Part shown: positions 1 to 64,000 of the stretch, one piece after another
Layout: every line of letters begins with the position of its first letter
Position numbering within the stretch: position 1 is the first letter of the stretch
Source: Dehalococcoidia bacterium
GTDB lineage: Bacteria; Chloroflexota; Dehalococcoidia; UBA2979
Assembly: GCA_965247925.1 (NCBI GenBank)
Contig: CBDFIB010000004.1
Span: 288,539 to 352,538 of the forward strand
Direction of reading: 5' to 3'
Length of the DNA stretch: 64,000 nucleotides
The notes under the pieces: model-generated
Databases searched by the model: none
Seen by the model: only the letters and a program-made list of their open reading frames with translations
What the model was told of the DNA's origin: nothing
Position numbers and translations under genes: made by a program

Positions 1-1512
1 GGCGGCGTGCGTGCTGGCGTGGCGGGCGACGCCCTCGAGGCTGCGGGCCGTGTCCAGCAGCTCGTTCACGGCCTCGTCCTCCTCGGCGGCGCGGCGCAGG
101 TCCTCGACCTCGTCGAGCGCCCGCTTGAGGGTGATGCCGAGCGAGTTCGGCACGAGCCGGGCGACGCGGTCGACCTCGCCGTAGGACATGCCGAGGGCGC
201 GCCCGCTATCGCGGATCGCGGCCTTCGCGCCGAGCGTCCCGAAGGTGACGATCTGCGCGACGCGGTCGCGGCCGTAGCGTTCGGCGGCGTAGCGGATCAC
301 CTCCTCGCGGCGGTCGTCGGCGAAGTCGAAGTCGACGTCCGGCATCTCGCGCCGCTCGGGGTTGAGGAAGCGCTCGAAGACCAGCCGGTACTGCGTCGGC
401 TCGATGTCGGTGACGTCGAGGCAGTAGAGCACGATCGAGGCGGCTGCCGAGCCGCGCACGCCCATCGGGATGCGCTGCTCGTGTGCGAAGCGGGCGATGT
501 CGCGGACGATCAGGATGTACTCGGCGAACCCGGTCTCGGCGATCACCTCGAGCTCGTAGTGCAGCCGCTCGCGCTGCGCCTCGCCCGGATCGTGGTAACG
601 CCGCTCGAGGCCTTCCTCGCAGAGCCGCCGCAGGTAGTCGTCGGCGGTCATGCCCTCGGGAATGCCGGGGTCCGGCAGCAGCGTGCGCCCGAAGTCGAGG
701 CGGATGTCGACCTGCTCGGCGATGCGCGCGGTGGCGTCGCAGGCCTCGGGCAGCTCGGGCATGAGCGCCCGCATCTCCTCCTCGGAGCGCAGGTAGAAGG
801 TGCCGCCCTCGAGCTTCATGCGATCGGTCTCGTGAATCGTCGAGTTCGTGCCGATGCAGAGCAGCACGTCGTGCGGGTGCTCCTGCTCGGGCGCCGTGTA
901 GTGCGAGTCGTTGGTCAGCACCAGCGGCAGATCGAGGTCGCGCGCGAGCGAGACGAGCCGCGGGTTGAGGCGGCTGAACTGCTCCTGGCCGTGCTCCTGC
1001 AGCTCGACGTAGTAGCGGTCCCGGAAGACGTCGGAGTACCAGCCGAGCGCCTCGCGGGCGTCGGGCTCGCGCTCTTCCTTGAGCGCCGTCCTCACCTCGC
1101 CCGAGGGGCAGGCGGAGAGCGCGATCAGGCCCTCGTTGTGCTGTTCGAGCAGCTCGCGGTCGACGCGCGGGCGGTAGTAGAAGCCCTCGAGGTGGGAGGC
1201 GGTGGAGAGCTTGAGCAGGTTGCGGTAGCCGGTCTCGTTCTGCGCGAGCAGGGTGAGGTGGAAGGGCGTGCGCGAGGCGGCGCCGCGGTCGAAGCGGCTG
1301 CCCGGCGCCACGTAGCCCTCGAGGCCGATGATCGGCTTGATCCCGTTGGCGCGTGCCTCCTCGTAGAACTGGAGGGCGCCGTGCAGGTTGCCGTGGTCGG
1401 TGATCGCGAGCGCGTCCTGTCCGAGCGCCTTCGCGCGCGCGACGAGGTCGGGGATGGTGCTGAGCCCGTCCAGCAGTGAGTACTCGGTGTGGGTATGGAG
1501 GTGCGTGAACAT
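1..1512 (-). CDS. dnaE: DNA polymerase III alpha subunit DnaE, N-terminal PHP-domain part; start codon at 1510-1512, gene runs off the window start
   Basis: Reverse-strand translation from 1512 reads MFTHLHTHTEYSLLDGLSTIPDLVARAKALGQDALAITDHGNLHGALQFYEEARANGIKPIIGLEGYV..., the canonical DnaE PHP N-terminus. The ORF track misses it because it exits the window. Confidence 0.9.
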   Translation of the reverse strand, partial: MFTHLHTHTEYSLLDGLSTIPDLVARAKALGQDALAITDHGNLHGALQFYEEARANGIKPIIGLEGYVAPGSRFDRGAASRTPFHLTLLAQNETGYRNLLKLSTASHLEGFYYRPRVDRELLEQHNEGLIALSACPSGEVRTALKEEREPDAREALGWYSDVFRDRYYVELQEHGQEQFSRLNPRLVSLARDLDLPLVLTNDSHYTAPEQEHPHDVLLCIGTNSTIHETDRMKLEGGTFYLRSEEEMRALMPELPEACDATARIAEQVDIRLDFGRTLLPDPGIPEGMTADDYLRRLCEEGLERRYHDPGEAQRERLHYELEVIAETGFAEYILIVRDIARFAHEQRIPMGVRGSAAASIVLYCLDVTDIEPTQYRLVFERFLNPERREMPDVDFDFADDRREEVIRYAAERYGRDRVAQIVTFGTLGAKAAIRDSGRALGMSYGEVDRVARLVPNSLGITLKRALDEVEDLRRAAEEDEAVNELLDTARSLEGVARHASTHAA

Positions 1513-1670
1513 CGGCTCTTTGGTACCGACAATCTGCTTATGTCGTTACGCGAACGCGCGTGCGGGGCCTGCCCGCAGGGTGCCGGATCAGGGGGTGCGC
1601 TGTCAATGGCGGGGTGGCGGTTGCAACGCTCCTGAGACGGCGTTGTGGCGAAGTCCAAACCAGGGACGGA

Positions 1671-2144
1671 TTAGTCGAATATCCAGCCCTCAGCCTGTAT
1701 GAGGCCGATTAGCCCGGTGTGAAGGATGTCCAGTGCGTCACATACGGAGGGGATCTTCGGACTCCTTGCAGTCCCACCCTTCTCGCCAGTCACAACGGTA
1801 GCTCCTCGGAGGCGGGCCACCGCTATGACGAACGGATCGGCGCGATTGCGTCGGGTACCCGACATGACTAGGCGCTCGTGGGAAGCCAGGATTTGGCGGA
1901 CATCCTGCGCGACGAAGTTGTCGGTGTGGACGATGATCCCATCTCGCCTGTCGTTCAGCCACTCCTTCAGCGAGTCGTCATGCTCATCGATCTCTTCGAA
2001 TACCTCCTCAGAAACCAGAAAACGCCGCTCGTCAGCCAAAGCGTCGATTCGCTCCCAGAAGCGCGGGAAGTGATCAGGGGGATAGTGGCGGATCCACCCA
2101 TCCATCAGCGCGCTCGAGTCGATAGAGTACTTCGTCGATGTCAT
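1671..2144 (-). CDS. DUF4411-family protein (PIN-like), partner of the upstream ImmA/IrrE peptidase
   Basis: 157 aa with the FPRFWERID motif typical of DUF4411 (FPGFWDWL-like). 4-nt ATGA overlap with the upstream gene. GC about 58% against ~70% for the window. Confidence 0.75.
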   Translation of the reverse strand: MTSTKYSIDSSALMDGWIRHYPPDHFPRFWERIDALADERRFLVSEEVFEEIDEHDDSLKEWLNDRRDGIIVHTDNFVAQDVRQILASHERLVMSGTRRNRADPFVIAVARLRGATVVTGEKGGTARSPKIPSVCDALDILHTGLIGLIQAEGWIFD

Positions 2145-3364
2145 CGAAGGACGGCGTCGAGGGCCGCGAGCTGGCTGTAACGGATTCCAAGATAGTCAGC
2201 CACGTCGAGTGAACTGATCCGGTCGCTTTGGTACGCGCCTATCACACTCGATGCGTACCCATGTCCGAGATCGCGGGCCTTGACCACGTAGTACGGGGGC
2301 CCTCCATCCGACTCGCGATTCCGTTGGTGCTCCCGCTCGCGCGCCTCCTCGTAGGCAGAGTCCAGATCCGGCTTGCGAGCCCAGTACACGTTCCACGAGG
2401 CACGATCCAGACTCACGAGGCGCAGGAGTACCGCCTCCGACGAAACCCCGTACCTCCTCGAGAGCGTTGCGAGGTCTTCTAGTGGCCACCAGTGATCGGA
2501 CCCCTGATCGCGAACGAGAATATCGTCCAGTAGCGCTTCCCTTGGAAGCAATGTGCTCGCTGCGATTGCGTTGCAGCGATGCTCGATCGCTGCGTTGCTT
2601 GGCAAGCGGCTCTCGCGAGGATCGGGAGGCTCACGCAGGTCGCAGATTCCGCCGAGGTTTAGTGACAGGTGCGCGAGTTCGTGGAGAAGAGTAAAGAGCC
2701 GCCTGCGGGGTCGATCCGAACCGTTGAGCGCGATCACAGGGAACGGCCAATCGCTGACCGAGAACCCGTGCATCTCGGCCGGCTTTACGTTGCGGGTCTG
2801 TAGCACAAGGATGCCCTTGGCTTCGATAGCAGGGATCCAGAGGTTCAAGGCAGCACCTGGGCCTCCTGCCCGCCGCTGGTCCTCAAGGGCAACCCCGGCG
2901 AACTCGCGCAGTAATTCGCCAGACAGATCTGGGGTGGCATCAGGTGCCAGCTCCGGCAGGGGGGTTGGGGTGGCGAGCGAGTCGCTGCTGATATCGTAGA
3001 GATCAAGCAGCACGTCGCGTTGGGCCAGAGCTCGACCGAACTCGGCCAAGAGCTCGGGACTGGGCCTTGGAGGCCCGGCTCCGGCTGTACGGAAGTCGCG
3101 CAGCGCGTCGAACCCTTGCTCGTTTGGTGGGTCGGACAAGAGCAACACCGCAAGCGGTCGGTGGTAGACCTTTCCCGCCTTCCGGAGTTGGACGAGCGTC
3201 GGTGCTAGGTCGCCGGATTCCCATCGCTGCAATGTCGAGAGCGAAACGCCGACTTTCTTTGCAGCGCGAGCTTTGTCCAGGCCTGCGCTCAGGCGTGCCC
3301 ACGTGATGACCCGCGGTTCGACGGCAATGCGTACGGTCGCCAACGTACCCCTCCGGTTCCGCAT
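2141..3364 (-). CDS. HTH (XRE) domain fused to an ImmA/IrrE-family (COG2856) zinc metallopeptidase
   Basis: N-terminal HTH (KKVGVSLSTLQRWESG) and a HEXXH motif (LLHELAHLSL) in a 407-aa protein. Forms an operon with the DUF4411 gene. Confidence 0.8.
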   Translation of the reverse strand: MRNRRGTLATVRIAVEPRVITWARLSAGLDKARAAKKVGVSLSTLQRWESGDLAPTLVQLRKAGKVYHRPLAVLLLSDPPNEQGFDALRDFRTAGAGPPRPSPELLAEFGRALAQRDVLLDLYDISSDSLATPTPLPELAPDATPDLSGELLREFAGVALEDQRRAGGPGAALNLWIPAIEAKGILVLQTRNVKPAEMHGFSVSDWPFPVIALNGSDRPRRRLFTLLHELAHLSLNLGGICDLREPPDPRESRLPSNAAIEHRCNAIAASTLLPREALLDDILVRDQGSDHWWPLEDLATLSRRYGVSSEAVLLRLVSLDRASWNVYWARKPDLDSAYEEAREREHQRNRESDGGPPYYVVKARDLGHGYASSVIGAYQSDRISSLDVADYLGIRYSQLAALDAVLR

Positions 3365-3449
3365 GATACGACCGGAATGAGATCGTGACTCACTGCCTCA
3401 GTGGACAGCGGATCGACTTGGGGAGGCGGAGCGAGTGCCGGAGCGCCCG

Positions 3450-4622
3450 CTAGCGCGGAAGCCCGAGGCCGCGCTGGGCGATGATGTTGCGCTGGATCTC
3501 GGAGGTGCCCGCCTCGATCGTGGCGCCGGTCGAGGTGAGGTAGTGGCGGGCGAAGGCGCCGCCGATCGGCGCGCCGCCGCCGCCGGGGGCGATCAGGCCT
3601 GCGAGTCCTAAGAGGCGCACGCCCGTGCCGGCGATGCGCTGCGTAAGTTCCGAGCCGTACACCTTCGAGACCGAGGCTTCGTGGTTCGGGGAGATGCCCT
3701 GCGTCTGCATCCAGGGGATGCGCTGCGCGACGTTGAAGCCGACCTCCAGCTCGATCCAGCGGTCCGCCAGCTCGTAGCGCACCTGCTCGCGGCGCTCGCC
3801 CTCGCCGGCGTGCTCGTGCGCGAAGCTCACGAGGCCCTCGATGTGGCGGCGGCCGCGCGCGAAGGCGGCAACGCCCGAGCGCTCGAAGTCGAGCGACGAG
3901 GCGACGTGGTACCAGCCGCGGTGCTCCGGGCCGACGCGCTGCTCGATCGGGATGCGCACGTCGTGGAGCAGCACCTCGGAGAGCTGGCGCTCGCCGGCGA
4001 GGTTCTCGATCGGGCGGATCTCGACGCCGGGCGTGTCCATCGGCAGGGCGAAGGTGGAGAGGCCGCGGTGCTTGGGTGCGCCCGGGTCGGTGCGGGCGGC
4101 GAGCCAGCCCATGGTCGCGCGCTCCGCGCCGGCGACCCAGGTCTTGAGGCCGTTGATCACGTACTCGTCGCCGTCGCGCACGGCGCGCGTCTGGATCGAG
4201 GCGAGGTCGGAGCCCGCGCCCGGCTCGGAGTAGAGGGCGCACCAGCGGTCCTCGCCGGCGGCGATGCGCGGCAGGTAGAGCCGCCGTTGCTCCTCGCTGC
4301 CGTGTTGCATGATCGCGGGGCCGGCCGAGGTGACGCCGACGCCGCCTCCGCCGGGCGCGTCCTGGTAGGCGAGCTCCTCGTTGAGCACGTACTGCTGCAG
4401 GTAGGAGGCGTCGAGGCCGCCGTGCTCGCGCGGCCAGGCCATCGCCAGCCAGCGCCGATCGCCGAGCGCGCGGGCGACGCGTTGCGCGAGGGCGGCGCGC
4501 TCGTCGGAGTCGGCGGGCTCGATCAGGCCTCGCTGGGACCAGTCGGCGGGCAACAGGTCGGCGAGGACGGCGCGCAAGTCCTGGCGGAAGCGCTCCTCCT
4601 CGGGGGAGAGGGCGAAGTCCAT
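3450..4622 (-). CDS. acyl-CoA dehydrogenase family protein
   Basis: 390 aa. ACAD motifs: YSEPGAGSDLASIQTRA, the C-terminal SEIQRNIIAQRGLGLPR signature, and a DEYVINGLKTWV region. Confidence 0.9.
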   Translation of the reverse strand: MDFALSPEEERFRQDLRAVLADLLPADWSQRGLIEPADSDERAALAQRVARALGDRRWLAMAWPREHGGLDASYLQQYVLNEELAYQDAPGGGGVGVTSAGPAIMQHGSEEQRRLYLPRIAAGEDRWCALYSEPGAGSDLASIQTRAVRDGDEYVINGLKTWVAGAERATMGWLAARTDPGAPKHRGLSTFALPMDTPGVEIRPIENLAGERQLSEVLLHDVRIPIEQRVGPEHRGWYHVASSLDFERSGVAAFARGRRHIEGLVSFAHEHAGEGERREQVRYELADRWIELEVGFNVAQRIPWMQTQGISPNHEASVSKVYGSELTQRIAGTGVRLLGLAGLIAPGGGGAPIGGAFARHYLTSTGATIEAGTSEIQRNIIAQRGLGLPR

Positions 4623-4813
4623 GGCGGGGGCGCACCTCCGGCGGTCGGGCGAGTGCCGTGCGGATGCGTCATGGTACCATCGACGAAGCCCCGGCCCATC
4701 CTCGTCAAGCGGCGTTCGGAGCGCCCGGGGCAGCCCGCCCGCGTGCGCAGCGGCGTGCGGAGAAGGGGTCGAGGGAAGTGCGCGGATCGGGTGGCGGGGT
4801 CGTGTTTCGCGAG

Positions 4814-5746
4814 ATGGCCGTCTTCACGGGCAACGCTCACCGCTCGTTTGCGGAGGCGGTCTGCCGTCACCTCGAGATGCCGCTCGGCGCCTGCGAGGTG
4901 TTCGAGTTCTCCAACGAGAACATCTTCGTCCGCTTCCTGCAGAACATCCGTGAGCGCGACGTCTTCCTGATTCAGCCCATCGCCTCGCCGGTGAACACGC
5001 GGCTGATGGAGCTGCTGATCATGATCGACGCGGCGAAGCGCGCCTCGGCCGGACGCATCACCGCGGTGGTCCCCTACTTCGCCTACGGCCGCTCGGACAA
5101 GAAGGACCAGCCGCACGTGCCGATCAGCGCGCGCATGATCGCCAACTTCATCGAGGTCGCCGGGGCCGACCGGCTGCTGACGATGGATCTGCACGCCGGC
5201 CAGATCCAGGGCTTCTTCAACATCCCCGTGGACGAGCTGCACGCGCAGCCGCTGATCGCCGAGTACTTCCGTTCCCTCAACCTCGCCAACCCCGTCGTCG
5301 TCGCCACCGATGTCGGCGGAGCGAAGGGCGCGCGTGATGTCGCCGAGCGGCTGGGCGCGGGCCTGGCGATCGTCGACAAGCGGCGCTCCGGCAACGACGA
5401 ACGGGCCGAGGCGCTGACGCTGATCGGCGACGCAGAGAACGCCGACGCGGTGATCATCGACGACGAGATCCTGACCGGCGGCACGGTGGCGAGCGCCCTT
5501 GAGCTGCTGCGGCAGCACCGGGCGCGCTCGATCTATGTCGGTTGCGTGCACCAGCTCTTCGCGGGGGCGGCCTTCGAGCGGCTGGACACGCGGGAGATCT
5601 CGGAGATTGTCTTCACGGACACGCTGCCGATCGACGATGGGGCGTTCAGTCAGGCGCCCACAAAGGTGCTCTCGGTCGCGCCGCTGTTCGGCGACGCGAT
5701 GCACCGCATCCACACCGGGGGCTCGATCAGCGACCTGTTCCGCTGA
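4814..5746 (+). CDS. prs: ribose-phosphate pyrophosphokinase (PRPP synthetase)
   Basis: MAVFTGNAHRSFAEAVCRHLEMPLG...DLHAGQIQGFF...VVATDVGGAKGARDV is canonical Prs. Start moved to the internal ATG at 4814 inside ORF 4658..5746. Confidence 0.9.
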   Translation: MAVFTGNAHRSFAEAVCRHLEMPLGACEVFEFSNENIFVRFLQNIRERDVFLIQPIASPVNTRLMELLIMIDAAKRASAGRITAVVPYFAYGRSDKKDQPHVPISARMIANFIEVAGADRLLTMDLHAGQIQGFFNIPVDELHAQPLIAEYFRSLNLANPVVVATDVGGAKGARDVAERLGAGLAIVDKRRSGNDERAEALTLIGDAENADAVIIDDEILTGGTVASALELLRQHRARSIYVGCVHQLFAGAAFERLDTREISEIVFTDTLPIDDGAFSQAPTKVLSVAPLFGDAMHRIHTGGSISDLFR

Positions 5747-5766
5747 GCCGCCCCTGAGGAGACAGC

Positions 5767-8361
5767 ATGGCCTTCGGCGTTCTGAGGAAGCTGGTCGGCG
5801 ACCCCAACGAGCGCGCGCTCAAGCAGATCGCGCCGCTGGTCCGGGAGATCAACGACCTCGAGCCTGAGATCACGGCGCTCAGCGACGAGGCGCTGTGCGA
5901 GCGTACGGATCGCTTCCGCGCGCGCCTGCGCGACGGCGAGACGCTGGACGACATGCTCGCGGAGGCGCTCGCCGTCGCCCGCGAGGCGGTCCACCGTCAT
6001 GTCGGCGAGCGCGCCTACGACGTGCAGCTCACCGGCGCCGTCGCGCTGCACCGCGGCAACGTCACCGAGATGCGCACCGGCGAGGGCAAGACGCTCGTCG
6101 CCACGCTCGCGCTCTACGTGAACGCCCTCGAGGGCGAGGGCGCGCACCTGGTCACGGTCAACGACTATCTGGCGGGACGCGAGCCGCAGTGGTACGGGCC
6201 GGCGCTCGACGCGCTGGGCCTGACCCTGGGCGTGATCCAGCACGAGGGCGCTTCCGTCTACTCGCGCGAGCGCATCTCCGAGCAGCCGGGCCGCGAGCAC
6301 CTGCTGGCCGTCCCGCGCCGCGAGGCCTACCAGGCGGACGTGACCTACGGCACGAACAACGAGTTCGGCTTCGACTATCTGCGCGACAACATGGTGCAGG
6401 TGGCGGATCAACGCGTGCAGCGCAGCCGCCACTACGCGATCGTCGACGAGGCGGACTCGGTGCTGATCGACGAGGCGCGGACGCCGCTGATCATCTCCGG
6501 CGCGCAGCAGGACGACCTCTCGCTTTACCCGCGCTTCAACGCGCTGGTGCCGCGCCTGCAGCGCGACACGCACTACACGGTCGAGGAGCGCACACGCTCG
6601 GTGCACCTCACCGAGGCGGGCATCGAGGCCCTCGAGCGTGGGCTGGGCATCGACAACATCTTCTCCACGGAGCACTTCCGGCTGACGCGCTACATGGAGG
6701 CGGCGCTCAAGGCGCACATCATCTACCAGCGCGACCGCGAGTACGTGGTGAGCGACGGCCACGTCGTGATCGTCGACGAGTTCACGGGCCGCCTGATGGA
6801 GGGACGCCGCTGGTCTGACGGGCTGCACCAGGCCGTCGAGGCCAAGGAGGGCGTGAAGGTCCAGCAGGAGTCCGTGACCTACGCGACGATCACGCTCCAG
6901 AACTTCTTCCGCCTCTACGAGAAGCTCGCCGGCATGACCGGCACCGCCGTCACCGACGCCGAGGAGCTGCACGAGATCTACGGTCTCGAGGTGATCGTCG
7001 TGCCGACGAATCTGCCGATGGTCCGCGAAGACATGTCGGACCTCGTCTACCGCTCGCAGCGCGAGAAGTTCGAGGCGGTGATCGAGGATGTGCTGGAGCG
7101 CCACCGCGAGGAGCGCCCGGTCCTCGTCGGCACGGTCTCGATCGAGGACTCCGAGCACCTCGCGGATCTGCTGCAGCGCCGCGGCGTGGAGCACGAGGTG
7201 CTGAACGCGAAGCAGCACCAGCGCGAGGCGGCGATCATCGCGCGCGCCGGGCAGCCCGGCGCGGTCACGATCGCCACGAACATGGCCGGACGCGGCACCG
7301 ACATCAAGCTCGGCGCGGGCGTCGCCACCAACGGCGGCCTGCACATCATCGGCACCGAGCGCCACGAGTCGCGACGCGTCGACAACCAGCTCCGAGGGCG
7401 CTCCGGCCGCCAGGGCGACCCCGGCTCCTCGCGCTTCTTCGTCTCTTTCGAGGACGACGTGATGAAGCGCTTCGCGCCGGACTGGATGCCGGGCATGATG
7501 AGCAAGCTCGGCATGAGCGAGGGCATGCCGCTCGAATCGAAGATGGTCACGCGCGCCATCGAGTCCGCGCAGGCGCGCGTCGAGGCGTACCACTTTGACA
7601 CCCGCAAGCACGTCGTCGAGTACGACGACGTAATGAACCAGCATCGCGACGTGATCTACGGCGAGCGCAACAAGGTGCTCGCGGGCGAGTCGATGCGCGA
7701 GAGCGTGCTGGGGATGGTGCACGACGAGATCGAGGCGCTGGCGCGCGAGCACATCGAGAACGCGCCCGCCGATCCGGACGCCTTCCACCTCGCACTGCAG
7801 GCGATCGTGCCGCTGCGCAGCGCGCTGCCGATCGACGAGGTGCGCAACCGCCCCGTAGAGGCGCTGCTGGAAGAGGTCGGCGAGCTCGTGGGTGAGCGCT
7901 ACGAGGAACTCGAGGACGAGGTCGGCGAGGAGGCGCAGCGGCAGCTCGAGCGCTTCGTGCTGCTGCGCACGATCGACCTGCTCATGGTGCAGCACCTCAC
8001 CGCCGTCGCCGAGCTGCGCCAGGGCATCGGACTGCGCGCCTACGGCCAGGCGAACCCGCTCGTCGCCTACAAGCACGAGGCGCACGACATGTGGGAGCAG
8101 TTGCTCGGCAACATCCGCGCGGCGGTCGCTCGCCAGATCTTCCACGTGCGCCCGGTCGCGATGCCTCGGGCGGAGCCGATCATCCCGCGCAACGCGCTGG
8201 CGTCCGGCCCGGGCGACCCGGACGGGGCCGAGGACGATGGCGGAGGCGGCGGCGTGGCGACGGCGACGCGGCGGACGCGCGTGCGCAAGGTAGGCCGCAA
8301 CGCGCCCTGCCCTTGCGGCTCCGGCAAGAAGTACAAGCGCTGCCACGGGGGCTCGATATGA
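5767..8361 (+). CDS. secA: preprotein translocase subunit SecA
   Basis: 864 aa. MAFGVLRKLVGDPNERALK..., Walker/DEAD-like motifs, and the C-terminal zinc-binding tail CPCGSGKKYKRCHG. Confidence 0.95.
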   Translation: MAFGVLRKLVGDPNERALKQIAPLVREINDLEPEITALSDEALCERTDRFRARLRDGETLDDMLAEALAVAREAVHRHVGERAYDVQLTGAVALHRGNVTEMRTGEGKTLVATLALYVNALEGEGAHLVTVNDYLAGREPQWYGPALDALGLTLGVIQHEGASVYSRERISEQPGREHLLAVPRREAYQADVTYGTNNEFGFDYLRDNMVQVADQRVQRSRHYAIVDEADSVLIDEARTPLIISGAQQDDLSLYPRFNALVPRLQRDTHYTVEERTRSVHLTEAGIEALERGLGIDNIFSTEHFRLTRYMEAALKAHIIYQRDREYVVSDGHVVIVDEFTGRLMEGRRWSDGLHQAVEAKEGVKVQQESVTYATITLQNFFRLYEKLAGMTGTAVTDAEELHEIYGLEVIVVPTNLPMVREDMSDLVYRSQREKFEAVIEDVLERHREERPVLVGTVSIEDSEHLADLLQRRGVEHEVLNAKQHQREAAIIARAGQPGAVTIATNMAGRGTDIKLGAGVATNGGLHIIGTERHESRRVDNQLRGRSGRQGDPGSSRFFVSFEDDVMKRFAPDWMPGMMSKLGMSEGMPLESKMVTRAIESAQARVEAYHFDTRKHVVEYDDVMNQHRDVIYGERNKVLAGESMRESVLGMVHDEIEALAREHIENAPADPDAFHLALQAIVPLRSALPIDEVRNRPVEALLEEVGELVGERYEELEDEVGEEAQRQLERFVLLRTIDLLMVQHLTAVAELRQGIGLRAYGQANPLVAYKHEAHDMWEQLLGNIRAAVARQIFHVRPVAMPRAEPIIPRNALASGPGDPDGAEDDGGGGGVATATRRTRVRKVGRNAPCPCGSGKKYKRCHGGSI

Positions 8362-9236
8362 GCGCCGCACAGGGTGGTTCGCGGCGGGGGGCCGCCACCA
8401 CAAAGCCCAGCAGCGCCGCGCCGCGCGAGTCCGTGCACGTGGACTTCGCAGCCAGCGGGTCCGACCCGGCCGACGGGGAGGCTCCCCCGCCGCTCGATGC
8501 CGAAGCGGGAGTCCGCACGTTCCTCGAGGCGGTCAAGCAGGGCGAGCCGTGGTACCCGGCGATGCTCGACGTGATCGCGCGCTGGGTGACGCCGGAGGAG
8601 CAGGTCAAGGGCGTGGTCTACCGCTACCTGATCGCCGGCGAGGCCTTCGACTGGCTGCGCCTCGCGGAGCGCCTGATCGGCGCCGCGGGCAAGGCGATCC
8701 CGGCCGCCGAGGCGGAGCGGCTGCTGTTCGACGGCTTGCCGCCGCCCGGCCATGACGAGAGCGAGGAGGCGTTCGCCCGCGCGATCGGCCACGAGAAGCA
8801 TCGCGCGCACCTCAACTTCCAGTACGGCGTGACCGTCGAGGAGGTGCTGCTGCTGCAGGCGGAGCTGGACCTCGTGAAGGCGCGCAACCTCGACGGCCCG
8901 CGCGGAACGCCGCCCGACATCGCGGCCTACGAACGCGTCTACGGCCGCTCGCTGGACGAGCTGATCGTCGAGTACCGGGCGGAGACCGGCCAGGCGATGC
9001 CGCAGCGGGTGCTGCAATCGCAGTTGCGCGCCTTCACCTACTGGTGCTCGAAGTTCCGCTTCCGCCTCGCCGAACCGGCGCGCGTCGCCTCGGACACGCG
9101 CAGGGCGCTGGCGCTGCTCTCGCGCATGGAGGCGGAGCGCATCCCGCGCGAGCGCCGCCTGCCCGGCGTCGACCGCGAGGTGATCGAGGCGAGGGCGCGG
9201 GCTCCACGGCGCCGCAGCCGCGCGAAGGCGCGCTAG
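8358..9236 (+). CDS. hypothetical protein, translationally coupled to secA
   Basis: ATG at 8358 overlaps the secA stop (ATGA). 292-aa coding-like ORF with no recognisable motifs. Confidence 0.5.
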   Translation: MSAAQGGSRRGAATTKPSSAAPRESVHVDFAASGSDPADGEAPPPLDAEAGVRTFLEAVKQGEPWYPAMLDVIARWVTPEEQVKGVVYRYLIAGEAFDWLRLAERLIGAAGKAIPAAEAERLLFDGLPPPGHDESEEAFARAIGHEKHRAHLNFQYGVTVEEVLLLQAELDLVKARNLDGPRGTPPDIAAYERVYGRSLDELIVEYRAETGQAMPQRVLQSQLRAFTYWCSKFRFRLAEPARVASDTRRALALLSRMEAERIPRERRLPGVDREVIEARARAPRRRSRAKAR

Positions 9237-9271
9237 CCGACCGGCGGGTCGCGGAGCCATGGCACAGGTCT

Positions 9272-19020: not shown

Positions 19021-19701
19021 CTAGCTCGCCCCCGCGCGCAGCGCCCCCGCGTCCAGCCCGCGGAACGCAGCGATCGAGGGCAGGCGAACGTCCGGCGGCG
19101 GCTCGCCTTCGGCGACGCCCTCGCCAGCGTACGGGCCTTGCTCCACCAGCACCGTCGTCACGAGGTCGCCGAGGGCGGACTTCACGGCCGCGAGGATGCG
19201 CGGCTTGTCTTCGATCAGCACGTAGCGGCGCGCCGGGTAGCGCGCGCGGATCGCCTCGGTCTCCTGCTCCTTGTGCTCGAAGATCAGCACCCGGCCCTCG
19301 AAGGCGGCCTCGAGGCCGGACGCCTCGATCTTGTGGCGCTGGAAGCGCTCGTCGCCGTCGGAGGCGATCACCGGCAGGCCGAGGCCGCGCGCGTGTGCCA
19401 CGGCGTCGAGCGCGCCGGGGTAGAGGCAGCCCGCGAAGTCGAGGTTCCAGACCGCCTCCCTGACAGCCTCGCCGAGGGACGCGTCGCCGGCCTCGCGCGC
19501 GAAGCGCTCAAGGGTCTCGGGGAGATCGACGAGGCCGAGGTCGCGGCGGACCGCCTCGTACACCTGCCAGAAGCGCCGAGAACCCTCGGGACCAGCGGCC
19601 GCCTCGATCGCCGCGTCCAGCCCGGCCTTCACCGCCGCGCCGTCGATCAGCGTGTGATCGACGTCGAACAGCAGCACCAGATCCGACGGGGACGCAGCCA
19701 C
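19021..19701 (-). CDS. HAD-superfamily hydrolase
   Basis: LLFDVDHTLIDG motif I (DxDxT) near the N-terminus. Confidence 0.8.
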   Translation of the reverse strand: MAASPSDLVLLFDVDHTLIDGAAVKAGLDAAIEAAAGPEGSRRFWQVYEAVRRDLGLVDLPETLERFAREAGDASLGEAVREAVWNLDFAGCLYPGALDAVAHARGLGLPVIASDGDERFQRHKIEASGLEAAFEGRVLIFEHKEQETEAIRARYPARRYVLIEDKPRILAAVKSALGDLVTTVLVEQGPYAGEGVAEGEPPPDVRLPSIAAFRGLDAGALRAGAS

Positions 19702-19732
19702 CGGGGACTCCCCTCGCGACGCCCGCCGCGCG

Positions 19733-20989
19733 TCAGGTCGCGAGCGTGTCCTTGTGCGCGCGGCCGCCCTGCATGATCAGCCGCAACCGCTCCTGGTCCT
19801 GCAGCAGCGTGATGTCCTCGAGCGGGTCGCCGTCGACGACGATCAGGTCGGCGAGCTTGCCCGGCTCGAGGGTGCCGATCTCGTCTGACATGTGGATGCA
19901 CTCGGAGGCGGTCTTCGTCGTCGCGACGATCGCCTCCAGCGGCGTCATGCCGTGCTGCGTCATCAGCTCCAGCTCCCAGGCGTTCGTACCGTGCACGCCG
20001 ACGCCCGCGTCCGTGCCCATCGCGATCCGCACGCCCGCCTCGTGCGCCGCGCGGAAGCTCTCCGCGTTCGCGTCGATCACCTCGTAGGCCTTGCGCAGCG
20101 ACTGCGGCAGCACGGACTCCGGCGTCGCCTCCTCGCGCAGCACGATGCTGCGAGGCGCGTGGATCGTCGGCACGAGGAAGGCGCCGCGCTCCTTCATCAT
20201 CGCGATCGCCTCGTCGTCGAGGTAGAAGCCATGCTCGATCGACTCGACGCCCGCGCGGACGGCGTTCTTGATGCCCGCGGTGGCCTGCGCGTGCGCCATG
20301 CAGGTCTTCCCGACCATGCGCGCCTCGTAGACCATCACGGCGATCTCTTCCTCGGTGAACTGCGGCGAGCCGGGCTCGTCCGAGGGCGACATCACGCCGC
20401 CGGTGGCATGCAGCTTGATGAAGTCCGCGCCGACGCGGAGCACGGCGCGGACGGTCTTGCGCACCTCGTCCGGGCCGTCGCAGATCGTCTCGATCCACTC
20501 CGGGCCCCAGTGCCGCCAGAAGCGCACGCCGCTCGGCAGCACGCCATCGCCGTGCCCGCCGGTCTGCGAGAGCGCTCCGACGGCGATGCGCATGCGCGGC
20601 CCCGGAATCAGCCCGCGCTCGATCGCCAACTTGAACCCGGCCGGCGATCCGGACGCCTCGCGCACGGCGGTGAACCCGGCGTCGAGTGTGGCGAGCGCGT
20701 TCTGCGCCGCCTCGAAGGTCGCGAGCGTCGGCGGCGTCAGCGCCCGCTGCTGCATCGACTTCCACGAGCTGTAGAAGTGCACATGCGAATCGATCAGCCC
20801 CGGCAGCAGCGTCATCCCCGAGGCGTCGATCACCTCGGCGTCCTGCGGCAACCGGTCGAGGCTGCCGACGCTCGCGATCCGCCCGTCCTCGATCACCAGA
20901 CTCGCGCCCGGCACGGGATCAGCGCCCGTGCCGTCGATCAGCGTGACGCCGGTGATGGCGAGCGTGCCGGGGGCGACGGCGGAGCTCAT
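19733..20989 (-). CDS. amidohydrolase-family protein (metal-dependent hydrolase)
   Basis: 418 aa, LLPGLIDSHVHF metal-binding motif. 4-nt overlap with the next gene. Confidence 0.85.
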   Translation of the reverse strand: MSSAVAPGTLAITGVTLIDGTGADPVPGASLVIEDGRIASVGSLDRLPQDAEVIDASGMTLLPGLIDSHVHFYSSWKSMQQRALTPPTLATFEAAQNALATLDAGFTAVREASGSPAGFKLAIERGLIPGPRMRIAVGALSQTGGHGDGVLPSGVRFWRHWGPEWIETICDGPDEVRKTVRAVLRVGADFIKLHATGGVMSPSDEPGSPQFTEEEIAVMVYEARMVGKTCMAHAQATAGIKNAVRAGVESIEHGFYLDDEAIAMMKERGAFLVPTIHAPRSIVLREEATPESVLPQSLRKAYEVIDANAESFRAAHEAGVRIAMGTDAGVGVHGTNAWELELMTQHGMTPLEAIVATTKTASECIHMSDEIGTLEPGKLADLIVVDGDPLEDITLLQDQERLRLIMQGGRAHKDTLAT

Positions 20990-21369
20990 GCGTCCAGGCC
21001 CTGGTCGCGCAGCACCTGCTTGGCGATGCGCATCGCCTCGAGCGCGGCCGGGGCGCCGCAGTAGACCGCGACCTGCCGGATGACCTCGGATATCTCGGCC
21101 GGTGTGAGGCCGTTGCCGAGTCCCGCGCGTATGTGCGTCGCCAGCTCGGTCGAGCGACCGACGGCCGCGAGCATCCCGAGGTTCAGCAGGCTGCGGTCGC
21201 GGCGGCTGAGCCCGTCGCGCGTCCAGACCTGGCCCCAGGCGACCGCGGTCACGAACTCCTGGAACTCGCGATCGAAGTCCGTGACGCCCTCGAATGCGCG
21301 GTCCACGTACTCGTCGCCCAGTACCTCGCGCCGCACCTTGAGCCCAGCCTCGAACCCGTCAATCGGCAT
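20986..21369 (-). CDS. carboxymuconolactone decarboxylase-family (AhpD-like) protein
   Basis: 127 aa, FQEFVTAVAWGQVWTRDGLSRRDRSLLNL. Confidence 0.75.
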   Translation of the reverse strand: MPIDGFEAGLKVRREVLGDEYVDRAFEGVTDFDREFQEFVTAVAWGQVWTRDGLSRRDRSLLNLGMLAAVGRSTELATHIRAGLGNGLTPAEISEVIRQVAVYCGAPAALEAMRIAKQVLRDQGLDA

Positions 21370-21477
21370 GTCAGCCCCTCTCCGAATCTTCTCTCGAAGT
21401 CGCCCGAATCATACGGCCCGCCGCCGCAGGGGGCGGCGCGGGGCTACCATGCGCGGCGCAACGGGAGGAGCGAGGGC

Positions 21478-22419
21478 ATGGCGACGGTCCCCACACTGCG
21501 CGGCGAACTGGAGACGAGCGCGCTCGGCTTCACGCTGATGCACGAGCATCTCTTCCTCCAGACGCCCGCGCTCTACGACAACTACCCGCAGCTCTTCGAC
21601 CGCGACGCCGAGGTCGCCGCCGCCGCCGCCTTCTGCGAGCAGGCGCGCGCGGCAGGCGTCGAGACGATCGTCGACGTCACGACCGTGGACCTCGGGCGCG
21701 ACATCCGGCTGATGGCGGAGGTGGCGGAGCGGACGGAGCTGCAGGTCATCGCCGCCACGGGAGTGCACCTCAGGGTGCCGAACTACTTCCGCCGCAAGAC
21801 GCCGGACCGCGTTGTCGAGCTCTACCTGCACGACATCAACACCGGCATCGCCGGCACCGGCATCCGGGCGGGCGCGCTCAAGATCGCCACCGAGGAGTAC
21901 GAACCGGACGATGAACTGCAACTGCGCGCCATCGCGCTCGCGCACCGCGCGAGCGGCGTCCCGATCATGACGCACAGCAACCCGTTCGCCGGCTCCGGCG
22001 CGGACCAGCAGCGCGTCTTCGCCGCCGAGGGCGTCGACCTCTCACGCGTCGTGATCGGCCACTCCGGCGACTCGACGGACCTCGACTACCTGAGCGGGCT
22101 GATGGAGCGCGGCAGCGCGATCGGGATGGACCGCTTCGGATCCGGCCTCAACGCGACCACCGAGGAGCGGACCGACACCATCGCGAAGCTCTGCGCGCGC
22201 GGCTACGCCGACCGCATCGTGCTCAGCCACGACACCTCGCCACACATGCAGGGCGTGCCGCGCGATGTCGTCGACCGCGCGCTGCCGGAGGCGAACTTCC
22301 TGACGATCCCGAACGTCGTGGTCCCCGCCCTGCGCTCCCTCGGCGTCGCCGAGGACCAGATCGAGGCGATGACCGTCGCCAACCCGCGCCGCATCTTCGA
22401 GGCACAGGGCGCCTACTGA
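21478..22419 (+). CDS. phosphotriesterase-family (PTE-like) hydrolase/lactonase
   Basis: MATVPTLRGELETSALGFTLMHEHLF...IAATGVH...VPIMTHS. GGGAGGAG ribosome-binding site. Confidence 0.85.
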   Translation: MATVPTLRGELETSALGFTLMHEHLFLQTPALYDNYPQLFDRDAEVAAAAAFCEQARAAGVETIVDVTTVDLGRDIRLMAEVAERTELQVIAATGVHLRVPNYFRRKTPDRVVELYLHDINTGIAGTGIRAGALKIATEEYEPDDELQLRAIALAHRASGVPIMTHSNPFAGSGADQQRVFAAEGVDLSRVVIGHSGDSTDLDYLSGLMERGSAIGMDRFGSGLNATTEERTDTIAKLCARGYADRIVLSHDTSPHMQGVPRDVVDRALPEANFLTIPNVVVPALRSLGVAEDQIEAMTVANPRRIFEAQGAY

Positions 22420-23267
22420 CCGGCGCCGGCCAGCACTTCCGGCTCCAGCGTCCGCTCCAGCCACTCCAGCATCGCCTCGGCGACCTGACGCCAGCCGGCG
22501 TCCAGCATCATGTCGTGCGCGACGCCCGGGAGGATCCGCGACTCCGCGCCGTACGCGTCCGCGATGCGCCGGATCGCCGAGGGCCGGATGAAGTAGTCGC
22601 GACCCCCTCCGAGCACCAGCAGCGGGACGCCTCGGATGCGGGCGCGGTCCGGCCGGGCGTACATCAGTTGCACGAGCGCGAGGGAGGACTCGCTGCCCAT
22701 GCGGGCCGCGTACTCGCGCACCTGCTCCTCGCCCAGCTCCGGAGAGAAGAAGAACTTGCTGACGAGTTCGGGCGTTGCGAACAGCCTGCGCGGCGTCCCG
22801 CTGAGGAGCGCCTGCAACGAGAGCCACGGATGCTCGCGCAATGTCCGCAGGGCCGGGCCGAGCAGTCCGCGCACCGACGGCGGCGCGAGCAGCGCAGCGG
22901 CGGGCGCCTCGTGCGCCTCGAGGTACTTCTGCACCACCAGGCCGCCGAGGGAGTGCCCGACAAGCACCGGATCGCGCGGCAGGCTCGCGGCCACCTGCTC
23001 GACATCGCTCACATAGTCGGCGATCGAGGTCCAGCGCAGCCGCTCGCGGCCGGCGCTCTTGCCGTGGCCGCGCAGGCTCAGCGCGTACGAGTCGAAACCG
23101 TGCTCCGCGAAGAAGTCGAGGAAGTGCTCGGCCCAGCACCACGCACCGTGGCCCGCGCCATGCACGAATAGCAACGGCGGGCGGTCAGACTCGCCAGCGC
23201 ACTCTCGTGCGATGACCTCCAGGTCGTATGCCATGAGTACAGGGTGCATCTCGGGCAGCGGGGCCAC
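22413..23267 (-). CDS. alpha/beta-fold hydrolase
   Basis: LLFVHGAGHGAWCW...LVGHSLGGLVVQKY nucleophile elbow. The start may be the internal MAYDLEV. Confidence 0.8.
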   Translation of the reverse strand: MAPLPEMHPVLMAYDLEVIARECAGESDRPPLLFVHGAGHGAWCWAEHFLDFFAEHGFDSYALSLRGHGKSAGRERLRWTSIADYVSDVEQVAASLPRDPVLVGHSLGGLVVQKYLEAHEAPAAALLAPPSVRGLLGPALRTLREHPWLSLQALLSGTPRRLFATPELVSKFFFSPELGEEQVREYAARMGSESSLALVQLMYARPDRARIRGVPLLVLGGGRDYFIRPSAIRRIADAYGAESRILPGVAHDMMLDAGWRQVAEAMLEWLERTLEPEVLAGAGQ

Positions 23268-23379
23268 GAAGGCGCGAGGGCGGGAACCGGCCCCTCATCC
23301 CTGCCTCGCGCTTCATCGTGAAGCGCCGCTGCATCTATAGTCCAGCGGCGAGTCCGGGCGCGGACCGGGAGGAGCAGCG

Positions 23380-24603
23380 ATGAGCGAGGGCGCCCTCGAG
23401 GGACTGCGGATCCTCGACCTCACGCAGGGGGTCGCCGGCCCCTACTGCACCAAGCTGCTCAGCGACTACGGCGCCGACGTGCTCAAGATCGAGCGCCCCG
23501 AGGGCGGCGACCCGGCGCGCCGCGCCGGCCCCTTCCCCGACGACGAGCCGCACCCCGAGCGCAGCGGCCTCTTCCTCGATCTCAACACCGGCAAGCGCAG
23601 CCTCACCCTCAACCTCAAGACCGAGAGCGGGCAGCGGATCCTGCGCCGCCTCGCCTCCGACAGCGACGCCGTCGTCGAGAACTTCCGGCCCGGCACCCTC
23701 GCCCGGCTCGGCCTCAGCGAGGAGCAGCTCGCCGAGCTGAACCCCGCCACCGCGCTCGTCTCGATCTCGAACTTCGGGCAGCACGGGCCGTACCGCGACT
23801 TCGAGGCGGACGACATGCTGCTCTACGCGATGGGCGGCGGGCTCGCCATCACCGCCTACCCCGGCCGCGAGCCGAGTCGGCCCTGGCTCTACGCCCCGCT
23901 CTTCCTCGCAGGCGCGATGTCCGCCTCCTACAGCCTCGGCGCGATCACCTCGAGCGTGCGCTTCGGCGAGGGCGAGCGCGTCGACCTCTCGATCCAGGAG
24001 ATCCTCGCCAGCTCGCTCGACCGCGCCTCGCAGAACCTGATGGCCTACTCCTACGGTGGCGAGCTATTCGTCACCGAGAACTGCAACCTGCGCGCCAGCG
24101 CCTTCCCCAACGGCGTCTACGGCGGCCAGCTGCCCTGCAAGGACGGCTACGTCAACTTCCTCTGCTACCCCTACTGGTGGGACCGCTTCTGCCGCATGGT
24201 CGGCCGCGAGGACCTGATCGACGACAAGAGCTACTCCGACAACCTGCTCGACCCGGCGTTCGGGCCGCAGCTCGACGCGCTGATCTACCCCTGGCTGCTG
24301 GAGCGCACCAAGATCGAGGTGATGGACGCGGCGCAGGCGCAGGGCGTGCCCGTGGCCGCGCTCAACACCACCGCCGATCTCTTCGCCGACCGCCAACTGC
24401 GCGCGCGCGGCTACTTCGTCGAGCTCGACCACCCGGAGACCGGCCCTCGCGAGTACCCCGGCGCGCAGTTCAAGATGAGCGAGACGCCCGCCTCGATCCG
24501 CCGCGCGCCGCTGCTCGGCGAGCACACCCTCGAGGTGCTCACGGAGCAGCTCGGCTACACCCCCGAGGACGTCTCGATCCTGAGGCAGCGCAATGTCGTC
24601 TGA
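23380..24603 (+). CDS. family III CoA-transferase (CaiB/BaiF family)
   Basis: LRILDLTQGVAGPYCTKLLSDYGADVLKIERPEGGD N-terminal signature. Confidence 0.9.
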   Translation: MSEGALEGLRILDLTQGVAGPYCTKLLSDYGADVLKIERPEGGDPARRAGPFPDDEPHPERSGLFLDLNTGKRSLTLNLKTESGQRILRRLASDSDAVVENFRPGTLARLGLSEEQLAELNPATALVSISNFGQHGPYRDFEADDMLLYAMGGGLAITAYPGREPSRPWLYAPLFLAGAMSASYSLGAITSSVRFGEGERVDLSIQEILASSLDRASQNLMAYSYGGELFVTENCNLRASAFPNGVYGGQLPCKDGYVNFLCYPYWWDRFCRMVGREDLIDDKSYSDNLLDPAFGPQLDALIYPWLLERTKIEVMDAAQAQGVPVAALNTTADLFADRQLRARGYFVELDHPETGPREYPGAQFKMSETPASIRRAPLLGEHTLEVLTEQLGYTPEDVSILRQRNVV

Positions 24604-25957
24604 CGGAGCATCCGGCGCCGCGCCCGAACCCCGCCGCGAGACGCGGCTGCCCCTCGAGGGCGTGCGCGTGCTCTCGCAGGCGATCGTCTGGGCGGGGCCG
24701 GCGGCCAGCCTGATCCTCGCCGACCTCGGCGCCGAGGTGATCGAGATCGAGTCGATCCAGCACGTCAACCCGACGCGCTCGAACTATCGCAACCTGCCCG
24801 AGCTCTACCTGCAGGGCCCCTTCGGCGCGCTCTACACGGACCGCGACCCGAGCGAGGGCTTCTGGAACCGCAACGCCCACTTCAACTACTCGAAGCGCAA
24901 CCACAAGAGCATCACGCTGGACATCGAACGGCCCGACGGCATCGGGCTGCTGCGCGAGCTCGTGCGCGTCTCGGACGTCTACATCGAGAACAACGCCGTG
25001 GGCGTGGTCGAGAAGTTCGGGCTGGATTACCCGCGGCTCGCCGAGCTCAATCCGCGCATCATCCAGGCGCGCTTCCCCGGCTTCGGGACGACCGGCCCCT
25101 ACCGCAGATTCAAGGGCTTCGCCCCCACGATGGACGCGCTCGGCGGCCACACCTACCTGCGAGGCTATCGCGACAGCGATCCCTCCTTCACCCCCGGCCT
25201 CGCGCACGGCGACCCCAACGCCGGCATCCACGTCGCCTTCGCCGTCCAGGCCGCGTTGTTCGCGCGCGAGCGCACGAGCCGAGGGCAGATGATCGACCTC
25301 TCGCACGTCGAGGCCGGGCTGCACCACATCTCGTGGGCGCTGATGGACTACTCCTTCAACGGGCGCGTGCGGAGCACGTTCGGCAACCGTCACCCCTCGA
25401 AGGCGCCGAGCGGCGTCTTCCGCTGCGTCGACGCGCCGGGCGAGCAGACCGAGTCGAGCCGCCGCCGCTGGATCGCGATCGCCGTCGACAGCGACGAGCA
25501 GTTCGCCGCGCTCGCCGCGGAGATGGGCGCGCCGGAGCTGGCCGGCGACCCGCGCTTCGCCACCCTCGAGGCGCGCTACGAGGCCCAGGACGAGCTCGAG
25601 CCGCTGATCGAGGCGTGGACCTCGCAGCACGTAGCGCGCGAGCTGATGGAGCGGCTGCAGGCCGCGGGCGTGCCCGCCACGGAGCTGCTGCGTCAGGAGG
25701 AGCTGCGCGAAAACGAGCACCTGCGCGAGCGCGGCTTCTGGCAGGAGGTTGATCACCCGGCGGCGGGCACGCACAGCTACCCGGCCCCCGTCGCGCGCTT
25801 CCGCGAGCGCCCGCTGCGCATCCGCAGCCACGCCCCGCTGCTCGGCCAGCACAACCGCGAGGTGCTGCAGGACCTCCTCGGCGTCAGCGACGAGCGCTAC
25901 GCCCAGCTCCTCGACGCCGAGGTCATCGGCACCCGCTACCTCGACGACGCGACGTAG
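24593..25957 (+). CDS. family III CoA-transferase (CaiB/BaiF family)
   Basis: VRVLSQAIVWAGPAASLILADLGAEVIEIES. Overlaps the upstream paralog by 11 nt. Confidence 0.9.
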   Translation: MSSDGASGAAPEPRRETRLPLEGVRVLSQAIVWAGPAASLILADLGAEVIEIESIQHVNPTRSNYRNLPELYLQGPFGALYTDRDPSEGFWNRNAHFNYSKRNHKSITLDIERPDGIGLLRELVRVSDVYIENNAVGVVEKFGLDYPRLAELNPRIIQARFPGFGTTGPYRRFKGFAPTMDALGGHTYLRGYRDSDPSFTPGLAHGDPNAGIHVAFAVQAALFARERTSRGQMIDLSHVEAGLHHISWALMDYSFNGRVRSTFGNRHPSKAPSGVFRCVDAPGEQTESSRRRWIAIAVDSDEQFAALAAEMGAPELAGDPRFATLEARYEAQDELEPLIEAWTSQHVARELMERLQAAGVPATELLRQEELRENEHLRERGFWQEVDHPAAGTHSYPAPVARFRERPLRIRSHAPLLGQHNREVLQDLLGVSDERYAQLLDAEVIGTRYLDDAT

Positions 25958-26029
25958 CCGGGGGGCCGCGGGTATCTCAGACCAGCAGCATTCCTGGAGG
26001 TGAGATTGCCGGGCAGAGTCCTGCCTGGA

Positions 26030-26206
26030 TCATGACCAGAATCTGATCGCGGCCAAGATGACCGCTGTTGCGATTGAGATGATTCCGATGGAGTACGTGA
26101 GAAAGTGGCGTTCAAGCTCGGAGCGCATCTGCTGGAGATCGGCCTTCGTGGCAAGGTGCTCGTAGGCGCCTTCGAGGCGGGCAATGCGGTCGGATCCGGT
26201 TGTCAC
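26030..26206 (-). CDS. possible small membrane protein (GTG start); coiled N-terminus and C-terminal TM helix, XhlA-like
   Basis: GGAGGGG ribosome-binding site 6 nt before the GTG. VTTGSDRIARLEGAYEHLATKADLQQMRSELERHFLTYSIGIISIATAVILAAIRFWS. Not in the ORF track. Confidence 0.3.
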   Translation of the reverse strand: MTTGSDRIARLEGAYEHLATKADLQQMRSELERHFLTYSIGIISIATAVILAAIRFWS

Positions 26207-26261
26207 GGTTCCCCTCCGCTGCCCGATTGTACCCCGAGTCGGCCGGTTGGCGGTTTGAGCG

Positions 26262-26621
26262 ATGCTTGATCAAGCGACGCCGGACGACGTCATCGAGCGG
26301 ATCGTCGAGGTAGTGGAGCCGGAGAAGATCATCCTCTTCGGGTCCACGGCCCGCGGCGACGCGGACGCCAACAGCGACATCGACCTGCTCATCATCAAGG
26401 AGGGAGCGGACGCGCTCGACCTCATGGCGCGCATCTACGGGAGGCTGCACGGCGTCGGAGCAGCGGTCGACGCGATCGTGGTCTCGCCCGATGACGTCGA
26501 GCGCTACAAGGACAGCCACGCACTGATCATCAAGCCCGCCGTCCACGACAGGCGCGACGCTACGAGACCTCGATCCCGATGCGACAGTGATCGCTGGGAC
26601 CCCACTGCTCCGGCTCGTTGA
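26262..26621 (+). CDS. minimal nucleotidyltransferase (MNT-type, Pol-beta superfamily); no HEPN partner recognised
   Basis: ILFGSTARGDADANSDIDLLI matches the GSxxRG...DxD nucleotidyltransferase motif. Confidence 0.65.
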   Translation: MLDQATPDDVIERIVEVVEPEKIILFGSTARGDADANSDIDLLIIKEGADALDLMARIYGRLHGVGAAVDAIVVSPDDVERYKDSHALIIKPAVHDRRDATRPRSRCDSDRWDPTAPAR

Positions 26622-27387
26622 TTGCTCGCACGCTCACAGAGTCGGCCAACCCCCTGGAGGCAAATACGAAATCCAGTTGCCGGGTCGCTGCAGCAGGACC
26701 CCCCTGCCGGACCGAGTAGTACGTGGGCACATTGGCGCTTCCTCGCGGAAGCTCCCTGGGCCATGGATCTGCCTGCCGACCGTGAGGGTGTTGAGGACCG
26801 ATGAAGGGCAGACCCAGCGCCTTCATCCTCTCGAACACCGTTCCGTAACGTAGGGCCCAGTATCGGTTCCCATGCTCCCCGTGACCGTGGAGGATGTTGA
26901 GGTCTCCGGCAGCCAGAATGCGATGGCCCCTCTGGCTCCCGATGAACGCGGACAGGTCCGAGACTACGCGATGAGCCGAGGCGTCCGAGACAATCCGTTT
27001 GCTGCCGGTGGATGCGTGGGGCCGCGTCCATAGCGAGTACATGGAAATGGCGACAAAGGGATCAACGTCGGGCGAGCTCACGACAGCTGCCGTGAGTGTG
27101 CCCTGACGGCTGACGGCGAACTCCCCGCCACCTGCATCCTCGAGCGGCCTTGCCTCGATCCACTCCACGCTGACGCGATCCGAGAGCTTTGCAATAGCCG
27201 TCCGCCACGGCCGGTTGCGCGCACCGGCGGTGCGCCAGGGGGCGGGATCCACGTCGACCTGGCTCGCGATCTCCGGCGGCGGTGCGCCGGCCTCCTGCAA
27301 GAGCGCGATGTCCGCATCCATGTCGATGAGGACACGCCAAGGCTCGCTCCGCTGCGCGACGTTCCAGGAGACTACCTTTACTGACAC
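26560..27387 (-). CDS. endonuclease/exonuclease/phosphatase (EEP) family protein
   Basis: VKVVSWNVAQRS start and C-terminal SDHCRIGIEVS are EEP hallmarks. Its 3' end overlaps the MNT ORF by about 60 nt. Confidence 0.8.
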   Translation of the reverse strand: MSVKVVSWNVAQRSEPWRVLIDMDADIALLQEAGAPPPEIASQVDVDPAPWRTAGARNRPWRTAIAKLSDRVSVEWIEARPLEDAGGGEFAVSRQGTLTAAVVSSPDVDPFVAISMYSLWTRPHASTGSKRIVSDASAHRVVSDLSAFIGSQRGHRILAAGDLNILHGHGEHGNRYWALRYGTVFERMKALGLPFIGPQHPHGRQADPWPRELPRGSANVPTYYSVRQGGPAAATRQLDFVFASRGLADSVSVRAINEPEQWGPSDHCRIGIEVS

Positions 27388-27403
27388 TTGACAGCCCTGC
27401 CCC

Positions 27404-28690
27404 TCAAACCCCCGCAGCAGCGTCCGGCACGTTGCGCGTGACGCCGAGGGCGGCGAGGTCGGCGATCTCGGAGTCGGAGAGGCCGGCGACGTCGCGCAGC
27501 ACCTCGGTGGTGTGCTCGCCGAGCAGCGGGGCGTGGCGCGGGGTCCAGCCGGGGGTGCGGCTGAGCTTGAAGGGGCGGCTGAGGTGCGGGATGCGGCCGG
27601 CCGCCGGGTGGGTCACCGGCTCCCAGAAGCCGCGCTCCACCAGTTGCGGGTCATCGAGCAGCGTGTCGCCGCGATGCACCATGCCGGCCGGGACGCCGAG
27701 CGCCTGCAGTTGCTCCATCGTCGCGCGCGGGTCGCGCTCGCGCGTCCAGGCGGCGATCAGCGCGTCCGCCTCGTCGTGGTGGCGGCGCCGCCCCAGCAGC
27801 GTCGCGAAGCGCGCGTCCGAGGCCAGTTCGGCGCCGCCGATCAGCTCCGCGAGGGCGCGCCACTCGGCGTCCGAGCGCACCGTGATCGCGATCCAGGCGT
27901 CCTCGCCCGCCGCCGGGTAGACGCCCTGCGGGGCATGGACCTCGTGGCGGTTGCCCTGCGGCCCGCGCGTGCGGCCGTTCATCGTGTAGTCCATCAGCAT
28001 CTCCGGCACGATCGAGGTCGTGACCTCGCGCTGCGAGAGGTCGACGAACGAGCCCTCGCCCGTGCGGTCGCGGCGGCGCACGGCGGCGAGGATCACGCCC
28101 ACGCCGAGCATCGCCACCACCGGGTCGGGGAAGAAGGTGCCGGAGCTGGTCGGCGGGCCGTCGCGGTAGCCCGTGATCGAGGCGATGCCCGCCGTCTGCT
28201 CGAGGATCGCGCCGTAGGAGCCGTACTCGCGCTCCGGCCCGGTCGCGCCCTGGCTGGAGAAGGAGACGTAGACGATGTCCTGCTTCACGGCGCGCAACGC
28301 CTCGTAGCCCGCGCCGAGGCGATCGAGCACGCCGAAGCGGTAGCTCTCCGCGACCACGTCCGAGGCGGCGACGACGCGCTTCAGCGTCGCGATGCCCTCG
28401 GGCATGGTGAGGTCCAGGCAGATCCCGCGCTTGCTGCGGTTGCGGTCGTTGAACAGCCCCGCGCGGTTCCACGGCTCGGGGCCGGGGTCGTCGTTGGGGT
28501 AGATCGCGGTGCTGCCCTGCGGGTTGGGGTCGCCTCGCGCGGTGTCCGTGCGGCGGCCGGACTCGACCTTGATCACGTCGGCGCCCATGTCGCCGAGCAG
28601 CTTGAGCGCCAGCGGCCCCGCCCAGACCTGCGAGAGGTCGACGATGCGCAGCCCCTCGAGGGCGCCCAGTCCGTGTGGCTCAGCCGTCAC
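27404..28690 (-). CDS. family III CoA-transferase (CaiB/BaiF family)
   Basis: LRIVDLSQVWAGPLALKLLGDMGADVIKVES. The GTG start overlaps the stop of the upstream paralog. Confidence 0.9.
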   Translation of the reverse strand: MTAEPHGLGALEGLRIVDLSQVWAGPLALKLLGDMGADVIKVESGRRTDTARGDPNPQGSTAIYPNDDPGPEPWNRAGLFNDRNRSKRGICLDLTMPEGIATLKRVVAASDVVAESYRFGVLDRLGAGYEALRAVKQDIVYVSFSSQGATGPEREYGSYGAILEQTAGIASITGYRDGPPTSSGTFFPDPVVAMLGVGVILAAVRRRDRTGEGSFVDLSQREVTTSIVPEMLMDYTMNGRTRGPQGNRHEVHAPQGVYPAAGEDAWIAITVRSDAEWRALAELIGGAELASDARFATLLGRRRHHDEADALIAAWTRERDPRATMEQLQALGVPAGMVHRGDTLLDDPQLVERGFWEPVTHPAAGRIPHLSRPFKLSRTPGWTPRHAPLLGEHTTEVLRDVAGLSDSEIADLAALGVTRNVPDAAAGV

Positions 28691-29895
28691 TAGATCACCC
28701 CCGCGCCACGCATCCGCGCGAGGTCGGCGGCGCTACAGCCAAGCAGCTCGCCGTAGACCTCGGCGTTGTGTTCGCCGAGGAGCGGCGCGCGCCGCAGCGG
28801 CGGGCGCTCCGTGCCGAAGCGCAGCGGCAGTCCGGGGTAGAGCAGCGGCCCCGTCGCCGGGTGGTCGATCTCGCTGAAGAACTCGCGCTCGATGAACTGC
28901 GGCGACTCGATCAGGTCGGGCGCGGTGCAGACGTAGCCGGCCGGCGTCTGCACGCCCTGCACCGCGTGGTAGAGGTCCGCCTTGCGCTTGCCCGCGGTCC
29001 ACTCGGCGATGACCTCGCGCAGCTCGTCCATGTGGTCGCGGCGCTGGCGCGCGCCCTCGAAGCGCGGATCGTGCTCGATATCCGGCCGTCCGATCAGCTC
29101 GCAGAAGCGCGGCCAGCGGGCCTGCGGGAACATCAGCCCGAGGTAGCCGTCTTCTACCTCGAACATCGGCGCGTGGCCGGGGCCTCGAACGCGAATCTCG
29201 CGCTTGTAGGCCCAGGCCGCGCCCGGGTACTCCTGTGCGGTCGCGATGCCCTCGAGCATCGAGACGTCGACGTGCTGGCCCTCGCCGCCGCTCGCGTCGC
29301 GGTAGTGGAGCGCGAGCAGCGCGCCGCTGAAGGCGGAGAGGCCGGCGAAGAACTGCGCGGGGCGCCCGCCGATCTTGAGCGGCTCGCGGTCATCGTCCCC
29401 GGCGATGTAGAGCGAGCCGCCGAGGGCGAGCGCCGTCAGGTCCGTCGCCTGCCAGTCGCGGTAGGGCCCGCTCTGCCCGTAGTCCGTGGTCGAGACCACG
29501 ATCACGCCCGGCCGCGAGTCCCCGATCGTCGCTGCGCGCGTCGCCTCGAGCGCCTCGTAGCCGAGCCCCCAGGCGTCGAGGCGGCCGGGCGCGAAGTCCT
29601 CGATCACGATGTCGGCCCAGCCGGCGAGCCGCTTGCCGAGCGCGCGCCCGGAGGCCTGCGCGAGGTCGAGCGTGACGCTGCGCTTGCCGGTGTTGAGGTA
29701 GAGGAAGAGGCCGCTCAGCTCGGGGTGCGGGTCGTCGTCGGGGAACGGCGGGTAGGAGCGCGCACGGTCGCCACGGCCCGGCGCCTCGACGCTGATCACG
29801 TCCGCGCCGAGCGCCGCCAGCAGCTTCGTGCAGAACGGCCCGGCGATGCCCTCGGACAGGTCGAGGACGCGCACGTCGTCAAGTGCCTCGGCCAT
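28690..29895 (-). CDS. family III CoA-transferase (CaiB/BaiF family)
   Basis: From the internal ATG at 29895 (GGAGGGAGG ribosome-binding site): MAEALDDVRVLDLSEGIAGPFCTKLLAALGADVISVEAPGRGD. The upstream part of ORF 28690..30252 is Arg-rich and spurious. Confidence 0.85.
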   Translation of the reverse strand: MAEALDDVRVLDLSEGIAGPFCTKLLAALGADVISVEAPGRGDRARSYPPFPDDDPHPELSGLFLYLNTGKRSVTLDLAQASGRALGKRLAGWADIVIEDFAPGRLDAWGLGYEALEATRAATIGDSRPGVIVVSTTDYGQSGPYRDWQATDLTALALGGSLYIAGDDDREPLKIGGRPAQFFAGLSAFSGALLALHYRDASGGEGQHVDVSMLEGIATAQEYPGAAWAYKREIRVRGPGHAPMFEVEDGYLGLMFPQARWPRFCELIGRPDIEHDPRFEGARQRRDHMDELREVIAEWTAGKRKADLYHAVQGVQTPAGYVCTAPDLIESPQFIEREFFSEIDHPATGPLLYPGLPLRFGTERPPLRRAPLLGEHNAEVYGELLGCSAADLARMRGAGVI

Positions 29896-29978
29896 CGAGC
29901 CTCCCTCCGCGGCGTTCACCTTATACCGCAGGCCGGCGCAAGCCGCGGCCCGCCCGCAGCAGGCGCGGCGCGAGCCGC

Positions 29979-31262
29979 CTACGTCGCCAGCGCCTCGATC
30001 TCCGCGGCGCTGAAGCCGGCCTCCGTCAGCACCGCGACCGTGTCGCGGCCGAGCGTCGGCGCGGCCCGGCGCGCGCCGGTCGCGCTCTCCGACATCTCGA
30101 CGAGCGCGCCGACCATGCGCTCCGGGCCGGTCAGCTCGTGCTCGAGATCGAGCATCAGCCCGAGCGCCTTGAGCTGCGGCTCGTCGGCGACCTCCTCGGG
30201 CAGGTTGACGCGCGAGGCGGGCGCGCCGGCGGCGTCGAGCGCCTCCATCCACTCGTCCATCGTGCGCTCGCGCATGACGGAGCGGATGCGCTCGCGGACC
30301 ACCTCGATCACCGGCCAGTTGTCGGGGTCGAGCGCGTTGAAGTCCGGGTCGGCGGTCGGGTCGTCCTCGATGCCGAGGGCGGCGCGGATCTGGTCGCGGT
30401 TCTCCGGGCTGACCGCGCCGAGCACGATCGCGCCGTCGCGGACGGAGTAGCCGTTGGTGTAGAGCAGACCCGCCGCGTTCTGGGTCAGCACCTGCAGCCC
30501 GCGCGCCTCGAGGACCTCGCGGTAGCCGCCGCCGCCCTCGCGCACGGCGCGCACGCGCTCCAGCATCGGGTCGCTGGTCACGGCGTCGACGGCGGGCAGG
30601 CGGGAGACGTAGTAGGAGAGGAAGGAGACGGCGGCCGCCACCAGCGGCGCGCTGATGTACTGCCCTCGGCCGGTGCGCTCGCGGCGGTAGAGCGCCGCGC
30701 AGACCCCCATCGCGCCGGCGATGCCGCCGGCATAGTCGGAGAGGACGGTGCTGCTCATGCGCTGCGGCGCGCCGAACTCGTCGATCTTGCTCTCGGCGGC
30801 CATCAGCCCGCTGTAGGCCTGGATCACCACGTCGCCGCCGGGGCGCCGGGCGTCCGGGCCGCGCGTGCCGTAGCTCGTGTGCTCGACGTAGATGAGATCC
30901 TCGCGCCGCCCTCGCAGCGTCTCGTAGTCGATGCCGAGCCGCTGCGGTACGCCGGGGCGCGTGTTGATCACGAACACGTCGAAGCCGCGAATCAGGTGGC
31001 GCACCGCCTCGCGCCCGGCTTCCGCGCGCAGATCGAGGACCACGCTGCGCTTGCCGCGGTTGAGCGTGTGGAAGAGCTTGCTCTCGTTCGGCGCGAAGCC
31101 GGCGAGCAGCCGCACCGGATCGCCGCCCGGCGGCTCGATCTTCACCACCTCAGCCCCGAGGTCGGCGAGGTTCTGCGCGCAGTAGGGCCCGACGATCGCC
31201 GTCCCCAGCTCGAGCACGCGCACGCCCTCGAGGGCGCCCGCGTCGAGCAGCGGCTCGGTCAT
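29979..31262 (-). CDS. family III CoA-transferase (CaiB/BaiF family)
   Basis: VRVLELGTAIVGPYCAQNLADLGAEVVKIEPPGGD. Confidence 0.9.
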   Translation of the reverse strand: MTEPLLDAGALEGVRVLELGTAIVGPYCAQNLADLGAEVVKIEPPGGDPVRLLAGFAPNESKLFHTLNRGKRSVVLDLRAEAGREAVRHLIRGFDVFVINTRPGVPQRLGIDYETLRGRREDLIYVEHTSYGTRGPDARRPGGDVVIQAYSGLMAAESKIDEFGAPQRMSSTVLSDYAGGIAGAMGVCAALYRRERTGRGQYISAPLVAAAVSFLSYYVSRLPAVDAVTSDPMLERVRAVREGGGGYREVLEARGLQVLTQNAAGLLYTNGYSVRDGAIVLGAVSPENRDQIRAALGIEDDPTADPDFNALDPDNWPVIEVVRERIRSVMRERTMDEWMEALDAAGAPASRVNLPEEVADEPQLKALGLMLDLEHELTGPERMVGALVEMSESATGARRAAPTLGRDTVAVLTEAGFSAAEIEALAT

Positions 31263-31289
31263 GGCCGGAACGCCCCGGTCGCCGCGCCG

Positions 31290-32252
31290 CTACTTGATCG
31301 CGTAGGCGTTGGGCGGCGAGCCGACGCCGCCGAGGATGTTGAGCGGCGAGGAAACGAGCATGAACTCGTAGACGCCGTCCTCGGCGCAGTCGGCCGCGAG
31401 CGGTGCGAGGCTGAAGTACTCGCCGATGGCGATGCCGAGCATCGGCAGCATGCGGCGGTGCTGGAAGCCCTCCTCGGGCTTCACGTGCAGCGCCTCCATC
31501 GCGTGCGTGTCGGCGGCCACGGCGCTGATGCCGCGGTTCCACAGCCACGCCGCGGTCTCCCGAGCGCCGTCGAGGCCGGGCGCCTGCATCCCGTCCGGGT
31601 TCGGCGCGACCGACCCCTGCATGCCCAGACGCGTGTCGAGGTCGAGCGAGAGCAGCCACTCGAGCCAGCCCGTGTTCAGCAGCAGCGTGTCGCCGGGCTC
31701 GATCGCGACGCCCTGCGCCTCGGCGATCTCCTCGATCATCGGGCCGGTGATCGGGAAGCGCTCGTCGGGCGCGCAGTCGTAGTGGCGCTTCGCGTCGATC
31801 AGCACGCCGCGCCCGACGATGCCGCGCTCCGCCCACTGGTCGATGCCGCACTCGCGGCCCTCGTTGACGTCCTCGTCCTGGCGGCCGCCCCAGTAGCCGT
31901 ACTGGCGGTAGCGCACGTGCGAGAGGGCGTCCCACTGGCTGGAGCCCTGCAGGTAGAAGCCATCGAGCCAGTCGTCGCGCGTCTGGCGGCCGGTCTCGAT
32001 GTGGTGCGTGAAGCGCGTGCGATCGCTGAGCGGCGGGTCCGGCTCGTTGAGCGGGAGGTCGAGGTTGATCACCTTGCCCGTGCGGACCAGCCGCGCGGCG
32101 GCGACCACGTGTTCAGGTGTTTGCCGGTTGAACGCTCCGACCTGGTCGTCGCGCCCCCAGACGTCCCAGGCGTGGCGCTCCTCGCTGCCCTCGTCCATGG
32201 TCGGCAGATCCTCGAAGGCGGGCGTTCCGGTCGCTGGCGGCATCGGGTGCAT
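31290..32252 (-). CDS. putative cyclase-family protein (kynurenine-formamidase-like fold)
   Basis: 320 aa with the GTH..DAL.H cyclase-family pattern (DALSHVRY). First gene of a same-strand run with three CaiB paralogs. Confidence 0.8.
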   Translation of the reverse strand: MHPMPPATGTPAFEDLPTMDEGSEERHAWDVWGRDDQVGAFNRQTPEHVVAAARLVRTGKVINLDLPLNEPDPPLSDRTRFTHHIETGRQTRDDWLDGFYLQGSSQWDALSHVRYRQYGYWGGRQDEDVNEGRECGIDQWAERGIVGRGVLIDAKRHYDCAPDERFPITGPMIEEIAEAQGVAIEPGDTLLLNTGWLEWLLSLDLDTRLGMQGSVAPNPDGMQAPGLDGARETAAWLWNRGISAVAADTHAMEALHVKPEEGFQHRRMLPMLGIAIGEYFSLAPLAADCAEDGVYEFMLVSSPLNILGGVGSPPNAYAIK

Positions 32253-32389
32253 CCTTCCCGGTCGGTGCGTGCGTGCGTATCGGCGGCCGGACGATTCTAG
32301 AGCCTCGGGGCGGGGCGGGCAGCGGCGCGTCGAACACGCGGCAGCCGACGCGAACGGGACGGTGCGGGCGATGCGTTCGCTGGTGCAAC

Positions 32390-32821
32390 TCAGCGAATAG
32401 GCGGCTCGTGCGCGAACGGGTTGATCACGGCGACGGTGTCGATCTGCTGCCCGTCATTGAGGTCTTCCGTCAGCAGATGCGTACAGCCACTGCGCTGGGC
32501 GGCGGCGACGATCAGCGCGTCCCAGTGGGAAAGCTGCGCAGCCTCCCCGATCTCAAGGGCGCGCAGAACCAGATCGGTGTCAATCGGCTGCGGGCTCCAG
32601 GCCAGGAGGTCCTCGATATCGGCGCGGGCCTCCACCGGCGACAGCCGGGCTTCGAGCCGACGGGTGACAGTGACGTAGTACTCGTTCAGCACCTGCGCGC
32701 TGATCCGCCCTTCGGCCGACGACCAGAGGTGTTCCAGCCACGCCTGAGCGCGCTCCTGTTTGGCGGGGTGGTCGCTGTCCCGCGCGTACACGAGGACGTT
32801 GGTGTCGACGAAGATGCTCAC
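32390..32821 (-). CDS. vapC: PIN-domain toxin VapC
   Basis: MSIFVDTNVLVYARDSD...THLLTEDLND, with conserved acidic residues. Confidence 0.85.
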   Translation of the reverse strand: MSIFVDTNVLVYARDSDHPAKQERAQAWLEHLWSSAEGRISAQVLNEYYVTVTRRLEARLSPVEARADIEDLLAWSPQPIDTDLVLRALEIGEAAQLSHWDALIVAAAQRSGCTHLLTEDLNDGQQIDTVAVINPFAHEPPIR

Positions 32822-33061
32822 CGCTGATGCACTTCGTCACGGGAGGGGTACGCCTTCCCGCCGCTCAGGGAGCTCGGCCGCCGCGCGAGGTAGGAGCGGC
32901 GCGCCTGCTCGTAGCGATCGGCCTCGCGGCCGGCACGGGCCATCTGCTCGCGCAGCAGGCCACCGACAAGCCTCGACATGCTGGTGTCTTGCCGGGCCGC
33001 CTCGATGCGGGCCCAGCGAGCAGTCTCGTCGTCCAGGGCGATAGTCACATTTCTCACGTTT
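32818..33061 (-). CDS. vapB: ribbon-helix-helix antitoxin VapB (GTG or ATG start)
   Basis: (V/M)RNVTIALDDETARWARIEAARQDTSMSRLVGGLLREQ. Translationally coupled to vapC. Only the 3' ~80 codons of ORF 32818..34311 are real. Confidence 0.65.
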
Positions 33062-33125
33062 TCAGTGTAGCACGAAACTCGTATTTCCGTGGCAGCCACG
33101 CTGCCCTGGATCGCGCCCGCCTCGA

Positions 33126-34370
33126 TCACGATGCCGCAGCCGGGCGCTCCCTCGTGGCGGGCGGACGGAGCAGCAGCAGGACGAGGTTGCACACGCCGGC
33201 GGCGGCGATGCCGCTCGCGAGCGCGACCTGGTCCAGCTCGATCAGCATGCTGAAGCTGATGTTGTAGACCGTGGCGATGGCCATCTGGGCGAAGCCGAGC
33301 ACCGCCGAGGCGAGGCCCGCCATGCGCTCGAAGGGGATCATGGCGCCGGCCATCGCCGGCGGGCGGGCGAGGCCGTTGCCCGCGGCGAACACGAACATCG
33401 GCAGCAGCACCGCCCACGGACTGGCGACGCCGCCCCAGGCGAGCGCCGCCATCACGCCGCCGGAGCTCGCGGCGAAGACGGCGCCGAGCAGCACCACCCG
33501 CGAGTTCGTCCAGCGCATCACCAGCCGGCTCGACAGCCACGCCCCGCTCATGATCCCCACGGCCGCGAATCCGAAGGCGAGTCCGAACTGGGCGGCCGAG
33601 AGCCCGAGTTCGTCGATCAGCACGAACGACGAGCCGGAGATGAAGACCAGCTGCCCGCTGAACATCAGCCCCATCGTCAGCGCGTAGGCGAGGAAGGTGC
33701 GGCTCGAGAACAGCTCCCGGTAGTTGCGGCTCATCTGCACGGCGCCGAGCGCGCTGCGGTCGCGGCGCACGTTCGTCTCCGGCAGCACCAGCCGGTAGGC
33801 GACGAGCAGGAACACGCCGATGCCGATCAGCGTCACGAAGACGGCGCGCCAGTCGAAGAGATCCTGCAGGACGCCGCCGATGATCGGCGCGATCGTCGGC
33901 GCCAGCGGCGTGGCGATCGTCATGTAGGCCAGCACCCGCGCGGCGCGATGCCGCCCGAACACGTCGAGCACCATCGCGCGCCCGATTGCGGGGCCGGCCC
34001 CGCCGCCGAAGCCCTGGATGACGCGGCCGGCAATCAGCGTCTCCGCCGACCAGGCGAACAGCGACAACACGCCGCCCACGATGAACAGCACGAGGCCGGC
34101 GATGAGCGCGGGCCGGCGCCCGAAGCGGTCCGAGACCGGCCCGTAGACGAGCTGCGACGCCGCGAACGCGAGCAGGAAGAGCGTCACCGCGAGCTGGATC
34201 GTCGAGGTCGGGGCCTCGAACTCCTCGGCCATGTTCGGCATCGAGGGCAGGAACATGTCGATCGCGAGCGGCGCGGTCATCGAGAGGCCGACCAGCATCG
34301 CGACCGCCCACCGTGACTCGGCGCGCGCACGATCGCGGATGGAGAGCCCGGCAGGGTCGTTGAAGGTCAT
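33126..34370 (-). CDS. MFS transporter (Bcr/CflA-like drug:H+ antiporter family)
   Basis: From the internal ATG at 34370: MTFNDPAGLS..., 12 TM helices, GPVSDRFGRRP motif. Confidence 0.85.
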   Translation of the reverse strand: MTFNDPAGLSIRDRARAESRWAVAMLVGLSMTAPLAIDMFLPSMPNMAEEFEAPTSTIQLAVTLFLLAFAASQLVYGPVSDRFGRRPALIAGLVLFIVGGVLSLFAWSAETLIAGRVIQGFGGGAGPAIGRAMVLDVFGRHRAARVLAYMTIATPLAPTIAPIIGGVLQDLFDWRAVFVTLIGIGVFLLVAYRLVLPETNVRRDRSALGAVQMSRNYRELFSSRTFLAYALTMGLMFSGQLVFISGSSFVLIDELGLSAAQFGLAFGFAAVGIMSGAWLSSRLVMRWTNSRVVLLGAVFAASSGGVMAALAWGGVASPWAVLLPMFVFAAGNGLARPPAMAGAMIPFERMAGLASAVLGFAQMAIATVYNISFSMLIELDQVALASGIAAAGVCNLVLLLLRPPATRERPAAAS

Positions 34371-34552
34371 CAGCGCCAACTCGCGAGCGCCGAGGGCGAC
34401 ACCCTCGTCTCCTGGCCCGCCCGGCGCGTGCCCCGCCGGCGAGGTTGAACCACGGGACGTTCCCGCGTCCAGCCCCTCATGTACGTTGTGCCGGTCGCCG
34501 GGACGCGTCGGAGGAAGGCGCGGCCGGCTGGCGACGCGAGGAGTGTTCCCTG

Positions 34553-35019
34553 TGGAACTCGCTGGTGAGCTGGAATCCTGTGAGTGGTGCGAGAATCTCT
34601 TCATCGTGACGTTGGTGCTCGGGGGCGCCTTGATAGCGAGTGGTGTCGCCCACGAGAACGGGCGCCGCTGGTGGATCTGGGCGCCGCTGGGAGCCCTGTT
34701 CGCGACCACCCCCGAGGTTGTCGCCCGCCTCCTGGAAGGCAGCCCTCTCTACCGCGATTCGCCGATCACCACGTTTCACGCTGTCATGTCCGTGACGTGC
34801 GCGGCCTGGTCCGGCTATCTCGCCCGGAGCAAGGACCGGCGTGTGTGGCTCTGGATAGTGCTCGGCGCGGTCTTCGCCTACATCGCGCTGATCATCGTCG
34901 CCGCCCTGCCGGGACGAGGTGAAACGTTCCTTGAGGAGACCCTGAGCGCCCGCATCGACCGCAGAGCGGGTGCAGCGCGATTCGCGGCTCGGAACAGAGG
35001 CCGGGCGACGAAAGAGTGA
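34553..35019 (+). CDS. small membrane protein with an internal duplication of a K/R-x-RR-V/W-W-L/I-W...LGA-x-F motif
   Basis: GTG start with a GAGGAG ribosome-binding site. GRRWWIWAPLGALF and DRRVWLWIVLGAVFAYIALIIVAALPG segments. Paralogous to 35258..35614. Confidence 0.45.
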
Positions 35020-35257
35020 GCAACGGTCCCGCCCACCGTGTCTCCTCGCCGCGGGTTGCGGGGTCGTTCGTAGCCAGGTGCGCCCCCGTCCCCACCGCTC
35101 GCTGCGCCGTCTCCGGCCTCCGGAGCATCGGGGCGGCGCGCGGGTGGACCAATCTTCCGACGCGCTGGGCCGCGGCTCCCGGGTTACGAGGCGCCAAGCG
35201 AGTCGAGCGGTCCGTCCCGCTATGCTGGCCGCGACTGCTCACAAACCTCGGTGAGCC

Positions 35258-35614
35258 GTGGTGCGCCGGGGCGAAGGGAGTCCTCCCGTGGAGTTCGTGC
35301 CGCTGCTCGTGCTGATGGCTGTGTTCGCTGCTGTGACGGGCGCCGTCGCCAGAAGGAAGGGCCGCCGGGTGTGGCTGTGGGCCCTGCTGGGCGCCCTGTT
35401 CACCATCGGCGCCCTCGCCACCGCCGCCCTCCTGCCGGGGACACGCGAGCGAGGTGCGAGCAGCCTCGGCCTCCCAGAAGGGGCGGACCCCGACTCATGG
35501 CGCCGCGCGCAGTCCGAGGGAGCGAAGCTCCGGCGTCGGAGCGACGAAGCGCGCGCCGAAGCGCACGGGGACATGTCGTCCCACATCCCCGGGGGAGGCT
35601 TCGGGGGCCTGTAA
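35258..35614 (+). CDS. small membrane protein, paralog of 34553..35019
   Basis: KGRRVWLWALLGALFTIGALATAALLPG shares the motif and spacing with the upstream gene. Confidence 0.5.
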   Translation: MVRRGEGSPPVEFVPLLVLMAVFAAVTGAVARRKGRRVWLWALLGALFTIGALATAALLPGTRERGASSLGLPEGADPDSWRRAQSEGAKLRRRSDEARAEAHGDMSSHIPGGGFGGL

Positions 35615-35715
35615 CGGCGGCCGACGGTGACGCGTAGCGTCTACTCCCCCCGGATCCGGAGCTGTCGCCGGAGCCCCATCTCGCGGCGAGTGAGGCGAGC
35701 TGAGGCCAATTGTGT

Positions 35716-35833
35716 CCCCTCTCCCCGAGCTCTGGGAGAGGGAGAAAGGCGGGGGCGAGGGGGATTCTTGGCATCGCAGCGCCGTCCGATCCCCTCTCCC
35801 CTGGCGGGAGAGGGTTAGGGTGAGGGGGATTCC
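35716..35833. repeat. two tandem copies of a GC-rich palindromic REP-like element (CCCCTCTCCCC-N-GGGAGAGGG-GAGGGGG tail)
   Basis: TCCCCTCTCCCCGAGCTCTGGGAGAGGGAGAAAGGCGGGGGCGAGGGGGATTC and TCCCCTCTCCCCTGGCGGGAGAGGGTTAGGGTGAGGGGGATTCC. Related copies near 37541-37590, 39061-39120, 40700-40760, 40920-40980 and 61550-61610. Confidence 0.55.
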
Positions 35834-36257
35834 GGAGGTGACTCGCGGAGTTCCACTGCGATCGCCTCGAGCACGGGGGTCAGACGCAGCAGCACATCGT
35901 CGTTCCAGAATCTCAGGACCCTGTAGCCACGCGACTCCAGCCATCGTGTTTCGCCGATCATCGCCTGCCCTCGCTGGCCGCGCCGCCGCGCGGCGCCCCC
36001 TCACCCCCGCCCTAATGGGGTTCGACCTGTCACTCGGATGCTTCTGAGAAACTGGTTCCGGACCCGCCGGCCGGTGAGCACTGCCTTGCCCCGAGGCCTT
36101 CGGACCTCCAGGGAGAGACCGTGCCCCGGCTGGTACGTCCGGGTTGTCCGCAGCATTGCTGGGGTGTCGTGCCTGAGAGCACTGTTCCATTAGGCCGTCG
36201 CAGGACCAACCCGGCAGGTCGCAGCACGCAGCACGAAGCGGAGGGAAGCGAGGCACG

Positions 36258-37513
36258 ATGACCCTGCACGTTGGCGACGACTGGTCCGAAGACCACCACG
36301 ACATCCAGCTCATGAACGAGGCCGGCGAGCAGCTCGCCGCCAGGCGGCTGCCCGAAGGCGTCAAAGGCGTCGCCGCCCTGCACGAGTTGATCGCGCAGCA
36401 CGCCTCGGACCCGGGCGAGGTCGTGGTCGGGATCGAGACCGAGCGCGGGCCCTGGCCGGGTCTCGGCCCTGCTCGCGGCCGGCTACCGCGTCTACGCGAT
36501 CAACCCGCGCTCGGCGGCGCGCTACCGCGAGCGCCACCACCTCAGCGGCGCCAAGTCCGACGCCGGCGACGGCAAGCTGCTCGCCGACCTGGTACGCACC
36601 GACCGCCACAACCACCGCCCGGTCGCCGGCGACAGCGACGAGGCCGCCGCGGTGCGCATCCTCGCCCGCGCCCACCAGCAGTTGATCTGGGACCGCGTCC
36701 GCCAGACCAACCGGCTGCGCAGCGCGCTGCGCGAGTACTTTCCGGGCGCCCTGGAGGCCTTCCCCAAGCTCGCGCACGGCGACGCGCTGGGCGTGCTGGG
36801 ACGGCGCCAGGCCCGGGTGAGGCGGCACGGCTGAGCATCACCCAGATCCGCGCTGCGCTGCGCCGCGGCGGACGCAAGCGCAACCTCGAGCAGCGCGCCG
36901 CCGCGGTCCGCGCGGCGTTGCGCTCCCCGCAGCTCGGGGCGCCGCCCGCGGTAAGCCGAGCGTTCGCCGCGAGCACCCGCGCGCCACGGTCGGTCAGATC
37001 GGCGAGATCAACCGTCAGATCAAGGAGCTCGAGGCCGAGCTCACGAGCCATTTTGAGCAGCACCCGGACGCCGAAATCTACCGCTCCCTGCCCGGTCTCG
37101 GCGTCGTGCTCGGTGCCCGGGTGCTCGGCGAGTTCGGGGACGACCCCGAACGCTACGAGTCGGCGAAGTCCCGCAGGAACTACGCCGGCACCTCGCCGCT
37201 CACCGTAGCATCGGGACGCAAACGCAGCGTGCGCGCCCGCTTCGTGCGCAACCGCCGGCTCTCCGACGCCGTGGACCGCTGGGCGCTCTGCTCGCTGCGG
37301 GCGAGCCCGGGCTGCCACGACTTCTACCAGCGGCGGCGAGCCGCCGGCGACCTCCATCACCAGGCGCTGCGCGCCCTCGGCAACCGCCTCGTCGGCTACC
37401 TCCACGGCTGCCTCAGGACCCGCGCCTGCTACGACGAGGCCACCGCCTGTTCGCGCACCGCCACGACCGCGAGCAGCTCGCCGCTTGATCAGTTAGCACC
37501 ATGGGGTGTCTAA
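36258..37513 (+). pseudogene. degenerate IS110-family transposase (different lineage from 11343..12437), split over three reading frames
   Basis: N-terminus MTLHVGDDWSEDHHDIQLMNEAGE in ORF 36258..37208, middle RILARAHQQLIWDRVRQTNRLRSALREYFP in 36652..36834, C-terminus LGEFGDDPERYESAKSRRNYAGTSP in 37106..37513. Confidence 0.75.
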
Positions 37514-37788
37514 CCCGCCAGGGGCGAGGGAGCCGGAACGCCCTCGGGGAGTTTCGCAAAGGTCTCCCGAGGGAGAAGGCCAGGGTGAGGGGTAAGCCCG
37601 TCCCCACTCCCGACGCAGTGCTTCCGGCCGCAGCCCCTGACGCGACCCTGCGATAGGCTAGGCGCTACTTCGAGTCCTCCGAGGACCACCAACCGCGGCC
37701 GCCTCCCGCCGGCCGCTCGCGAGGGAACGCGCCGACGACTGCCAACCGCCGCGACGACGACCGCCCGGAGGCGCCCTCGAGAGGCGGC

Positions 37789-39057
37789 GTGGGCGTCGAC
37801 GCGGATGCGGAACGGCCCACGGCGTCCGCGCGGCTGATCAGCAGCGTCACCTCGGCGCGCACCTTCGACTCGCTGCACGACCGCGACTTCCGCTGGTTCT
37901 TCCTCGCCTCGCTCAGTCAGAACGCCGCGATGAACATGCAGATGCTCTCGCGCGGCTTCCTCGTCTACCTGCTGACCGGGTCCTACGCCGCCCTCGGCAC
38001 CATGGCGCTGGTCCACGCGTTCTCAATGCTCACGTTCTCGCTCTACGGGGGCGTGCTCGCCGACGGCCGCTCCAAGCGCATGATCCTCCAGATCGGGCAG
38101 ATCGCGGCCGCGTTCAACGCCGTCGTGATCGCGGTGCTGCTCTTCGCGGATCTGCTGCGCTACGAGCACCTGCTGATCGCCGCCTTCGCGCAGGGCGTGA
38201 CCAGCGGCCTGATGATGCCGGCCCGCCAGTCGATGCCACCGGAGATCGTCCCCACGGCCCAGTTGCAGAACGCCGTCTCGCTGAACACGGCGAGCATGAA
38301 CGTCATGCGGCTGTTCGGACCGGCCTTCGCCGGGATCATGCTGGCGATCACCGAGCCGGAATGGGTCTACGCGCTCATGACCCTGCTGTTCGCGCTCTCG
38401 ATCGTCCTGCTCACCCGCGTGCCGAAGCGGGCGCCGCGCCCGCGCTCGATGAGCGCGAGGAACGTCATCATCGAGCTCCGCGAGGGCTTCGCCTACATCC
38501 TCCGCACGCCCACGGTCTTCTCGCTGCTCGGCATCGGCTTCATGACCTCGCTGCTCGGCATGCCCTACATCCGCCTCATGCCCGGCTTCGTGGCCGACGT
38601 GCTCGATGGCGGTGCGGCGCAGCTCGGCATCCTGATGAGCCTCGCCGGCCTCGGCTCGCTGACCGGCGCGCTCGCGCTCGCGTCGCTGCCGCCGCGGCAT
38701 CGCGGGAGGCTGCTGCTCGCAAGCATGGTGGTGATGGGCCTCGGGCTGACGGCCTTCTCGGCCTCCTCGATCTTCATCGTGTCCTTCTTCCTGATGTTCA
38801 TCGTCGGGGTGGGCGAGGCCGGGCGGCAGGCGCTCAACGTGGTGCTGATTCACCAGCACGCCGAGGGCGCCTACCGGGGCCGCGTGATGAGCGTGCTGAT
38901 GATGCAGGTCGGGACGATGGCGCTCGGCGCCTTCGTCGTCGGCCTGCTCGCCGAGGTGATGGGACCGCAGGTGGGCCTCGGCAGCTTCGCCCTGCTGCTC
39001 GTCGTGCTCGCGCTCGCCGCACACGTCTTCGCGCCGAAGCTGCGAGACCTCCAGTAG
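37789..39057 (+). CDS. MFS transporter (first of a tandem paralogous pair)
   Basis: 422 aa. About 70% identical to 39433..40701 over the whole length (FESLQDRDFRWFF..., C-terminal LRDLQ/LRDLE). Confidence 0.85.
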   Translation: MGVDADAERPTASARLISSVTSARTFDSLHDRDFRWFFLASLSQNAAMNMQMLSRGFLVYLLTGSYAALGTMALVHAFSMLTFSLYGGVLADGRSKRMILQIGQIAAAFNAVVIAVLLFADLLRYEHLLIAAFAQGVTSGLMMPARQSMPPEIVPTAQLQNAVSLNTASMNVMRLFGPAFAGIMLAITEPEWVYALMTLLFALSIVLLTRVPKRAPRPRSMSARNVIIELREGFAYILRTPTVFSLLGIGFMTSLLGMPYIRLMPGFVADVLDGGAAQLGILMSLAGLGSLTGALALASLPPRHRGRLLLASMVVMGLGLTAFSASSIFIVSFFLMFIVGVGEAGRQALNVVLIHQHAEGAYRGRVMSVLMMQVGTMALGAFVVGLLAEVMGPQVGLGSFALLLVVLALAAHVFAPKLRDLQ

Positions 39058-39127
39058 CGCGAGCCAGCGGTCCCCTCGCCCTCCCCCACTCCCCACGGGG
39101 AGAGGGTGAAAGTCGGCGGCCGGGGGT

Positions 39128-39294
39128 GCGGCTGCGCTAGCAGGCTGCTGAAAAACTCCTGATCCTGAGCCGCAGGGTCTCACTGGCCATTCGGTGGGCT
39201 GGCGTAGAGCCCAGAAACATTGGGGTTTTTGATATCGCGACCAGCGCGATTTCAGCCCAAAAGCGCCGCCGCGGACTTTTTCATCACCCTGCTA
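39128..39294 (-). repeat. MITE-like element copy B (167 bp, intact, ~22-bp imperfect terminal inverted repeats)
   Basis: TAGCAGGCTGCTGAAAAACTCC at one end and the reverse complement of TAGCAGGGTGATGAAAAAGTCC at the other. Internal sequence matches copies A and C. Confidence 0.75.
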
Positions 39295-39432
39295 GGCTAG
39301 AGGCTGCTTCGAATCCTCGAGGACGACCAGGGGTGGCGATGGCGGCCCGGCCGCCCGCCGCCCACGAGGAACACGCCGACGACTACGCCACGCCTCGACG
39401 AAGACCGCGAGGGCGCGCCCGCGCCGGGGGGC

Positions 39433-40701
39433 GTGCGCCTGCCCGCGGACGCGCGACGCCCCGCGGTGACCTCGCGGCTGCTCGGCGGCCTGATCTCGGC
39501 GCGCACCTTCGAGTCGTTGCAGGACCGCGACTTCCGCTGGTTCTTCGTCGCGACGCTCGGCCTGAACGCGACGATGAACATGCAGATGCTCGCGCGCGGC
39601 TACCTCGTGTTCGAACTGACCGGGTCCTACGCGGCGCTCGGAACCATGGCGCTGTTCCTGTCCGTGGTGATGCTCGGCTTCTCCCTCTACGGGGGCGTGC
39701 TGGCCGACCGGCGCTCCAAGCGGCTCGTGGTTCAGGTAGGTCAGATCGGATCCGCCGTGACGTCGGCTGCGGTGGCGGTGCTGCTCTTTGCGGATCAGCT
39801 GCGCTACGAGCACCTGCTGATCGCGGCGATGGCGCAGGGCGCCACCGGCGGACTGATCTTCCCGGCGCTGCAATCGATGCCGGCGGAGATCGTCGGGCTG
39901 TCCCGCTTGCAGAACGCAATCGCGCTCAACATGGCAGGCATGAACACCATGCGGCTGTTCGGACCGATGCTCGGCGGGGTCATGCTCGCGATCGTCGGCG
40001 CGGAGTGGGTCTACGTGCTCATGACCGCGCTGTTCCTGCTCTCCGTCGTCCTGCTCCTGCGGGTACCGAAGCGCGAGCCGGACCCGGCAGCGGCGGGTAC
40101 CCGCGGCGGGATCGAGGAGTTGCGCGAGGGACTCGCCTACATCCTCCGGACGCCCACGATGTTCCTGCTGCTCGCCCTCAGCTTCGCGACCTCGTTCCTC
40201 GGGATGCCGTACATCCGCCTCCTGCCGGGGTTCGTAGCCGACGTGCTCGATGGGGGCGCGGCGCAGCTCGGTCTCATGATGAGCGTTGCGGGCATTGGGT
40301 CACTGGTCGGGGTGCTCGCCCTGGCAGCGCTGCCGCCGGGGCAGCGCGGGAAGCTGCTGCTGCTGAGTGTGGTGGTGGCGGGACTGGGGCTGACCGCTTT
40401 CTCCGCCTCCTCGAGCTATCTGCTGTCGCTCGCGATCATGGTCGTCGTCGGCCTGGGCGAGGCGGGCAGGCAGGTGCTCAACAACGTGCTGCTGCACACG
40501 CACGTGGAGGACGCCTACCGCGGCCGCGTCGCGAGCGTCTTCATGATGCAGGTCGGGACGATGGCCCTCGGCGCCTTCGTCGTCGGCCTGATCGCCGAGT
40601 TCGTAGGCCCGCAGGTCGGCCTCGGCAGCTTCTCCCTGCTGCTCGTGGTGCTGGCGCTCGTCGTCTACGCCTTCGTGCCGCGCCTGCGCGATCTGGAGTA
40701 G
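39433..40701 (+). CDS. MFS transporter (second of the tandem paralogous pair)
   Basis: 422 aa paralog of 37789..39057. Confidence 0.85.
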   Translation: MRLPADARRPAVTSRLLGGLISARTFESLQDRDFRWFFVATLGLNATMNMQMLARGYLVFELTGSYAALGTMALFLSVVMLGFSLYGGVLADRRSKRLVVQVGQIGSAVTSAAVAVLLFADQLRYEHLLIAAMAQGATGGLIFPALQSMPAEIVGLSRLQNAIALNMAGMNTMRLFGPMLGGVMLAIVGAEWVYVLMTALFLLSVVLLLRVPKREPDPAAAGTRGGIEELREGLAYILRTPTMFLLLALSFATSFLGMPYIRLLPGFVADVLDGGAAQLGLMMSVAGIGSLVGVLALAALPPGQRGKLLLLSVVVAGLGLTAFSASSSYLLSLAIMVVVGLGEAGRQVLNNVLLHTHVEDAYRGRVASVFMMQVGTMALGAFVVGLIAEFVGPQVGLGSFSLLLVVLALVVYAFVPRLRDLE

Positions 40702-40794
40702 CGCGCTGCCTCCCGACTGTCCCCGTTCCCGGGCGAGAGGGCGAGGGTGAAGGGCGCCCCCCCACACCCCCATCCCGGATGAGCACGCGCGCGC

Positions 40795-40862
40795 GGCTCT
40801 GGCCCGCCCACCCGCCCTCGGATTTTTCTTCATGTGGGGGCGCAGCCCCCACGCCCCCACCC
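40795..40862. repeat. ~60-bp hairpin-containing repeat (CCCACCCGCCCTCGGATTTTTCTTCATGTGGGGGCGCAGCCCCCACGCCCCC); an inverted copy lies at 61670..61728
   Basis: The reverse complement of 61670-61728 aligns almost base-for-base. Contains the perfect hairpin GTGGGGGC-GCA-GCCCCCAC. Confidence 0.6.
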
Positions 40863-40977
40863 GGATCGCCAGGCCGCCGTCGCGGCCCCGCCGGGTCGGA
40901 CACCGGAGGCGCAGCTATCGAGGGCGTCCGGTTCCCTCTCCCCGCTGGGAGAGGGCGAGGGTGAGGGGCGTCCGCCC

Positions 40978-41075
40978 TCAGCCGCGAGGCAGCCCGAGGC
41001 CGCGTGTGGCGATGATGTTGCGCTGGATCTCGGAGGAGCCGTTGGAGATCGTGATCGGGACCAGGCGCGGAATGC
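40978..41075 (-). pseudogene. duplicated 3' fragment of the adjacent acyl-CoA dehydrogenase gene
   Basis: About 95 bp nearly identical to 41351..41448. Encodes ...VPITISNGSSEIQRNIIATRGLGLPRG against VPITISGGSSEIQRNIIATRGLGLPRG in the full gene. Confidence 0.6.
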
Positions 41076-41137
41076 CTCTGATCGTATCCTGCATGTGCGG
41101 CGATTGGTGGCCGTCGCCGCGCTCAAGGAGAGTCAGC

Positions 41138-41349
41138 ATGAGCCGGGACTGCCAGACCGCCAACGACCAGGAGCCGCCCAGAGACGAGGCGCAGGGCGTG
41201 GCGATCCTGCCCTTTGGCGAGGCCATCGAACGGCTCGCCGCGCTTCGGGAGGAGATCTTCGGGGGAACGACGCTTCCCGGGGACTCGGCTGACTTCATCC
41301 GCGAGGCCCGCGAGGTCCGCGCGGAGCATCTGGCCGGTGAAAAGACAGA

Positions 41350-41353
<4 letters not shown>
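41138..41353 (+). CDS. hypothetical small protein (71 aa)
   Basis: AAGGAG ribosome-binding site before the ATG. MSRDCQTANDQEPPRDEAQGVAILPFGEAIERLAALREEIFGG... Confidence 0.35.
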
Positions 41354-42573
<1,220 letters not shown>

Positions 42574-42585
42574 CGCCGCGCCTCG

Positions 42586-43590
42586 CTACTCCGCCAGTTC
42601 GATGTCGAAGCCGTCGTCGGAGCCGCGGACAGCTTCGACGACGCGACGGGCCAGGCGCACACAATCGTTGGCGTTGAAGTTTCCCTCGGCGTAAAGATCG
42701 GCGCCTGGAACCTGGAGCGGCACGCGGAGATCCGAAGGTGACGAGCTGAAGTAGGGACGCCTCCGGCCCCGCAGGTGGACGATGCGCTCCGCGAACGCCG
42801 GCCCCGCCTCGGTCGCAAGTCGCTCGCAGATCCCGCGCAGCACCTCGTTCCAGCGAGCCGCCTCGTAGCGGTTGCCGTCGAGCCAGAACGCCGCCGGGCT
42901 GCGTCCTTTAAAGCTCACGGAGGGAGGGGCGACGGCGGTCTTCTCCAAGGGAGACGCGGGCTCATCCGCAAGCTCGATGTGGAAGCCGTCGTCGGAGCCG
43001 CGGACTGCGCGAACGACACGACGTGAGCGGTCAGCCGCAACATCGGCCGTGATGTTCACATAGACGGAGCGGCCCGTATCGGCGATGGGGACCCAGTCTG
43101 GGGAATCCGGGGGCGACGATCTGAAGTAGGGCTGCCCCTGTTGTTCGGCAATGCGTTGGACAAGCGCTGGCCCCGCCTCGATCAAGAGTTGCCCGCACAC
43201 ACGCGGCAGCAATTCGCGCCAATTCCTGACCTCGTAGCGTCCGCTACCCAGCCAGAAGGCCGCCGGGTGACGGCCCTTGAAGCTGGCAGGAGTGGGGTCC
43301 GACGGCGAGAAGGGCGATGCGGGGCGAACAGGCTCATCTGTAAGCTCGATATGGAAGCTGTCGTCAGAGCCGCGGACGGCGATGAGGATGCGCCTGGAGA
43401 TGCGCGCCGCCCGGTCGGGACCAAGATTTCCCTCAACGTAGAGGCTGGAGTTCGTGAGTTTCCGGGGATGTTGTAAATCGTCGGGGCGCTCAGTGAAGTA
43501 GACCCGAGTCCGGCCCTTCACATCAGCGACGCGCTCAGCGAACTCTGCGCCTGCCTCCCTCGCAAGTTCGTCGGAGAGCTCCTGGACCAA
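42586..43590 (-). CDS. hypothetical protein built from three tandem ~110-aa repeats
   Basis: Each repeat carries SFKGRxPAAFWLxGxRYExxxWxExLxxxCExLxxEAGPAFxERI...RxYFxxxPxDLxxP...LYxEGNx...RRxxxAVRGSDDxFxIELxDEP. No enzymatic motif recognised. Confidence 0.55.
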   Translation of the reverse strand: MVQELSDELAREAGAEFAERVADVKGRTRVYFTERPDDLQHPRKLTNSSLYVEGNLGPDRAARISRRILIAVRGSDDSFHIELTDEPVRPASPFSPSDPTPASFKGRHPAAFWLGSGRYEVRNWRELLPRVCGQLLIEAGPALVQRIAEQQGQPYFRSSPPDSPDWVPIADTGRSVYVNITADVAADRSRRVVRAVRGSDDGFHIELADEPASPLEKTAVAPPSVSFKGRSPAAFWLDGNRYEAARWNEVLRGICERLATEAGPAFAERIVHLRGRRRPYFSSSPSDLRVPLQVPGADLYAEGNFNANDCVRLARRVVEAVRGSDDGFDIELAE

Positions 43591-43809
43591 ATGCGGCCAA
43601 CTCTTGACCTCATGGCGTCCGCCATCGAGTCGAAAGGCCGTTATGCGTCGGTCCCGGAAGCTTGCTGGTGCGGGGGTGCCTGCCGTCTCCGCCGAGGACG
43701 CGGACTCGCTCGCGGGAGCCGCCGATGCGGGTGCGGCTGAACGAGTGCCCCGCCCGCGCCGCCGTGAGGGCCGCGCGTTGGTCGGGCGAGTCTCAAGGTT
43801 GACCGGCCT

Positions 43810-43966
43810 TAGCAGGCTGCTGAAAAACTCCTGATCCTGAGCCGTAAGGTCTCACTGGCCATTCGGTGGGCTGGCGTAGAGCCCAGAAACATTGGGGTTT
43901 TCGATGTCGCGACCAGCGCGATTTCAGCCCAAAAGCGCCGCCGCGGACTTTTTCATCACCCTGTTA
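43810..43966 (-). repeat. MITE-like element copy C; its terminus overlaps the left end of IS1380 copy 2 by ~3 nt
   Basis: TAGCAGGCTGCTGAAAAACTCC...GGACTTTTTCATCACCCTGTTA, then the IS left end TTAGCCCTGATCC. Confidence 0.7.
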
Positions 43967-45629
43967 GCCCTGATCCACCGAAGAAGAGCGTGCGAGCGGC
44001 TGCGGTTGGGTGCTCCGCTGTAGCTGGGACAATGGGTTTTGACAAATCACGTACCAGCGACAGGGAGCACCCATTCGATGCTACCAACGAGCGACCCCGA
44101 CCGGATAGACATCGCCTTCGACGACCACCGCCTGGTGGCCGATGCGGGGCTGCTCCTCCCGGCCACGCTCGCCCAGCATCTCGGTTTGCAAGAGCTCGCC
44201 GACAGCTACCTCGACCTCGGTGACGCGGCGGGGCGCGCGAACGCCGGCGACAAGCTGCTGACCCTGGCCGCCTCGGCGCTCGCGGGCGGCGACTGCATCG
44301 ACGACGCCGCTGCGTTGCGCTCAGGCGGCGCCGGGCGCGTGCTCGGCTGCACCGTGAAGGCGCCGTCCACCCTCGGGACCTTCCTGCGCAGCTTCAGCTG
44401 GGGCCACGTCCGCCAGCTCGACCGCCTCAGCCGCGAGTTGCTCGCCCGCGGCTGGGCGGCCGGGGCGGGACCCGGCGATGCGCCGTTCACGATCGACCTC
44501 GATTCGACGCTCTGCGAGACCTACGGCCTGGCGAAGGAGGGCGCCCGCCAGCCCGGCTACAGCGGCGCGCGCGGCTATCACCCGCTGCTCGCGGTGGCGG
44601 CCGGGACGGGCGAGGTGCTGATGGCGCGGCTGCGCGAGGGCCGCGCGCACACCGCCCGCGGCGCCGCCCACTTCCTGCGTGAGACGGTGGCGCGGGTGCG
44701 CGAGGCCGGGGCGTCGGGGCAGCTCACGGTGCGCGCCGACAGCGGCTTCTACACCCACGCCGTCGTCGCCGCCTGCCGCGCGCTGGATGTCCGCTTCTCA
44801 ATCACCATTCGCCAGCAGCCGAGCGTACGCCGGCTGATCGAGGCGATAGCGGAAGAGGACTGGACGCCGATCCCGTACTGGCTGCCGGGCGGCGCCGATG
44901 TCGCCGAGACGACCTACACGCCGTTCCAGCACAAGGAGGATGCCACCCCGGTGCGGCTCATCGTGCGGCGCGTCAAGCCGGCGCCCGGCTCACAGCTCGC
45001 GCTCTTCGTGAACTATAGCTACCACGCCTTCATCAGCGATCGCGCCGGAGAGATGATGGAGCTGGAGGCCGACCATCGCCGCCACGCCGAGATCGAGAAC
45101 GCGATCCGCGATCTCAAGTACGGCGTCGGGCTGAACCATCTCCCCTCGGGCCGCTGCACCGCGAACGCGGCGTGGCTCGCGGTGCAGGTGATCGCGCACA
45201 ACCTCGCCCGCTGGACGGCGCGCCTCGGGCTCGGCGAGGGAATCGTGACGACGAAGACGCTCAGGCGGCGCTACTTCGCTCTCGCCGGACGGCTCACCCA
45301 TTCTGCCCGGCGCTGGACCCTGCACCTCCCGAAGCGCTGGCCCTGGGCCGCCCAGTGGACAGCCGCGCTCGCGCGACTCCGGGCGCTACCGCTCCCCGCC
45401 TCACGCCCCGCCCACAGTGCTGGCCCCGGGTCCGAGGCTCGCACCAGCATGCCCGCGCACGCCTCGCGCACCCTCGCGCCCTCGCTCAGCGCCCCCGAGC
45501 GGCGCTGAGCGAGGGCTCCTCGCTCCGCTCCGCCCGCGCCGCCGCCTGGCGAACGCCGCCACACCCGCCGAACTCTCCGCCAGCCCGGCATCCCGCCCTG
45601 TCAAGCTTCGATCGGTGGATTCGGGCTTA
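43964..45629 (+). mobile_element. IS1380-family-like insertion sequence, copy 2 (inverted relative to copy 1)
   Basis: About 99% identical to 9272..10937 over ~1666 bp, including both terminal repeats. Confidence 0.8.
44039..45508 (+). CDS. DDE transposase, IS1380/IS4-superfamily-like (second copy)
   Basis: 489 aa, 2 aa different from copy 1. Confidence 0.85.
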   Translation: MTNHVPATGSTHSMLPTSDPDRIDIAFDDHRLVADAGLLLPATLAQHLGLQELADSYLDLGDAAGRANAGDKLLTLAASALAGGDCIDDAAALRSGGAGRVLGCTVKAPSTLGTFLRSFSWGHVRQLDRLSRELLARGWAAGAGPGDAPFTIDLDSTLCETYGLAKEGARQPGYSGARGYHPLLAVAAGTGEVLMARLREGRAHTARGAAHFLRETVARVREAGASGQLTVRADSGFYTHAVVAACRALDVRFSITIRQQPSVRRLIEAIAEEDWTPIPYWLPGGADVAETTYTPFQHKEDATPVRLIVRRVKPAPGSQLALFVNYSYHAFISDRAGEMMELEADHRRHAEIENAIRDLKYGVGLNHLPSGRCTANAAWLAVQVIAHNLARWTARLGLGEGIVTTKTLRRRYFALAGRLTHSARRWTLHLPKRWPWAAQWTAALARLRALPLPASRPAHSAGPGSEARTSMPAHASRTLAPSLSAPERR

Positions 45630-46212
45630 GTTTGCCGGCCAAGAACTCGCTGATGGTCTCCTTGGTCGGAGGGTGACCGGATATCTCCGTCACGGCATCG
45701 GTGAGGAGGTCGATGATCAGTCCCTCGGGATCGCTCAGAACTTTCTCCCAAGCTTCCGGCAGTGCACCGCGAGCGCGACGCTCACGCTCAATCTGCCGGA
45801 ACTCTCCACGTGCCTCCTCCAGCGCCGCTCCACTGGCCATAGCCGCGCGACCGAGGAAGCGCTGTAGAGATGCAGCCACATCCGCTGCCGACTGCGTGAG
45901 GAAGTCTAGGCTCAAGAACCGCCGCTGCTCCCAGGGGCTTCCGGTTTCCCCAGGCAGGTAGAGCCACCAGACGAGACCGTCGGTCAGCGCAGCGAGATCC
46001 GCACCCTCGTCGAAGGCATAGCCAAGCAGTTGTACCTGATGTTCCGTCAGGTCGGTGCCCGCGCTCTTCACCTCGATCAGCACGCGCGGACGGTGCTCGG
46101 ACTTGAGACAGTAGTCCACTTTTCGTCCATCCCGAACGCGGTGCTCGCGGGCGACTTCGTCAGGATTGAACGTGTTCCAGCCCAGCGCCCCGATGACAGG
46201 ATTCACCGCCAT
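45601..46212 (-). CDS. PD-(D/E)xK nuclease-like protein (HsdR-N-terminal-like); 3' end replaced by the IS1380 terminus
   Basis: VDYCLKSEHRPRVLIEVKSAGTDLTEHQVQLLGYAF...LTDGLVWWLY. The last ~9 codons and the stop fall inside the IS end (45601-45629). Confidence 0.55.
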   Translation of the reverse strand: MAVNPVIGALGWNTFNPDEVAREHRVRDGRKVDYCLKSEHRPRVLIEVKSAGTDLTEHQVQLLGYAFDEGADLAALTDGLVWWLYLPGETGSPWEQRRFLSLDFLTQSAADVAASLQRFLGRAAMASGAALEEARGEFRQIERERRARGALPEAWEKVLSDPEGLIIDLLTDAVTEISGHPPTKETISEFLAGKLSPNPPIEA

Positions 46213-46349
46213 TTCGCGCGTTGCCTGCTCGCTGCCCTGCGAAAGTCAATCCGCGCAATCTGAGAACTCAGGGTTTCGAGGTCGGAGAGGTCCGGCATGG
46301 CGCGGAGTCTACCGCTTATGCGCCGCCCGGCGGGTGCACCCCACTTCGA

Positions 46350-46784
46350 TCAGCGGACCGGGCGGCGGTCGCGGACGATCTCCGTGAGGATGCCGTTGGC
46401 CGAGCTGGGGTGGAAGAACGAGGCGGTGATGTCCTCGATCGGCTCGCCGAAGTCGATGTAGCGCAGGCCGTTGTCGATGAACTGCTTCGTGTCGGCGATC
46501 ACGTTGTCGCTGCCGTAGCCGATGTGGTGCAGCCCCGGCCCGCGGCGATCGAGGTAGCGGCCGATGCCGCTCTCGGCGTCGTCGGGCAGCAGGATCTCCA
46601 GCTTCGTCTCGCCGAGGCCGACCCGGACGAAGAAGATGCGCGTGCGCTCCGGGGCGAAGTAGCCGCCCTCGGGCATCGGCGCGCGCTCGATGTCCCACGC
46701 GAGGCCGAGCTTCTCGACGAGCACGTCGCCGGCTTGCTCGAGGCTATGCGACACGATGCCGATGTGATCGACGTAGGTGATCAT
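46350..46784 (-). CDS. VOC-family protein (methylmalonyl-CoA epimerase / glyoxalase-like)
   Basis: From the internal ATG (GAAGGAGG ribosome-binding site): MITYVDHIGIVSHSLEQAGDVLVEKLGL... Confidence 0.8.
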   Translation of the reverse strand: MITYVDHIGIVSHSLEQAGDVLVEKLGLAWDIERAPMPEGGYFAPERTRIFFVRVGLGETKLEILLPDDAESGIGRYLDRRGPGLHHIGYGSDNVIADTKQFIDNGLRYIDFGEPIEDITASFFHPSSANGILTEIVRDRRPVR

Positions 46785-46966
46785 CCCATCCTCCTTCGCG
46801 CGGTCGCCGCCGGGGCGCATGCGAAGACTACGGGTTTCCAAGGGGCGGGCGGTTGCCCACCACGCGCCCGCCTTCGCACCCATCAGGTCGCGCACGGTGC
46901 CGGTGCAGCGCCCGCCGCCGTATACTCGCGCCGCACACGAGGGCTCCCCGGCCGGCCGGAGGCGTC

Positions 46967-49462
46967 ATGGGCGAACTCGAAGCGCCGCTGACCGGCATCC
47001 GCGTGCTCGATCTCGGGCAGGCCGCCGTCGGACCGGTGGCCGCCGAGTACCTCGCGTGGCTCGGTGCCGACGTGATCAAGGTGGAGTCGCCCGATGGCGA
47101 CATGGTGCGCCGCACCCGGCCCGAGCTGCGCGGCATGGGCCACACCTTCCTCGGCAACAACCTCGGCAAGCGCGGCATCGTGCTCGACCTCAAGCAGCCC
47201 GAGGAATTCGCGCGCGCCGAGGACCTGATCCGCACGGCCGACGTGCTGGTCGAGAACTTCCGCTCGCCCGCCGTGATGGAGCGGCTCGGCCTCGGCTGGG
47301 AGCGCCTGCGCGAGCTCAACCCGCGCCTCGTCTACCTGCAGAGCTCCGCCTTCGGCCCGGTCGGGCCGATGGTCGGGATGACCAGCAACGAGTGGTTCTC
47401 GCAGGCCGCGGGCGGCGCGACCAGCCTCAACGGCCAGCCCGGCGGACCGCCCGAGTTCTCGCGCGGGACGCCCTCGATCGACTGGAACGGCGCGGCCGTC
47501 AACCTTGAGGCGCTGCTCGTCGGGCTGTGGGTGCGCGAGCGCACCGGCCGCGGGCTGCGCATCCAGAACTCGCAGCTGCAGTCGACCATGTTCGGCGCGA
47601 CCACGCGCATCGCCGAGTTCCTCGCGACCGGCGAGCCGCCGCTGCGGCTCGGCAGCGCGCGCAGCAACATCGTGCCCGACCAGTCGTTCGCAACCGCCGA
47701 GGGCTACGTGGCCGTCAGCGCGCTCAACCAGCGGCTCTGGACGCGGCTCTGCGAGGTCCTCGAGCACCCGGAACTGGCGGCCGATCCGCGCTTCGCGAGC
47801 AACGCGCTGCGCGTCGAGCATCGCGAGGCGCTGATCCCGCTGCTGGAGACGGCCTTCGCCGCGCGGCCCGCCGACGAGTGGGTGGAGCGGCTGCGCGCCG
47901 CCCGCGTGCCCGCCTCCGAGGTGCGGACGGGCTTGCCGCTGATCGAGGGCCTGCTGGCGCATCCGCAGGCGAGCGGGCAGCGCTTCCTCAGCGTCATGGA
48001 CACGCCCTGGGGCGACATGGGCACGGCCGAGCCGCACTGGCGCTTCGACAAGACGCGCGCGCGCATCACCGGCCCTTCGCCGGCGCAGGGCCAGCACACC
48101 GAGGAGGTGCTCGGCGCGCTCGAGGGCGAACTCGCGGCGGTGCAGGCGCCGGCCCCCGCCGCGACCAACGGCGCGCGCGGCAACGGCGCACAGAGCAACC
48201 GGGGAGAGGTCGACAGCGACGCGACGCCCGCGCCCGCCCTCGCGGGACTGCGCGTCCTCGATCTCTCGCAGGGCGTCTCCGGGCCGATCTGCGCGATGCA
48301 ACTCGGCGACCTCGGCGCGGACGTGATCAAGATCGAGCCGCCCGGGGGCGACTGGATCCGGGAGGTCGGACCCTTCCATACGCCCGAGGACGGCGAGCCG
48401 GAGAGCGCGCTCTACCTGCAGCTCAACCGCAACAAGCGCGGCATCGCGCTCGACCTCAAGTCCGCCGAGGGCAAGACCGTCCTCGAACGACTGCTCGCCG
48501 GCGCCGACGTGCTGATCGAGGGCTACCGCCCGGGCGTGATGGATCGCCTCGGCCTCGGCTACGAGGAGCTCTCGGCGCGCTATCCGCGGCTCGTCTACCT
48601 CTCGATCAGCGGGCAGGGCGCCGAGGGGCCGCTGGCCGAGGCGCCCGCGAGCGAGCTGGACGTGCAAGCCGTCGTCGGCTCCAACCGGCACCTCGGCCGC
48701 GCCTCCGAGCCGCCGCTGCGCTACGGCTACGACCTCGCCTCGGTGGGTGCGGGCATCGCCGGCGTGCACGGGGTGCTGACGGCGCTGCTCTGGCGCGAGC
48801 GCAGCGACCTCGGGCAGCACGTGCAGACCTCGCTGCTGCAGGCCTTCATCGCGATGCACCAGTGGACGATCAGCGCCGAGCTGGCCGTCGAGGACCGCGT
48901 CGGCCGCCCGCTCACCGGCGCCGACGAGGAGCCCGACCACGGCTTCGAGACCGCCGACGGCCACGCACTGATCACGATGCGCGGCGACGAGGGCGCCTGG
49001 GCGAAGTTCCTGATCGCCATCGACCGTCCCGAGGTGCTCCTCGATCCACGCTACGAGGCGCCGGACAGGCTGATGCGCAACCTGCACCTGCTGCCGCCGC
49101 TGGTGAACGACCGCACCCGCGAGATCCCCTTCGAGGAGCTGCGCAAACTCGTGCAGGACGAACTCGGCTACACGATCGTGCGCATGCACGACCTGCGCTC
49201 GCTGCTCGCGGACGCGCAGACCGAGGCGCTGGAGATGGTGCAGACGATCGAGGGGCATCGGACGCTCGGCTCGCTGCGCACGCTCAACGTGCCCTGGGGC
49301 TTCGAGGACGGACTCGCCTCGCTGCGCCTCCCGCCGCCACTGCTCGGCCAGCACAGCGCCGAGCTGCTCGCCGAGGCCGGCTACGGCGAGGCAGAGATCG
49401 CCCAGCTCGCGGAGTCCGGCGCGGTCCGGCTCACCCCGCTGGCGGCGCTCGCCGGGGCCTAG
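46967..49462 (+). CDS. fused di-domain family III CoA-transferase (two complete CaiB/BaiF modules in one ~831-aa polypeptide)
   Basis: Module 1 IRVLDLGQAAVGPVAAEYLAWLGADVIKVESPDGD; module 2 LRVLDLSQGVSGPICAMQLGDLGADVIKIEPPGGD. The two are joined by a low-complexity linker (AAVQAPAPAATNGARGNGAQSNRGEVDSDATPAPA). Confidence 0.8.
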   Translation: MGELEAPLTGIRVLDLGQAAVGPVAAEYLAWLGADVIKVESPDGDMVRRTRPELRGMGHTFLGNNLGKRGIVLDLKQPEEFARAEDLIRTADVLVENFRSPAVMERLGLGWERLRELNPRLVYLQSSAFGPVGPMVGMTSNEWFSQAAGGATSLNGQPGGPPEFSRGTPSIDWNGAAVNLEALLVGLWVRERTGRGLRIQNSQLQSTMFGATTRIAEFLATGEPPLRLGSARSNIVPDQSFATAEGYVAVSALNQRLWTRLCEVLEHPELAADPRFASNALRVEHREALIPLLETAFAARPADEWVERLRAARVPASEVRTGLPLIEGLLAHPQASGQRFLSVMDTPWGDMGTAEPHWRFDKTRARITGPSPAQGQHTEEVLGALEGELAAVQAPAPAATNGARGNGAQSNRGEVDSDATPAPALAGLRVLDLSQGVSGPICAMQLGDLGADVIKIEPPGGDWIREVGPFHTPEDGEPESALYLQLNRNKRGIALDLKSAEGKTVLERLLAGADVLIEGYRPGVMDRLGLGYEELSARYPRLVYLSISGQGAEGPLAEAPASELDVQAVVGSNRHLGRASEPPLRYGYDLASVGAGIAGVHGVLTALLWRERSDLGQHVQTSLLQAFIAMHQWTISAELAVEDRVGRPLTGADEEPDHGFETADGHALITMRGDEGAWAKFLIAIDRPEVLLDPRYEAPDRLMRNLHLLPPLVNDRTREIPFEELRKLVQDELGYTIVRMHDLRSLLADAQTEALEMVQTIEGHRTLGSLRTLNVPWGFEDGLASLRLPPPLLGQHSAELLAEAGYGEAEIAQLAESGAVRLTPLAALAGA

Positions 49463-49522
49463 CCGCCCGCGCTCGCACCGACTGACACGGCAGTGCTACG
49501 CTGCACGCGAGTGGGAGGGCAT

Positions 49523-49924
49523 GTGCCGGAGCAGAACGCCAACGGATCGGTCCCGCTGGACGTCGTGCGCCAGGTCGTGCGCGAGGAGATCGCGCCCCTC
49601 GCTCGGGATGTCACGCAACTGCGCGGCGAGTTCACGGAGCTGCGCGGCGAGTTCACGGAGCTGCGCGGCGAGTTCACGGAGCTGCGCGAGGAGGTGCGTG
49701 GGGACATCACGCAACTGCGCGGCGAGTTCACGGAGCTGCGCGGGGAGTTCACGGAACTGCGCGGGGACGTCACCGAACTGCGCGGGAACTACACGCAACT
49801 GCGCGAGGACGTGGCTCAACTGGCTGAAGGCCAGAAGGTGCTCCTTGAAGACATGGCCGAGGTCAAGCAGGCCGTCCGCGGACACGAGGCCAGAATCACC
49901 ACCCTCGAACGAGGCCAGGTGTAA
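49523..49924 (+). CDS. small coiled-coil protein with a 7-residue repeat (LRGEFTE) encoded by a 21-bp tandem DNA repeat
   Basis: GTG start 4 nt after a GGGAGGG ribosome-binding site. ...TQLRGEFTELRGEFTELRGEFTELREEVRGDITQLRGEFTELRGEFTELRGDVTELRGNYTQLREDVAQLAEGQ... Confidence 0.5.
   Translation: MPEQNANGSVPLDVVRQVVREEIAPLARDVTQLRGEFTELRGEFTELRGEFTELREEVRGDITQLRGEFTELRGEFTELRGDVTELRGNYTQLREDVAQLAEGQKVLLEDMAEVKQAVRGHEARITTLERGQV
49624..49810 (+). repeat. tandem 21-bp repeat, about 9 units (CACGGAGCTGCGCGGCGAGTT and variants)
   Basis: Directly visible as consecutive gagttcacggagctgcgcggc units. Lies within the ORF above. Confidence 0.85.
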
Positions 49925-49963
49925 GCCGCACCACAGATCACTCCGCCGACACAACCGCGAGGC

Positions 49964-50374
49964 CTACTCCGGCGCCCTCGGATCGACGTAGTTGAGGCGG
50001 TGGGCGAACTTCCAGCCCTCGGCGGTGCGCACGTAGACATCGTCGTACCAGCCGGTGGCGAGGATGCGCGCGCGCGAGACGCCGGTCGTCGCGATCGTCA
50101 CCAGGAACATCGCCTTGCCGCGCACGCTGCCGTCCTCGGACGGGTCCTGCAGGCGGATGTTGGAGACCAGGTGCCGGCGTGGCGTCGGTTCCTCGACCCA
50201 GCGGTTGCGCACCAGCTCGCGGATCGCCTCGCGGCCCTGCACCTCGCTGCCGGCGCGGCCGAAGACGGCGTCCTCGCTGAACAGCGCCGCGAAGGCGTCG
50301 TAGTCGCCGCTGTCGAAGGTGTAGCAGTAGTCCGTGATCAGATCGTGGATCGCCAGCCGGTCCGCGGGGTCCAT
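49964..50374 (-). CDS. SnoaL-like / NTF2-fold protein
   Basis: 136 aa, HDLITDYCYTFDSGDYDAFAALFSEDAVF. Confidence 0.75.
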   Translation of the reverse strand: MDPADRLAIHDLITDYCYTFDSGDYDAFAALFSEDAVFGRAGSEVQGREAIRELVRNRWVEEPTPRRHLVSNIRLQDPSEDGSVRGKAMFLVTIATTGVSRARILATGWYDDVYVRTAEGWKFAHRLNYVDPRAPE

Positions 50375-50517
50375 CGTCGCCTCCGATCGCAGCCGCCTCC
50401 GTTCGCGGCCCGCGCGCGGGACATGCTACCGGCCTCGCGGGTGGGTGACGGGTGGTCAGGCGCGCCTCGCGGGCTGTAACCTTGGAGTTCATCACGGGTC
50501 TGGAGAGGAGGCGAGCG

Positions 50518-51643
50518 ATGTCGATTCGCGGGAAAGCGGCGATCGTCGGGTTCCATGAGATCCCGACGCTGCGCCAGTACGGCGAGCGCAGCACCCACGG
50601 CCTGCTCGCCGAAGTTGCTCGCGGCGCGATCCGCGACGCCGGGTTGCGCATCGAGGACATCGACGGCCTGATCACGCGCGAGGACTCCAACTCGCTCGAG
50701 GTCTGCGAGGCGCTGGGTATCACGCCCCGCTACACCTCCTCGATGACGGTGCACGGGGCCAGCGGCGCCGCCTCCGTTCTGACGGCGGCCATGGCCGTCG
50801 CCTCTGGCGTCGCAACCAACGTGCTCTGCATGCTCGGCCAGTCGCGGCCGGCGAGCGCCACGCGGCTGGAGGCCGGAGCGGGCGCGCGCGGCGGCGGCGG
50901 CCCCGCCAACACTCCTCACCGAGTGGGAGGCGCCCTTCGGCACCGTGATCGCCGCCAACGGCGGCTACGGCATGATCAAGGCGCGCCACATGCACGAGTT
51001 CGGCACCACACAGTAGCAGTTCGCGAAGTGCGCCGTCGACCAGCGCTTCAACGCGCTGCAGAACGAGAACGGGCTCTGGAAGGAGCCGATCACGATCGAC
51101 GATGTGGTCAACTCGCGCTACGTCAACGATCCGCTGCACCTGCTGGAGTGCGTGATGCCCTGCTCCGGCGCGAACGCGGTGATCGTCACCACCGCGGAGC
51201 GCGCCGCCGCGCTGCCGAACCCACCCGTCTACATCCTCGGCGTGGGTGGGCCGGCGACGAGCCACAGCGTGGTCTGGCAGAACGACAACGTCACCACCAC
51301 CCCGGTGGTCCAGTCCGCGCCCACGGCGCTGCAGATGGCGCAGTACAGCGCGAGCGACATGGAGTTCGCGCAGTTCTACGACTGCTACACGATCCTCGCG
51401 ATGATGTGCCTGGAGGACGCCGGGATCTGCCCGAAGGGCGAGATCGGGCCATTCTACGAGAGCACGGACACCACCTACGAGGGCGAGTTCCCGATCAACA
51501 CCGACGGCGGCCAGATCTCGGCCGGCCAGCCCGGCGGCGGCGCCGGCGGCTTCCGCCACGTGGTGGAGGCGACCCGCCAGATCATGGGGCGCGCCGGGGT
51601 GAGGCAGGTGAAGAAGGACGATCTCTGCCTTGTCAATGGCTGA
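50518..51643 (+). pseudogene. SCP-x-type thiolase gene with a frameshift (near 50880-50915) and an in-frame TAG at 51014
   Basis: N-terminal part MSIRGKAAIVGFHEIPTLRQYG... in frame 1. The continuation TEWEAPFGTVIAANGGYGMIKARHMHEFGTTQ*QFAKCAVDQRF...VNDPLHLLECVMPCSGANAVIV... is in frame 2. Confidence 0.7.
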
Positions 51644-51733
51644 GGCGGCACCGGCAGCGTCATGACGACGCTGGTGCTCGGTTCGGGCGCCACCCTCTAA
51701 CCCACGAAGCAAGCGAGAACACCGAGGTCCACG

Positions 51734-52153
51734 ATGGCCGAATACACCAAGCCCCTCCCGCGACAAGCCGACCCGGCGCTGACGCAGCCCTTCTGGGATG
51801 CGGCCAAGCGCCACGAGTTGATCATCCCGCGCTGCCTCCAGTGCGGTCGCCACTTCTGGTACCCGCGGCAGGCGTGCCCGCACTGCCTCAGCCCGGACTG
51901 GGAGTGGACGAAGGCGAGCGGCCACGGCCGCCTGCACACCTACACGATCGTGCGCCAGCCCCAGAACCCCGCCTTCAACGACGACGTCCCCTACGCCTAC
52001 GCGATGGTGCAGCTCGACGAGGGCGTCCGCATGATCTCCAACCTCGTCGACGTCGAGGTTCCCGACGGGGTGAAGATCGACATGGAGCTCGAGGTGACCT
52101 GGGACGACGTCACCGAAGAGTGGACGCTGCCGCGCTTCCGTCCCGCGGAGTAG
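51734..52153 (+). CDS. DUF35 zinc-ribbon / OB-fold protein (usual partner of SCP-x thiolases)
   Basis: CLQCGRHFWYPRQACPHCLS zinc ribbon followed by an OB-fold region. Confidence 0.85.
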   Translation: MAEYTKPLPRQADPALTQPFWDAAKRHELIIPRCLQCGRHFWYPRQACPHCLSPDWEWTKASGHGRLHTYTIVRQPQNPAFNDDVPYAYAMVQLDEGVRMISNLVDVEVPDGVKIDMELEVTWDDVTEEWTLPRFRPAE

Positions 52154-52167
52154 CGCCGCGGGAGCGC

Positions 52168-52584
52168 TCAGCGCTGCGAAGCGCCTCGCTCCAGCAGCGC
52201 CAGCGCGGCCTCGACGGCGCGGCTGGCGTAGGCGACGTACTCGGCAGAGCTGAGGTCGTCGAGGGGGACGCGCAACTCGGAGCGCGCGGTCGCCGGGTCG
52301 TCGGTGTCGAGCTGGTCCGCCTCGAAGCCGATGCGCAGCTCGTAGAGCCCGCCGTCTTCGCCGAGCACGACGCAGCCGGGGGCGTCCTCGGCCTGGCCGG
52401 CGCCAGACGGCGGTTCGACCTCGATGCCGTAGGAGAAGAACGAGCCCGGGTACTCCGGGAACGGATCGAACGAGCCGGCGATCTCGCGCAGCAACTCGCG
52501 GTACTCCCGCGCGGCCTGCTCCATGATCGCGTCGGCGTGCGCGCGGAAACGCAGCGTCCCGCCGCCCGTAGCCTGCCCGCTCAT
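52168..52584 (-). CDS. hypothetical protein
   Basis: Coding-like ORF immediately downstream of the FBP aldolase/phosphatase gene. Start taken at the internal MSGQATGG. Confidence 0.45.
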   Translation of the reverse strand: MSGQATGGGTLRFRAHADAIMEQAAREYRELLREIAGSFDPFPEYPGSFFSYGIEVEPPSGAGQAEDAPGCVVLGEDGGLYELRIGFEADQLDTDDPATARSELRVPLDDLSSAEYVAYASRAVEAALALLERGASQR

Positions 52585-52609
52585 CGCCCGCCCGCGCGCT
52601 CCCGGACCG

Positions 52610-53707
52610 CTAGTCGATATCCTCCCAGCGGTCACGGAGCATGGCGGCGACGGCCGGCATCGTCGTGTACTCCATCTCGTCGAGCGGCAGGCGGTGCGGC
52701 TCGAACGGGCCGTGCTTACGCAGGTAGTCGCTGACCCGGTTCGCCTCGTCGCGCGCGTTGTCGTACGAGGGGTCGTCGAAGAGGTCGCGCGGGCCGATCA
52801 GCTTGCCGTCCGCGAGTTGGAAGCCGAGCGCGACAAGCCGCGGCGGGCCGTCGAAGCGCGCCGGATGGGCCTGCTCCACCGAGGTCGGCATCCACGGGCC
52901 GTAGTGCGAGCCGCGCATGAAGCCCTCGACGGTCCAGGCGGTCGTGAAGGGCTCGATCACCTCGCCGACGGCGGGGAAGTTCCCCTGGCAGCGCACGATT
53001 GCAGTCGGGTCGTCCTTGCCGACGTAGCGGCCGGCGATCAGCGAGAGCTTGTCCGTGGAGGAGACGGCGGCGACCTCGCCGGTGCTGCGGGTGCGCACGC
53101 GCTTCACGGCGAAGTGGGCGGGCGATCCGATGAACACGAGCAGGTCATACAGGTCATCCGGGCAGTCGAACTCGATGCGCTTGTGTTCCTTGAGATCGTG
53201 GACCTCGAAGCTGAAGCCCTGGTGCAGGGACTCGGCGATGACGAGGCCGGCGGTGTTGAAGGGGTCCGCGAACATCTTGTAGAAGGGCAGGTTGAACGAG
53301 CCCGACGAGGTCTTGTCGCCCATGAACACGATCACCGGCTCGGACGGGCGCTCCTCGAGCTCCAGCTCCGCCGAGCCGGGGCCCGCGCCGCGGATGTTGC
53401 CGGAGAAGGCGTCGACGAGGATGTCCTGGCCCGCGCCGTAGAGGTGCAGCTTCAGCGCCACCTCCGTGCCGATCTGGAAGGTGTCCCAGGCGAGGCGGTG
53501 GATCGCCTCGTCGTTCTCGCCGCGGTCGTGCGACATCACGAGGAACAGGTCGTCGCCGCAGGCGTGGGCCTGAGCGTCGATCAGCAGCCCCGACTGCACG
53601 GCCTGCGCGAGCGATTCGCGCCCCGCGTCGAGCAGTTCCGGGTGCATCGCGGAGTGGCCGACGTAGCCGCCGACATCCGCCTTGATCACGCTGAGGGTTT
53701 GGGGCAT
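52610..53707 (-). CDS. bifunctional fructose-1,6-bisphosphate aldolase/phosphatase (class V FBPase)
   Basis: MPQTLSVIKADVGGYVGHSAMHPELL... matches the conserved N-terminus of this family. Confidence 0.85.
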   Translation of the reverse strand: MPQTLSVIKADVGGYVGHSAMHPELLDAGRESLAQAVQSGLLIDAQAHACGDDLFLVMSHDRGENDEAIHRLAWDTFQIGTEVALKLHLYGAGQDILVDAFSGNIRGAGPGSAELELEERPSEPVIVFMGDKTSSGSFNLPFYKMFADPFNTAGLVIAESLHQGFSFEVHDLKEHKRIEFDCPDDLYDLLVFIGSPAHFAVKRVRTRSTGEVAAVSSTDKLSLIAGRYVGKDDPTAIVRCQGNFPAVGEVIEPFTTAWTVEGFMRGSHYGPWMPTSVEQAHPARFDGPPRLVALGFQLADGKLIGPRDLFDDPSYDNARDEANRVSDYLRKHGPFEPHRLPLDEMEYTTMPAVAAMLRDRWEDID

Positions 53708-53846
53708 GGCGTCATCCTTCGTCTCGCTCGTGCGGGCGAATCTGTCTGTACCGCCCGGCCTCGGTTGGGTGTGCCACGCCGCGGCCGACCGCGACGCTCC
53801 GCTGTCTGTCCGATTCTACACGACGGATGCAGCCCGCCCTCCGCCG

Positions 53847-54563
53847 TCACTTCCCGAAGCGCTCCTGCAGCACCGCCCGCACGCGCCGCGCGAGTGGCTC
53901 CGTCAGCGCCCACAGCTCGCCAGACGGGCGCGCGGCGTCGAGGAAGGCGTCGAGCGCGGCAATCGTCTCCAGGCCGCGGGTGCGCTCGTGCTCCTCGTTC
54001 GCGGCGCGGAAGCCCTGCAGCTTGCGCGGGCCCTCGCGGCCGCCCTCGGAGATGTACCAGTCGCGGAAGGCGACTCCACAGCCGAGATCGAAGAGCAGGG
54101 CACCGAGCGGTGTGGCGACGGGCGGCACGCGCGCCGCCAGCGCGCGCGCGGTGCTGGTCCGCGGACGCGAGTCATACTCGGCCATCAGGTGCCCGCCCGT
54201 CGGGACCAGCCCGGCGAGCTGCCCGAACAGCGCACGCTCGACCTCGGGCGAGACCGGCTGCACACCCCCGCCCGCGAGCGGCGGCGCGTCGGTGTAGTCC
54301 AGCACCTCGACCCAGTTGAAGCCCGGCCACGGCCCGGAGTTCTGCAGCCCGAAGATCACCGGCACCGCCGTGTGTCCCTCCGGCCCGTCGAGGCCGCAGC
54401 GGAAGTAGGTGGAGCCGACGGCGCTGCGCGGGCCGAGCAGGACAGTCAGCCGCAGCCCGCCGCCCAGCGAGGCGCCGTCGATGGCCGCCAGTAGGTGATC
54501 GGGACGCTCGGACGCCGGCTGCCAGCGCCCGTCGCCGGCCTCGCCCCGGGGTGTCGTCGTCAT
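53847..54563 (-). CDS. hypothetical protein
   Basis: 238-aa ORF with coding-like composition and no confident motif. Confidence 0.45.
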   Translation of the reverse strand: MTTTPRGEAGDGRWQPASERPDHLLAAIDGASLGGGLRLTVLLGPRSAVGSTYFRCGLDGPEGHTAVPVIFGLQNSGPWPGFNWVEVLDYTDAPPLAGGGVQPVSPEVERALFGQLAGLVPTGGHLMAEYDSRPRTSTARALAARVPPVATPLGALLFDLGCGVAFRDWYISEGGREGPRKLQGFRAANEEHERTRGLETIAALDAFLDAARPSGELWALTEPLARRVRAVLQERFGK

Positions 54564-54626
54564 GCCCGGACGCTAGCACGCGCGGTTGGAGTCGGGCGAG
54601 CCGGGAGGCCGTGGATCTCCCGTCGG

Positions 54627-55031
54627 CTACCAAACGGTCTCGATCTGAGGCGAATCGGACAGCACCGCGTCACGCGTCACCACGGGCGCCTGGCGGACCA
54701 TCGCCTCGGCCGCGATGAGGCGGTCGTGCATCTCGGGAACCTCGTGGATGTGATCGAGCCTCTCAAGTTGCGCTCTGCCGAGATCGGAGAGCTCGACCCC
54801 ATCGACGGCGGCCAACGTGTCCAGCAGGACGGCCGGAGCGATCGGTTGCCCAAGCTTGACGGACACGAAGTAGCACTCAGCCACGGTGATGGCCGGGATG
54901 ATCAGAATCGCATTCCCGGTCTCGGCCAGCCGGAACACGGCGGACGCAGCCGCAGTGAGCCGTCGCGATGACGTGAGGTACCACCATAGTGCGTGGGTAT
55001 CGACCACGAACCTGGCGGGGCTATCCCTCAA
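54627..55031 (-). CDS. vapC: PIN-domain toxin VapC
   Basis: FVVDTHALWWYL...ILIIPAITVAECY...VVTRDAV. Confidence 0.85.
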   Translation of the reverse strand: MRDSPARFVVDTHALWWYLTSSRRLTAAASAVFRLAETGNAILIIPAITVAECYFVSVKLGQPIAPAVLLDTLAAVDGVELSDLGRAQLERLDHIHEVPEMHDRLIAAEAMVRQAPVVTRDAVLSDSPQIETVW

Positions 55032-55299
55032 TGTCGCGCGCCGTTCCGTCAGCCTCCGGCATCCGTGGTCCCCAGATCGCCTTGATCTCCACGAAGTCCT
55101 CGTACTCCGCGTCGGGCAGGTGCGCGAATGCGTCCCTGAGCGTCCGGAGCGATGGCTTCTCCTCGGCGGGACTCTGCACGGGCGTGAGCCTGCCGCAGGG
55201 CTTCCCGCGACGAGTGATGATCACCTCTTCGCCATCATCCAGGTTCCTGAGGATCTTGCTGAGCCCGGCCTTGAGTTCCCTGATGTTGTACGTAGTCAT
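55021..55299 (-). CDS. Phd/YefM-family antitoxin
   Basis: MTTYNIRELKAGLSKILRNLDDGEEVIITRRGKPCGRLTPV. Confidence 0.8.
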   Translation of the reverse strand: MTTYNIRELKAGLSKILRNLDDGEEVIITRRGKPCGRLTPVQSPAEEKPSLRTLRDAFAHLPDAEYEDFVEIKAIWGPRMPEADGTARDIEG

Positions 55300-55415
55300 C
55301 GTGCGTCGCTCCTTGTGGTCACCAATTCCGACTCACGGTGACCCTATCATACGCCAGAGGTGTACACCTGATAACCCTGGTCCGCCGCAAGCGGGCCACG
55401 GGCTATCCTCGCACC

Positions 55416-56792
55416 ATGAGCGCAAGCGGGCCCACCGACCTCCCGGACGCAGCCGTCCTCGCGGCCTACGCCGAGGCCGTGCGCGGCCTGCTCGCCCGCG
55501 GCGGCTACGAGCGCAGCGGCGACCCGCAGGAGGCGAAGCGCTTCCGCCTCAGCCACATCGAGGCGTTCCTCGAGGCCGCGAGCCGGCCGGACCGGCGGCG
55601 CACCGTGCACATCGCCGGGTCCAAGGGCAAGGGCTCGACCGCCGCGATGGTCGAGGCGCAGCTGCGCGCGGCCGGCGCGCACACGCTGCTGCTGACCTCG
55701 CCCGATCTCCACCAGGCGCGCGAGCGCGTGCGCATCGCCGGCGATCCGCTCGGCCACGCCGCCTTCGCCCGCCTCGCCGGCGCGCTGCTCGACGACGAGG
55801 CGACCGAGGGCTGGTCCTACTTCGAGCTGCTGACCGTGCTCGGCTGGCTCGCGGGCGCCGAGGCCGGCTGTGACTGGCAGGTGCTCGAAGTCGGCCTCGG
55901 CGGACGGCTCGACACGACCAACGTCATCGACGCCTCGAAGGAGGTCGCGGTGATCACGCCGATCGACCTCGAGCACACGGCGATCCTCGGCGACACGATC
56001 GGGCAGATCGCCGCGGAGAAGGCGGCGATCATCCGCGCGCCGGGCTCGGCGATCGCCGCGCCGCTGCGCGAACGCGCGCTCGACGTGGTGCGCGCCCGTT
56101 CTTCCGAGGTGGGGGCGACACTGCACGAGGTCGCCGCGGAGTGCGCGCTGCGGGTGACCTCGCAGAGCCTCGATGGACAGGTGCTGGATCTGCGCACGCC
56201 GTTGCGCACGTACCGGCGGCTGCGGCTCCCGCTGATCGGCCGCCACCAGGCGGAGAACGCCGCCACCGCCGTGCGTGCCGCGGAGCTGGCGTGGGACGCC
56301 GCGGGCGCGGTGCTGCCCGAGGCCGCCGTCCGCGACGGGCTCGCCTCGGTGCGCTGGGACGGGCGCTTCGAGGTGCTGCGCCTGCGCCCGCTGCTGGTGC
56401 TCGACGCGCTGCACACGCCGCTCGCGGCGCGGCGCTTCCGCGAGACGGTCGCGGCACTGCCGCTGCCCCAGCCGCGGGTGCTGGTGGTCGGCCTGCTCGC
56501 CGGCCGCGACCTGCCGCAACTGGCCGCGCCGCTGCTCGAAGGCGGGGAAACCGTGATCGTCGCGCCGCCATCCTCGGAGCGCGCTGCCGATCCGGCGGAG
56601 GTCGCGGCTGCGTTCGCCGAGGCCGGCGCGGTCGTGCAGCAGCAGCCGAACATCGCGGCCGCCCTCGAGCTGGCGCGCGTGCTGGCGAGCGAGCGTGGCG
56701 CCGTCTTCGTCGTCGGCAGCCTCTACACCGTCTCCGAGGCGCGCGAGTTGCTGCTCGGTGTGAGTGGGGATCGCGCGCTCGGGCTGCGCTGA
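55416..56792 (+). CDS. folC: folylpolyglutamate synthase / dihydrofolate synthase
   Basis: VHIAGSKGKGST P-loop, Mur-ligase-like middle and C-terminal domains. Confidence 0.8.
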   Translation: MSASGPTDLPDAAVLAAYAEAVRGLLARGGYERSGDPQEAKRFRLSHIEAFLEAASRPDRRRTVHIAGSKGKGSTAAMVEAQLRAAGAHTLLLTSPDLHQARERVRIAGDPLGHAAFARLAGALLDDEATEGWSYFELLTVLGWLAGAEAGCDWQVLEVGLGGRLDTTNVIDASKEVAVITPIDLEHTAILGDTIGQIAAEKAAIIRAPGSAIAAPLRERALDVVRARSSEVGATLHEVAAECALRVTSQSLDGQVLDLRTPLRTYRRLRLPLIGRHQAENAATAVRAAELAWDAAGAVLPEAAVRDGLASVRWDGRFEVLRLRPLLVLDALHTPLAARRFRETVAALPLPQPRVLVVGLLAGRDLPQLAAPLLEGGETVIVAPPSSERAADPAEVAAAFAEAGAVVQQQPNIAAALELARVLASERGAVFVVGSLYTVSEARELLLGVSGDRALGLR

Positions 56793-56875
56793 CCCGCCAC
56801 GGGCGGTGCGCGGCCCGTACCGATCGCCTGCGCTAGACTGTGACTCAGCAACCGTTGACGCCAGGCGGGGGCAAG

Positions 56876-58138
56876 ATGACGCACCACAGCGACAGGGACC
56901 GCCGCGTAGTCGTAACCGGGATGGGCGTGATCTCGCCGCTCGGCAACACCGTCGACGAGATGTGGGCACGCGCCCTCAACTGCGAGTCCGGCATCGGCGA
57001 GCTGACGGCGATCGATCCCTCAGCCTACCCCTGCAAGGTCGCCGGTCAGGTCGAAGACTTCGAACCCAACGACTGGATGGAGCGCAGGGAAGCGCGCCGC
57101 ATGGCACGCTTCTCCCAGTTCGCGATCGCCGCGGGCAAGCAGGCGGTCAAGGACTCCTGTCTCAACCTCGATGCGATCGACCGCGACCGCGCCGGGGCCG
57201 TGCTCGGTACCGGCGGCGGCAGCCTCCCGCACAGCGACCAGGCGATGCGCACGATCCTCGGCCGCGGCGGGCACCGCCTCGACCCGCTCTACATGGCGAA
57301 GATGCTGCCGAACATGGCCACGGGGAACCTCACCATCCAGCTCGGCCTGCTCGGCTACACCAACACCGTCACCACCGCCTGCGCCGCCGCCACGCAGGCG
57401 ATCGGCGACGCCGCCGAGGTGATCCGCCGCGGCGACGCCGACGTGATGCTGGCCGGGGGCACGGAGGCCGGGATCTCAGAACTCGGCCTCGCCGGGTTCT
57501 GCGCGATGCGCGCCCTCACCACCTCCTACAACGACCGCCCCGGCGAGTCCTCGCGCCCCTTCGACCGCGACCGCGACGGCTTCGCACCCTCCGAGGGCGC
57601 GGCGCTGCTGGTGCTCGAGGACCTGGGACACGCCCGCGCCCGTGGCGCGCAACCGCTCGCCGAGCTGATCGGCTACGGCGTCACCGCCGACGCACAGTTC
57701 CTCGTCGCCCCGCCCGGGGACGGCCGTGGCGCCGCGCGCGCGATCCGTGTCGCCCTCGATTCCGCCGGTATCGAGCCCGGGGAGATCGACTACATCTCCG
57801 CGCACGCGACGGCGACCGAGGTCGGCGACATCGCCGAGACGAGGGCGATCCGCTCGGTCTTCGGCAAAGACGCAGACCGCATCCCGGTGAGCGCCTTCAA
57901 GTCCCAGGTCGGCCACCTGCTCGGCGCCGCCGGCGGCGTCGAGACGATCGCCGCCATCCAGACGCTGCGCACCTCGCAGATCGCCCCCACCATCAACCTC
58001 GAGCACCCCGACCCCGAGTGCGACCTCGACTACGTTCCGCTCAAGCCGCGCAGCGCCGACGTGCGCACCGTCGCGAAGAACTCGTTCGGCTTCGGCGGCC
58101 AGAACGCCGTCCTCATCCTGCGCCGCTTCGAGGACTGA
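56876..58138 (+). CDS. fabF: 3-oxoacyl-ACP synthase II
   Basis: RRVVVTGMGVISPLGN..., active-site Cys region TVTTACAAATQAIGDA, His-His motifs (ISAHATAT, VGHLLGAAG). Confidence 0.9.
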   Translation: MTHHSDRDRRVVVTGMGVISPLGNTVDEMWARALNCESGIGELTAIDPSAYPCKVAGQVEDFEPNDWMERREARRMARFSQFAIAAGKQAVKDSCLNLDAIDRDRAGAVLGTGGGSLPHSDQAMRTILGRGGHRLDPLYMAKMLPNMATGNLTIQLGLLGYTNTVTTACAAATQAIGDAAEVIRRGDADVMLAGGTEAGISELGLAGFCAMRALTTSYNDRPGESSRPFDRDRDGFAPSEGAALLVLEDLGHARARGAQPLAELIGYGVTADAQFLVAPPGDGRGAARAIRVALDSAGIEPGEIDYISAHATATEVGDIAETRAIRSVFGKDADRIPVSAFKSQVGHLLGAAGGVETIAAIQTLRTSQIAPTINLEHPDPECDLDYVPLKPRSADVRTVAKNSFGFGGQNAVLILRRFED

Positions 58139-58270
58139 CCCGCCCCGCGCCCCGCTCCGCTCGCCGCGCCACTGTTATCATGAGCACGGCGGGGCGCGAC
58201 TGGCGCCCCGTCGGCGTGCGCGGCGAATGATCGCCACTCTCCCCACGGATCAGGCCAGCGGATCGGACCA

Positions 58271-60265
58271 ATGGGAACCTGGGTCGGGCGCTACGCGATC
58301 GTTGGCGGCGCCGTGCGCGAGGACGGGCCATGGCTCGCCGAGCAACTGCGCTTCGGCGGCGAGGAGCGCGTGCACCTCTTCGTCCTCGCCGACCCCGCCG
58401 ACGAGCGTTCGGCGGAGTTCTGCCAGGAAGTCGCCGGCGCCGTCGCCGACCTCTTCGCCTCGGAGTCGCTCTCGCTCACCGGCGGGCTGCTGCGCGCGCT
58501 GCGCCAGGCGCACCAGAACCTCGCCGAGTGGAACAGCCGATCGCTGAGGGAGCACCGCATCTCCATCGGCGTGACCTGCGTGGCGCTACGCGGCGACAAC
58601 GCGACCGTCGCCCAGGCCGGTCCGGGCCTCGTCTACGTCGCAGCGCCCGACGGCGTCCACCGCCTCAGCAGCGAGGGCCATGCGGCCGCGCAGCCCCTCG
58701 GGGGAGACGAACCGCTCGACCCACTGTTCACGGGGGTGCCGCTGGAGGGGACGAAGATCCTGATGCTCAGCAGCGCCGCCGAGGCGGTGGCCGGGTCCGC
58801 CGCGATCGGCCAGGTACTGGAGAGCGAGCCGGATCGCGCCCTCGCGGGCATCTTCCAGCGCACCCGCGAGGTACCCGACATGACGGCGGTGCTGATCGCC
58901 GACGTTGACGACGTCCAGAGCGAACAAGCCCCCGTAGAGATCGATCTCTCCCCTGCCGCGACTCCGGCGCCGGATCTCCACGACACCGTGGCTCAGCTCC
59001 CGGCGCCGATGGTGACCTCGCCCCACGGCGCGGGCGGGTCCGGGCGCAGGGGGCGGATGCCGCAGCTGCGGCGCCCTCGCGCCGCCGGAGCGCCGCGCCG
59101 GCAGCGGCGCCGGCTGGTCGCCGGTCTGCTCCTGCTCGCCGCCATGCTGGCCGTGGCCGCCACCTACTACGTGCCCTCACTGTTCGAGAGCGATCCAGCC
59201 GCCGAGGTCGAGGAACGCCTCGCCGCCGCCAACGGGTACGTCGCAGCGGCCGCCAGCGATGACGAGATCGCCTGGCAACGCCAACAGCTGCAGTCGGCGC
59301 TGACCGAACTCGAGCAGGCGCGCGCCGTCGGTACCGAGGATTCCCGCGTGCCGGCCCTCCAGGCCAGCGTGCAGCAGCAGCTCGACGACCTGAACGGCGT
59401 CGTCGAGGTCGAGGACCTGCGCCGCGTCCTGCAGTTCGCGGGCTCGCTGACCGCGCCGCTCAATCCCGCCAATCTCGTCCTGGGCGGCGACTGGCTGTGG
59501 CTGCTCGACGGCGACCGCGGGCGCGTCTTCGCGATCGATCCCGAGGGCCGCGAGGACTCGCTCGAGGCCTACCGCACCGGCGTCAGATACGGCGACGCGA
59601 TCGCCTCCCGCCCGATCGTCATCACCTGGGACGAGCGGGGCGCGCGGCTGCTGCTGATCGACGATGCGCGCCGCCTGTTCGCGCTCGTCCCGGGCGAGAT
59701 CCCCGCCGCGCTGCCGCTGCGCGACGCCGACGAACTGGGAGCGGTCGATGCGATCGCCGCCTACGAGGGCAACCTCTACGTGCTCGACAGCGTCGGCGCC
59801 GAGGTGTGGCGCTACCGCCCCGTCGACGCGGGCTTCGACACGGAGCGCACCGGCCTGGTCGGCGGGACGCTGCCCGGCCCCGCGGCGACGGGCGGCGCGC
59901 CGCACGAGGGCGCACTGCGGCTCGTCGTCGATGGCGATCTGCACCTGCTGGTCGGCGACACCGCACGCCGCTTCCACCTCGGCCGCCAGTTGGGGCCGCT
60001 GCTGGAGGGCATCGACCGACCGCTCAATACGCCGGTCGGCCTCGCGCGCAACGCCGCCGACGGGACGTTCTACGTCGCCGACCGCGGCGGCCGCCGTATC
60101 GTCGCCGGCGCTGACGACGGCGCGTTCCTGCGCCAGTTCGTCCACCCCTCCTTCCTCGACATCCGCGCCCTCGCCCTCTCCCCGGACGGCGTGACTCTCT
60201 ACGTCCTCACGGGCACGAGCATCGAGGCGTTCGATCCCGGCGCCGAGGCGGCGGAGGGGGAGTGA
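58271..60265 (+). CDS. hypothetical membrane-anchored protein with a C-terminal beta-propeller-like (NHL/YVTN-type) repeat region
   Basis: 664 aa. One TM segment (LVAGLLLLAAMLAVAATYYV), then repeated ...LYVLDS.../...FYVADRGG.../...LYVLTG... strands. Confidence 0.55.
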   Translation: MGTWVGRYAIVGGAVREDGPWLAEQLRFGGEERVHLFVLADPADERSAEFCQEVAGAVADLFASESLSLTGGLLRALRQAHQNLAEWNSRSLREHRISIGVTCVALRGDNATVAQAGPGLVYVAAPDGVHRLSSEGHAAAQPLGGDEPLDPLFTGVPLEGTKILMLSSAAEAVAGSAAIGQVLESEPDRALAGIFQRTREVPDMTAVLIADVDDVQSEQAPVEIDLSPAATPAPDLHDTVAQLPAPMVTSPHGAGGSGRRGRMPQLRRPRAAGAPRRQRRRLVAGLLLLAAMLAVAATYYVPSLFESDPAAEVEERLAAANGYVAAAASDDEIAWQRQQLQSALTELEQARAVGTEDSRVPALQASVQQQLDDLNGVVEVEDLRRVLQFAGSLTAPLNPANLVLGGDWLWLLDGDRGRVFAIDPEGREDSLEAYRTGVRYGDAIASRPIVITWDERGARLLLIDDARRLFALVPGEIPAALPLRDADELGAVDAIAAYEGNLYVLDSVGAEVWRYRPVDAGFDTERTGLVGGTLPGPAATGGAPHEGALRLVVDGDLHLLVGDTARRFHLGRQLGPLLEGIDRPLNTPVGLARNAADGTFYVADRGGRRIVAGADDGAFLRQFVHPSFLDIRALALSPDGVTLYVLTGTSIEAFDPGAEAAEGE

Positions 60266-60313
60266 CGAGGGCCGGCGCTACCGCGTAGATCGCACAGGCA
60301 TATCCTGTAACGC

Positions 60314-61342
60314 GTGACCACCGTGCTGGCGATTGAATCCTCGTGCGACGAGACGGCGGCGGCAGTCGTCGTCGACGGGCGGCGTGCGCTCTCGAACGTC
60401 GTCGCCTCGCAGCAGGAGCTGCACGCCGAGACGGGCGGCGTGGTGCCGGAGGTGGCGGCGCGCCAGCACCTGCGCGCGCTGCTGCCGGTGGTGCGGCGCG
60501 CGCTCGCCGACGCGGAGTGCGGCTGGGATCGCCTCGACGCGATCGCGGCGACCGCCGGGCCGGGCCTGCCGGGCGCGCTCGTCGTCGGCTTCAACGCCGC
60601 GCGCGGCCTCGCCTGGGCGCGCGGGCTGCCGCTGATCCCGGTCGACCACCTCGAAGGCCACGTCTGCGCCAACTGGCTCGGCCCCGAGGAGCCGCCACTG
60701 CCCGCGCTCGCGCTCGTCGTCTCCGGAGGGCACACGGAGCTGCTGCTGATGCTCGACCACGGGCGCTTCGAGCGGCTCGGAGGCACACGCGACGACGCCG
60801 CCGGCGAGGCCTTCGACAAGGTCGCGCGGCTGCTCGGCCTCGGCTACCCCGGCGGCCCGCCACTCTCGCGGCTGGCGGCGACGGCGACCGAGCGCACGCT
60901 GCGGCTGCCGCGCGCGTGGATGCCCGGCAGCGACGACTTCTCCTTCTCCGGCCTCAAGACCGCCGTCGCCCAGCGCGTCGCCGCCGAGCCCGGCCTCCCG
61001 CCCGCCGAGGTCGCCCATGCCTTCGAGGAGTCCGTCGCCGACGTGCTCTCGCGCAAGGCGGCGCGGGTGGCCGAGCGCGAGGGCGTCGCGTCACTGCTGG
61101 TCGCCGGCGGCGTCGCCGCCAACGGCCGCCTGCGCGAGGCCGTGCGCGAGGCATCGCCGGTCCCGGTCTTCATCCCGGAGCCGGCGCTCTGCACCGACAA
61201 CGCGGCGATGATCGGCGCCGCCGCCTTCCGCCATCTCGACGAGGCCGTCGCGCCCGAGTCCGCCCTCGACATCTACCCCACCGCCAAGCGGCGTCCGCCG
61301 CGGCCGAAGCGCTCGAAGGCTGGGGCCAGCCGCTCACGCTGA
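60314..61342 (+). CDS. tsaD: tRNA N6-adenosine threonylcarbamoyltransferase TsaD (Kae1/Gcp family)
   Basis: VLAIESSCDETAAAVV...HLEGHV...VSGGHTEL... GTG start. Confidence 0.85.
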   Translation: MTTVLAIESSCDETAAAVVVDGRRALSNVVASQQELHAETGGVVPEVAARQHLRALLPVVRRALADAECGWDRLDAIAATAGPGLPGALVVGFNAARGLAWARGLPLIPVDHLEGHVCANWLGPEEPPLPALALVVSGGHTELLLMLDHGRFERLGGTRDDAAGEAFDKVARLLGLGYPGGPPLSRLAATATERTLRLPRAWMPGSDDFSFSGLKTAVAQRVAAEPGLPPAEVAHAFEESVADVLSRKAARVAEREGVASLLVAGGVAANGRLREAVREASPVPVFIPEPALCTDNAAMIGAAAFRHLDEAVAPESALDIYPTAKRRPPRPKRSKAGASRSR

Positions 61343-61379
61343 CTCTTTCCAGGAGGAACGGGGAGTTAACCCAGGCTCA

Positions 61380-61850
61380 CTGGTCAAGCGGCGAGCTGCT
61401 CACGGTCGCGCCGATGCGCCCAGGCGCCGCCCTCGCGGCGGCCGGGCGGGCGATTCGGGCGGGGGCGTGGGGGCGGCTTCACCGGACGCGCGGATACCCC
61501 GCAGGCCCCCCCCGCGGCTGAGGGACCGCCCCTCCGGGAGTTCGGTGCGCCCTCGGCGCCTTCTCGCCCGGCGGGACGCCCTCACCCCCACCCTCTCTCC
61601 CTCGGGGAGCCGGACGCCATCGGGAGTTCGGTGCGTCGGCGAAGGCCACGGCGTGTGAGCTGATCCAGCGGGGGCGTGGGGGCGCAGCCCCCACATGAAA
61701 GAAATCCGAGGGCGGGTGGGTGGGCAAGAGCCGCGCGCAGCGCGTGCTCGTCCGGGATGGGGCGTGGGGGCGGCTTCACCGGACGCGGGGATACCCCGCA
61801 GAGCCCCCCGCAGGCGAGGGACAGAGGGGCCGGACGGCGCGAAGCGGGAA
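61380..61850. repeat. repeat-rich intergenic region: two copies of a ~45-bp motif (GGCGTGGGGGCGGCTTCACCGGACGCG-S-GGATACCCCGCAG) at ~61455 and ~61755, a REP-like element (~61550-61610) and the hairpin repeat (61670-61728)
   Basis: Direct sequence comparison within the region and with 40795-40980. Confidence 0.6.
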
Positions 61851-61856
61851 AGCGGT

Positions 61857-63146
61857 TTACGTGAGCGGGGTGCAGACCAGGTCGTAGGGGAGTGCGGTGT
61901 CGACGCGCACGCGCACGAACTCGCCCGCCGCGAACGCGCCGCGCACGAAGGCGAGTCCGTCAACCTCGGGCGCGTCACGGTAGCTGCGGCCGACGACGAA
62001 GCGCGAGCCGTCCTCCTGCACGCTCGGCTCGTCGGACTCGATCAGCACCTCGAGTTCGCTGCCGACGAGTCCGCGGTTGCGCTCCATCGAGATCTGCTGC
62101 GCGAGCTCCATCAGCCGGCCGTAGCGCTCGGACGCGACCTCGTGCGGCACGGGCGCACCGAGGTCGGCGGCCGGTGTGCCGGTCTGCGGCGAGTAGGTGA
62201 ACGCGCCGACGTGATCGAAGCGCTGCTCCTCCACGAAATCGAGCAACTCCTCGAACTCGGCCTCGGTCTCGCCGGGGAAGCCGACGATGAACGTCGTGCG
62301 CAGGGCGGCGTCCGGCATCGCCTCGCGCAGCGTCGCGAGGCTGCGGCGGGCGACACGCAGGCTCGGCCGGCGCATCCGCTTCAGCACGCTGGGCGATCCG
62401 TGCTGCAACGGCATGTCGAGGTAGTGCGTCACGTTGGGCAGCCGCGCCATCGTCTCCGCGAGGCGCGGCGTGACGCGACCGGGGTAGGCGTACATCAGCC
62501 GCAGCCAGGGCACCTCCGGGACGGCCTCGGCGAGGCGTTCGAGCAGCTCGGCCAGCCCGTCGCGCTCGGCGCGATCCTCGCCGTAGGCGGTCGAGTCCTG
62601 CGCGACGAGCACCAGCTCGCGCACCCCCATGGTGGCCAGCGCCCGCGCCTCGCCGATCAGCCAGTCATCGGGCTCCGAATGCATGCGCCCCTTGATCGTC
62701 GGAATGATGCAGAACGTGCACGGCCGGTCGCAGCCGTCCGAGATCTTGAGGTAGGCGCTCGGCCCCGTCGCCAGCAGCGCCGGCTGCGGAATGTCGAAGT
62801 CCGGCGAACCCGACCCGAGCGAGGCCGCGACGGCGTCCCAGGCCTCGACGCCGAAGGTTGCGTCGACGGCCGGCACGGCGCGCCGCACCTCCTCCTCGGC
62901 GATCTGCGTGAGGCAGCCGAGCACGTAGATCTGCTGGTCGGTGCGTCGCGCCGCGTCGAGCTCGGCGATCACCTCGAGCGATTCGTCCTTGGCGTCGTCG
63001 ATGAAGCCGCAGGTGTTGACGAGCAGCAGGTCGGCCTCGTCCGCCGAGGCCGTCGCCTGGTGGCGCGCATGCCGCAGTGCGCGCTCGAGTCGCATCGAAT
63101 CCACGGTGTTCTTGGCGCAGCCGAGGGTGACGAGGTGGTAGCGCAC
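61857..63146 (-). CDS. rimO: radical-SAM methylthiotransferase, RimO-like (MiaB/RimO family)
   Basis: MRYHLVTLGCAKNTVDS...LLLVNTCGFI, radical-SAM CxxxCxxC (CDRPCTFC), C-terminal TRAM domain with an APEVDG motif. Confidence 0.75.
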   Translation of the reverse strand: MRYHLVTLGCAKNTVDSMRLERALRHARHQATASADEADLLLVNTCGFIDDAKDESLEVIAELDAARRTDQQIYVLGCLTQIAEEEVRRAVPAVDATFGVEAWDAVAASLGSGSPDFDIPQPALLATGPSAYLKISDGCDRPCTFCIIPTIKGRMHSEPDDWLIGEARALATMGVRELVLVAQDSTAYGEDRAERDGLAELLERLAEAVPEVPWLRLMYAYPGRVTPRLAETMARLPNVTHYLDMPLQHGSPSVLKRMRRPSLRVARRSLATLREAMPDAALRTTFIVGFPGETEAEFEELLDFVEEQRFDHVGAFTYSPQTGTPAADLGAPVPHEVASERYGRLMELAQQISMERNRGLVGSELEVLIESDEPSVQEDGSRFVVGRSYRDAPEVDGLAFVRGAFAAGEFVRVRVDTALPYDLVCTPLT

Positions 63147-63155
63147 GTGGTCGGC

Positions 63156-63926
63156 CTACTCTCCGGACGCCGCGGGCTGCTTGGCCACGATCAGTGTGAC
63201 GCCCTGGCCCGCCACCAGCGGCTCGCCGGCCGCGGGGGTCTGCGCGAAGACGCGGCCGGGCGTCTCGCCGCTCTCGACCTCGATCACGACGAACGATACC
63301 CCGAGGTCGCGGAGTCTCTGCTCCGCCTCGCTACGCTCGACGCCACTGAGGTCGGGCATGCGTCCCGCCGCAGGCGTCCCGGTTGCCTCGGCAGTGGGCG
63401 AGGCCGTTGCGGCGGCGCCGCCGCCGTCGGGCTCGTCACCCTCGCCACCGGAGCCGAACGGCGGCGCGCCGAAGATGAAGGCCGCGACGAGGACGATCGC
63501 CGCCGCGACGGCGAGCAGCAGCCAGCGGCGCCCCACCGCGGGCAGCACTCCCACGCCCTTGCGCCGCCGCAGGCCGGGCAGCGGATCGAGGCCCGGCGGG
63601 GCGGGCAGGTCGAGCGGCAACTGCTCGATGGCGTCCTCGGGGTCGATGCCCAGGAAGCGTGCGTAGAGACGAACGAAGCCGCGCACGTAGACGGGCGCGG
63701 GCAGCACGTCGAAGCGGTCGGCCTCGATCGCATCGAGGTAGCCGTAGCTGATTCGCGTTTCCTCGGCCGCCTGCTCCAGCGTGAAGCCGGACTCCAGGCG
63801 GCTCGCGCGGAGCCGCCGGCCGAGCGTGTCCGGCGCGGACTCATCGTCGGGGTCGGCTCCATATGCCGCGGACTGATCGCGCCCCTGCGCGTCCCGGTCA
63901 GAGCGGCGACCCGAACGGCGCAGCAC
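63156..63926 (-). CDS. RodZ-like HTH protein with a C-terminal PASTA domain
   Basis: HTH (FTLEQAAEETRISYGYLDAIE), single TM (LLLAVAAAIVLVAAFIF), C-terminal PASTA-like (LSGVERSEAEQRLRDLGVSFVVIEVESGETPGRVFAQTPAAGEPL). Confidence 0.65.
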   Translation of the reverse strand: MLRRSGRRSDRDAQGRDQSAAYGADPDDESAPDTLGRRLRASRLESGFTLEQAAEETRISYGYLDAIEADRFDVLPAPVYVRGFVRLYARFLGIDPEDAIEQLPLDLPAPPGLDPLPGLRRRKGVGVLPAVGRRWLLLAVAAAIVLVAAFIFGAPPFGSGGEGDEPDGGGAAATASPTAEATGTPAAGRMPDLSGVERSEAEQRLRDLGVSFVVIEVESGETPGRVFAQTPAAGEPLVAGQGVTLIVAKQPAASGE

Positions 63927-63939
63927 CGCTACAGGCCAT

Positions 63940-64000
63940 CGACGCCGGGGAACTCGACGAGGGACTTCAGCCCCTCCATCGCCAGCCTCGAGGCGTACGC
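63940..64000 (-). CDS. 3' end of an unidentified gene entering from beyond the window
   Basis: Reverse-strand frame ...AYASRLAMEGLKSLVEFPGVDGL* ends at 63940. Confidence 0.3.

Follow-up and report, generated by a model that had tools for sequence, protein, structure and literature searches.

The two genes that lie upstream of dnaE in the window (the whole 64-kb stretch of DNA that was analyzed) probably form a Rosmer-like type II toxin-antitoxin (TA) or abortive-infection module, in which a PIN toxin is paired with an HTH-ImmA/IrrE peptidase. This PIN-nuclease/HTH-zinc-peptidase cassette belongs to a known, widespread kind. It is foreign but not recent: it entered in an ancestor of this Chloroflexota lineage.

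Layout of the cassette and features of its two proteins

The HTH-peptidase gene comes first and the DUF4411 gene second, and both are co-oriented, adjacent, and overlapping, an arrangement kept in 17/17 loci (Table 1). The two open reading frames share a 4-bp ATGA overlap at positions 2141-2144 that can be read directly from the letters (...CTT CGA TGA / ATG ACA TCG...), and the coordinates given for this coupled pair by an earlier, sequence-only reading are exact. The domain identities put forward at that time were also recovered by Pfam, i.e., HTH_3, PF06114, and PF14367. Purifying selection acts on both genes (dN/dS of 0.09-0.14 at a dS of ~1), with a dN/dS of 0.14 for the HTH-peptidase gene. 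Across the window, no other defense genes were found next to the cassette. An exact-match look-up of the DUF4411 protein of the window returned no identical record, and near-identical homologs were used instead.

Table 1. Coordinates of the cassette, its domains, and its flanks in the window
Feature	Position	Strand	Remarks
XRE-HTH + ImmA/IrrE (M78) zinc peptidase gene	2141..3364	-	407 aa, ATG start
DUF4411 gene	1671..2144	-	157 aa, ATG start; predicted VapC-like PIN-fold nuclease; proposed toxin
XRE-type helix-turn-helix domain, residues 22-72	3149..3301	-	Pfam HTH_3, 4.4e-9
ImmA/IrrE M78 peptidase domain, residues 197-316	2417..2776	-	Pfam Peptidase_M78 PF06114, 2.3e-17
HExxH zinc site, H228, E229, H232	2669-2683	-	Within the M78 domain
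C-terminal helical region, residues ~320-407	2144..2407	-	Conserved, without a Pfam model
dnaE 5' part (PHP domain onward)	1..1512	-	Translation MFTHLHTHTEYSLLDG...; native flank downstream of the cassette
Acyl-CoA dehydrogenase (ACAD) gene	3450..4622	-	Pfam ACAD N, M, and C domains; GC3 0.96; native-composition flank upstream
Spacer, ACAD stop to antitoxin start	3365..3449	-	Presumed cassette promoter/operator; read from sequence
Spacer, DUF4411 stop to dnaE start	1513..1670	-	dnaE leader element 1536-1563; TTGACA box 1601-1606

We propose that the 407-aa HTH-peptidase protein is an RmrA-like antitoxin and autorepressor. It has full-length homologs of ~395 aa, and its AF2 model (pLDDT 87.8) places helices at residues 17-66, in an HTH domain that Foldseek matched to the HTH domains of P22 c2, SinR, DdrO, and C-protein. 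The linker at residues ~80-100 (FDALRDFR) is conserved, but its model is poor. The peptidase domain exceeded the PF06114 cutoff by a wide margin (63.4 bits versus 22) and carries H228-E229-L-A-H232 followed by E261-x2-C264-N265, so that the HExxH motif and the downstream Glu ligand are both present. An alignment of 37 homologs shows no variation at H228, H232, E261, C264, or N265 and at least 90% conservation of E229. The best Foldseek matches were IrrE (3dti) and PprI (8sln/8slm), with a probability of 1.0, an E value of ~3e-3, and 23-26% identity over ~180 columns; the multidomain nature of the query keeps the TM scores against these structures low. Sequence-profile matches of the peptidase region to 8slm (PprI) and 3dte (IrrE) reached 1e-9. 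The C-terminal region, with helices at 324-406 modeled confidently by AF2, aligns over its full length with chain A of PDB 9vzy and contains columns that are invariant in the homolog alignment (W324, Y327, Y338, P356, R364, G367, Y370, D387, and L392, among others); it is a candidate toxin-binding or sensor domain. Among the PADLOC models, 15 RmrA models match the protein (best 2.1e-14, residues 15-347), as does capP (6.5e-13).

For the DUF4411 protein, the PF14367 match (2.5e-33, 115.6 bits versus a cutoff of 23.5) was full-length, with residues 6-156 covering positions 1-159 of the 159-position profile. It is predicted to take a VapC-type PIN fold (Rossmann-like alpha/beta/alpha), and 40 homologs all share the four acidic residues of the predicted active site (D9, E47, D103, and E121). 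The earlier view, in which a PIN-like effector is partnered by a peptidase/HTH protein, is supported. At 50% identity, the DUF4411 family falls into about 6,600 clusters. The family is nearly absent from phage collections, which fits a role in host defense, short of proof. No PADLOC RmrT model matched the DUF4411 protein, for which the sole PADLOC match was a marginal one to AbiEi (0.013); standard defense annotation would consequently not call the locus a system. A search of the literature found only five papers that mention DUF4411 and no experimental work on any DUF4411 toxin.

The closest structural counterpart of the pair is PDB entry 9vzy, in which an HTH cro/C1-type protein and a DUF4411 family protein are present in one complex (3 + 6 chains). 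The two window proteins are each 38.8% identical over their full length to the 9vzy partners, and the profile match of the HTH-peptidase protein to chain A reached 1.7e-105. Physical pairing of the two proteins is thus shown for homologs, i.e., at the family level. A second entry, 9vzz, contains DUF4411 alone as a catalytic D-to-A mutant in which the mutated residue is equivalent to D9, and the fact that it was solved as such a mutant is an indirect hint of DUF4411 toxicity. No paper for 9vzy or 9vzz was found in the literature search.

Flanking sequences and composition

The spacer upstream of the antitoxin gene contains a palindrome, CACTG-N3-CAGTG (positions 3391-3403), in a putative operator. 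At the same position, L083 carries a different palindrome, GTAGGCGCCTAC, and the last ~35 nucleotides before the antitoxin ATG are conserved in L081-L083. On the other side of the cassette, the leader motif GCACGC(G/C)CGTTCGCGTAAC... also precedes dnaE in relatives whose site is empty. The motif is thus part of the native dnaE sequence and delimits the insertion on its inner side. A search of positions 1400-3600 against Rfam at E≤1 gave no match, so no catalogued RNA corresponds to the conserved dnaE leader. Over the same interval, a scan for consensus sigma-70 promoters found none, and the only two terminator-like matches, no more than expected by chance, were both inside ORFs, with none in the spacer between the DUF4411 gene and dnaE.

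No other 1694-bp stretch of the 64 kb has a GC content as low as that of the pair, which is ~3.5 standard deviations below the mean (0.704, standard deviation 0.025). The sequence-only reading had reported about 58% GC in a background of about 70%; the anomaly stands, but the pair has 61.8% (58.4% in the DUF4411 gene and 63.0% in the HTH-peptidase gene) against 70.5% for the window. Likewise, GC3 is 0.70-0.71 in the cassette versus 0.90-0.96 in ACAD, prs, and secA. The cassette is similarly atypical in L083, L086, L170, and L171, and its composition shows no sign of amelioration.

History of the insertion upstream of dnaE

Related genomes share a GHMP kinase-aspartate kinase-dnaE gene order, and at ~17 of these loci the gap between aspartate kinase and dnaE measures 84-272 bp and holds no insert. 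Since these sites are empty in related lineages, the cassette is of foreign origin. All four members of the immediate clade that were sampled carry the pair at the dnaE site, as do L170, L171, and L086; in six lineages the pair is co-oriented with dnaE and lies 64-158 bp upstream of it. Identity between the dnaE part in the window and the full-length genes is 98% for L082 and 92% for L083, and it is 79-82% for the dnaE N terminus of more distant pair-bearing relatives. According to the dnaE tree and the presence or absence of the pair, the dnaE-site pair loci form one dnaE clade with 100% support. The most parsimonious history is thus that the pair was inserted once, long ago, and then inherited vertically. 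In an RmrA tree built to tell one insertion from several, the deep nodes had low support (23-60%), and it was the dnaE tree with presence or absence that decided the matter. Two members of the clade, L087 and L088, lack the pair and have an unchanged dnaE region, corresponding to one loss of the cassette.

The surroundings match the earlier description, with dnaE on one side and ACAD, prs, and secA on the other, but these core metabolic genes came to adjoin the site through a rearrangement specific to the clade. In all other lineages, aspartate kinase takes the place of ACAD, and it is the ancestral neighbor. ACAD was also tried as a synteny anchor in representative genomes, where the best match was 55% identical and 0/80 loci were near dnaE, prs, or secA; the scan is uninformative because the ACAD family is rich in paralogs.

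These data also bear on a recently acquired, strain-specific mobile island that would be missing from close relatives, a reading that is very improbable and already largely refuted. The strong compositional anomaly without amelioration would suit it, and the 99.7-100% identity of the cassette to that of L082, within flanks that are 92-98% identical, could mean recent transfer. However, the pair is shared by the immediate clade and by L170, L171, and L086 within a single dnaE clade, and the cassette alleles of the window and L083 are separated by a dS of ~1. Hallmarks of mobility are also lacking: the window has no tRNA and no integrase, the flanking direct and inverted repeats are short and at chance level, and there is no transposase within 6 kb, the nearest being 6-8 kb away at positions 9392-12437. 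The sequence-only reading had considered the pair laterally acquired and proposed looking for its absence from close relatives. The foreign origin is upheld, yet the event is old and the sampled close relatives all carry the pair upstream of dnaE. Conservation at this position with native GC had been named as the outcome that would weaken a mobile-module interpretation; we found the conservation, but the GC is not native.

The identity of the cassette is decoupled from that of its flanks, which suggests allele exchange. The high divergence of the L083 cassette was rejected as proof of allele replacement, since a flank GC3 of ~0.96 suppresses dS; for the same reason, only the L082 case, with a cassette closer than its flanks, requires recombination or chimerism. 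Several copies also look damaged: the toxin gene of L082 has five insertions, and the antitoxin genes of L086, L170, and L168 have frameshifts. This could reflect either weak selection or long-read assembly errors. If the frameshift in L086 is real, its intact toxin gene next to a frameshifted antitoxin gene is awkward for a strict TA model.

Away from dnaE, the pair also occurs at mnmE and hisS sites, in integrative and conjugative elements (ICEs), and on plasmids, including conjugative ones, in five phyla. Every chromosomal site contains exactly the two genes, with no remnants of an element. On conjugative elements, the homologous pairs adjoin type IIG restriction-modification (RM) and Hma defense systems, and in ICEs they sit in the cargo/defense part beside RM and Hma. 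ICE-like regions with homologs also encode relaxase, TrwB, and TraG. The recurrence in a defense context that had been proposed from sequence is borne out by these neighbors.

Proposed mechanism and alternative explanations

For this cassette, we infer toxicity, an RNA target, neutralization, autorepression, a peptidase trigger and substrate, and an anti-phage effect, which could be combined as follows. DUF4411 would be a metal-dependent PIN nuclease, most likely an RNase, whose free form would arrest growth. The HTH-peptidase protein would bind and neutralize it, while its N-terminal HTH would repress the cassette's own promoter. The ImmA/IrrE peptidase, for which the sequence-only reading had proposed a sensor/derepressor role, is the likely trigger module and, upon a cue from phage or DNA damage, would cleave itself or its partner, thereby freeing the toxin and derepressing the operon. 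The source was most likely a mobile gene pool of roughly 60% GC, in which the pair rides conjugative elements and plasmids beside RM and Hma. A single insertion upstream of the dnaE promoter/leader in an ancestor of the clade was then followed by vertical inheritance, during which purifying selection acted on the cassette and copies were now and then lost, degraded, or replaced through allele exchange.

A working TA could also be kept purely as a selfish addiction module, because its loss is penalized, without phage protection or any other benefit to the host. We consider this unlikely. The retention of the cassette at one chromosomal site across the clade, without adjoining defense genes in the window, is in line with addiction, and the sporadic decay and the single loss suit a dispensable element. 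Many chromosomal VapBC-type TAs are not known to have a role in defense, which also counts in its favor. Nonetheless, conjugative elements carry homologs directly beside bona fide defense systems, and anti-phage activity has been shown by experiment for the Rosmer class. The low dN/dS over a dS of ~1 further indicates sustained selection, although addiction alone could yield the same.

The constant position next to dnaE raises another alternative, in which the cassette would be a domesticated DNA-damage or replication-stress switch similar to IrrE/DdrO or ImmA/ImmR, with read-through raising dnaE transcription and DUF4411 acting as an accessory nuclease. In addition to the co-orientation and short distance in six lineages and the lack of a terminator-like site between cassette and dnaE, this reading could draw on the nearest solved peptidase folds, which are IrrE and PprI, including an ssDNA complex, and on another Rosmer TA that targets the replisome clamp. 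However, dnaE retains a conserved leader and -10-like boxes of its own that do not differ from those in empty-site relatives, the pair occurs at many places away from dnaE, and its loss in L087 and L088 left the dnaE region unchanged. Furthermore, the slot upstream of dnaE holds unrelated cassettes elsewhere (a BglII-type RM, YajQ, and YceI) and thus looks like a permissive hotspot, as opposed to a site of functional coupling. Such a domesticated switch is accordingly highly doubtful. A replication link through RipA and DnaN was set aside as analogy only, RipA being unrelated to DUF4411. We see a slim chance that a TA was co-opted as a replication-stress switch coupled to dnaE, with an IrrE/PprI-like peptidase-repressor that ssDNA or damage would activate, where stress or phage would bring about both release of the PIN nuclease and dnaE read-through, with the slot refreshed by allele exchange. 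If true, this refreshing would explain why the GC3 of the cassette never ameliorated.

Finally, the pair could be the leftover switch of a decayed integrative element, i.e., an ImmR/ImmA-type repressor-antirepressor fusion whose excision and transfer genes were lost. ImmA/ImmR modules do control ICEBs1 and prophages, and homologs are found within ICE-like regions that encode transfer functions. Yet the bare two-gene content of every chromosomal site, the position of the pair in the cargo/defense part of ICEs, and the invariant partnership with a PIN nuclease together with the 9vzy complex point to a TA, and this origin is barely credible. A Rosmer-like TA or abortive-infection module remains our preferred reading.

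With regard to function, the cassette adds little, as its architecture was predicted in 2017, TA and anti-phage functions have been validated for its class, and a complex structure has been deposited. Its value is in a clean natural history, with the dnaE-leader slot as a cassette hotspot in Dehalococcoidia-like Chloroflexota. Here, a TA entered once, survived substantial host divergence under purifying selection, and keeps the composition of the mobile pool, providing a useful case for how small defense/TA cassettes persist and exchange without a recombinase. Rosmer-like PIN systems are now also seen in uncultivated high-GC Chloroflexota, where immunity is almost unstudied.

Comparison with known systems

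The combination of HTH-DUF955(COG2856) and DUF4411.1 was predicted to be a "three-component" TA module by Matelska, Steczkiewicz and Ginalski in 2017 (PMC5499597). The window pair shares its families, gene order, lengths (~395 and ~157 aa), and conserved catalytic residues with that module and 9vzy, but it is only 39% identical to 9vzy and its host is a high-GC Chloroflexota bacterium. While DUF4411.1 is mostly monocistronic in Actinobacteria (Matelska et al. 2017, PMC5499597), every copy seen here is paired.

The RosmerTA systems, composed of a Zn-peptidase antitoxin and a toxin, were validated as anti-phage in 2022 (Millman et al. 2022) and as a TA class in 2023-2025 (including Ernits et al. 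2023), and Ernits et al. 2023 noted ImmA-antitoxin nodes that are paired with PIN-like toxins. With this validation and the homolog complex 9vzy in the PDB, the sequence-only description of such modules as not experimentally characterized is out of date. Like RosmerTA, the window cassette is a two-gene operon whose antitoxin joins an XRE HTH to an ImmA-type Zn-peptidase, and RmrA models cover most of this protein. In contrast, the window toxin is PIN-like and falls outside the PADLOC RmrT families, and the characterized RmrTs, a membrane-depolarizing protein (phage Kita) and the DnaN-targeting RipA (RipAB, S. pneumoniae), are not PIN nucleases. The gene order also differs, being antitoxin-first in the window and toxin-first in RipAB, and the match to the NCBIfam spr1629 model (23.8 bits) is far below its cutoff of 335. 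Because no RmrT model matches, the locus is Rosmer-like by architecture and not a catalogued RosmerTA.

Compared to VapBC, the DUF4411 protein is only 11-20% identical to VapCs and has an additional invariant KIPxVC motif, and the window antitoxin is a protein of ~400 aa with a metallopeptidase, whereas VapB is a protein of ~80 aa of the AbrB, RHH, or Phd type. The coupling of a COG2856/M78 peptidase with HExxH to an XRE HTH is shared with IrrE/DdrO (Deinococcus), ImmA/ImmR (ICEBs1), and CapP/CapH (CBASS). However, repressor and protease are separate proteins in those three systems and fused in the window protein, which has no counterpart of the GAF-like sensor domain of IrrE; in its stead, there is a conserved helical domain of another type at the C terminus. 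The output differs as well: a nuclease toxin is proposed for the window cassette, as opposed to a regulon, an element, or CBASS for IrrE/DdrO, ImmA/ImmR, and CapP/CapH.

A coupled pair of proposed antitoxin and toxin genes of low GC content

The proposed antitoxin gene encodes a 407-aa protein with Pfam matches to HTH_3 over residues 22-72 and to Peptidase_M78/ImmA-IrrE over residues 197-316 (63.4 bits, cutoff 22), and the product of the proposed toxin gene is matched over its full length by DUF4411 (115.6 bits, cutoff 23.5). The two ORFs overlap in an ATGA and form a translationally coupled unit. The DUF4411 protein has a PIN fold with an intact catalytic tetrad, and its HTH-metallopeptidase partner keeps its zinc motifs intact. 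ORFs, coordinates, domains and flanks are exactly as described in the sequence-only reading, which had also given the pair a GC content of about 58%. The pair is indeed anomalous, being the lowest-GC stretch of its length within 64 kb, but its value is 61.8% (DUF4411 gene, 58.4%; HTH-peptidase gene, 63.0%) compared to 70.5% for the window. Third codon positions set the pair apart far more clearly (GC3 of 0.70-0.71 in the pair versus 0.90-0.96 in its neighbours).

Features of the window and inserts in the gap between aspartate kinase (AK) and dnaE at related loci
Feature	Position	Strand
dnaE, 5' end (flank of pair)	1..1512	-
dnaE leader element	1536-1563	-
DUF4411 gene, 157 aa (ORF call)	1671..2144	-
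ATGA overlap of the pair	2141-2144	
HTH-M78 peptidase gene, 407 aa (ORF call)	2141..3364	-
Candidate operator palindrome	3391-3403	
Acyl-CoA dehydrogenase (ACAD) gene, then prs, secA (other flank)	3450-4622 (ACAD)	
381-aa ORF	8091-9236	+
DDE_Tnp_1_4 transposase	9392-10861	-
IS110-family transposase	11163-12437	+
TPR-repeat protein	12618-13907	+
ACAD paralog	14168-15394	+
Ms_AS-4 match	37087-37168	-
ACAD fragment match, 23 aa	40984-41052	
ACAD paralog	41356-42573	-
BglII-type RM system, low GC	AK-dnaE gap, L100	
YajQ/DUF520	AK-dnaE gap, L101 and L131	
YceI + glyoxalase	AK-dnaE gap, L095	opposite
Chlorite-dismutase-like (Cld-like) gene	AK-dnaE gap, L099	
DUF4268 + hemerythrin	AK-dnaE gap, L087/L088	

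The same pairing was found in 17/17 inspected loci (Chloroflexota-like metagenomic contigs; Bradyrhizobium, Leptospira and Loigolactobacillus plasmids; one IMG/VR contig), each with an HTH-M78 gene of ~390-407 aa immediately preceding a co-oriented DUF4411 gene. Homologues of both proteins form a physical complex: in PDB entry 9vzy, a 393-aa "HTH cro/C1-type domain-containing protein" (three chains; full-length family-profile match, E 1.7e-105) is joined by a "DUF4411 family protein" (six chains; E 1.5e-47), and each of the two shares 38.8% identity with its window counterpart. Entry 9vzz contains DUF4411 by itself, carrying Ala in place of the first catalytic Asp. A literature search found no paper for either entry.

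Elsewhere in the window, a second low-GC zone (9392-13907, GC 0.59-0.65) carries the two transposases and the TPR-repeat protein. The syntenic close relative L082 has HSP20, DnaJ, MerR and ClpB genes there instead, and the zone is therefore a strain-specific IS insertion cluster. The 381-aa ORF, of native GC, directly follows secA and overlaps its 3' end; it had no Pfam match, and at its position L081-L083 have a ~290-aa gene call. Ms_AS-4, an sRNA family from actinobacteria, also matched above the Rfam gathering threshold (59.2 versus 50 bits, E 1.6e-6), which is unexpected in a Chloroflexota-like genome.

Distribution of the pair and history of the dnaE slot

The layout secA-prs-ACAD-[pair]-dnaE recurs in three contigs, L081-L083, whose flanks are 91-96% identical. 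More distant copies (60-69% identical) lie in part on conjugative-element-like regions of ~60% GC, near relaxase, TrwB and TraG genes, where one adjoins a type IIG RM enzyme and an HKD-Snf2 helicase and another an Hma system. Others occupy unrelated chromosomal sites near mnmE or hisS, and those of L086, L170 and L171 lie directly upstream of dnaE with AK on the other side. The DUF4411 family comprises ~6,600 clusters at 50% identity, is present on 18 PLSDB plasmids (12 of them conjugative) and hardly occurs in phage collections. Homologue context look-ups were decisive for synteny. ACAD failed as an anchor because the family, rich in paralogs, is highly expanded in the lineage; the two further copies in the window are 43-45% identical to the one beside the pair.

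A metagenome scan with the dnaE N-terminus recovered the conserved order GHMP kinase-AK-dnaE-(CLC)-MoxR in ~30 loci, including marine relatives of 33% GC. The AK-dnaE gap is 84-272 bp without insert in ~17 loci, and elsewhere it holds inserts unrelated to the pair; judged from L086-L101, L131 and L170, it is a hotspot for cassettes in this Chloroflexota lineage. The dnaE tree unites every pair-bearing locus in a single clade (bootstrap 100%), in which only L087/L088 lack the pair. The sequence-only call of a TA or Abi-like module of foreign origin, with a PIN effector, is right; reading it as a recent, strain-specific insertion is wrong. Most parsimoniously, a single insertion in the clade ancestor was inherited vertically with one loss or replacement, and a rearrangement in the window sub-clade swapped AK for ACAD/prs/secA.

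The insertion point lies upstream of dnaE's own leader, since an element reading GCACGC(C/G)CGTTCGCGTAAC... is found in empty-site relatives too. This ~28-nt element (GCACGC[C/G]CGTTCGCGTAACGAYRTARGC) includes a CGTT-N5-AACG inverted repeat, precedes the dnaE start by 15-65 nt in the window, L083, L086-L101, L156, L170 and L171, and is kept across lineages down to ~67% dnaE identity, with -10-like hexamers just upstream. It matched no Rfam family and probably marks where a conserved 5' leader of dnaE begins, or serves as an operator. Around the pair, neither a tRNA nor an integrase nor flanking repeats were found.

Persistent composition, allele divergence and possibly damaged copies

Although dnaE N-termini are only 79-82% identical between pair-bearing sub-lineages (~20% protein divergence), cassette GC3 is 0.60-0.78 in every lineage (window, L083, L086, L170, L171), the same as in ICE-borne copies, compared to 0.92-0.98 in the host. 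Cassette identity is decoupled from flank identity, and sliding profiles step at the cassette edges. Between the window and L082, the cassette is 99.7-100% identical within 92-98% flanks, which requires recent recombination or an assembly chimera. Against L083, it is 76-79% within 88-96% flanks, which could reflect allele replacement, or relaxed synonymous constraint relative to flanks with GC3 of ~0.96. Purifying selection acts on the two window genes (dN/dS against the L083 alleles, 0.14 for the antitoxin and 0.09 for the toxin gene; dS ~1).

In L082, the DUF4411 gene (10001-10580, equivalent to window 1671-2144) has ~5 substitutions, clustered at indels, and is thrown out of frame by five insertions (+18, +6, +1, +74 and +2 bp); a 35-nt part of the 74-bp insert matches window 36414-36448 with 91% identity. 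Next to it, the antitoxin gene shows 99.75% identity to the window copy and zero indels. These insertions reflect either genuine inactivation of the toxin or an artefact of long-read assembly. In L086 (~7600-7650), L170 (~2990) and L168 (~8028), the HTH-peptidase gene is broken by a single frameshift each, with the downstream DUF4411 frame open; in these metagenome assemblies of 3x to 91x coverage, sequencing error is possible. Because all these copies come from long-read assemblies, we grade them as possible, not proven, decay.

Proposed mechanism and relation to known systems

The DUF4411 protein would act as a VapC-like RNase toxin that the 407-aa protein neutralises through direct binding, while repressing the operon via its HTH; allele-specific palindromes ~30-45 nt ahead of the start are candidate operators. 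The peptidase, by comparison with IrrE/PprI, ImmA and CapP, may be the trigger module, freeing the toxin upon a phage- or DNA-damage-derived signal and leading to growth arrest or abortive infection. We consider the TA core of this model likely; a real anti-phage role is more tentative, at slightly under an even chance.

The pair belongs to an already known module type, and what is less ordinary is only its slot upstream of dnaE, the lack of compositional amelioration over a long residence, and the decoupling of cassette from flank divergence. Its description as uncharacterised is out of date given the 9vzy complex and earlier work: Matelska et al. 2017 (PMC5499597) predicted the exact module, an HTH-DUF955 fusion with DUF4411.1, to be a three-component TA, and are cited by Millman et al. 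2022 for the configuration of RosmerTA, the "Zn-peptidase antitoxin + toxin" class that the latter named and showed to defend against phages. According to Ernits et al. 2023, ImmA antitoxins form a hub whose partners include PIN-like toxins. Since the window toxin had no match to PADLOC models of the RosmerTA toxin RmrT, the pair is Rosmer-like by architecture and not a catalogued RosmerTA. RipAB is a Rosmer TA whose toxin targets DnaN and is unrelated to the DUF4411 toxin. The window toxin resembles VapC in its fold but is paired with an antitoxin of a very different kind.

Follow-up and report, generated by a model that had tools for sequence, protein, structure and literature searches.

Six genes of the CaiB/BaiF type (family III CoA-transferases) lie within 29 kb of the chromosome of an uncultured Dehalococcoidia bacterium (Chloroflexota), raising the question of whether so many paralogues in one place serve a single pathway. 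The original prediction, made on a 64,000-nucleotide stretch that we refer to as the window, had called all six between positions 23380 and 52153, and Pfam recovers each of them there, with full-length PF02515 matches in all seven domains that they encode. The single-domain genes have E-values between 2e-87 and 3e-99, while the 831-aa product of the remaining gene, CT6, contains two full domains (1.8e-184). Identity between paralogues is 25–39 %, and the closest pairs are CT1 with CT4 and CT2 with CT3, which suggests that a two-gene unit was duplicated long ago. Our best reading is that these genes belong to a ~43-kb accessory region (9.3–52.2 kb) holding several independent catabolic or CoA-activation modules rather than one pathway, and that the seven domains would make up four enzymes, namely CT1+CT2, CT4+CT3, CT6 and CT5; we give this modular reading, taken jointly, a probability of roughly 0.55. 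Housekeeping genes flank the region, with dnaE, prs and secA on its left and FBP aldolase/phosphatase, Mur ligase, fabF and tsaD on its right.

The concentration of CoA-transferases had been described as unusual, and it does exceed chance: as an illustration rather than a measurement, ~40 paralogues scattered at random over a 3.5-Mb genome would give ~0.3 per 29-kb interval. Nevertheless, most of the clustering follows from the way the genes are arranged in operons, as two gene pairs, a fusion and a gene on its own, and paralogue expansion of this kind is already known in Chloroflexota, with 62 CaiB/BaiF proteins in five single-cell genomes of SAR202 (PMC5395668); tandem runs of four CoA-transferases also occur in another Dehalococcoidia MAG. 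Placement of each paralogue in a known clade had been proposed as a check. The profile searches were run, and all paralogues score far below the cut-offs of the NCBIfam equivalog models, none falling in a characterised clade, which makes uncharacterised CoA-dependent catabolism a fair description of the locus.

The first two-gene unit consists of CT1 (23380–24603, plus strand; PF02515 2.3e-87) and CT2 (24593–25957, plus strand; 1.2e-96), whose start shares 11 bp with the end of CT1. CT1, which is 37 % identical to CT4, resembles chain A of the benzylsuccinate CoA-transferase BbsEF (9fn0) and carries Asp at the canonical catalytic position, in the motif EADDMLLYAMGG. CT2 is of the Asp-less chain-B type, with Ala at this position and an Asp four residues downstream, and its top PDB match is 9fn0_B (220 bits, second best 166). 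The second unit is arranged likewise: the stop of CT4 (28690–29919, minus strand; 1.1e-91), which keeps the Asp when aligned to 9fn0_A (TDLTALAL in CT4, SDLTCSAL in 9fn0_A), overlaps by 1 bp the start of CT3 (27404–28690, minus strand; 2.7e-99). CT3 is again Asp-less and BbsF-like, with Gly at the canonical position, a conserved LEQTAG and, in it and its orthologues, a conserved Glu four residues further on; its top match is also 9fn0_B (245 bits, second best 175), and its homologues bear the JGI label 'BbsF subunit'. In both pairs the Asp subunit comes first, with overlapping stop and start. Gly occurs in 9fn0_B and CT3 where CT1, CT4, CT5 and 9fn0_A carry Asp, and the 220 and 245 bits of CT2 and CT3 against 9fn0_B compare with ~170 for the next structure and ~90 for 9fn0_A. 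A CT4-like gene lies directly upstream of a CT3-like gene in all three distant contexts sampled (L091, L092 and L093), and this type of pair occurs fused in two further loci (L087 and L062). From gene order, fusions and similarity to one solved heteromer, we infer that CT1–CT2 and CT4–CT3 are BbsEF-like two-subunit transferases. With their acidic residue (Asp or Glu) four positions on, the downstream subunits may not be catalytically dead.

The CT4–CT3 unit closes a minus-strand block that opens with a cyclase-family gene (31290–32252; PF04199 6.3e-17) and continues with CT5 (29979–31262; PF02515 1e-94), the gaps being 27 bp and 59 bp before the 1-bp overlap, so that the predicted grouping of a cyclase with three transferases holds. 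CT5 is a solo transferase with the canonical Asp and only generic PDB neighbours; a CT5-like gene also lies near the CT4/CT3-like pair of L091. The cyclase belongs to an uncharacterised subfamily with 3443 homologues at E<=1e-10 and invariant residues Q102, Q106, D108 and H112, and its sole PDB relative is 5IBZ, an 'uncharacterized protein'. Of 76 species loci, 18 have the cyclase no more than 300 bp from a thiolase/DUF35 pair, one has a CoA-transferase equally close to it, and 24 have any CoA-transferase within 10 kb; outside close relatives, the link between cyclase and CoA-transferase is weak.

[quoted passage not shown] Its homologues form at least 120 full-length clusters (43–97 % identity) and are frequent among MAGs that carry the labels Binatia and Methylomirabilota. 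The order, CT6N-like then CT6C-like, is invariant in nine split adjacent pairs and nine fused loci. The catalytic position is Glu in both halves, and with Glu instead of Asp the chemistry could differ. Divergent from CT6 is a VOC/methylmalonyl-CoA-epimerase-like gene (46350–46895, minus strand; PF13669 7.6e-12), which scores 60.6 bits against TIGR03081, under the 115-bit cut-off. On the other side lie a SnoaL_4 (NTF2-like) gene (49964–50374, minus strand; PF13577 1.3e-24), found at an equivalent position in the related genome L008, and the SCP-x thiolase and DUF35 genes. Both members of this pair had been predicted and both are present, but the thiolase (50518–51643, plus strand) is here a pseudogene read in three frames, with Thiolase_C_1 (1.7e-38) on the 3' ORF only; compared with the intact 374-aa gene of L008, it has an extra T at 50913 and a GAG-to-TAG change at 51014–51016. 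Its DUF35 partner (51734–52153, plus strand; zf-ChsH2 + OB_ChsH2_C, PF01796 5e-21 and PF12172 1.1e-13) follows. CT6 itself is intact, although its partner thiolase is not.

Elsewhere, split CT6 halves usually adjoin an SCP-x thiolase and DUF35 pair, which is present in eight of nine loci with a CT6-type pair versus 17 of the 67 that lack one (Fisher p = 4e-4; the loci are cyclase-anchored and not phylogenetically independent). Cyclase, fused CoA-transferase, thiolase and DUF35 adjoin in one such locus (L009), and another (L004) has cyclase, two CoA-transferase genes, DUF35 and thiolase. In Amycolatopsis (L046) the order is hydantoinase A/B, AMP-forming ligase, cyclase, thiolase and DUF35; here the ligase takes the CoA-activation slot, which fits activation followed by thiolysis.

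The other genes listed in the original prediction are real by Pfam, but most of the hydrolases lie at 14–23.3 kb, outside 23380–52153. A mixed-strand block (18341–23267) comprises a minus-strand operon of nitroreductase (18341–18964), HAD hydrolase (19021–19701), amidohydrolase (19733–20989) and carboxymuconolactone-decarboxylase-like (CMD; 20986–21369) genes, then a PTE-like gene (21478–22419, plus strand) and an alpha/beta hydrolase (22413–23267, minus strand), the last two being syntenic with CT1 in the relatives L011–L013. Further left, a plus-strand block (14168–17568) holds an ACAD, an alpha/beta hydrolase (15409–16269) and an MFS_3 transporter; this ACAD shares 72 % DNA identity with that at 41350. 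An MFS_1 transporter (33126–34379, minus strand; PF07690 6e-47) is syntenic in L001, L008 and L011–L013, and two tandem MFS_3 genes (37789–39057 and 39433–40701, plus strand) are 77 % identical to each other in DNA by self-BLAST.

Two hot spots, at 26.5–27.4 kb and 40.7–46.3 kb, carry quite different genes in relatives. The slot between the CoA-transferase blocks (26262–27387) contains an NTP_transf_2 gene (26262–26621, plus strand) and a weak Exo_endo_phos ORF (26560–27387, minus strand); L001 keeps the former, and only 26550–27399, approximately the latter, is swapped for a segment including an ATP-grasp MvdD gene. The larger, mixed-strand segment (40706–46346), annotated from Pfam and HMM matches, comprises an ACAD C-terminal fragment (40981–41073), an ACAD (41350–42573, minus strand), an unknown ORF (42586–43590, minus strand), an IS copy (43964–45630) and an ORF at 45601–46212. 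At this place L008 has CinA, methyltransferase, DUF402 and HSDR_N genes and L011 an ACAD N-terminal remnant only, and in L012 the VOC gene is ~490 bp from MFS_3. The IS is a 99.5 % identical, inverted copy of a DDE_Tnp_1_4 element at 9270–10936 (minus strand; self-BLAST and Pfam). The window also has one IS110 gene and one IS110 remnant (36014–37513, plus strand), its transposase split into two ORFs with PF01548 and PF02371; the remnant encloses an Rfam Ms_AS-4 match (37087–37168) and is an insertion relative to L001, which is contiguous there. Among three toxin–antitoxin-like modules in the region is a PIN-domain toxin (32390–32821, minus strand; PF01850 7.5e-15), with a small upstream ORF (~32818–33129) that is likely its antitoxin; L001 carries a matching 103-aa and PIN pair. 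Both copies of the DDE transposase IS, the IS110 gene and remnant, the toxin–antitoxin-like modules with the PIN toxin, and the nucleotidyltransferase gene were absent from the original prediction, as was the pseudogene state of the thiolase.

Synteny of the paralogues extends to at least five related Dehalococcoidia genomes, and the suggested comparison with relatives shows the arrangement from PTE to DUF35 kept in at least four species-level genomes (L008, L011, L012 and L013), across divergence to 85–90 % DNA identity. All CoA-transferase genes have dN/dS of 0.10–0.38, like the cyclase (0.08–0.19) and fairly near FBPase (0.10), and by this likeness to their neighbours they are functional; DUF35 has a dN/dS of 0.08 against L008. 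L013 lacks CT5, which in L012 has a frameshift, and CT3 is frameshifted in L001, where synteny ends after the MFS_3 genes; given these losses and that of the thiolase, individual members are dispensable. In distant genomes the sub-modules recur independently of one another.

Could the whole of 23–52 kb nevertheless be one pathway, passing CoA along successive intermediates of a single substrate, as originally proposed? The conserved gene order and purifying selection on all genes speak for it, and hydrolases, transferases, thiolase and transporters could in principle form one route. We consider it distinctly unlikely, as the 29 kb break up into no fewer than six transcription units, which run on both strands and include no regulator among their annotated genes, and are interrupted by the hot spots and by IS and toxin–antitoxin insertions; the ACAD at 41350 is not conserved at its position, individual relatives have lost CT5, CT3 or the thiolase, synteny with L001 is broken, and the CT4–CT3 and CT6–thiolase/DUF35 units are separate in distant genomes. 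A decaying island of redundant leftovers with little current function would explain the pseudogene, the frameshifted or deleted CT3 and CT5, the ACAD fragment, the IS110 remnant and IS copies seemingly active recently, but is very improbable in view of the dN/dS values, seven full-length domains and the retained synteny.

Other doubts concern the enzymes themselves. Characterised enzymes of family III are mostly homodimeric, and the tandem genes might be independent homodimers with different substrates, adjacent through duplication history alone, the acidic residue one helical turn away in CT2 and CT3 perhaps replacing the Asp. This seems unlikely, because the closest solved relative of CT2 and CT3 is the Asp-less subunit of a two-chain complex, pairing order and coupling are conserved over large distances, sometimes as fusions, and partners only ~30 % identical are old and not recent tandem duplicates. 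Rather unlikely, too, is that at least one paralogue is a racemase/epimerase (AMACR-like), intramolecular transferase (Mct-like), transferase/lyase (DddD-like) or sulfur-transfer enzyme (PtmU4-like), although family III spans all these activities (PMC6006322, PMC9196870), CT6 shares its two-domain architecture with DddD and PtmU4 and carries Glu in place of Asp, an epimerase-like VOC gene adjoins it, and some SAR202 CoA-transferases match DddD best (PMC5395668). Racemase structures rank with the lowest-scoring PDB matches (~90 bits), the mesaconyl-CoA isomerase model gives 35–77 bits where its cut-off is 725, neither ddd genes (BCCT transporter, dddB/C/R) nor ptm genes occur as neighbours among those annotated in the window, and CT6 homologues travel with thiolase/DUF35.

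In the modular reading, the cyclase-family metal hydrolase, PTE-like, amidohydrolase and alpha/beta-hydrolase enzymes would free acids by opening lactone, lactam and ester bonds, and the MFS transporters would bring in substrates or expel dead-end products. Each heteromer would have one kind of active site and would probably activate a free di- or keto-carboxylic acid, likely a substituted one, with CoA donated by succinyl-CoA or some other acyl-CoA and at no cost in ATP. For CT6, the SCP-x thiolase/DUF35 pair linked to it would cleave a 3-oxoacyl-CoA product and regenerate the acyl-CoA donor; the substrate is taken to be a 3-oxoacid from the absence of an enoyl-CoA hydratase or SDR. BbsEF with BbsAB provides a precedent for a two-subunit transferase linked to a thiolase (PMC10818641). 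Chain B of BbsEF lacks the catalytic Asp, as do CT2 (Ala) and CT3 (Gly), and the CT6 module would follow the logic of BbsEF/BbsAB, minus the intervening hydratase and dehydrogenase.

The family III CoA-transferases of this locus appear, from their sequences, to make up two split pairs resembling BbsEF, a third pair that is fused, and one enzyme that stands alone. This subunit organisation is what our analysis adds, together with the repeated association of the CT6-type pair, whether fused or split, with an SCP-x thiolase/DUF35 pair and a cyclase subfamily. Genes were called by third-position GC and annotated with Pfam and NCBIfam; the window has ~70 % G+C throughout, and its raw ORF list is therefore crowded with spurious overlapping frames. 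A 405-aa minus-strand ORF at 50720–51937 was rejected as spurious, having low GC3 and no Pfam match, with the real genes there lying on the plus strand. The six CoA-transferase genes of the original prediction were recovered exactly as it had placed them, and together encode seven full-length PF02515 domains: CT1 (23380–24603) and CT2 (24593–25957) on the plus strand, CT3 (27404–28690), CT4 (28690–29919) and CT5 (29979–31262) on the minus strand, and the fused CT6 (46967–49462, 831 aa) on the plus strand. Its grouping of a cyclase with three transferases also holds, as the PF04199 'cyclase' gene (31290–32252, minus strand) leads a minus-strand block cyclase–CT5–CT4–CT3.

All seven domains cover positions 1–366 of the 366 in PF02515, with E-values of 2e-87 or better, and are 25–39 % identical among themselves, the nearest pairs being CT1 and CT4 (37 %) and CT2 and CT3 (39 %). 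We scored the paralogues against curated NCBIfam equivalog models for Frc (formyl-CoA), YfdE (oxalate), CaiB (carnitine), succinate-glutarate, succinyl-CoA:mesaconate and mesaconyl-CoA isomerase enzymes. None reached a cut-off, and the single-domain genes all remained below half of it, with 143–203 bits for the Frc model (cut-off 504) and 158–226 bits for the succinate-glutarate CoA-transferase model (cut-off 750); CT6, whose scores sum two domains, reached 331 and 347 bits, still short of the cut-offs. Placement of the paralogues among known clades, which the original prediction had proposed as a check, therefore leads to no characterised clade, save for a BbsF-like signal for CT2 and CT3 only. 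Against solved structures, CT1, CT4 and CT5 have generic neighbours only, while the best match of CT2 and CT3 is, by a wide margin, chain B of the benzylsuccinate CoA-transferase BbsEF (PDB 9fn0), at 220 and 245 bits, with the runner-up structure at ~170 bits and 9fn0 chain A at ~90 bits.

Typical family III CoA-transferases form an interlocked dimer, and their conserved catalytic Asp (the position of Frc Asp169) forms a mixed anhydride. This position holds Asp in CT1, CT4, CT5 and 9fn0 chain A; Gly in CT3 and 9fn0 chain B, with Glu and Asn, respectively, at +4; Ala in CT2, with Asp at +4; and Glu in both halves of CT6 (CT6N and CT6C). Asp is hence found at the canonical position in three domains, is conservatively replaced in two and is absent in two. 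CT1 overlaps CT2 by 11 bp and CT4 overlaps CT3 by 1 bp, and from these residues and gene overlaps each translationally coupled pair therefore reads as a BbsF-like subunit without the Asp, preceded by a subunit that bears it. Three remote loci were sampled for CT3 homologues of 50–61 % identity (L091, L092 and L093), and in each a CT4-like gene (44–50 %) with an acid at the catalytic position immediately precedes the Gly-type gene; L091 also has a CT5-like gene in the vicinity, as well as genes for an ACAD and an enoyl-CoA hydratase. Two further loci (L087 and L062) have the CT4-type and CT3-type domains fused into one ORF, and many CT3 homologues carry the label 'BbsF subunit' given by JGI annotators. 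Gene order and fusions together suggest that CT1/CT2 and CT4/CT3 act as heteromers.

The fused CT6 has two full CoA_transf_3 domains in tandem, joined by a linker that tolerates indels between relatives. It represents a conserved orthologous family of at least 120 clusters (~800 aa, 43–97 % identity) from MAGs labelled Chloroflexota, Binatia, Methylomirabilota and Deltaproteobacteria, and the Glu at the catalytic position of both halves is kept in distant homologues. The halves also occur as adjacent split genes, in nine pairs (L004, two in L005, L015, L039, L040, L042, L043 and L054), and as fusions in nine loci (the window, L008, L009, L010, L012, L028, L045, L054 and L066); split or fused, the N-type is always upstream of the C-type. 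Such split and fused occurrence is classic gene-fusion evidence that the two halves may act jointly.

The cyclase matches PF04199 at 62.6 bits against a 23.1-bit cut-off, and belongs to a large, uncharacterised subfamily with 3443 homologues at E<=1e-10, many of them at ~50 % identity in Binatia, Dehalococcoidia and actinomycetes. The only relative that a PDB profile search returned is 5IBZ, deposited under the name 'uncharacterized protein'. The subfamily alignment shows an invariant segment, LQGSSQWDxLRH, including Q102, Q106, D108 and H112. The metal motif of KynB, or kynurenine formamidase, is His-rich, HxGTHxDxPxH (HxxxHxDxxxH), and the cyclase segment appears to correspond to this motif with two His replaced by Gln, which we offer as a lead only.

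We counted gene associations in 76 species-representative loci anchored on cyclase homologues, leaving out the window's own clade. A CT6-type pair or fusion is present in 9/76 of them, and SCP-x thiolase plus DUF35 genes accompany it in 8 of these 9 (7 within 2 kb), as against 17 of the 67 loci lacking it (one-sided Fisher p = 4e-4, over loci that are not phylogenetically independent). The elements adjoin each other in L009 (cyclase, fused CoA-transferase, thiolase, DUF35), and L004 has the cyclase, two CoA-transferase genes, DUF35 and thiolase. The cyclase lies <=300 bp from a thiolase/DUF35 pair in 18/76 loci. We rejected the idea that the cyclase is closely bound to CoA-transferases everywhere, as a CoA-transferase is found <=300 bp away in only 1/76 loci and any CoA-transferase <=10 kb away in only 24/76, making thiolase/DUF35 the tighter partner. 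The association of cyclase, CoA activation and thiolase/DUF35 occurs in loci labelled Chloroflexota, Binatia and Rhodospirillales, with a ligase variant in Actinomycetota.

This variant is seen in an operon of Amycolatopsis tucumanensis (L046, 4280–19358), whose overlapping genes encode, in order, hydantoinase A, hydantoinase B, an AMP-forming ligase, the cyclase, SCP-x thiolase, DUF35, a luciferase-like protein, a POR/DUF6537 protein, an FAD oxidase and a Zn-ADH. Here, an ATP-dependent ligase takes the position that the CoA-transferase pair has in Chloroflexota. Among the hydantoinase A/B enzymes are ketone carboxylases, which produce 3-oxoacids. The cyclase–thiolase–DUF35 core is also present in several Amycolatopsis, Nocardia and Pseudonocardia loci, the flanks being annotated in L046 only. 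In the window's clade the ancestral module appears to have been split, with the cyclase beside CT5/CT4/CT3 and CT6 beside thiolase/DUF35 ~15 kb away. In the open-access papers searched, we found no described module of cyclase, DUF35, thiolase and CoA-transferase.

The linked loci fit, and thereby suggest rather than prove, a scheme in which a free (3-oxo)acid is converted to a thioester that is then cleaved thiolytically. The Q-Q-D-H cyclase-family protein would act as a metal hydrolase, opening a ring or amide to yield a 3-oxo acid, which a two-subunit or fused family III CoA-transferase (in actinomycetes, the AMP-forming ligase) would thioesterify. The SCP-x thiolase/DUF35 pair would then cleave the thioester thiolytically and recycle the CoA donor. 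The CoA economy might resemble that of the Bbs pathway, where the succinyl-CoA produced by the thiolase is the donor for the CoA-transferase (PMC10818641); a thiolase product could likewise serve as CoA-transferase donor here. What goes beyond two-subunit CoA transfer in this mechanism we infer. Taken jointly, a widespread, uncharacterised cyclase/CoA-transferase/thiolase–DUF35 route and heteromeric family III enzymes with an Asp-less subunit that are common in these phyla make up a tentative reading, to which we assign a probability of about one in four.

The window itself bears on whether these genes form one uncharacterised CoA-dependent pathway, as had been proposed for 23380–52153. The observation behind the proposal holds, and its interpretation is borne out in part: the catabolism encoded is CoA-dependent, uncharacterised, conserved and under selection, but the locus is a mosaic of several modules within an IS-active accessory region rather than a single pathway. 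This accessory stretch contains many mobile or selfish elements and has housekeeping genes on both sides, running from secA (5767–8361) to a class V FBP aldolase/phosphatase gene (52610–53707; PF01950, 1.2e-168), which a DUF1122 gene (53847–54563) adjoins. Fructose-1,6-bisphosphate aldolase/phosphatases of class V are found typically in archaea and in bacteria that branch deeply. The other genes predicted to accompany the transferases are real (amidohydrolase, nitroreductase, HAD, CMD, PTE-like protein, two alpha/beta hydrolases, VOC, DUF35, ACADs and four MFS transporters), but most of the hydrolases lie upstream of the proposed interval, at 14–23.3 kb; a third ACAD gene is found at 3450–4622. 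The predicted SCP-x thiolase and DUF35 pair is half preserved: DUF35 is intact, while the thiolase is a pseudogene when scored against the intact 374-aa orthologue of L008, its frame opening at 50518 and then suffering an inserted T (+1) at 50913 and a nonsense codon (GAG to TAG) at 51014–51016. A tRNA scan of the window found none.

By homologues of its cyclase and of CT6, the window falls in an uncultured Dehalococcoidia (Chloroflexota) lineage. Of the six related loci with which we compared it, L001 and L008 come from ENA metagenome assemblies, L008 lying on a 3.58-Mb contig, and L011, L012, L013 and L014 from species-representative genomes. DNA alignment at 85–97 % identity shows that L008, L011, L012 and L013 share its gene order, bearing out the synteny that the original prediction had left to be compared: PTE–hydrolase–CT1–CT2–[slot]–CT3–CT4–CT5–cyclase–PIN–MFS and, farther on, two MFS_3 genes–[slot]–VOC–CT6–SnoaL–thiolase–DUF35–FBPase. 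At the first variable slot, window positions 26550–27399 are swapped in L001, the nearest of the relatives, for a segment with an ATP-grasp gene; this gene, of MvdD type (microviridin-like RiPP ligase, L001 15530–16498), stands where the window has an Exo_endo_phos ORF. The second slot (40706–46346) holds an ACAD gene (41350), an uncharacterised ORF and an IS in the window, a gap of ~490 bp in L012, genes for CinA, a methyltransferase, DUF402, HSDR_N and a second VOC in L008, and a remnant of the ACAD N-terminus only in L011; as its content varies between genomes, the ACAD is therefore no stable part of the locus. In L001 the order is rearranged past the MFS_3 genes, and riboflavin genes come next. 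We rejected L001 as proof of an unlinked CT6 module, as linkage is the common state in L008, L011, L012 and L013 and L001 is a rearranged genome.

When the window was compared pairwise with its relatives, Nei-Gojobori dN/dS came to 0.10–0.38 for every CoA-transferase; for comparison, the cyclase gave 0.08–0.19, DUF35 0.08 and the FBPase 0.10. CT5 is cleanly missing from L013 and carries a 7-bp frameshift in L012, and CT3 in L001 has a 1-bp frameshift that leaves it called as 358 + 78 aa. The region is maintained, yet as a set of separable parts whose single members are expendable. Separately, the VOC gene (46350–46895) shows a 1-bp indel against all four relatives in BLAST alignment, leaving its start or intactness uncertain. 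Some homologues, close and distant (L014 and the proteins P0200, P0316, P0331 and P0336), belong to MAGs named, for example, 'SB0662_bin_38', 'Candidatus Entotheonellaceae' or 'Tectomicrobia', a hint that part of the gene pool may live in association with sponges or in a similar habitat.

Self-BLAST revealed two inverted, 99.5 % identical IS copies of 1667 bp each with a DDE_Tnp_1_4 transposase (9270–10936 and 43964–45630); the 33 kb between them include most CoA-transferase genes, and the pair could be an inversion substrate or a composite element. An IS110 transposase gene lies at 11163–12437, and an IS110 remnant with its transposase in two ORFs (36014–37513) is inserted relative to the 97 %-identical L001. 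Within this remnant falls the sole Rfam match of the window, to the Ms_AS-4 sRNA model (37087–37168, 59 bits), probably reflecting conserved IS110 sequence. Toxin-antitoxin-like modules are present at 17615–18306 (Gp49/HigB and HTH) and 32390–32821 (PIN), along with a nucleotidyltransferase gene at 26262–26621. Between dnaE and an ACAD, on the minus strand (1671–3364), a DUF4411 gene followed by an HTH and Peptidase_M78 (IrrE-like) gene looks like a toxin-antitoxin or defence-type pair. A 429-aa TPR ORF adjoining the IS110 gene (12618–13907), with third-position GC of ~0.65–0.75 against >0.9 in its neighbours, was probably acquired recently.

Several repeats were also observed. Three copies of a ~150-bp sequence, 96–98 % identical, lie at 11084–11235, 39138–39295 and 43810–43967; two are beside the IS copies (one abutting, one ~150 bp off) and the third is between the tandem MFS_3 genes. 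The repeat resembles a REP/MITE-like element or a site at which IS elements prefer to insert. These MFS_3 genes ('transmembrane secretion effector'; 37789–39057 and 39433–40701) are a tandem duplicate with 77 % DNA identity, and a third occurs at 16324–17568. A second short repeat, 75–85 % identical (window 40759–40973 and 61574–61770, L001 2906–3049), coincides exactly with the breakpoint of L001 synteny. Just downstream of the intact ACAD gene (41350–42573), an orphan 31-aa piece matching an ACAD C-terminus (40981–41073, minus strand) looks like a rearrangement scar at the variable slot.

In Chloroflexota, few enzyme families are as expanded, or as poorly understood, as the family III CoA-transferases, and those of SAR202 have been invoked for the oxidation of recalcitrant dissolved organic matter. 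Our comparison suggests that many such 'paralogues' may be parts of two-component or fused enzymes that combine a catalytic subunit with an Asp-less one and are often tied to thiolase/DUF35. If so, paralogue counts exceed the number of distinct enzymes, and the usual single-gene heterologous expression would be expected to fail for such subunits. CT4+CT3, CT1+CT2 and CT6, with or without thiolase/DUF35, are the units we offer for biochemistry, the gain being modest until a substrate is found.

Comparison with known systems places these genes in a familiar fold family. Frc/YfdW, SUGCT, YfdE, CaiB and Mct share it, with equivalog scores far below cut-off. SmtAB of Chloroflexus is a two-subunit family III succinyl-CoA:(S)-malate CoA-transferase with a dicarboxylate acceptor and succinyl-CoA as donor; the window pairs likewise read as two-subunit enzymes from Chloroflexota, but stand outside any 3-hydroxypropionate bi-cycle context. 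The original prediction had held the number of paralogues in one locus to be unusual, but this degree of paralogy fits the record for the phylum: the SAR202 Chloroflexota encode 62 CaiB/BaiF proteins in five single-cell genomes, an expansion interpreted as a means for diverse acids to enter CoA pools without ATP (PMC5395668). In both cases, MFS transporters and enzymes of oxidation or hydrolysis accompany many family III paralogues, in the same phylum and a class-level neighbourhood, but the SAR202 study gives per-genome paralogue counts without two-subunit units, fusions or linkage to cyclase, thiolase or DUF35 (PMC5395668).

The architecture of CT6 is that of the two-domain type III class, whose characterised members are the DMSP CoA-transferase/lyase DddD and PtmU4 and which comprises proteins of ~800–830 aa with tandem CaiB-like domains and a poorly conserved linker (PMC6006322, PMC7174347). 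Compared by architecture and context, CT6 differs in lacking ddd or ptm neighbours, in having halves that also occur as split genes, in travelling with thiolase/DUF35, and in replacing Asp by Glu at both catalytic positions. The ddd neighbours (BCCT transporter, dddB/C, LysR regulator) were absent from the window and L008–L010. The name DddD did not occur among the best 120 CT6 homologues, the distinction from DddD being drawn from names and neighbours. A tblastn search of CT6 against plasmids for annotated dddD found only single-domain CaiB genes, matched by both halves at <60 % identity; otherwise uninformative, it shows large paralogue families to be common, as with the 21 or more places matched in the Cupriavidus metallidurans chromid.

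The closest likeness is to the succinyl-CoA:(R)-benzylsuccinate CoA-transferase BbsEF, reported as alpha2beta2, which like the CT pairs has two different family III subunits from adjacent genes, of Asp and Gly types. CT4 aligns with chain A, with the Asp conserved, and CT2 and CT3 are specifically nearest to chain B. Sequence identity is moderate only, however, an acid at +4 in CT2 and CT3 replaces the Asn of chain B, and the host is of a Dehalococcoidia MAG lineage that is not a known toluene degrader; the substrate of the CT pairs almost certainly differs from that of BbsEF. A heteromer with one Asp-less subunit may be the usual form of family III enzymes in these phyla and no peculiarity of anaerobic toluene degraders. 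Alongside BbsEF, the bbs operon encodes BbsG (ACAD), BbsH (enoyl-CoA hydratase), BbsCD (SDR) and the benzoylsuccinyl-CoA thiolase BbsAB, composed of an SCP-x thiolase and a DUF35 protein, and the operon has a link to bssABC. The window, by contrast, has no bss genes, and beside the CT pairs the BbsG/H/CD-type dehydrogenase, hydratase and SDR are absent; among the window genes scanned there was no ECH or SDR, none of the ACAD genes borders a pair, and the full bbs pathway is hence not represented. Thiolase/DUF35, moreover, goes with CT6 and not with the BbsEF-like pairs. The window thiolase is dead, and cyclase-family, SnoaL and VOC genes are found instead of a nearby hydratase or dehydrogenase. 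What is shared with BbsAB is that the thiolase and DUF35 genes adjoin and are linked in the genome to a family III CoA-transferase, be it fused or of two subunits.
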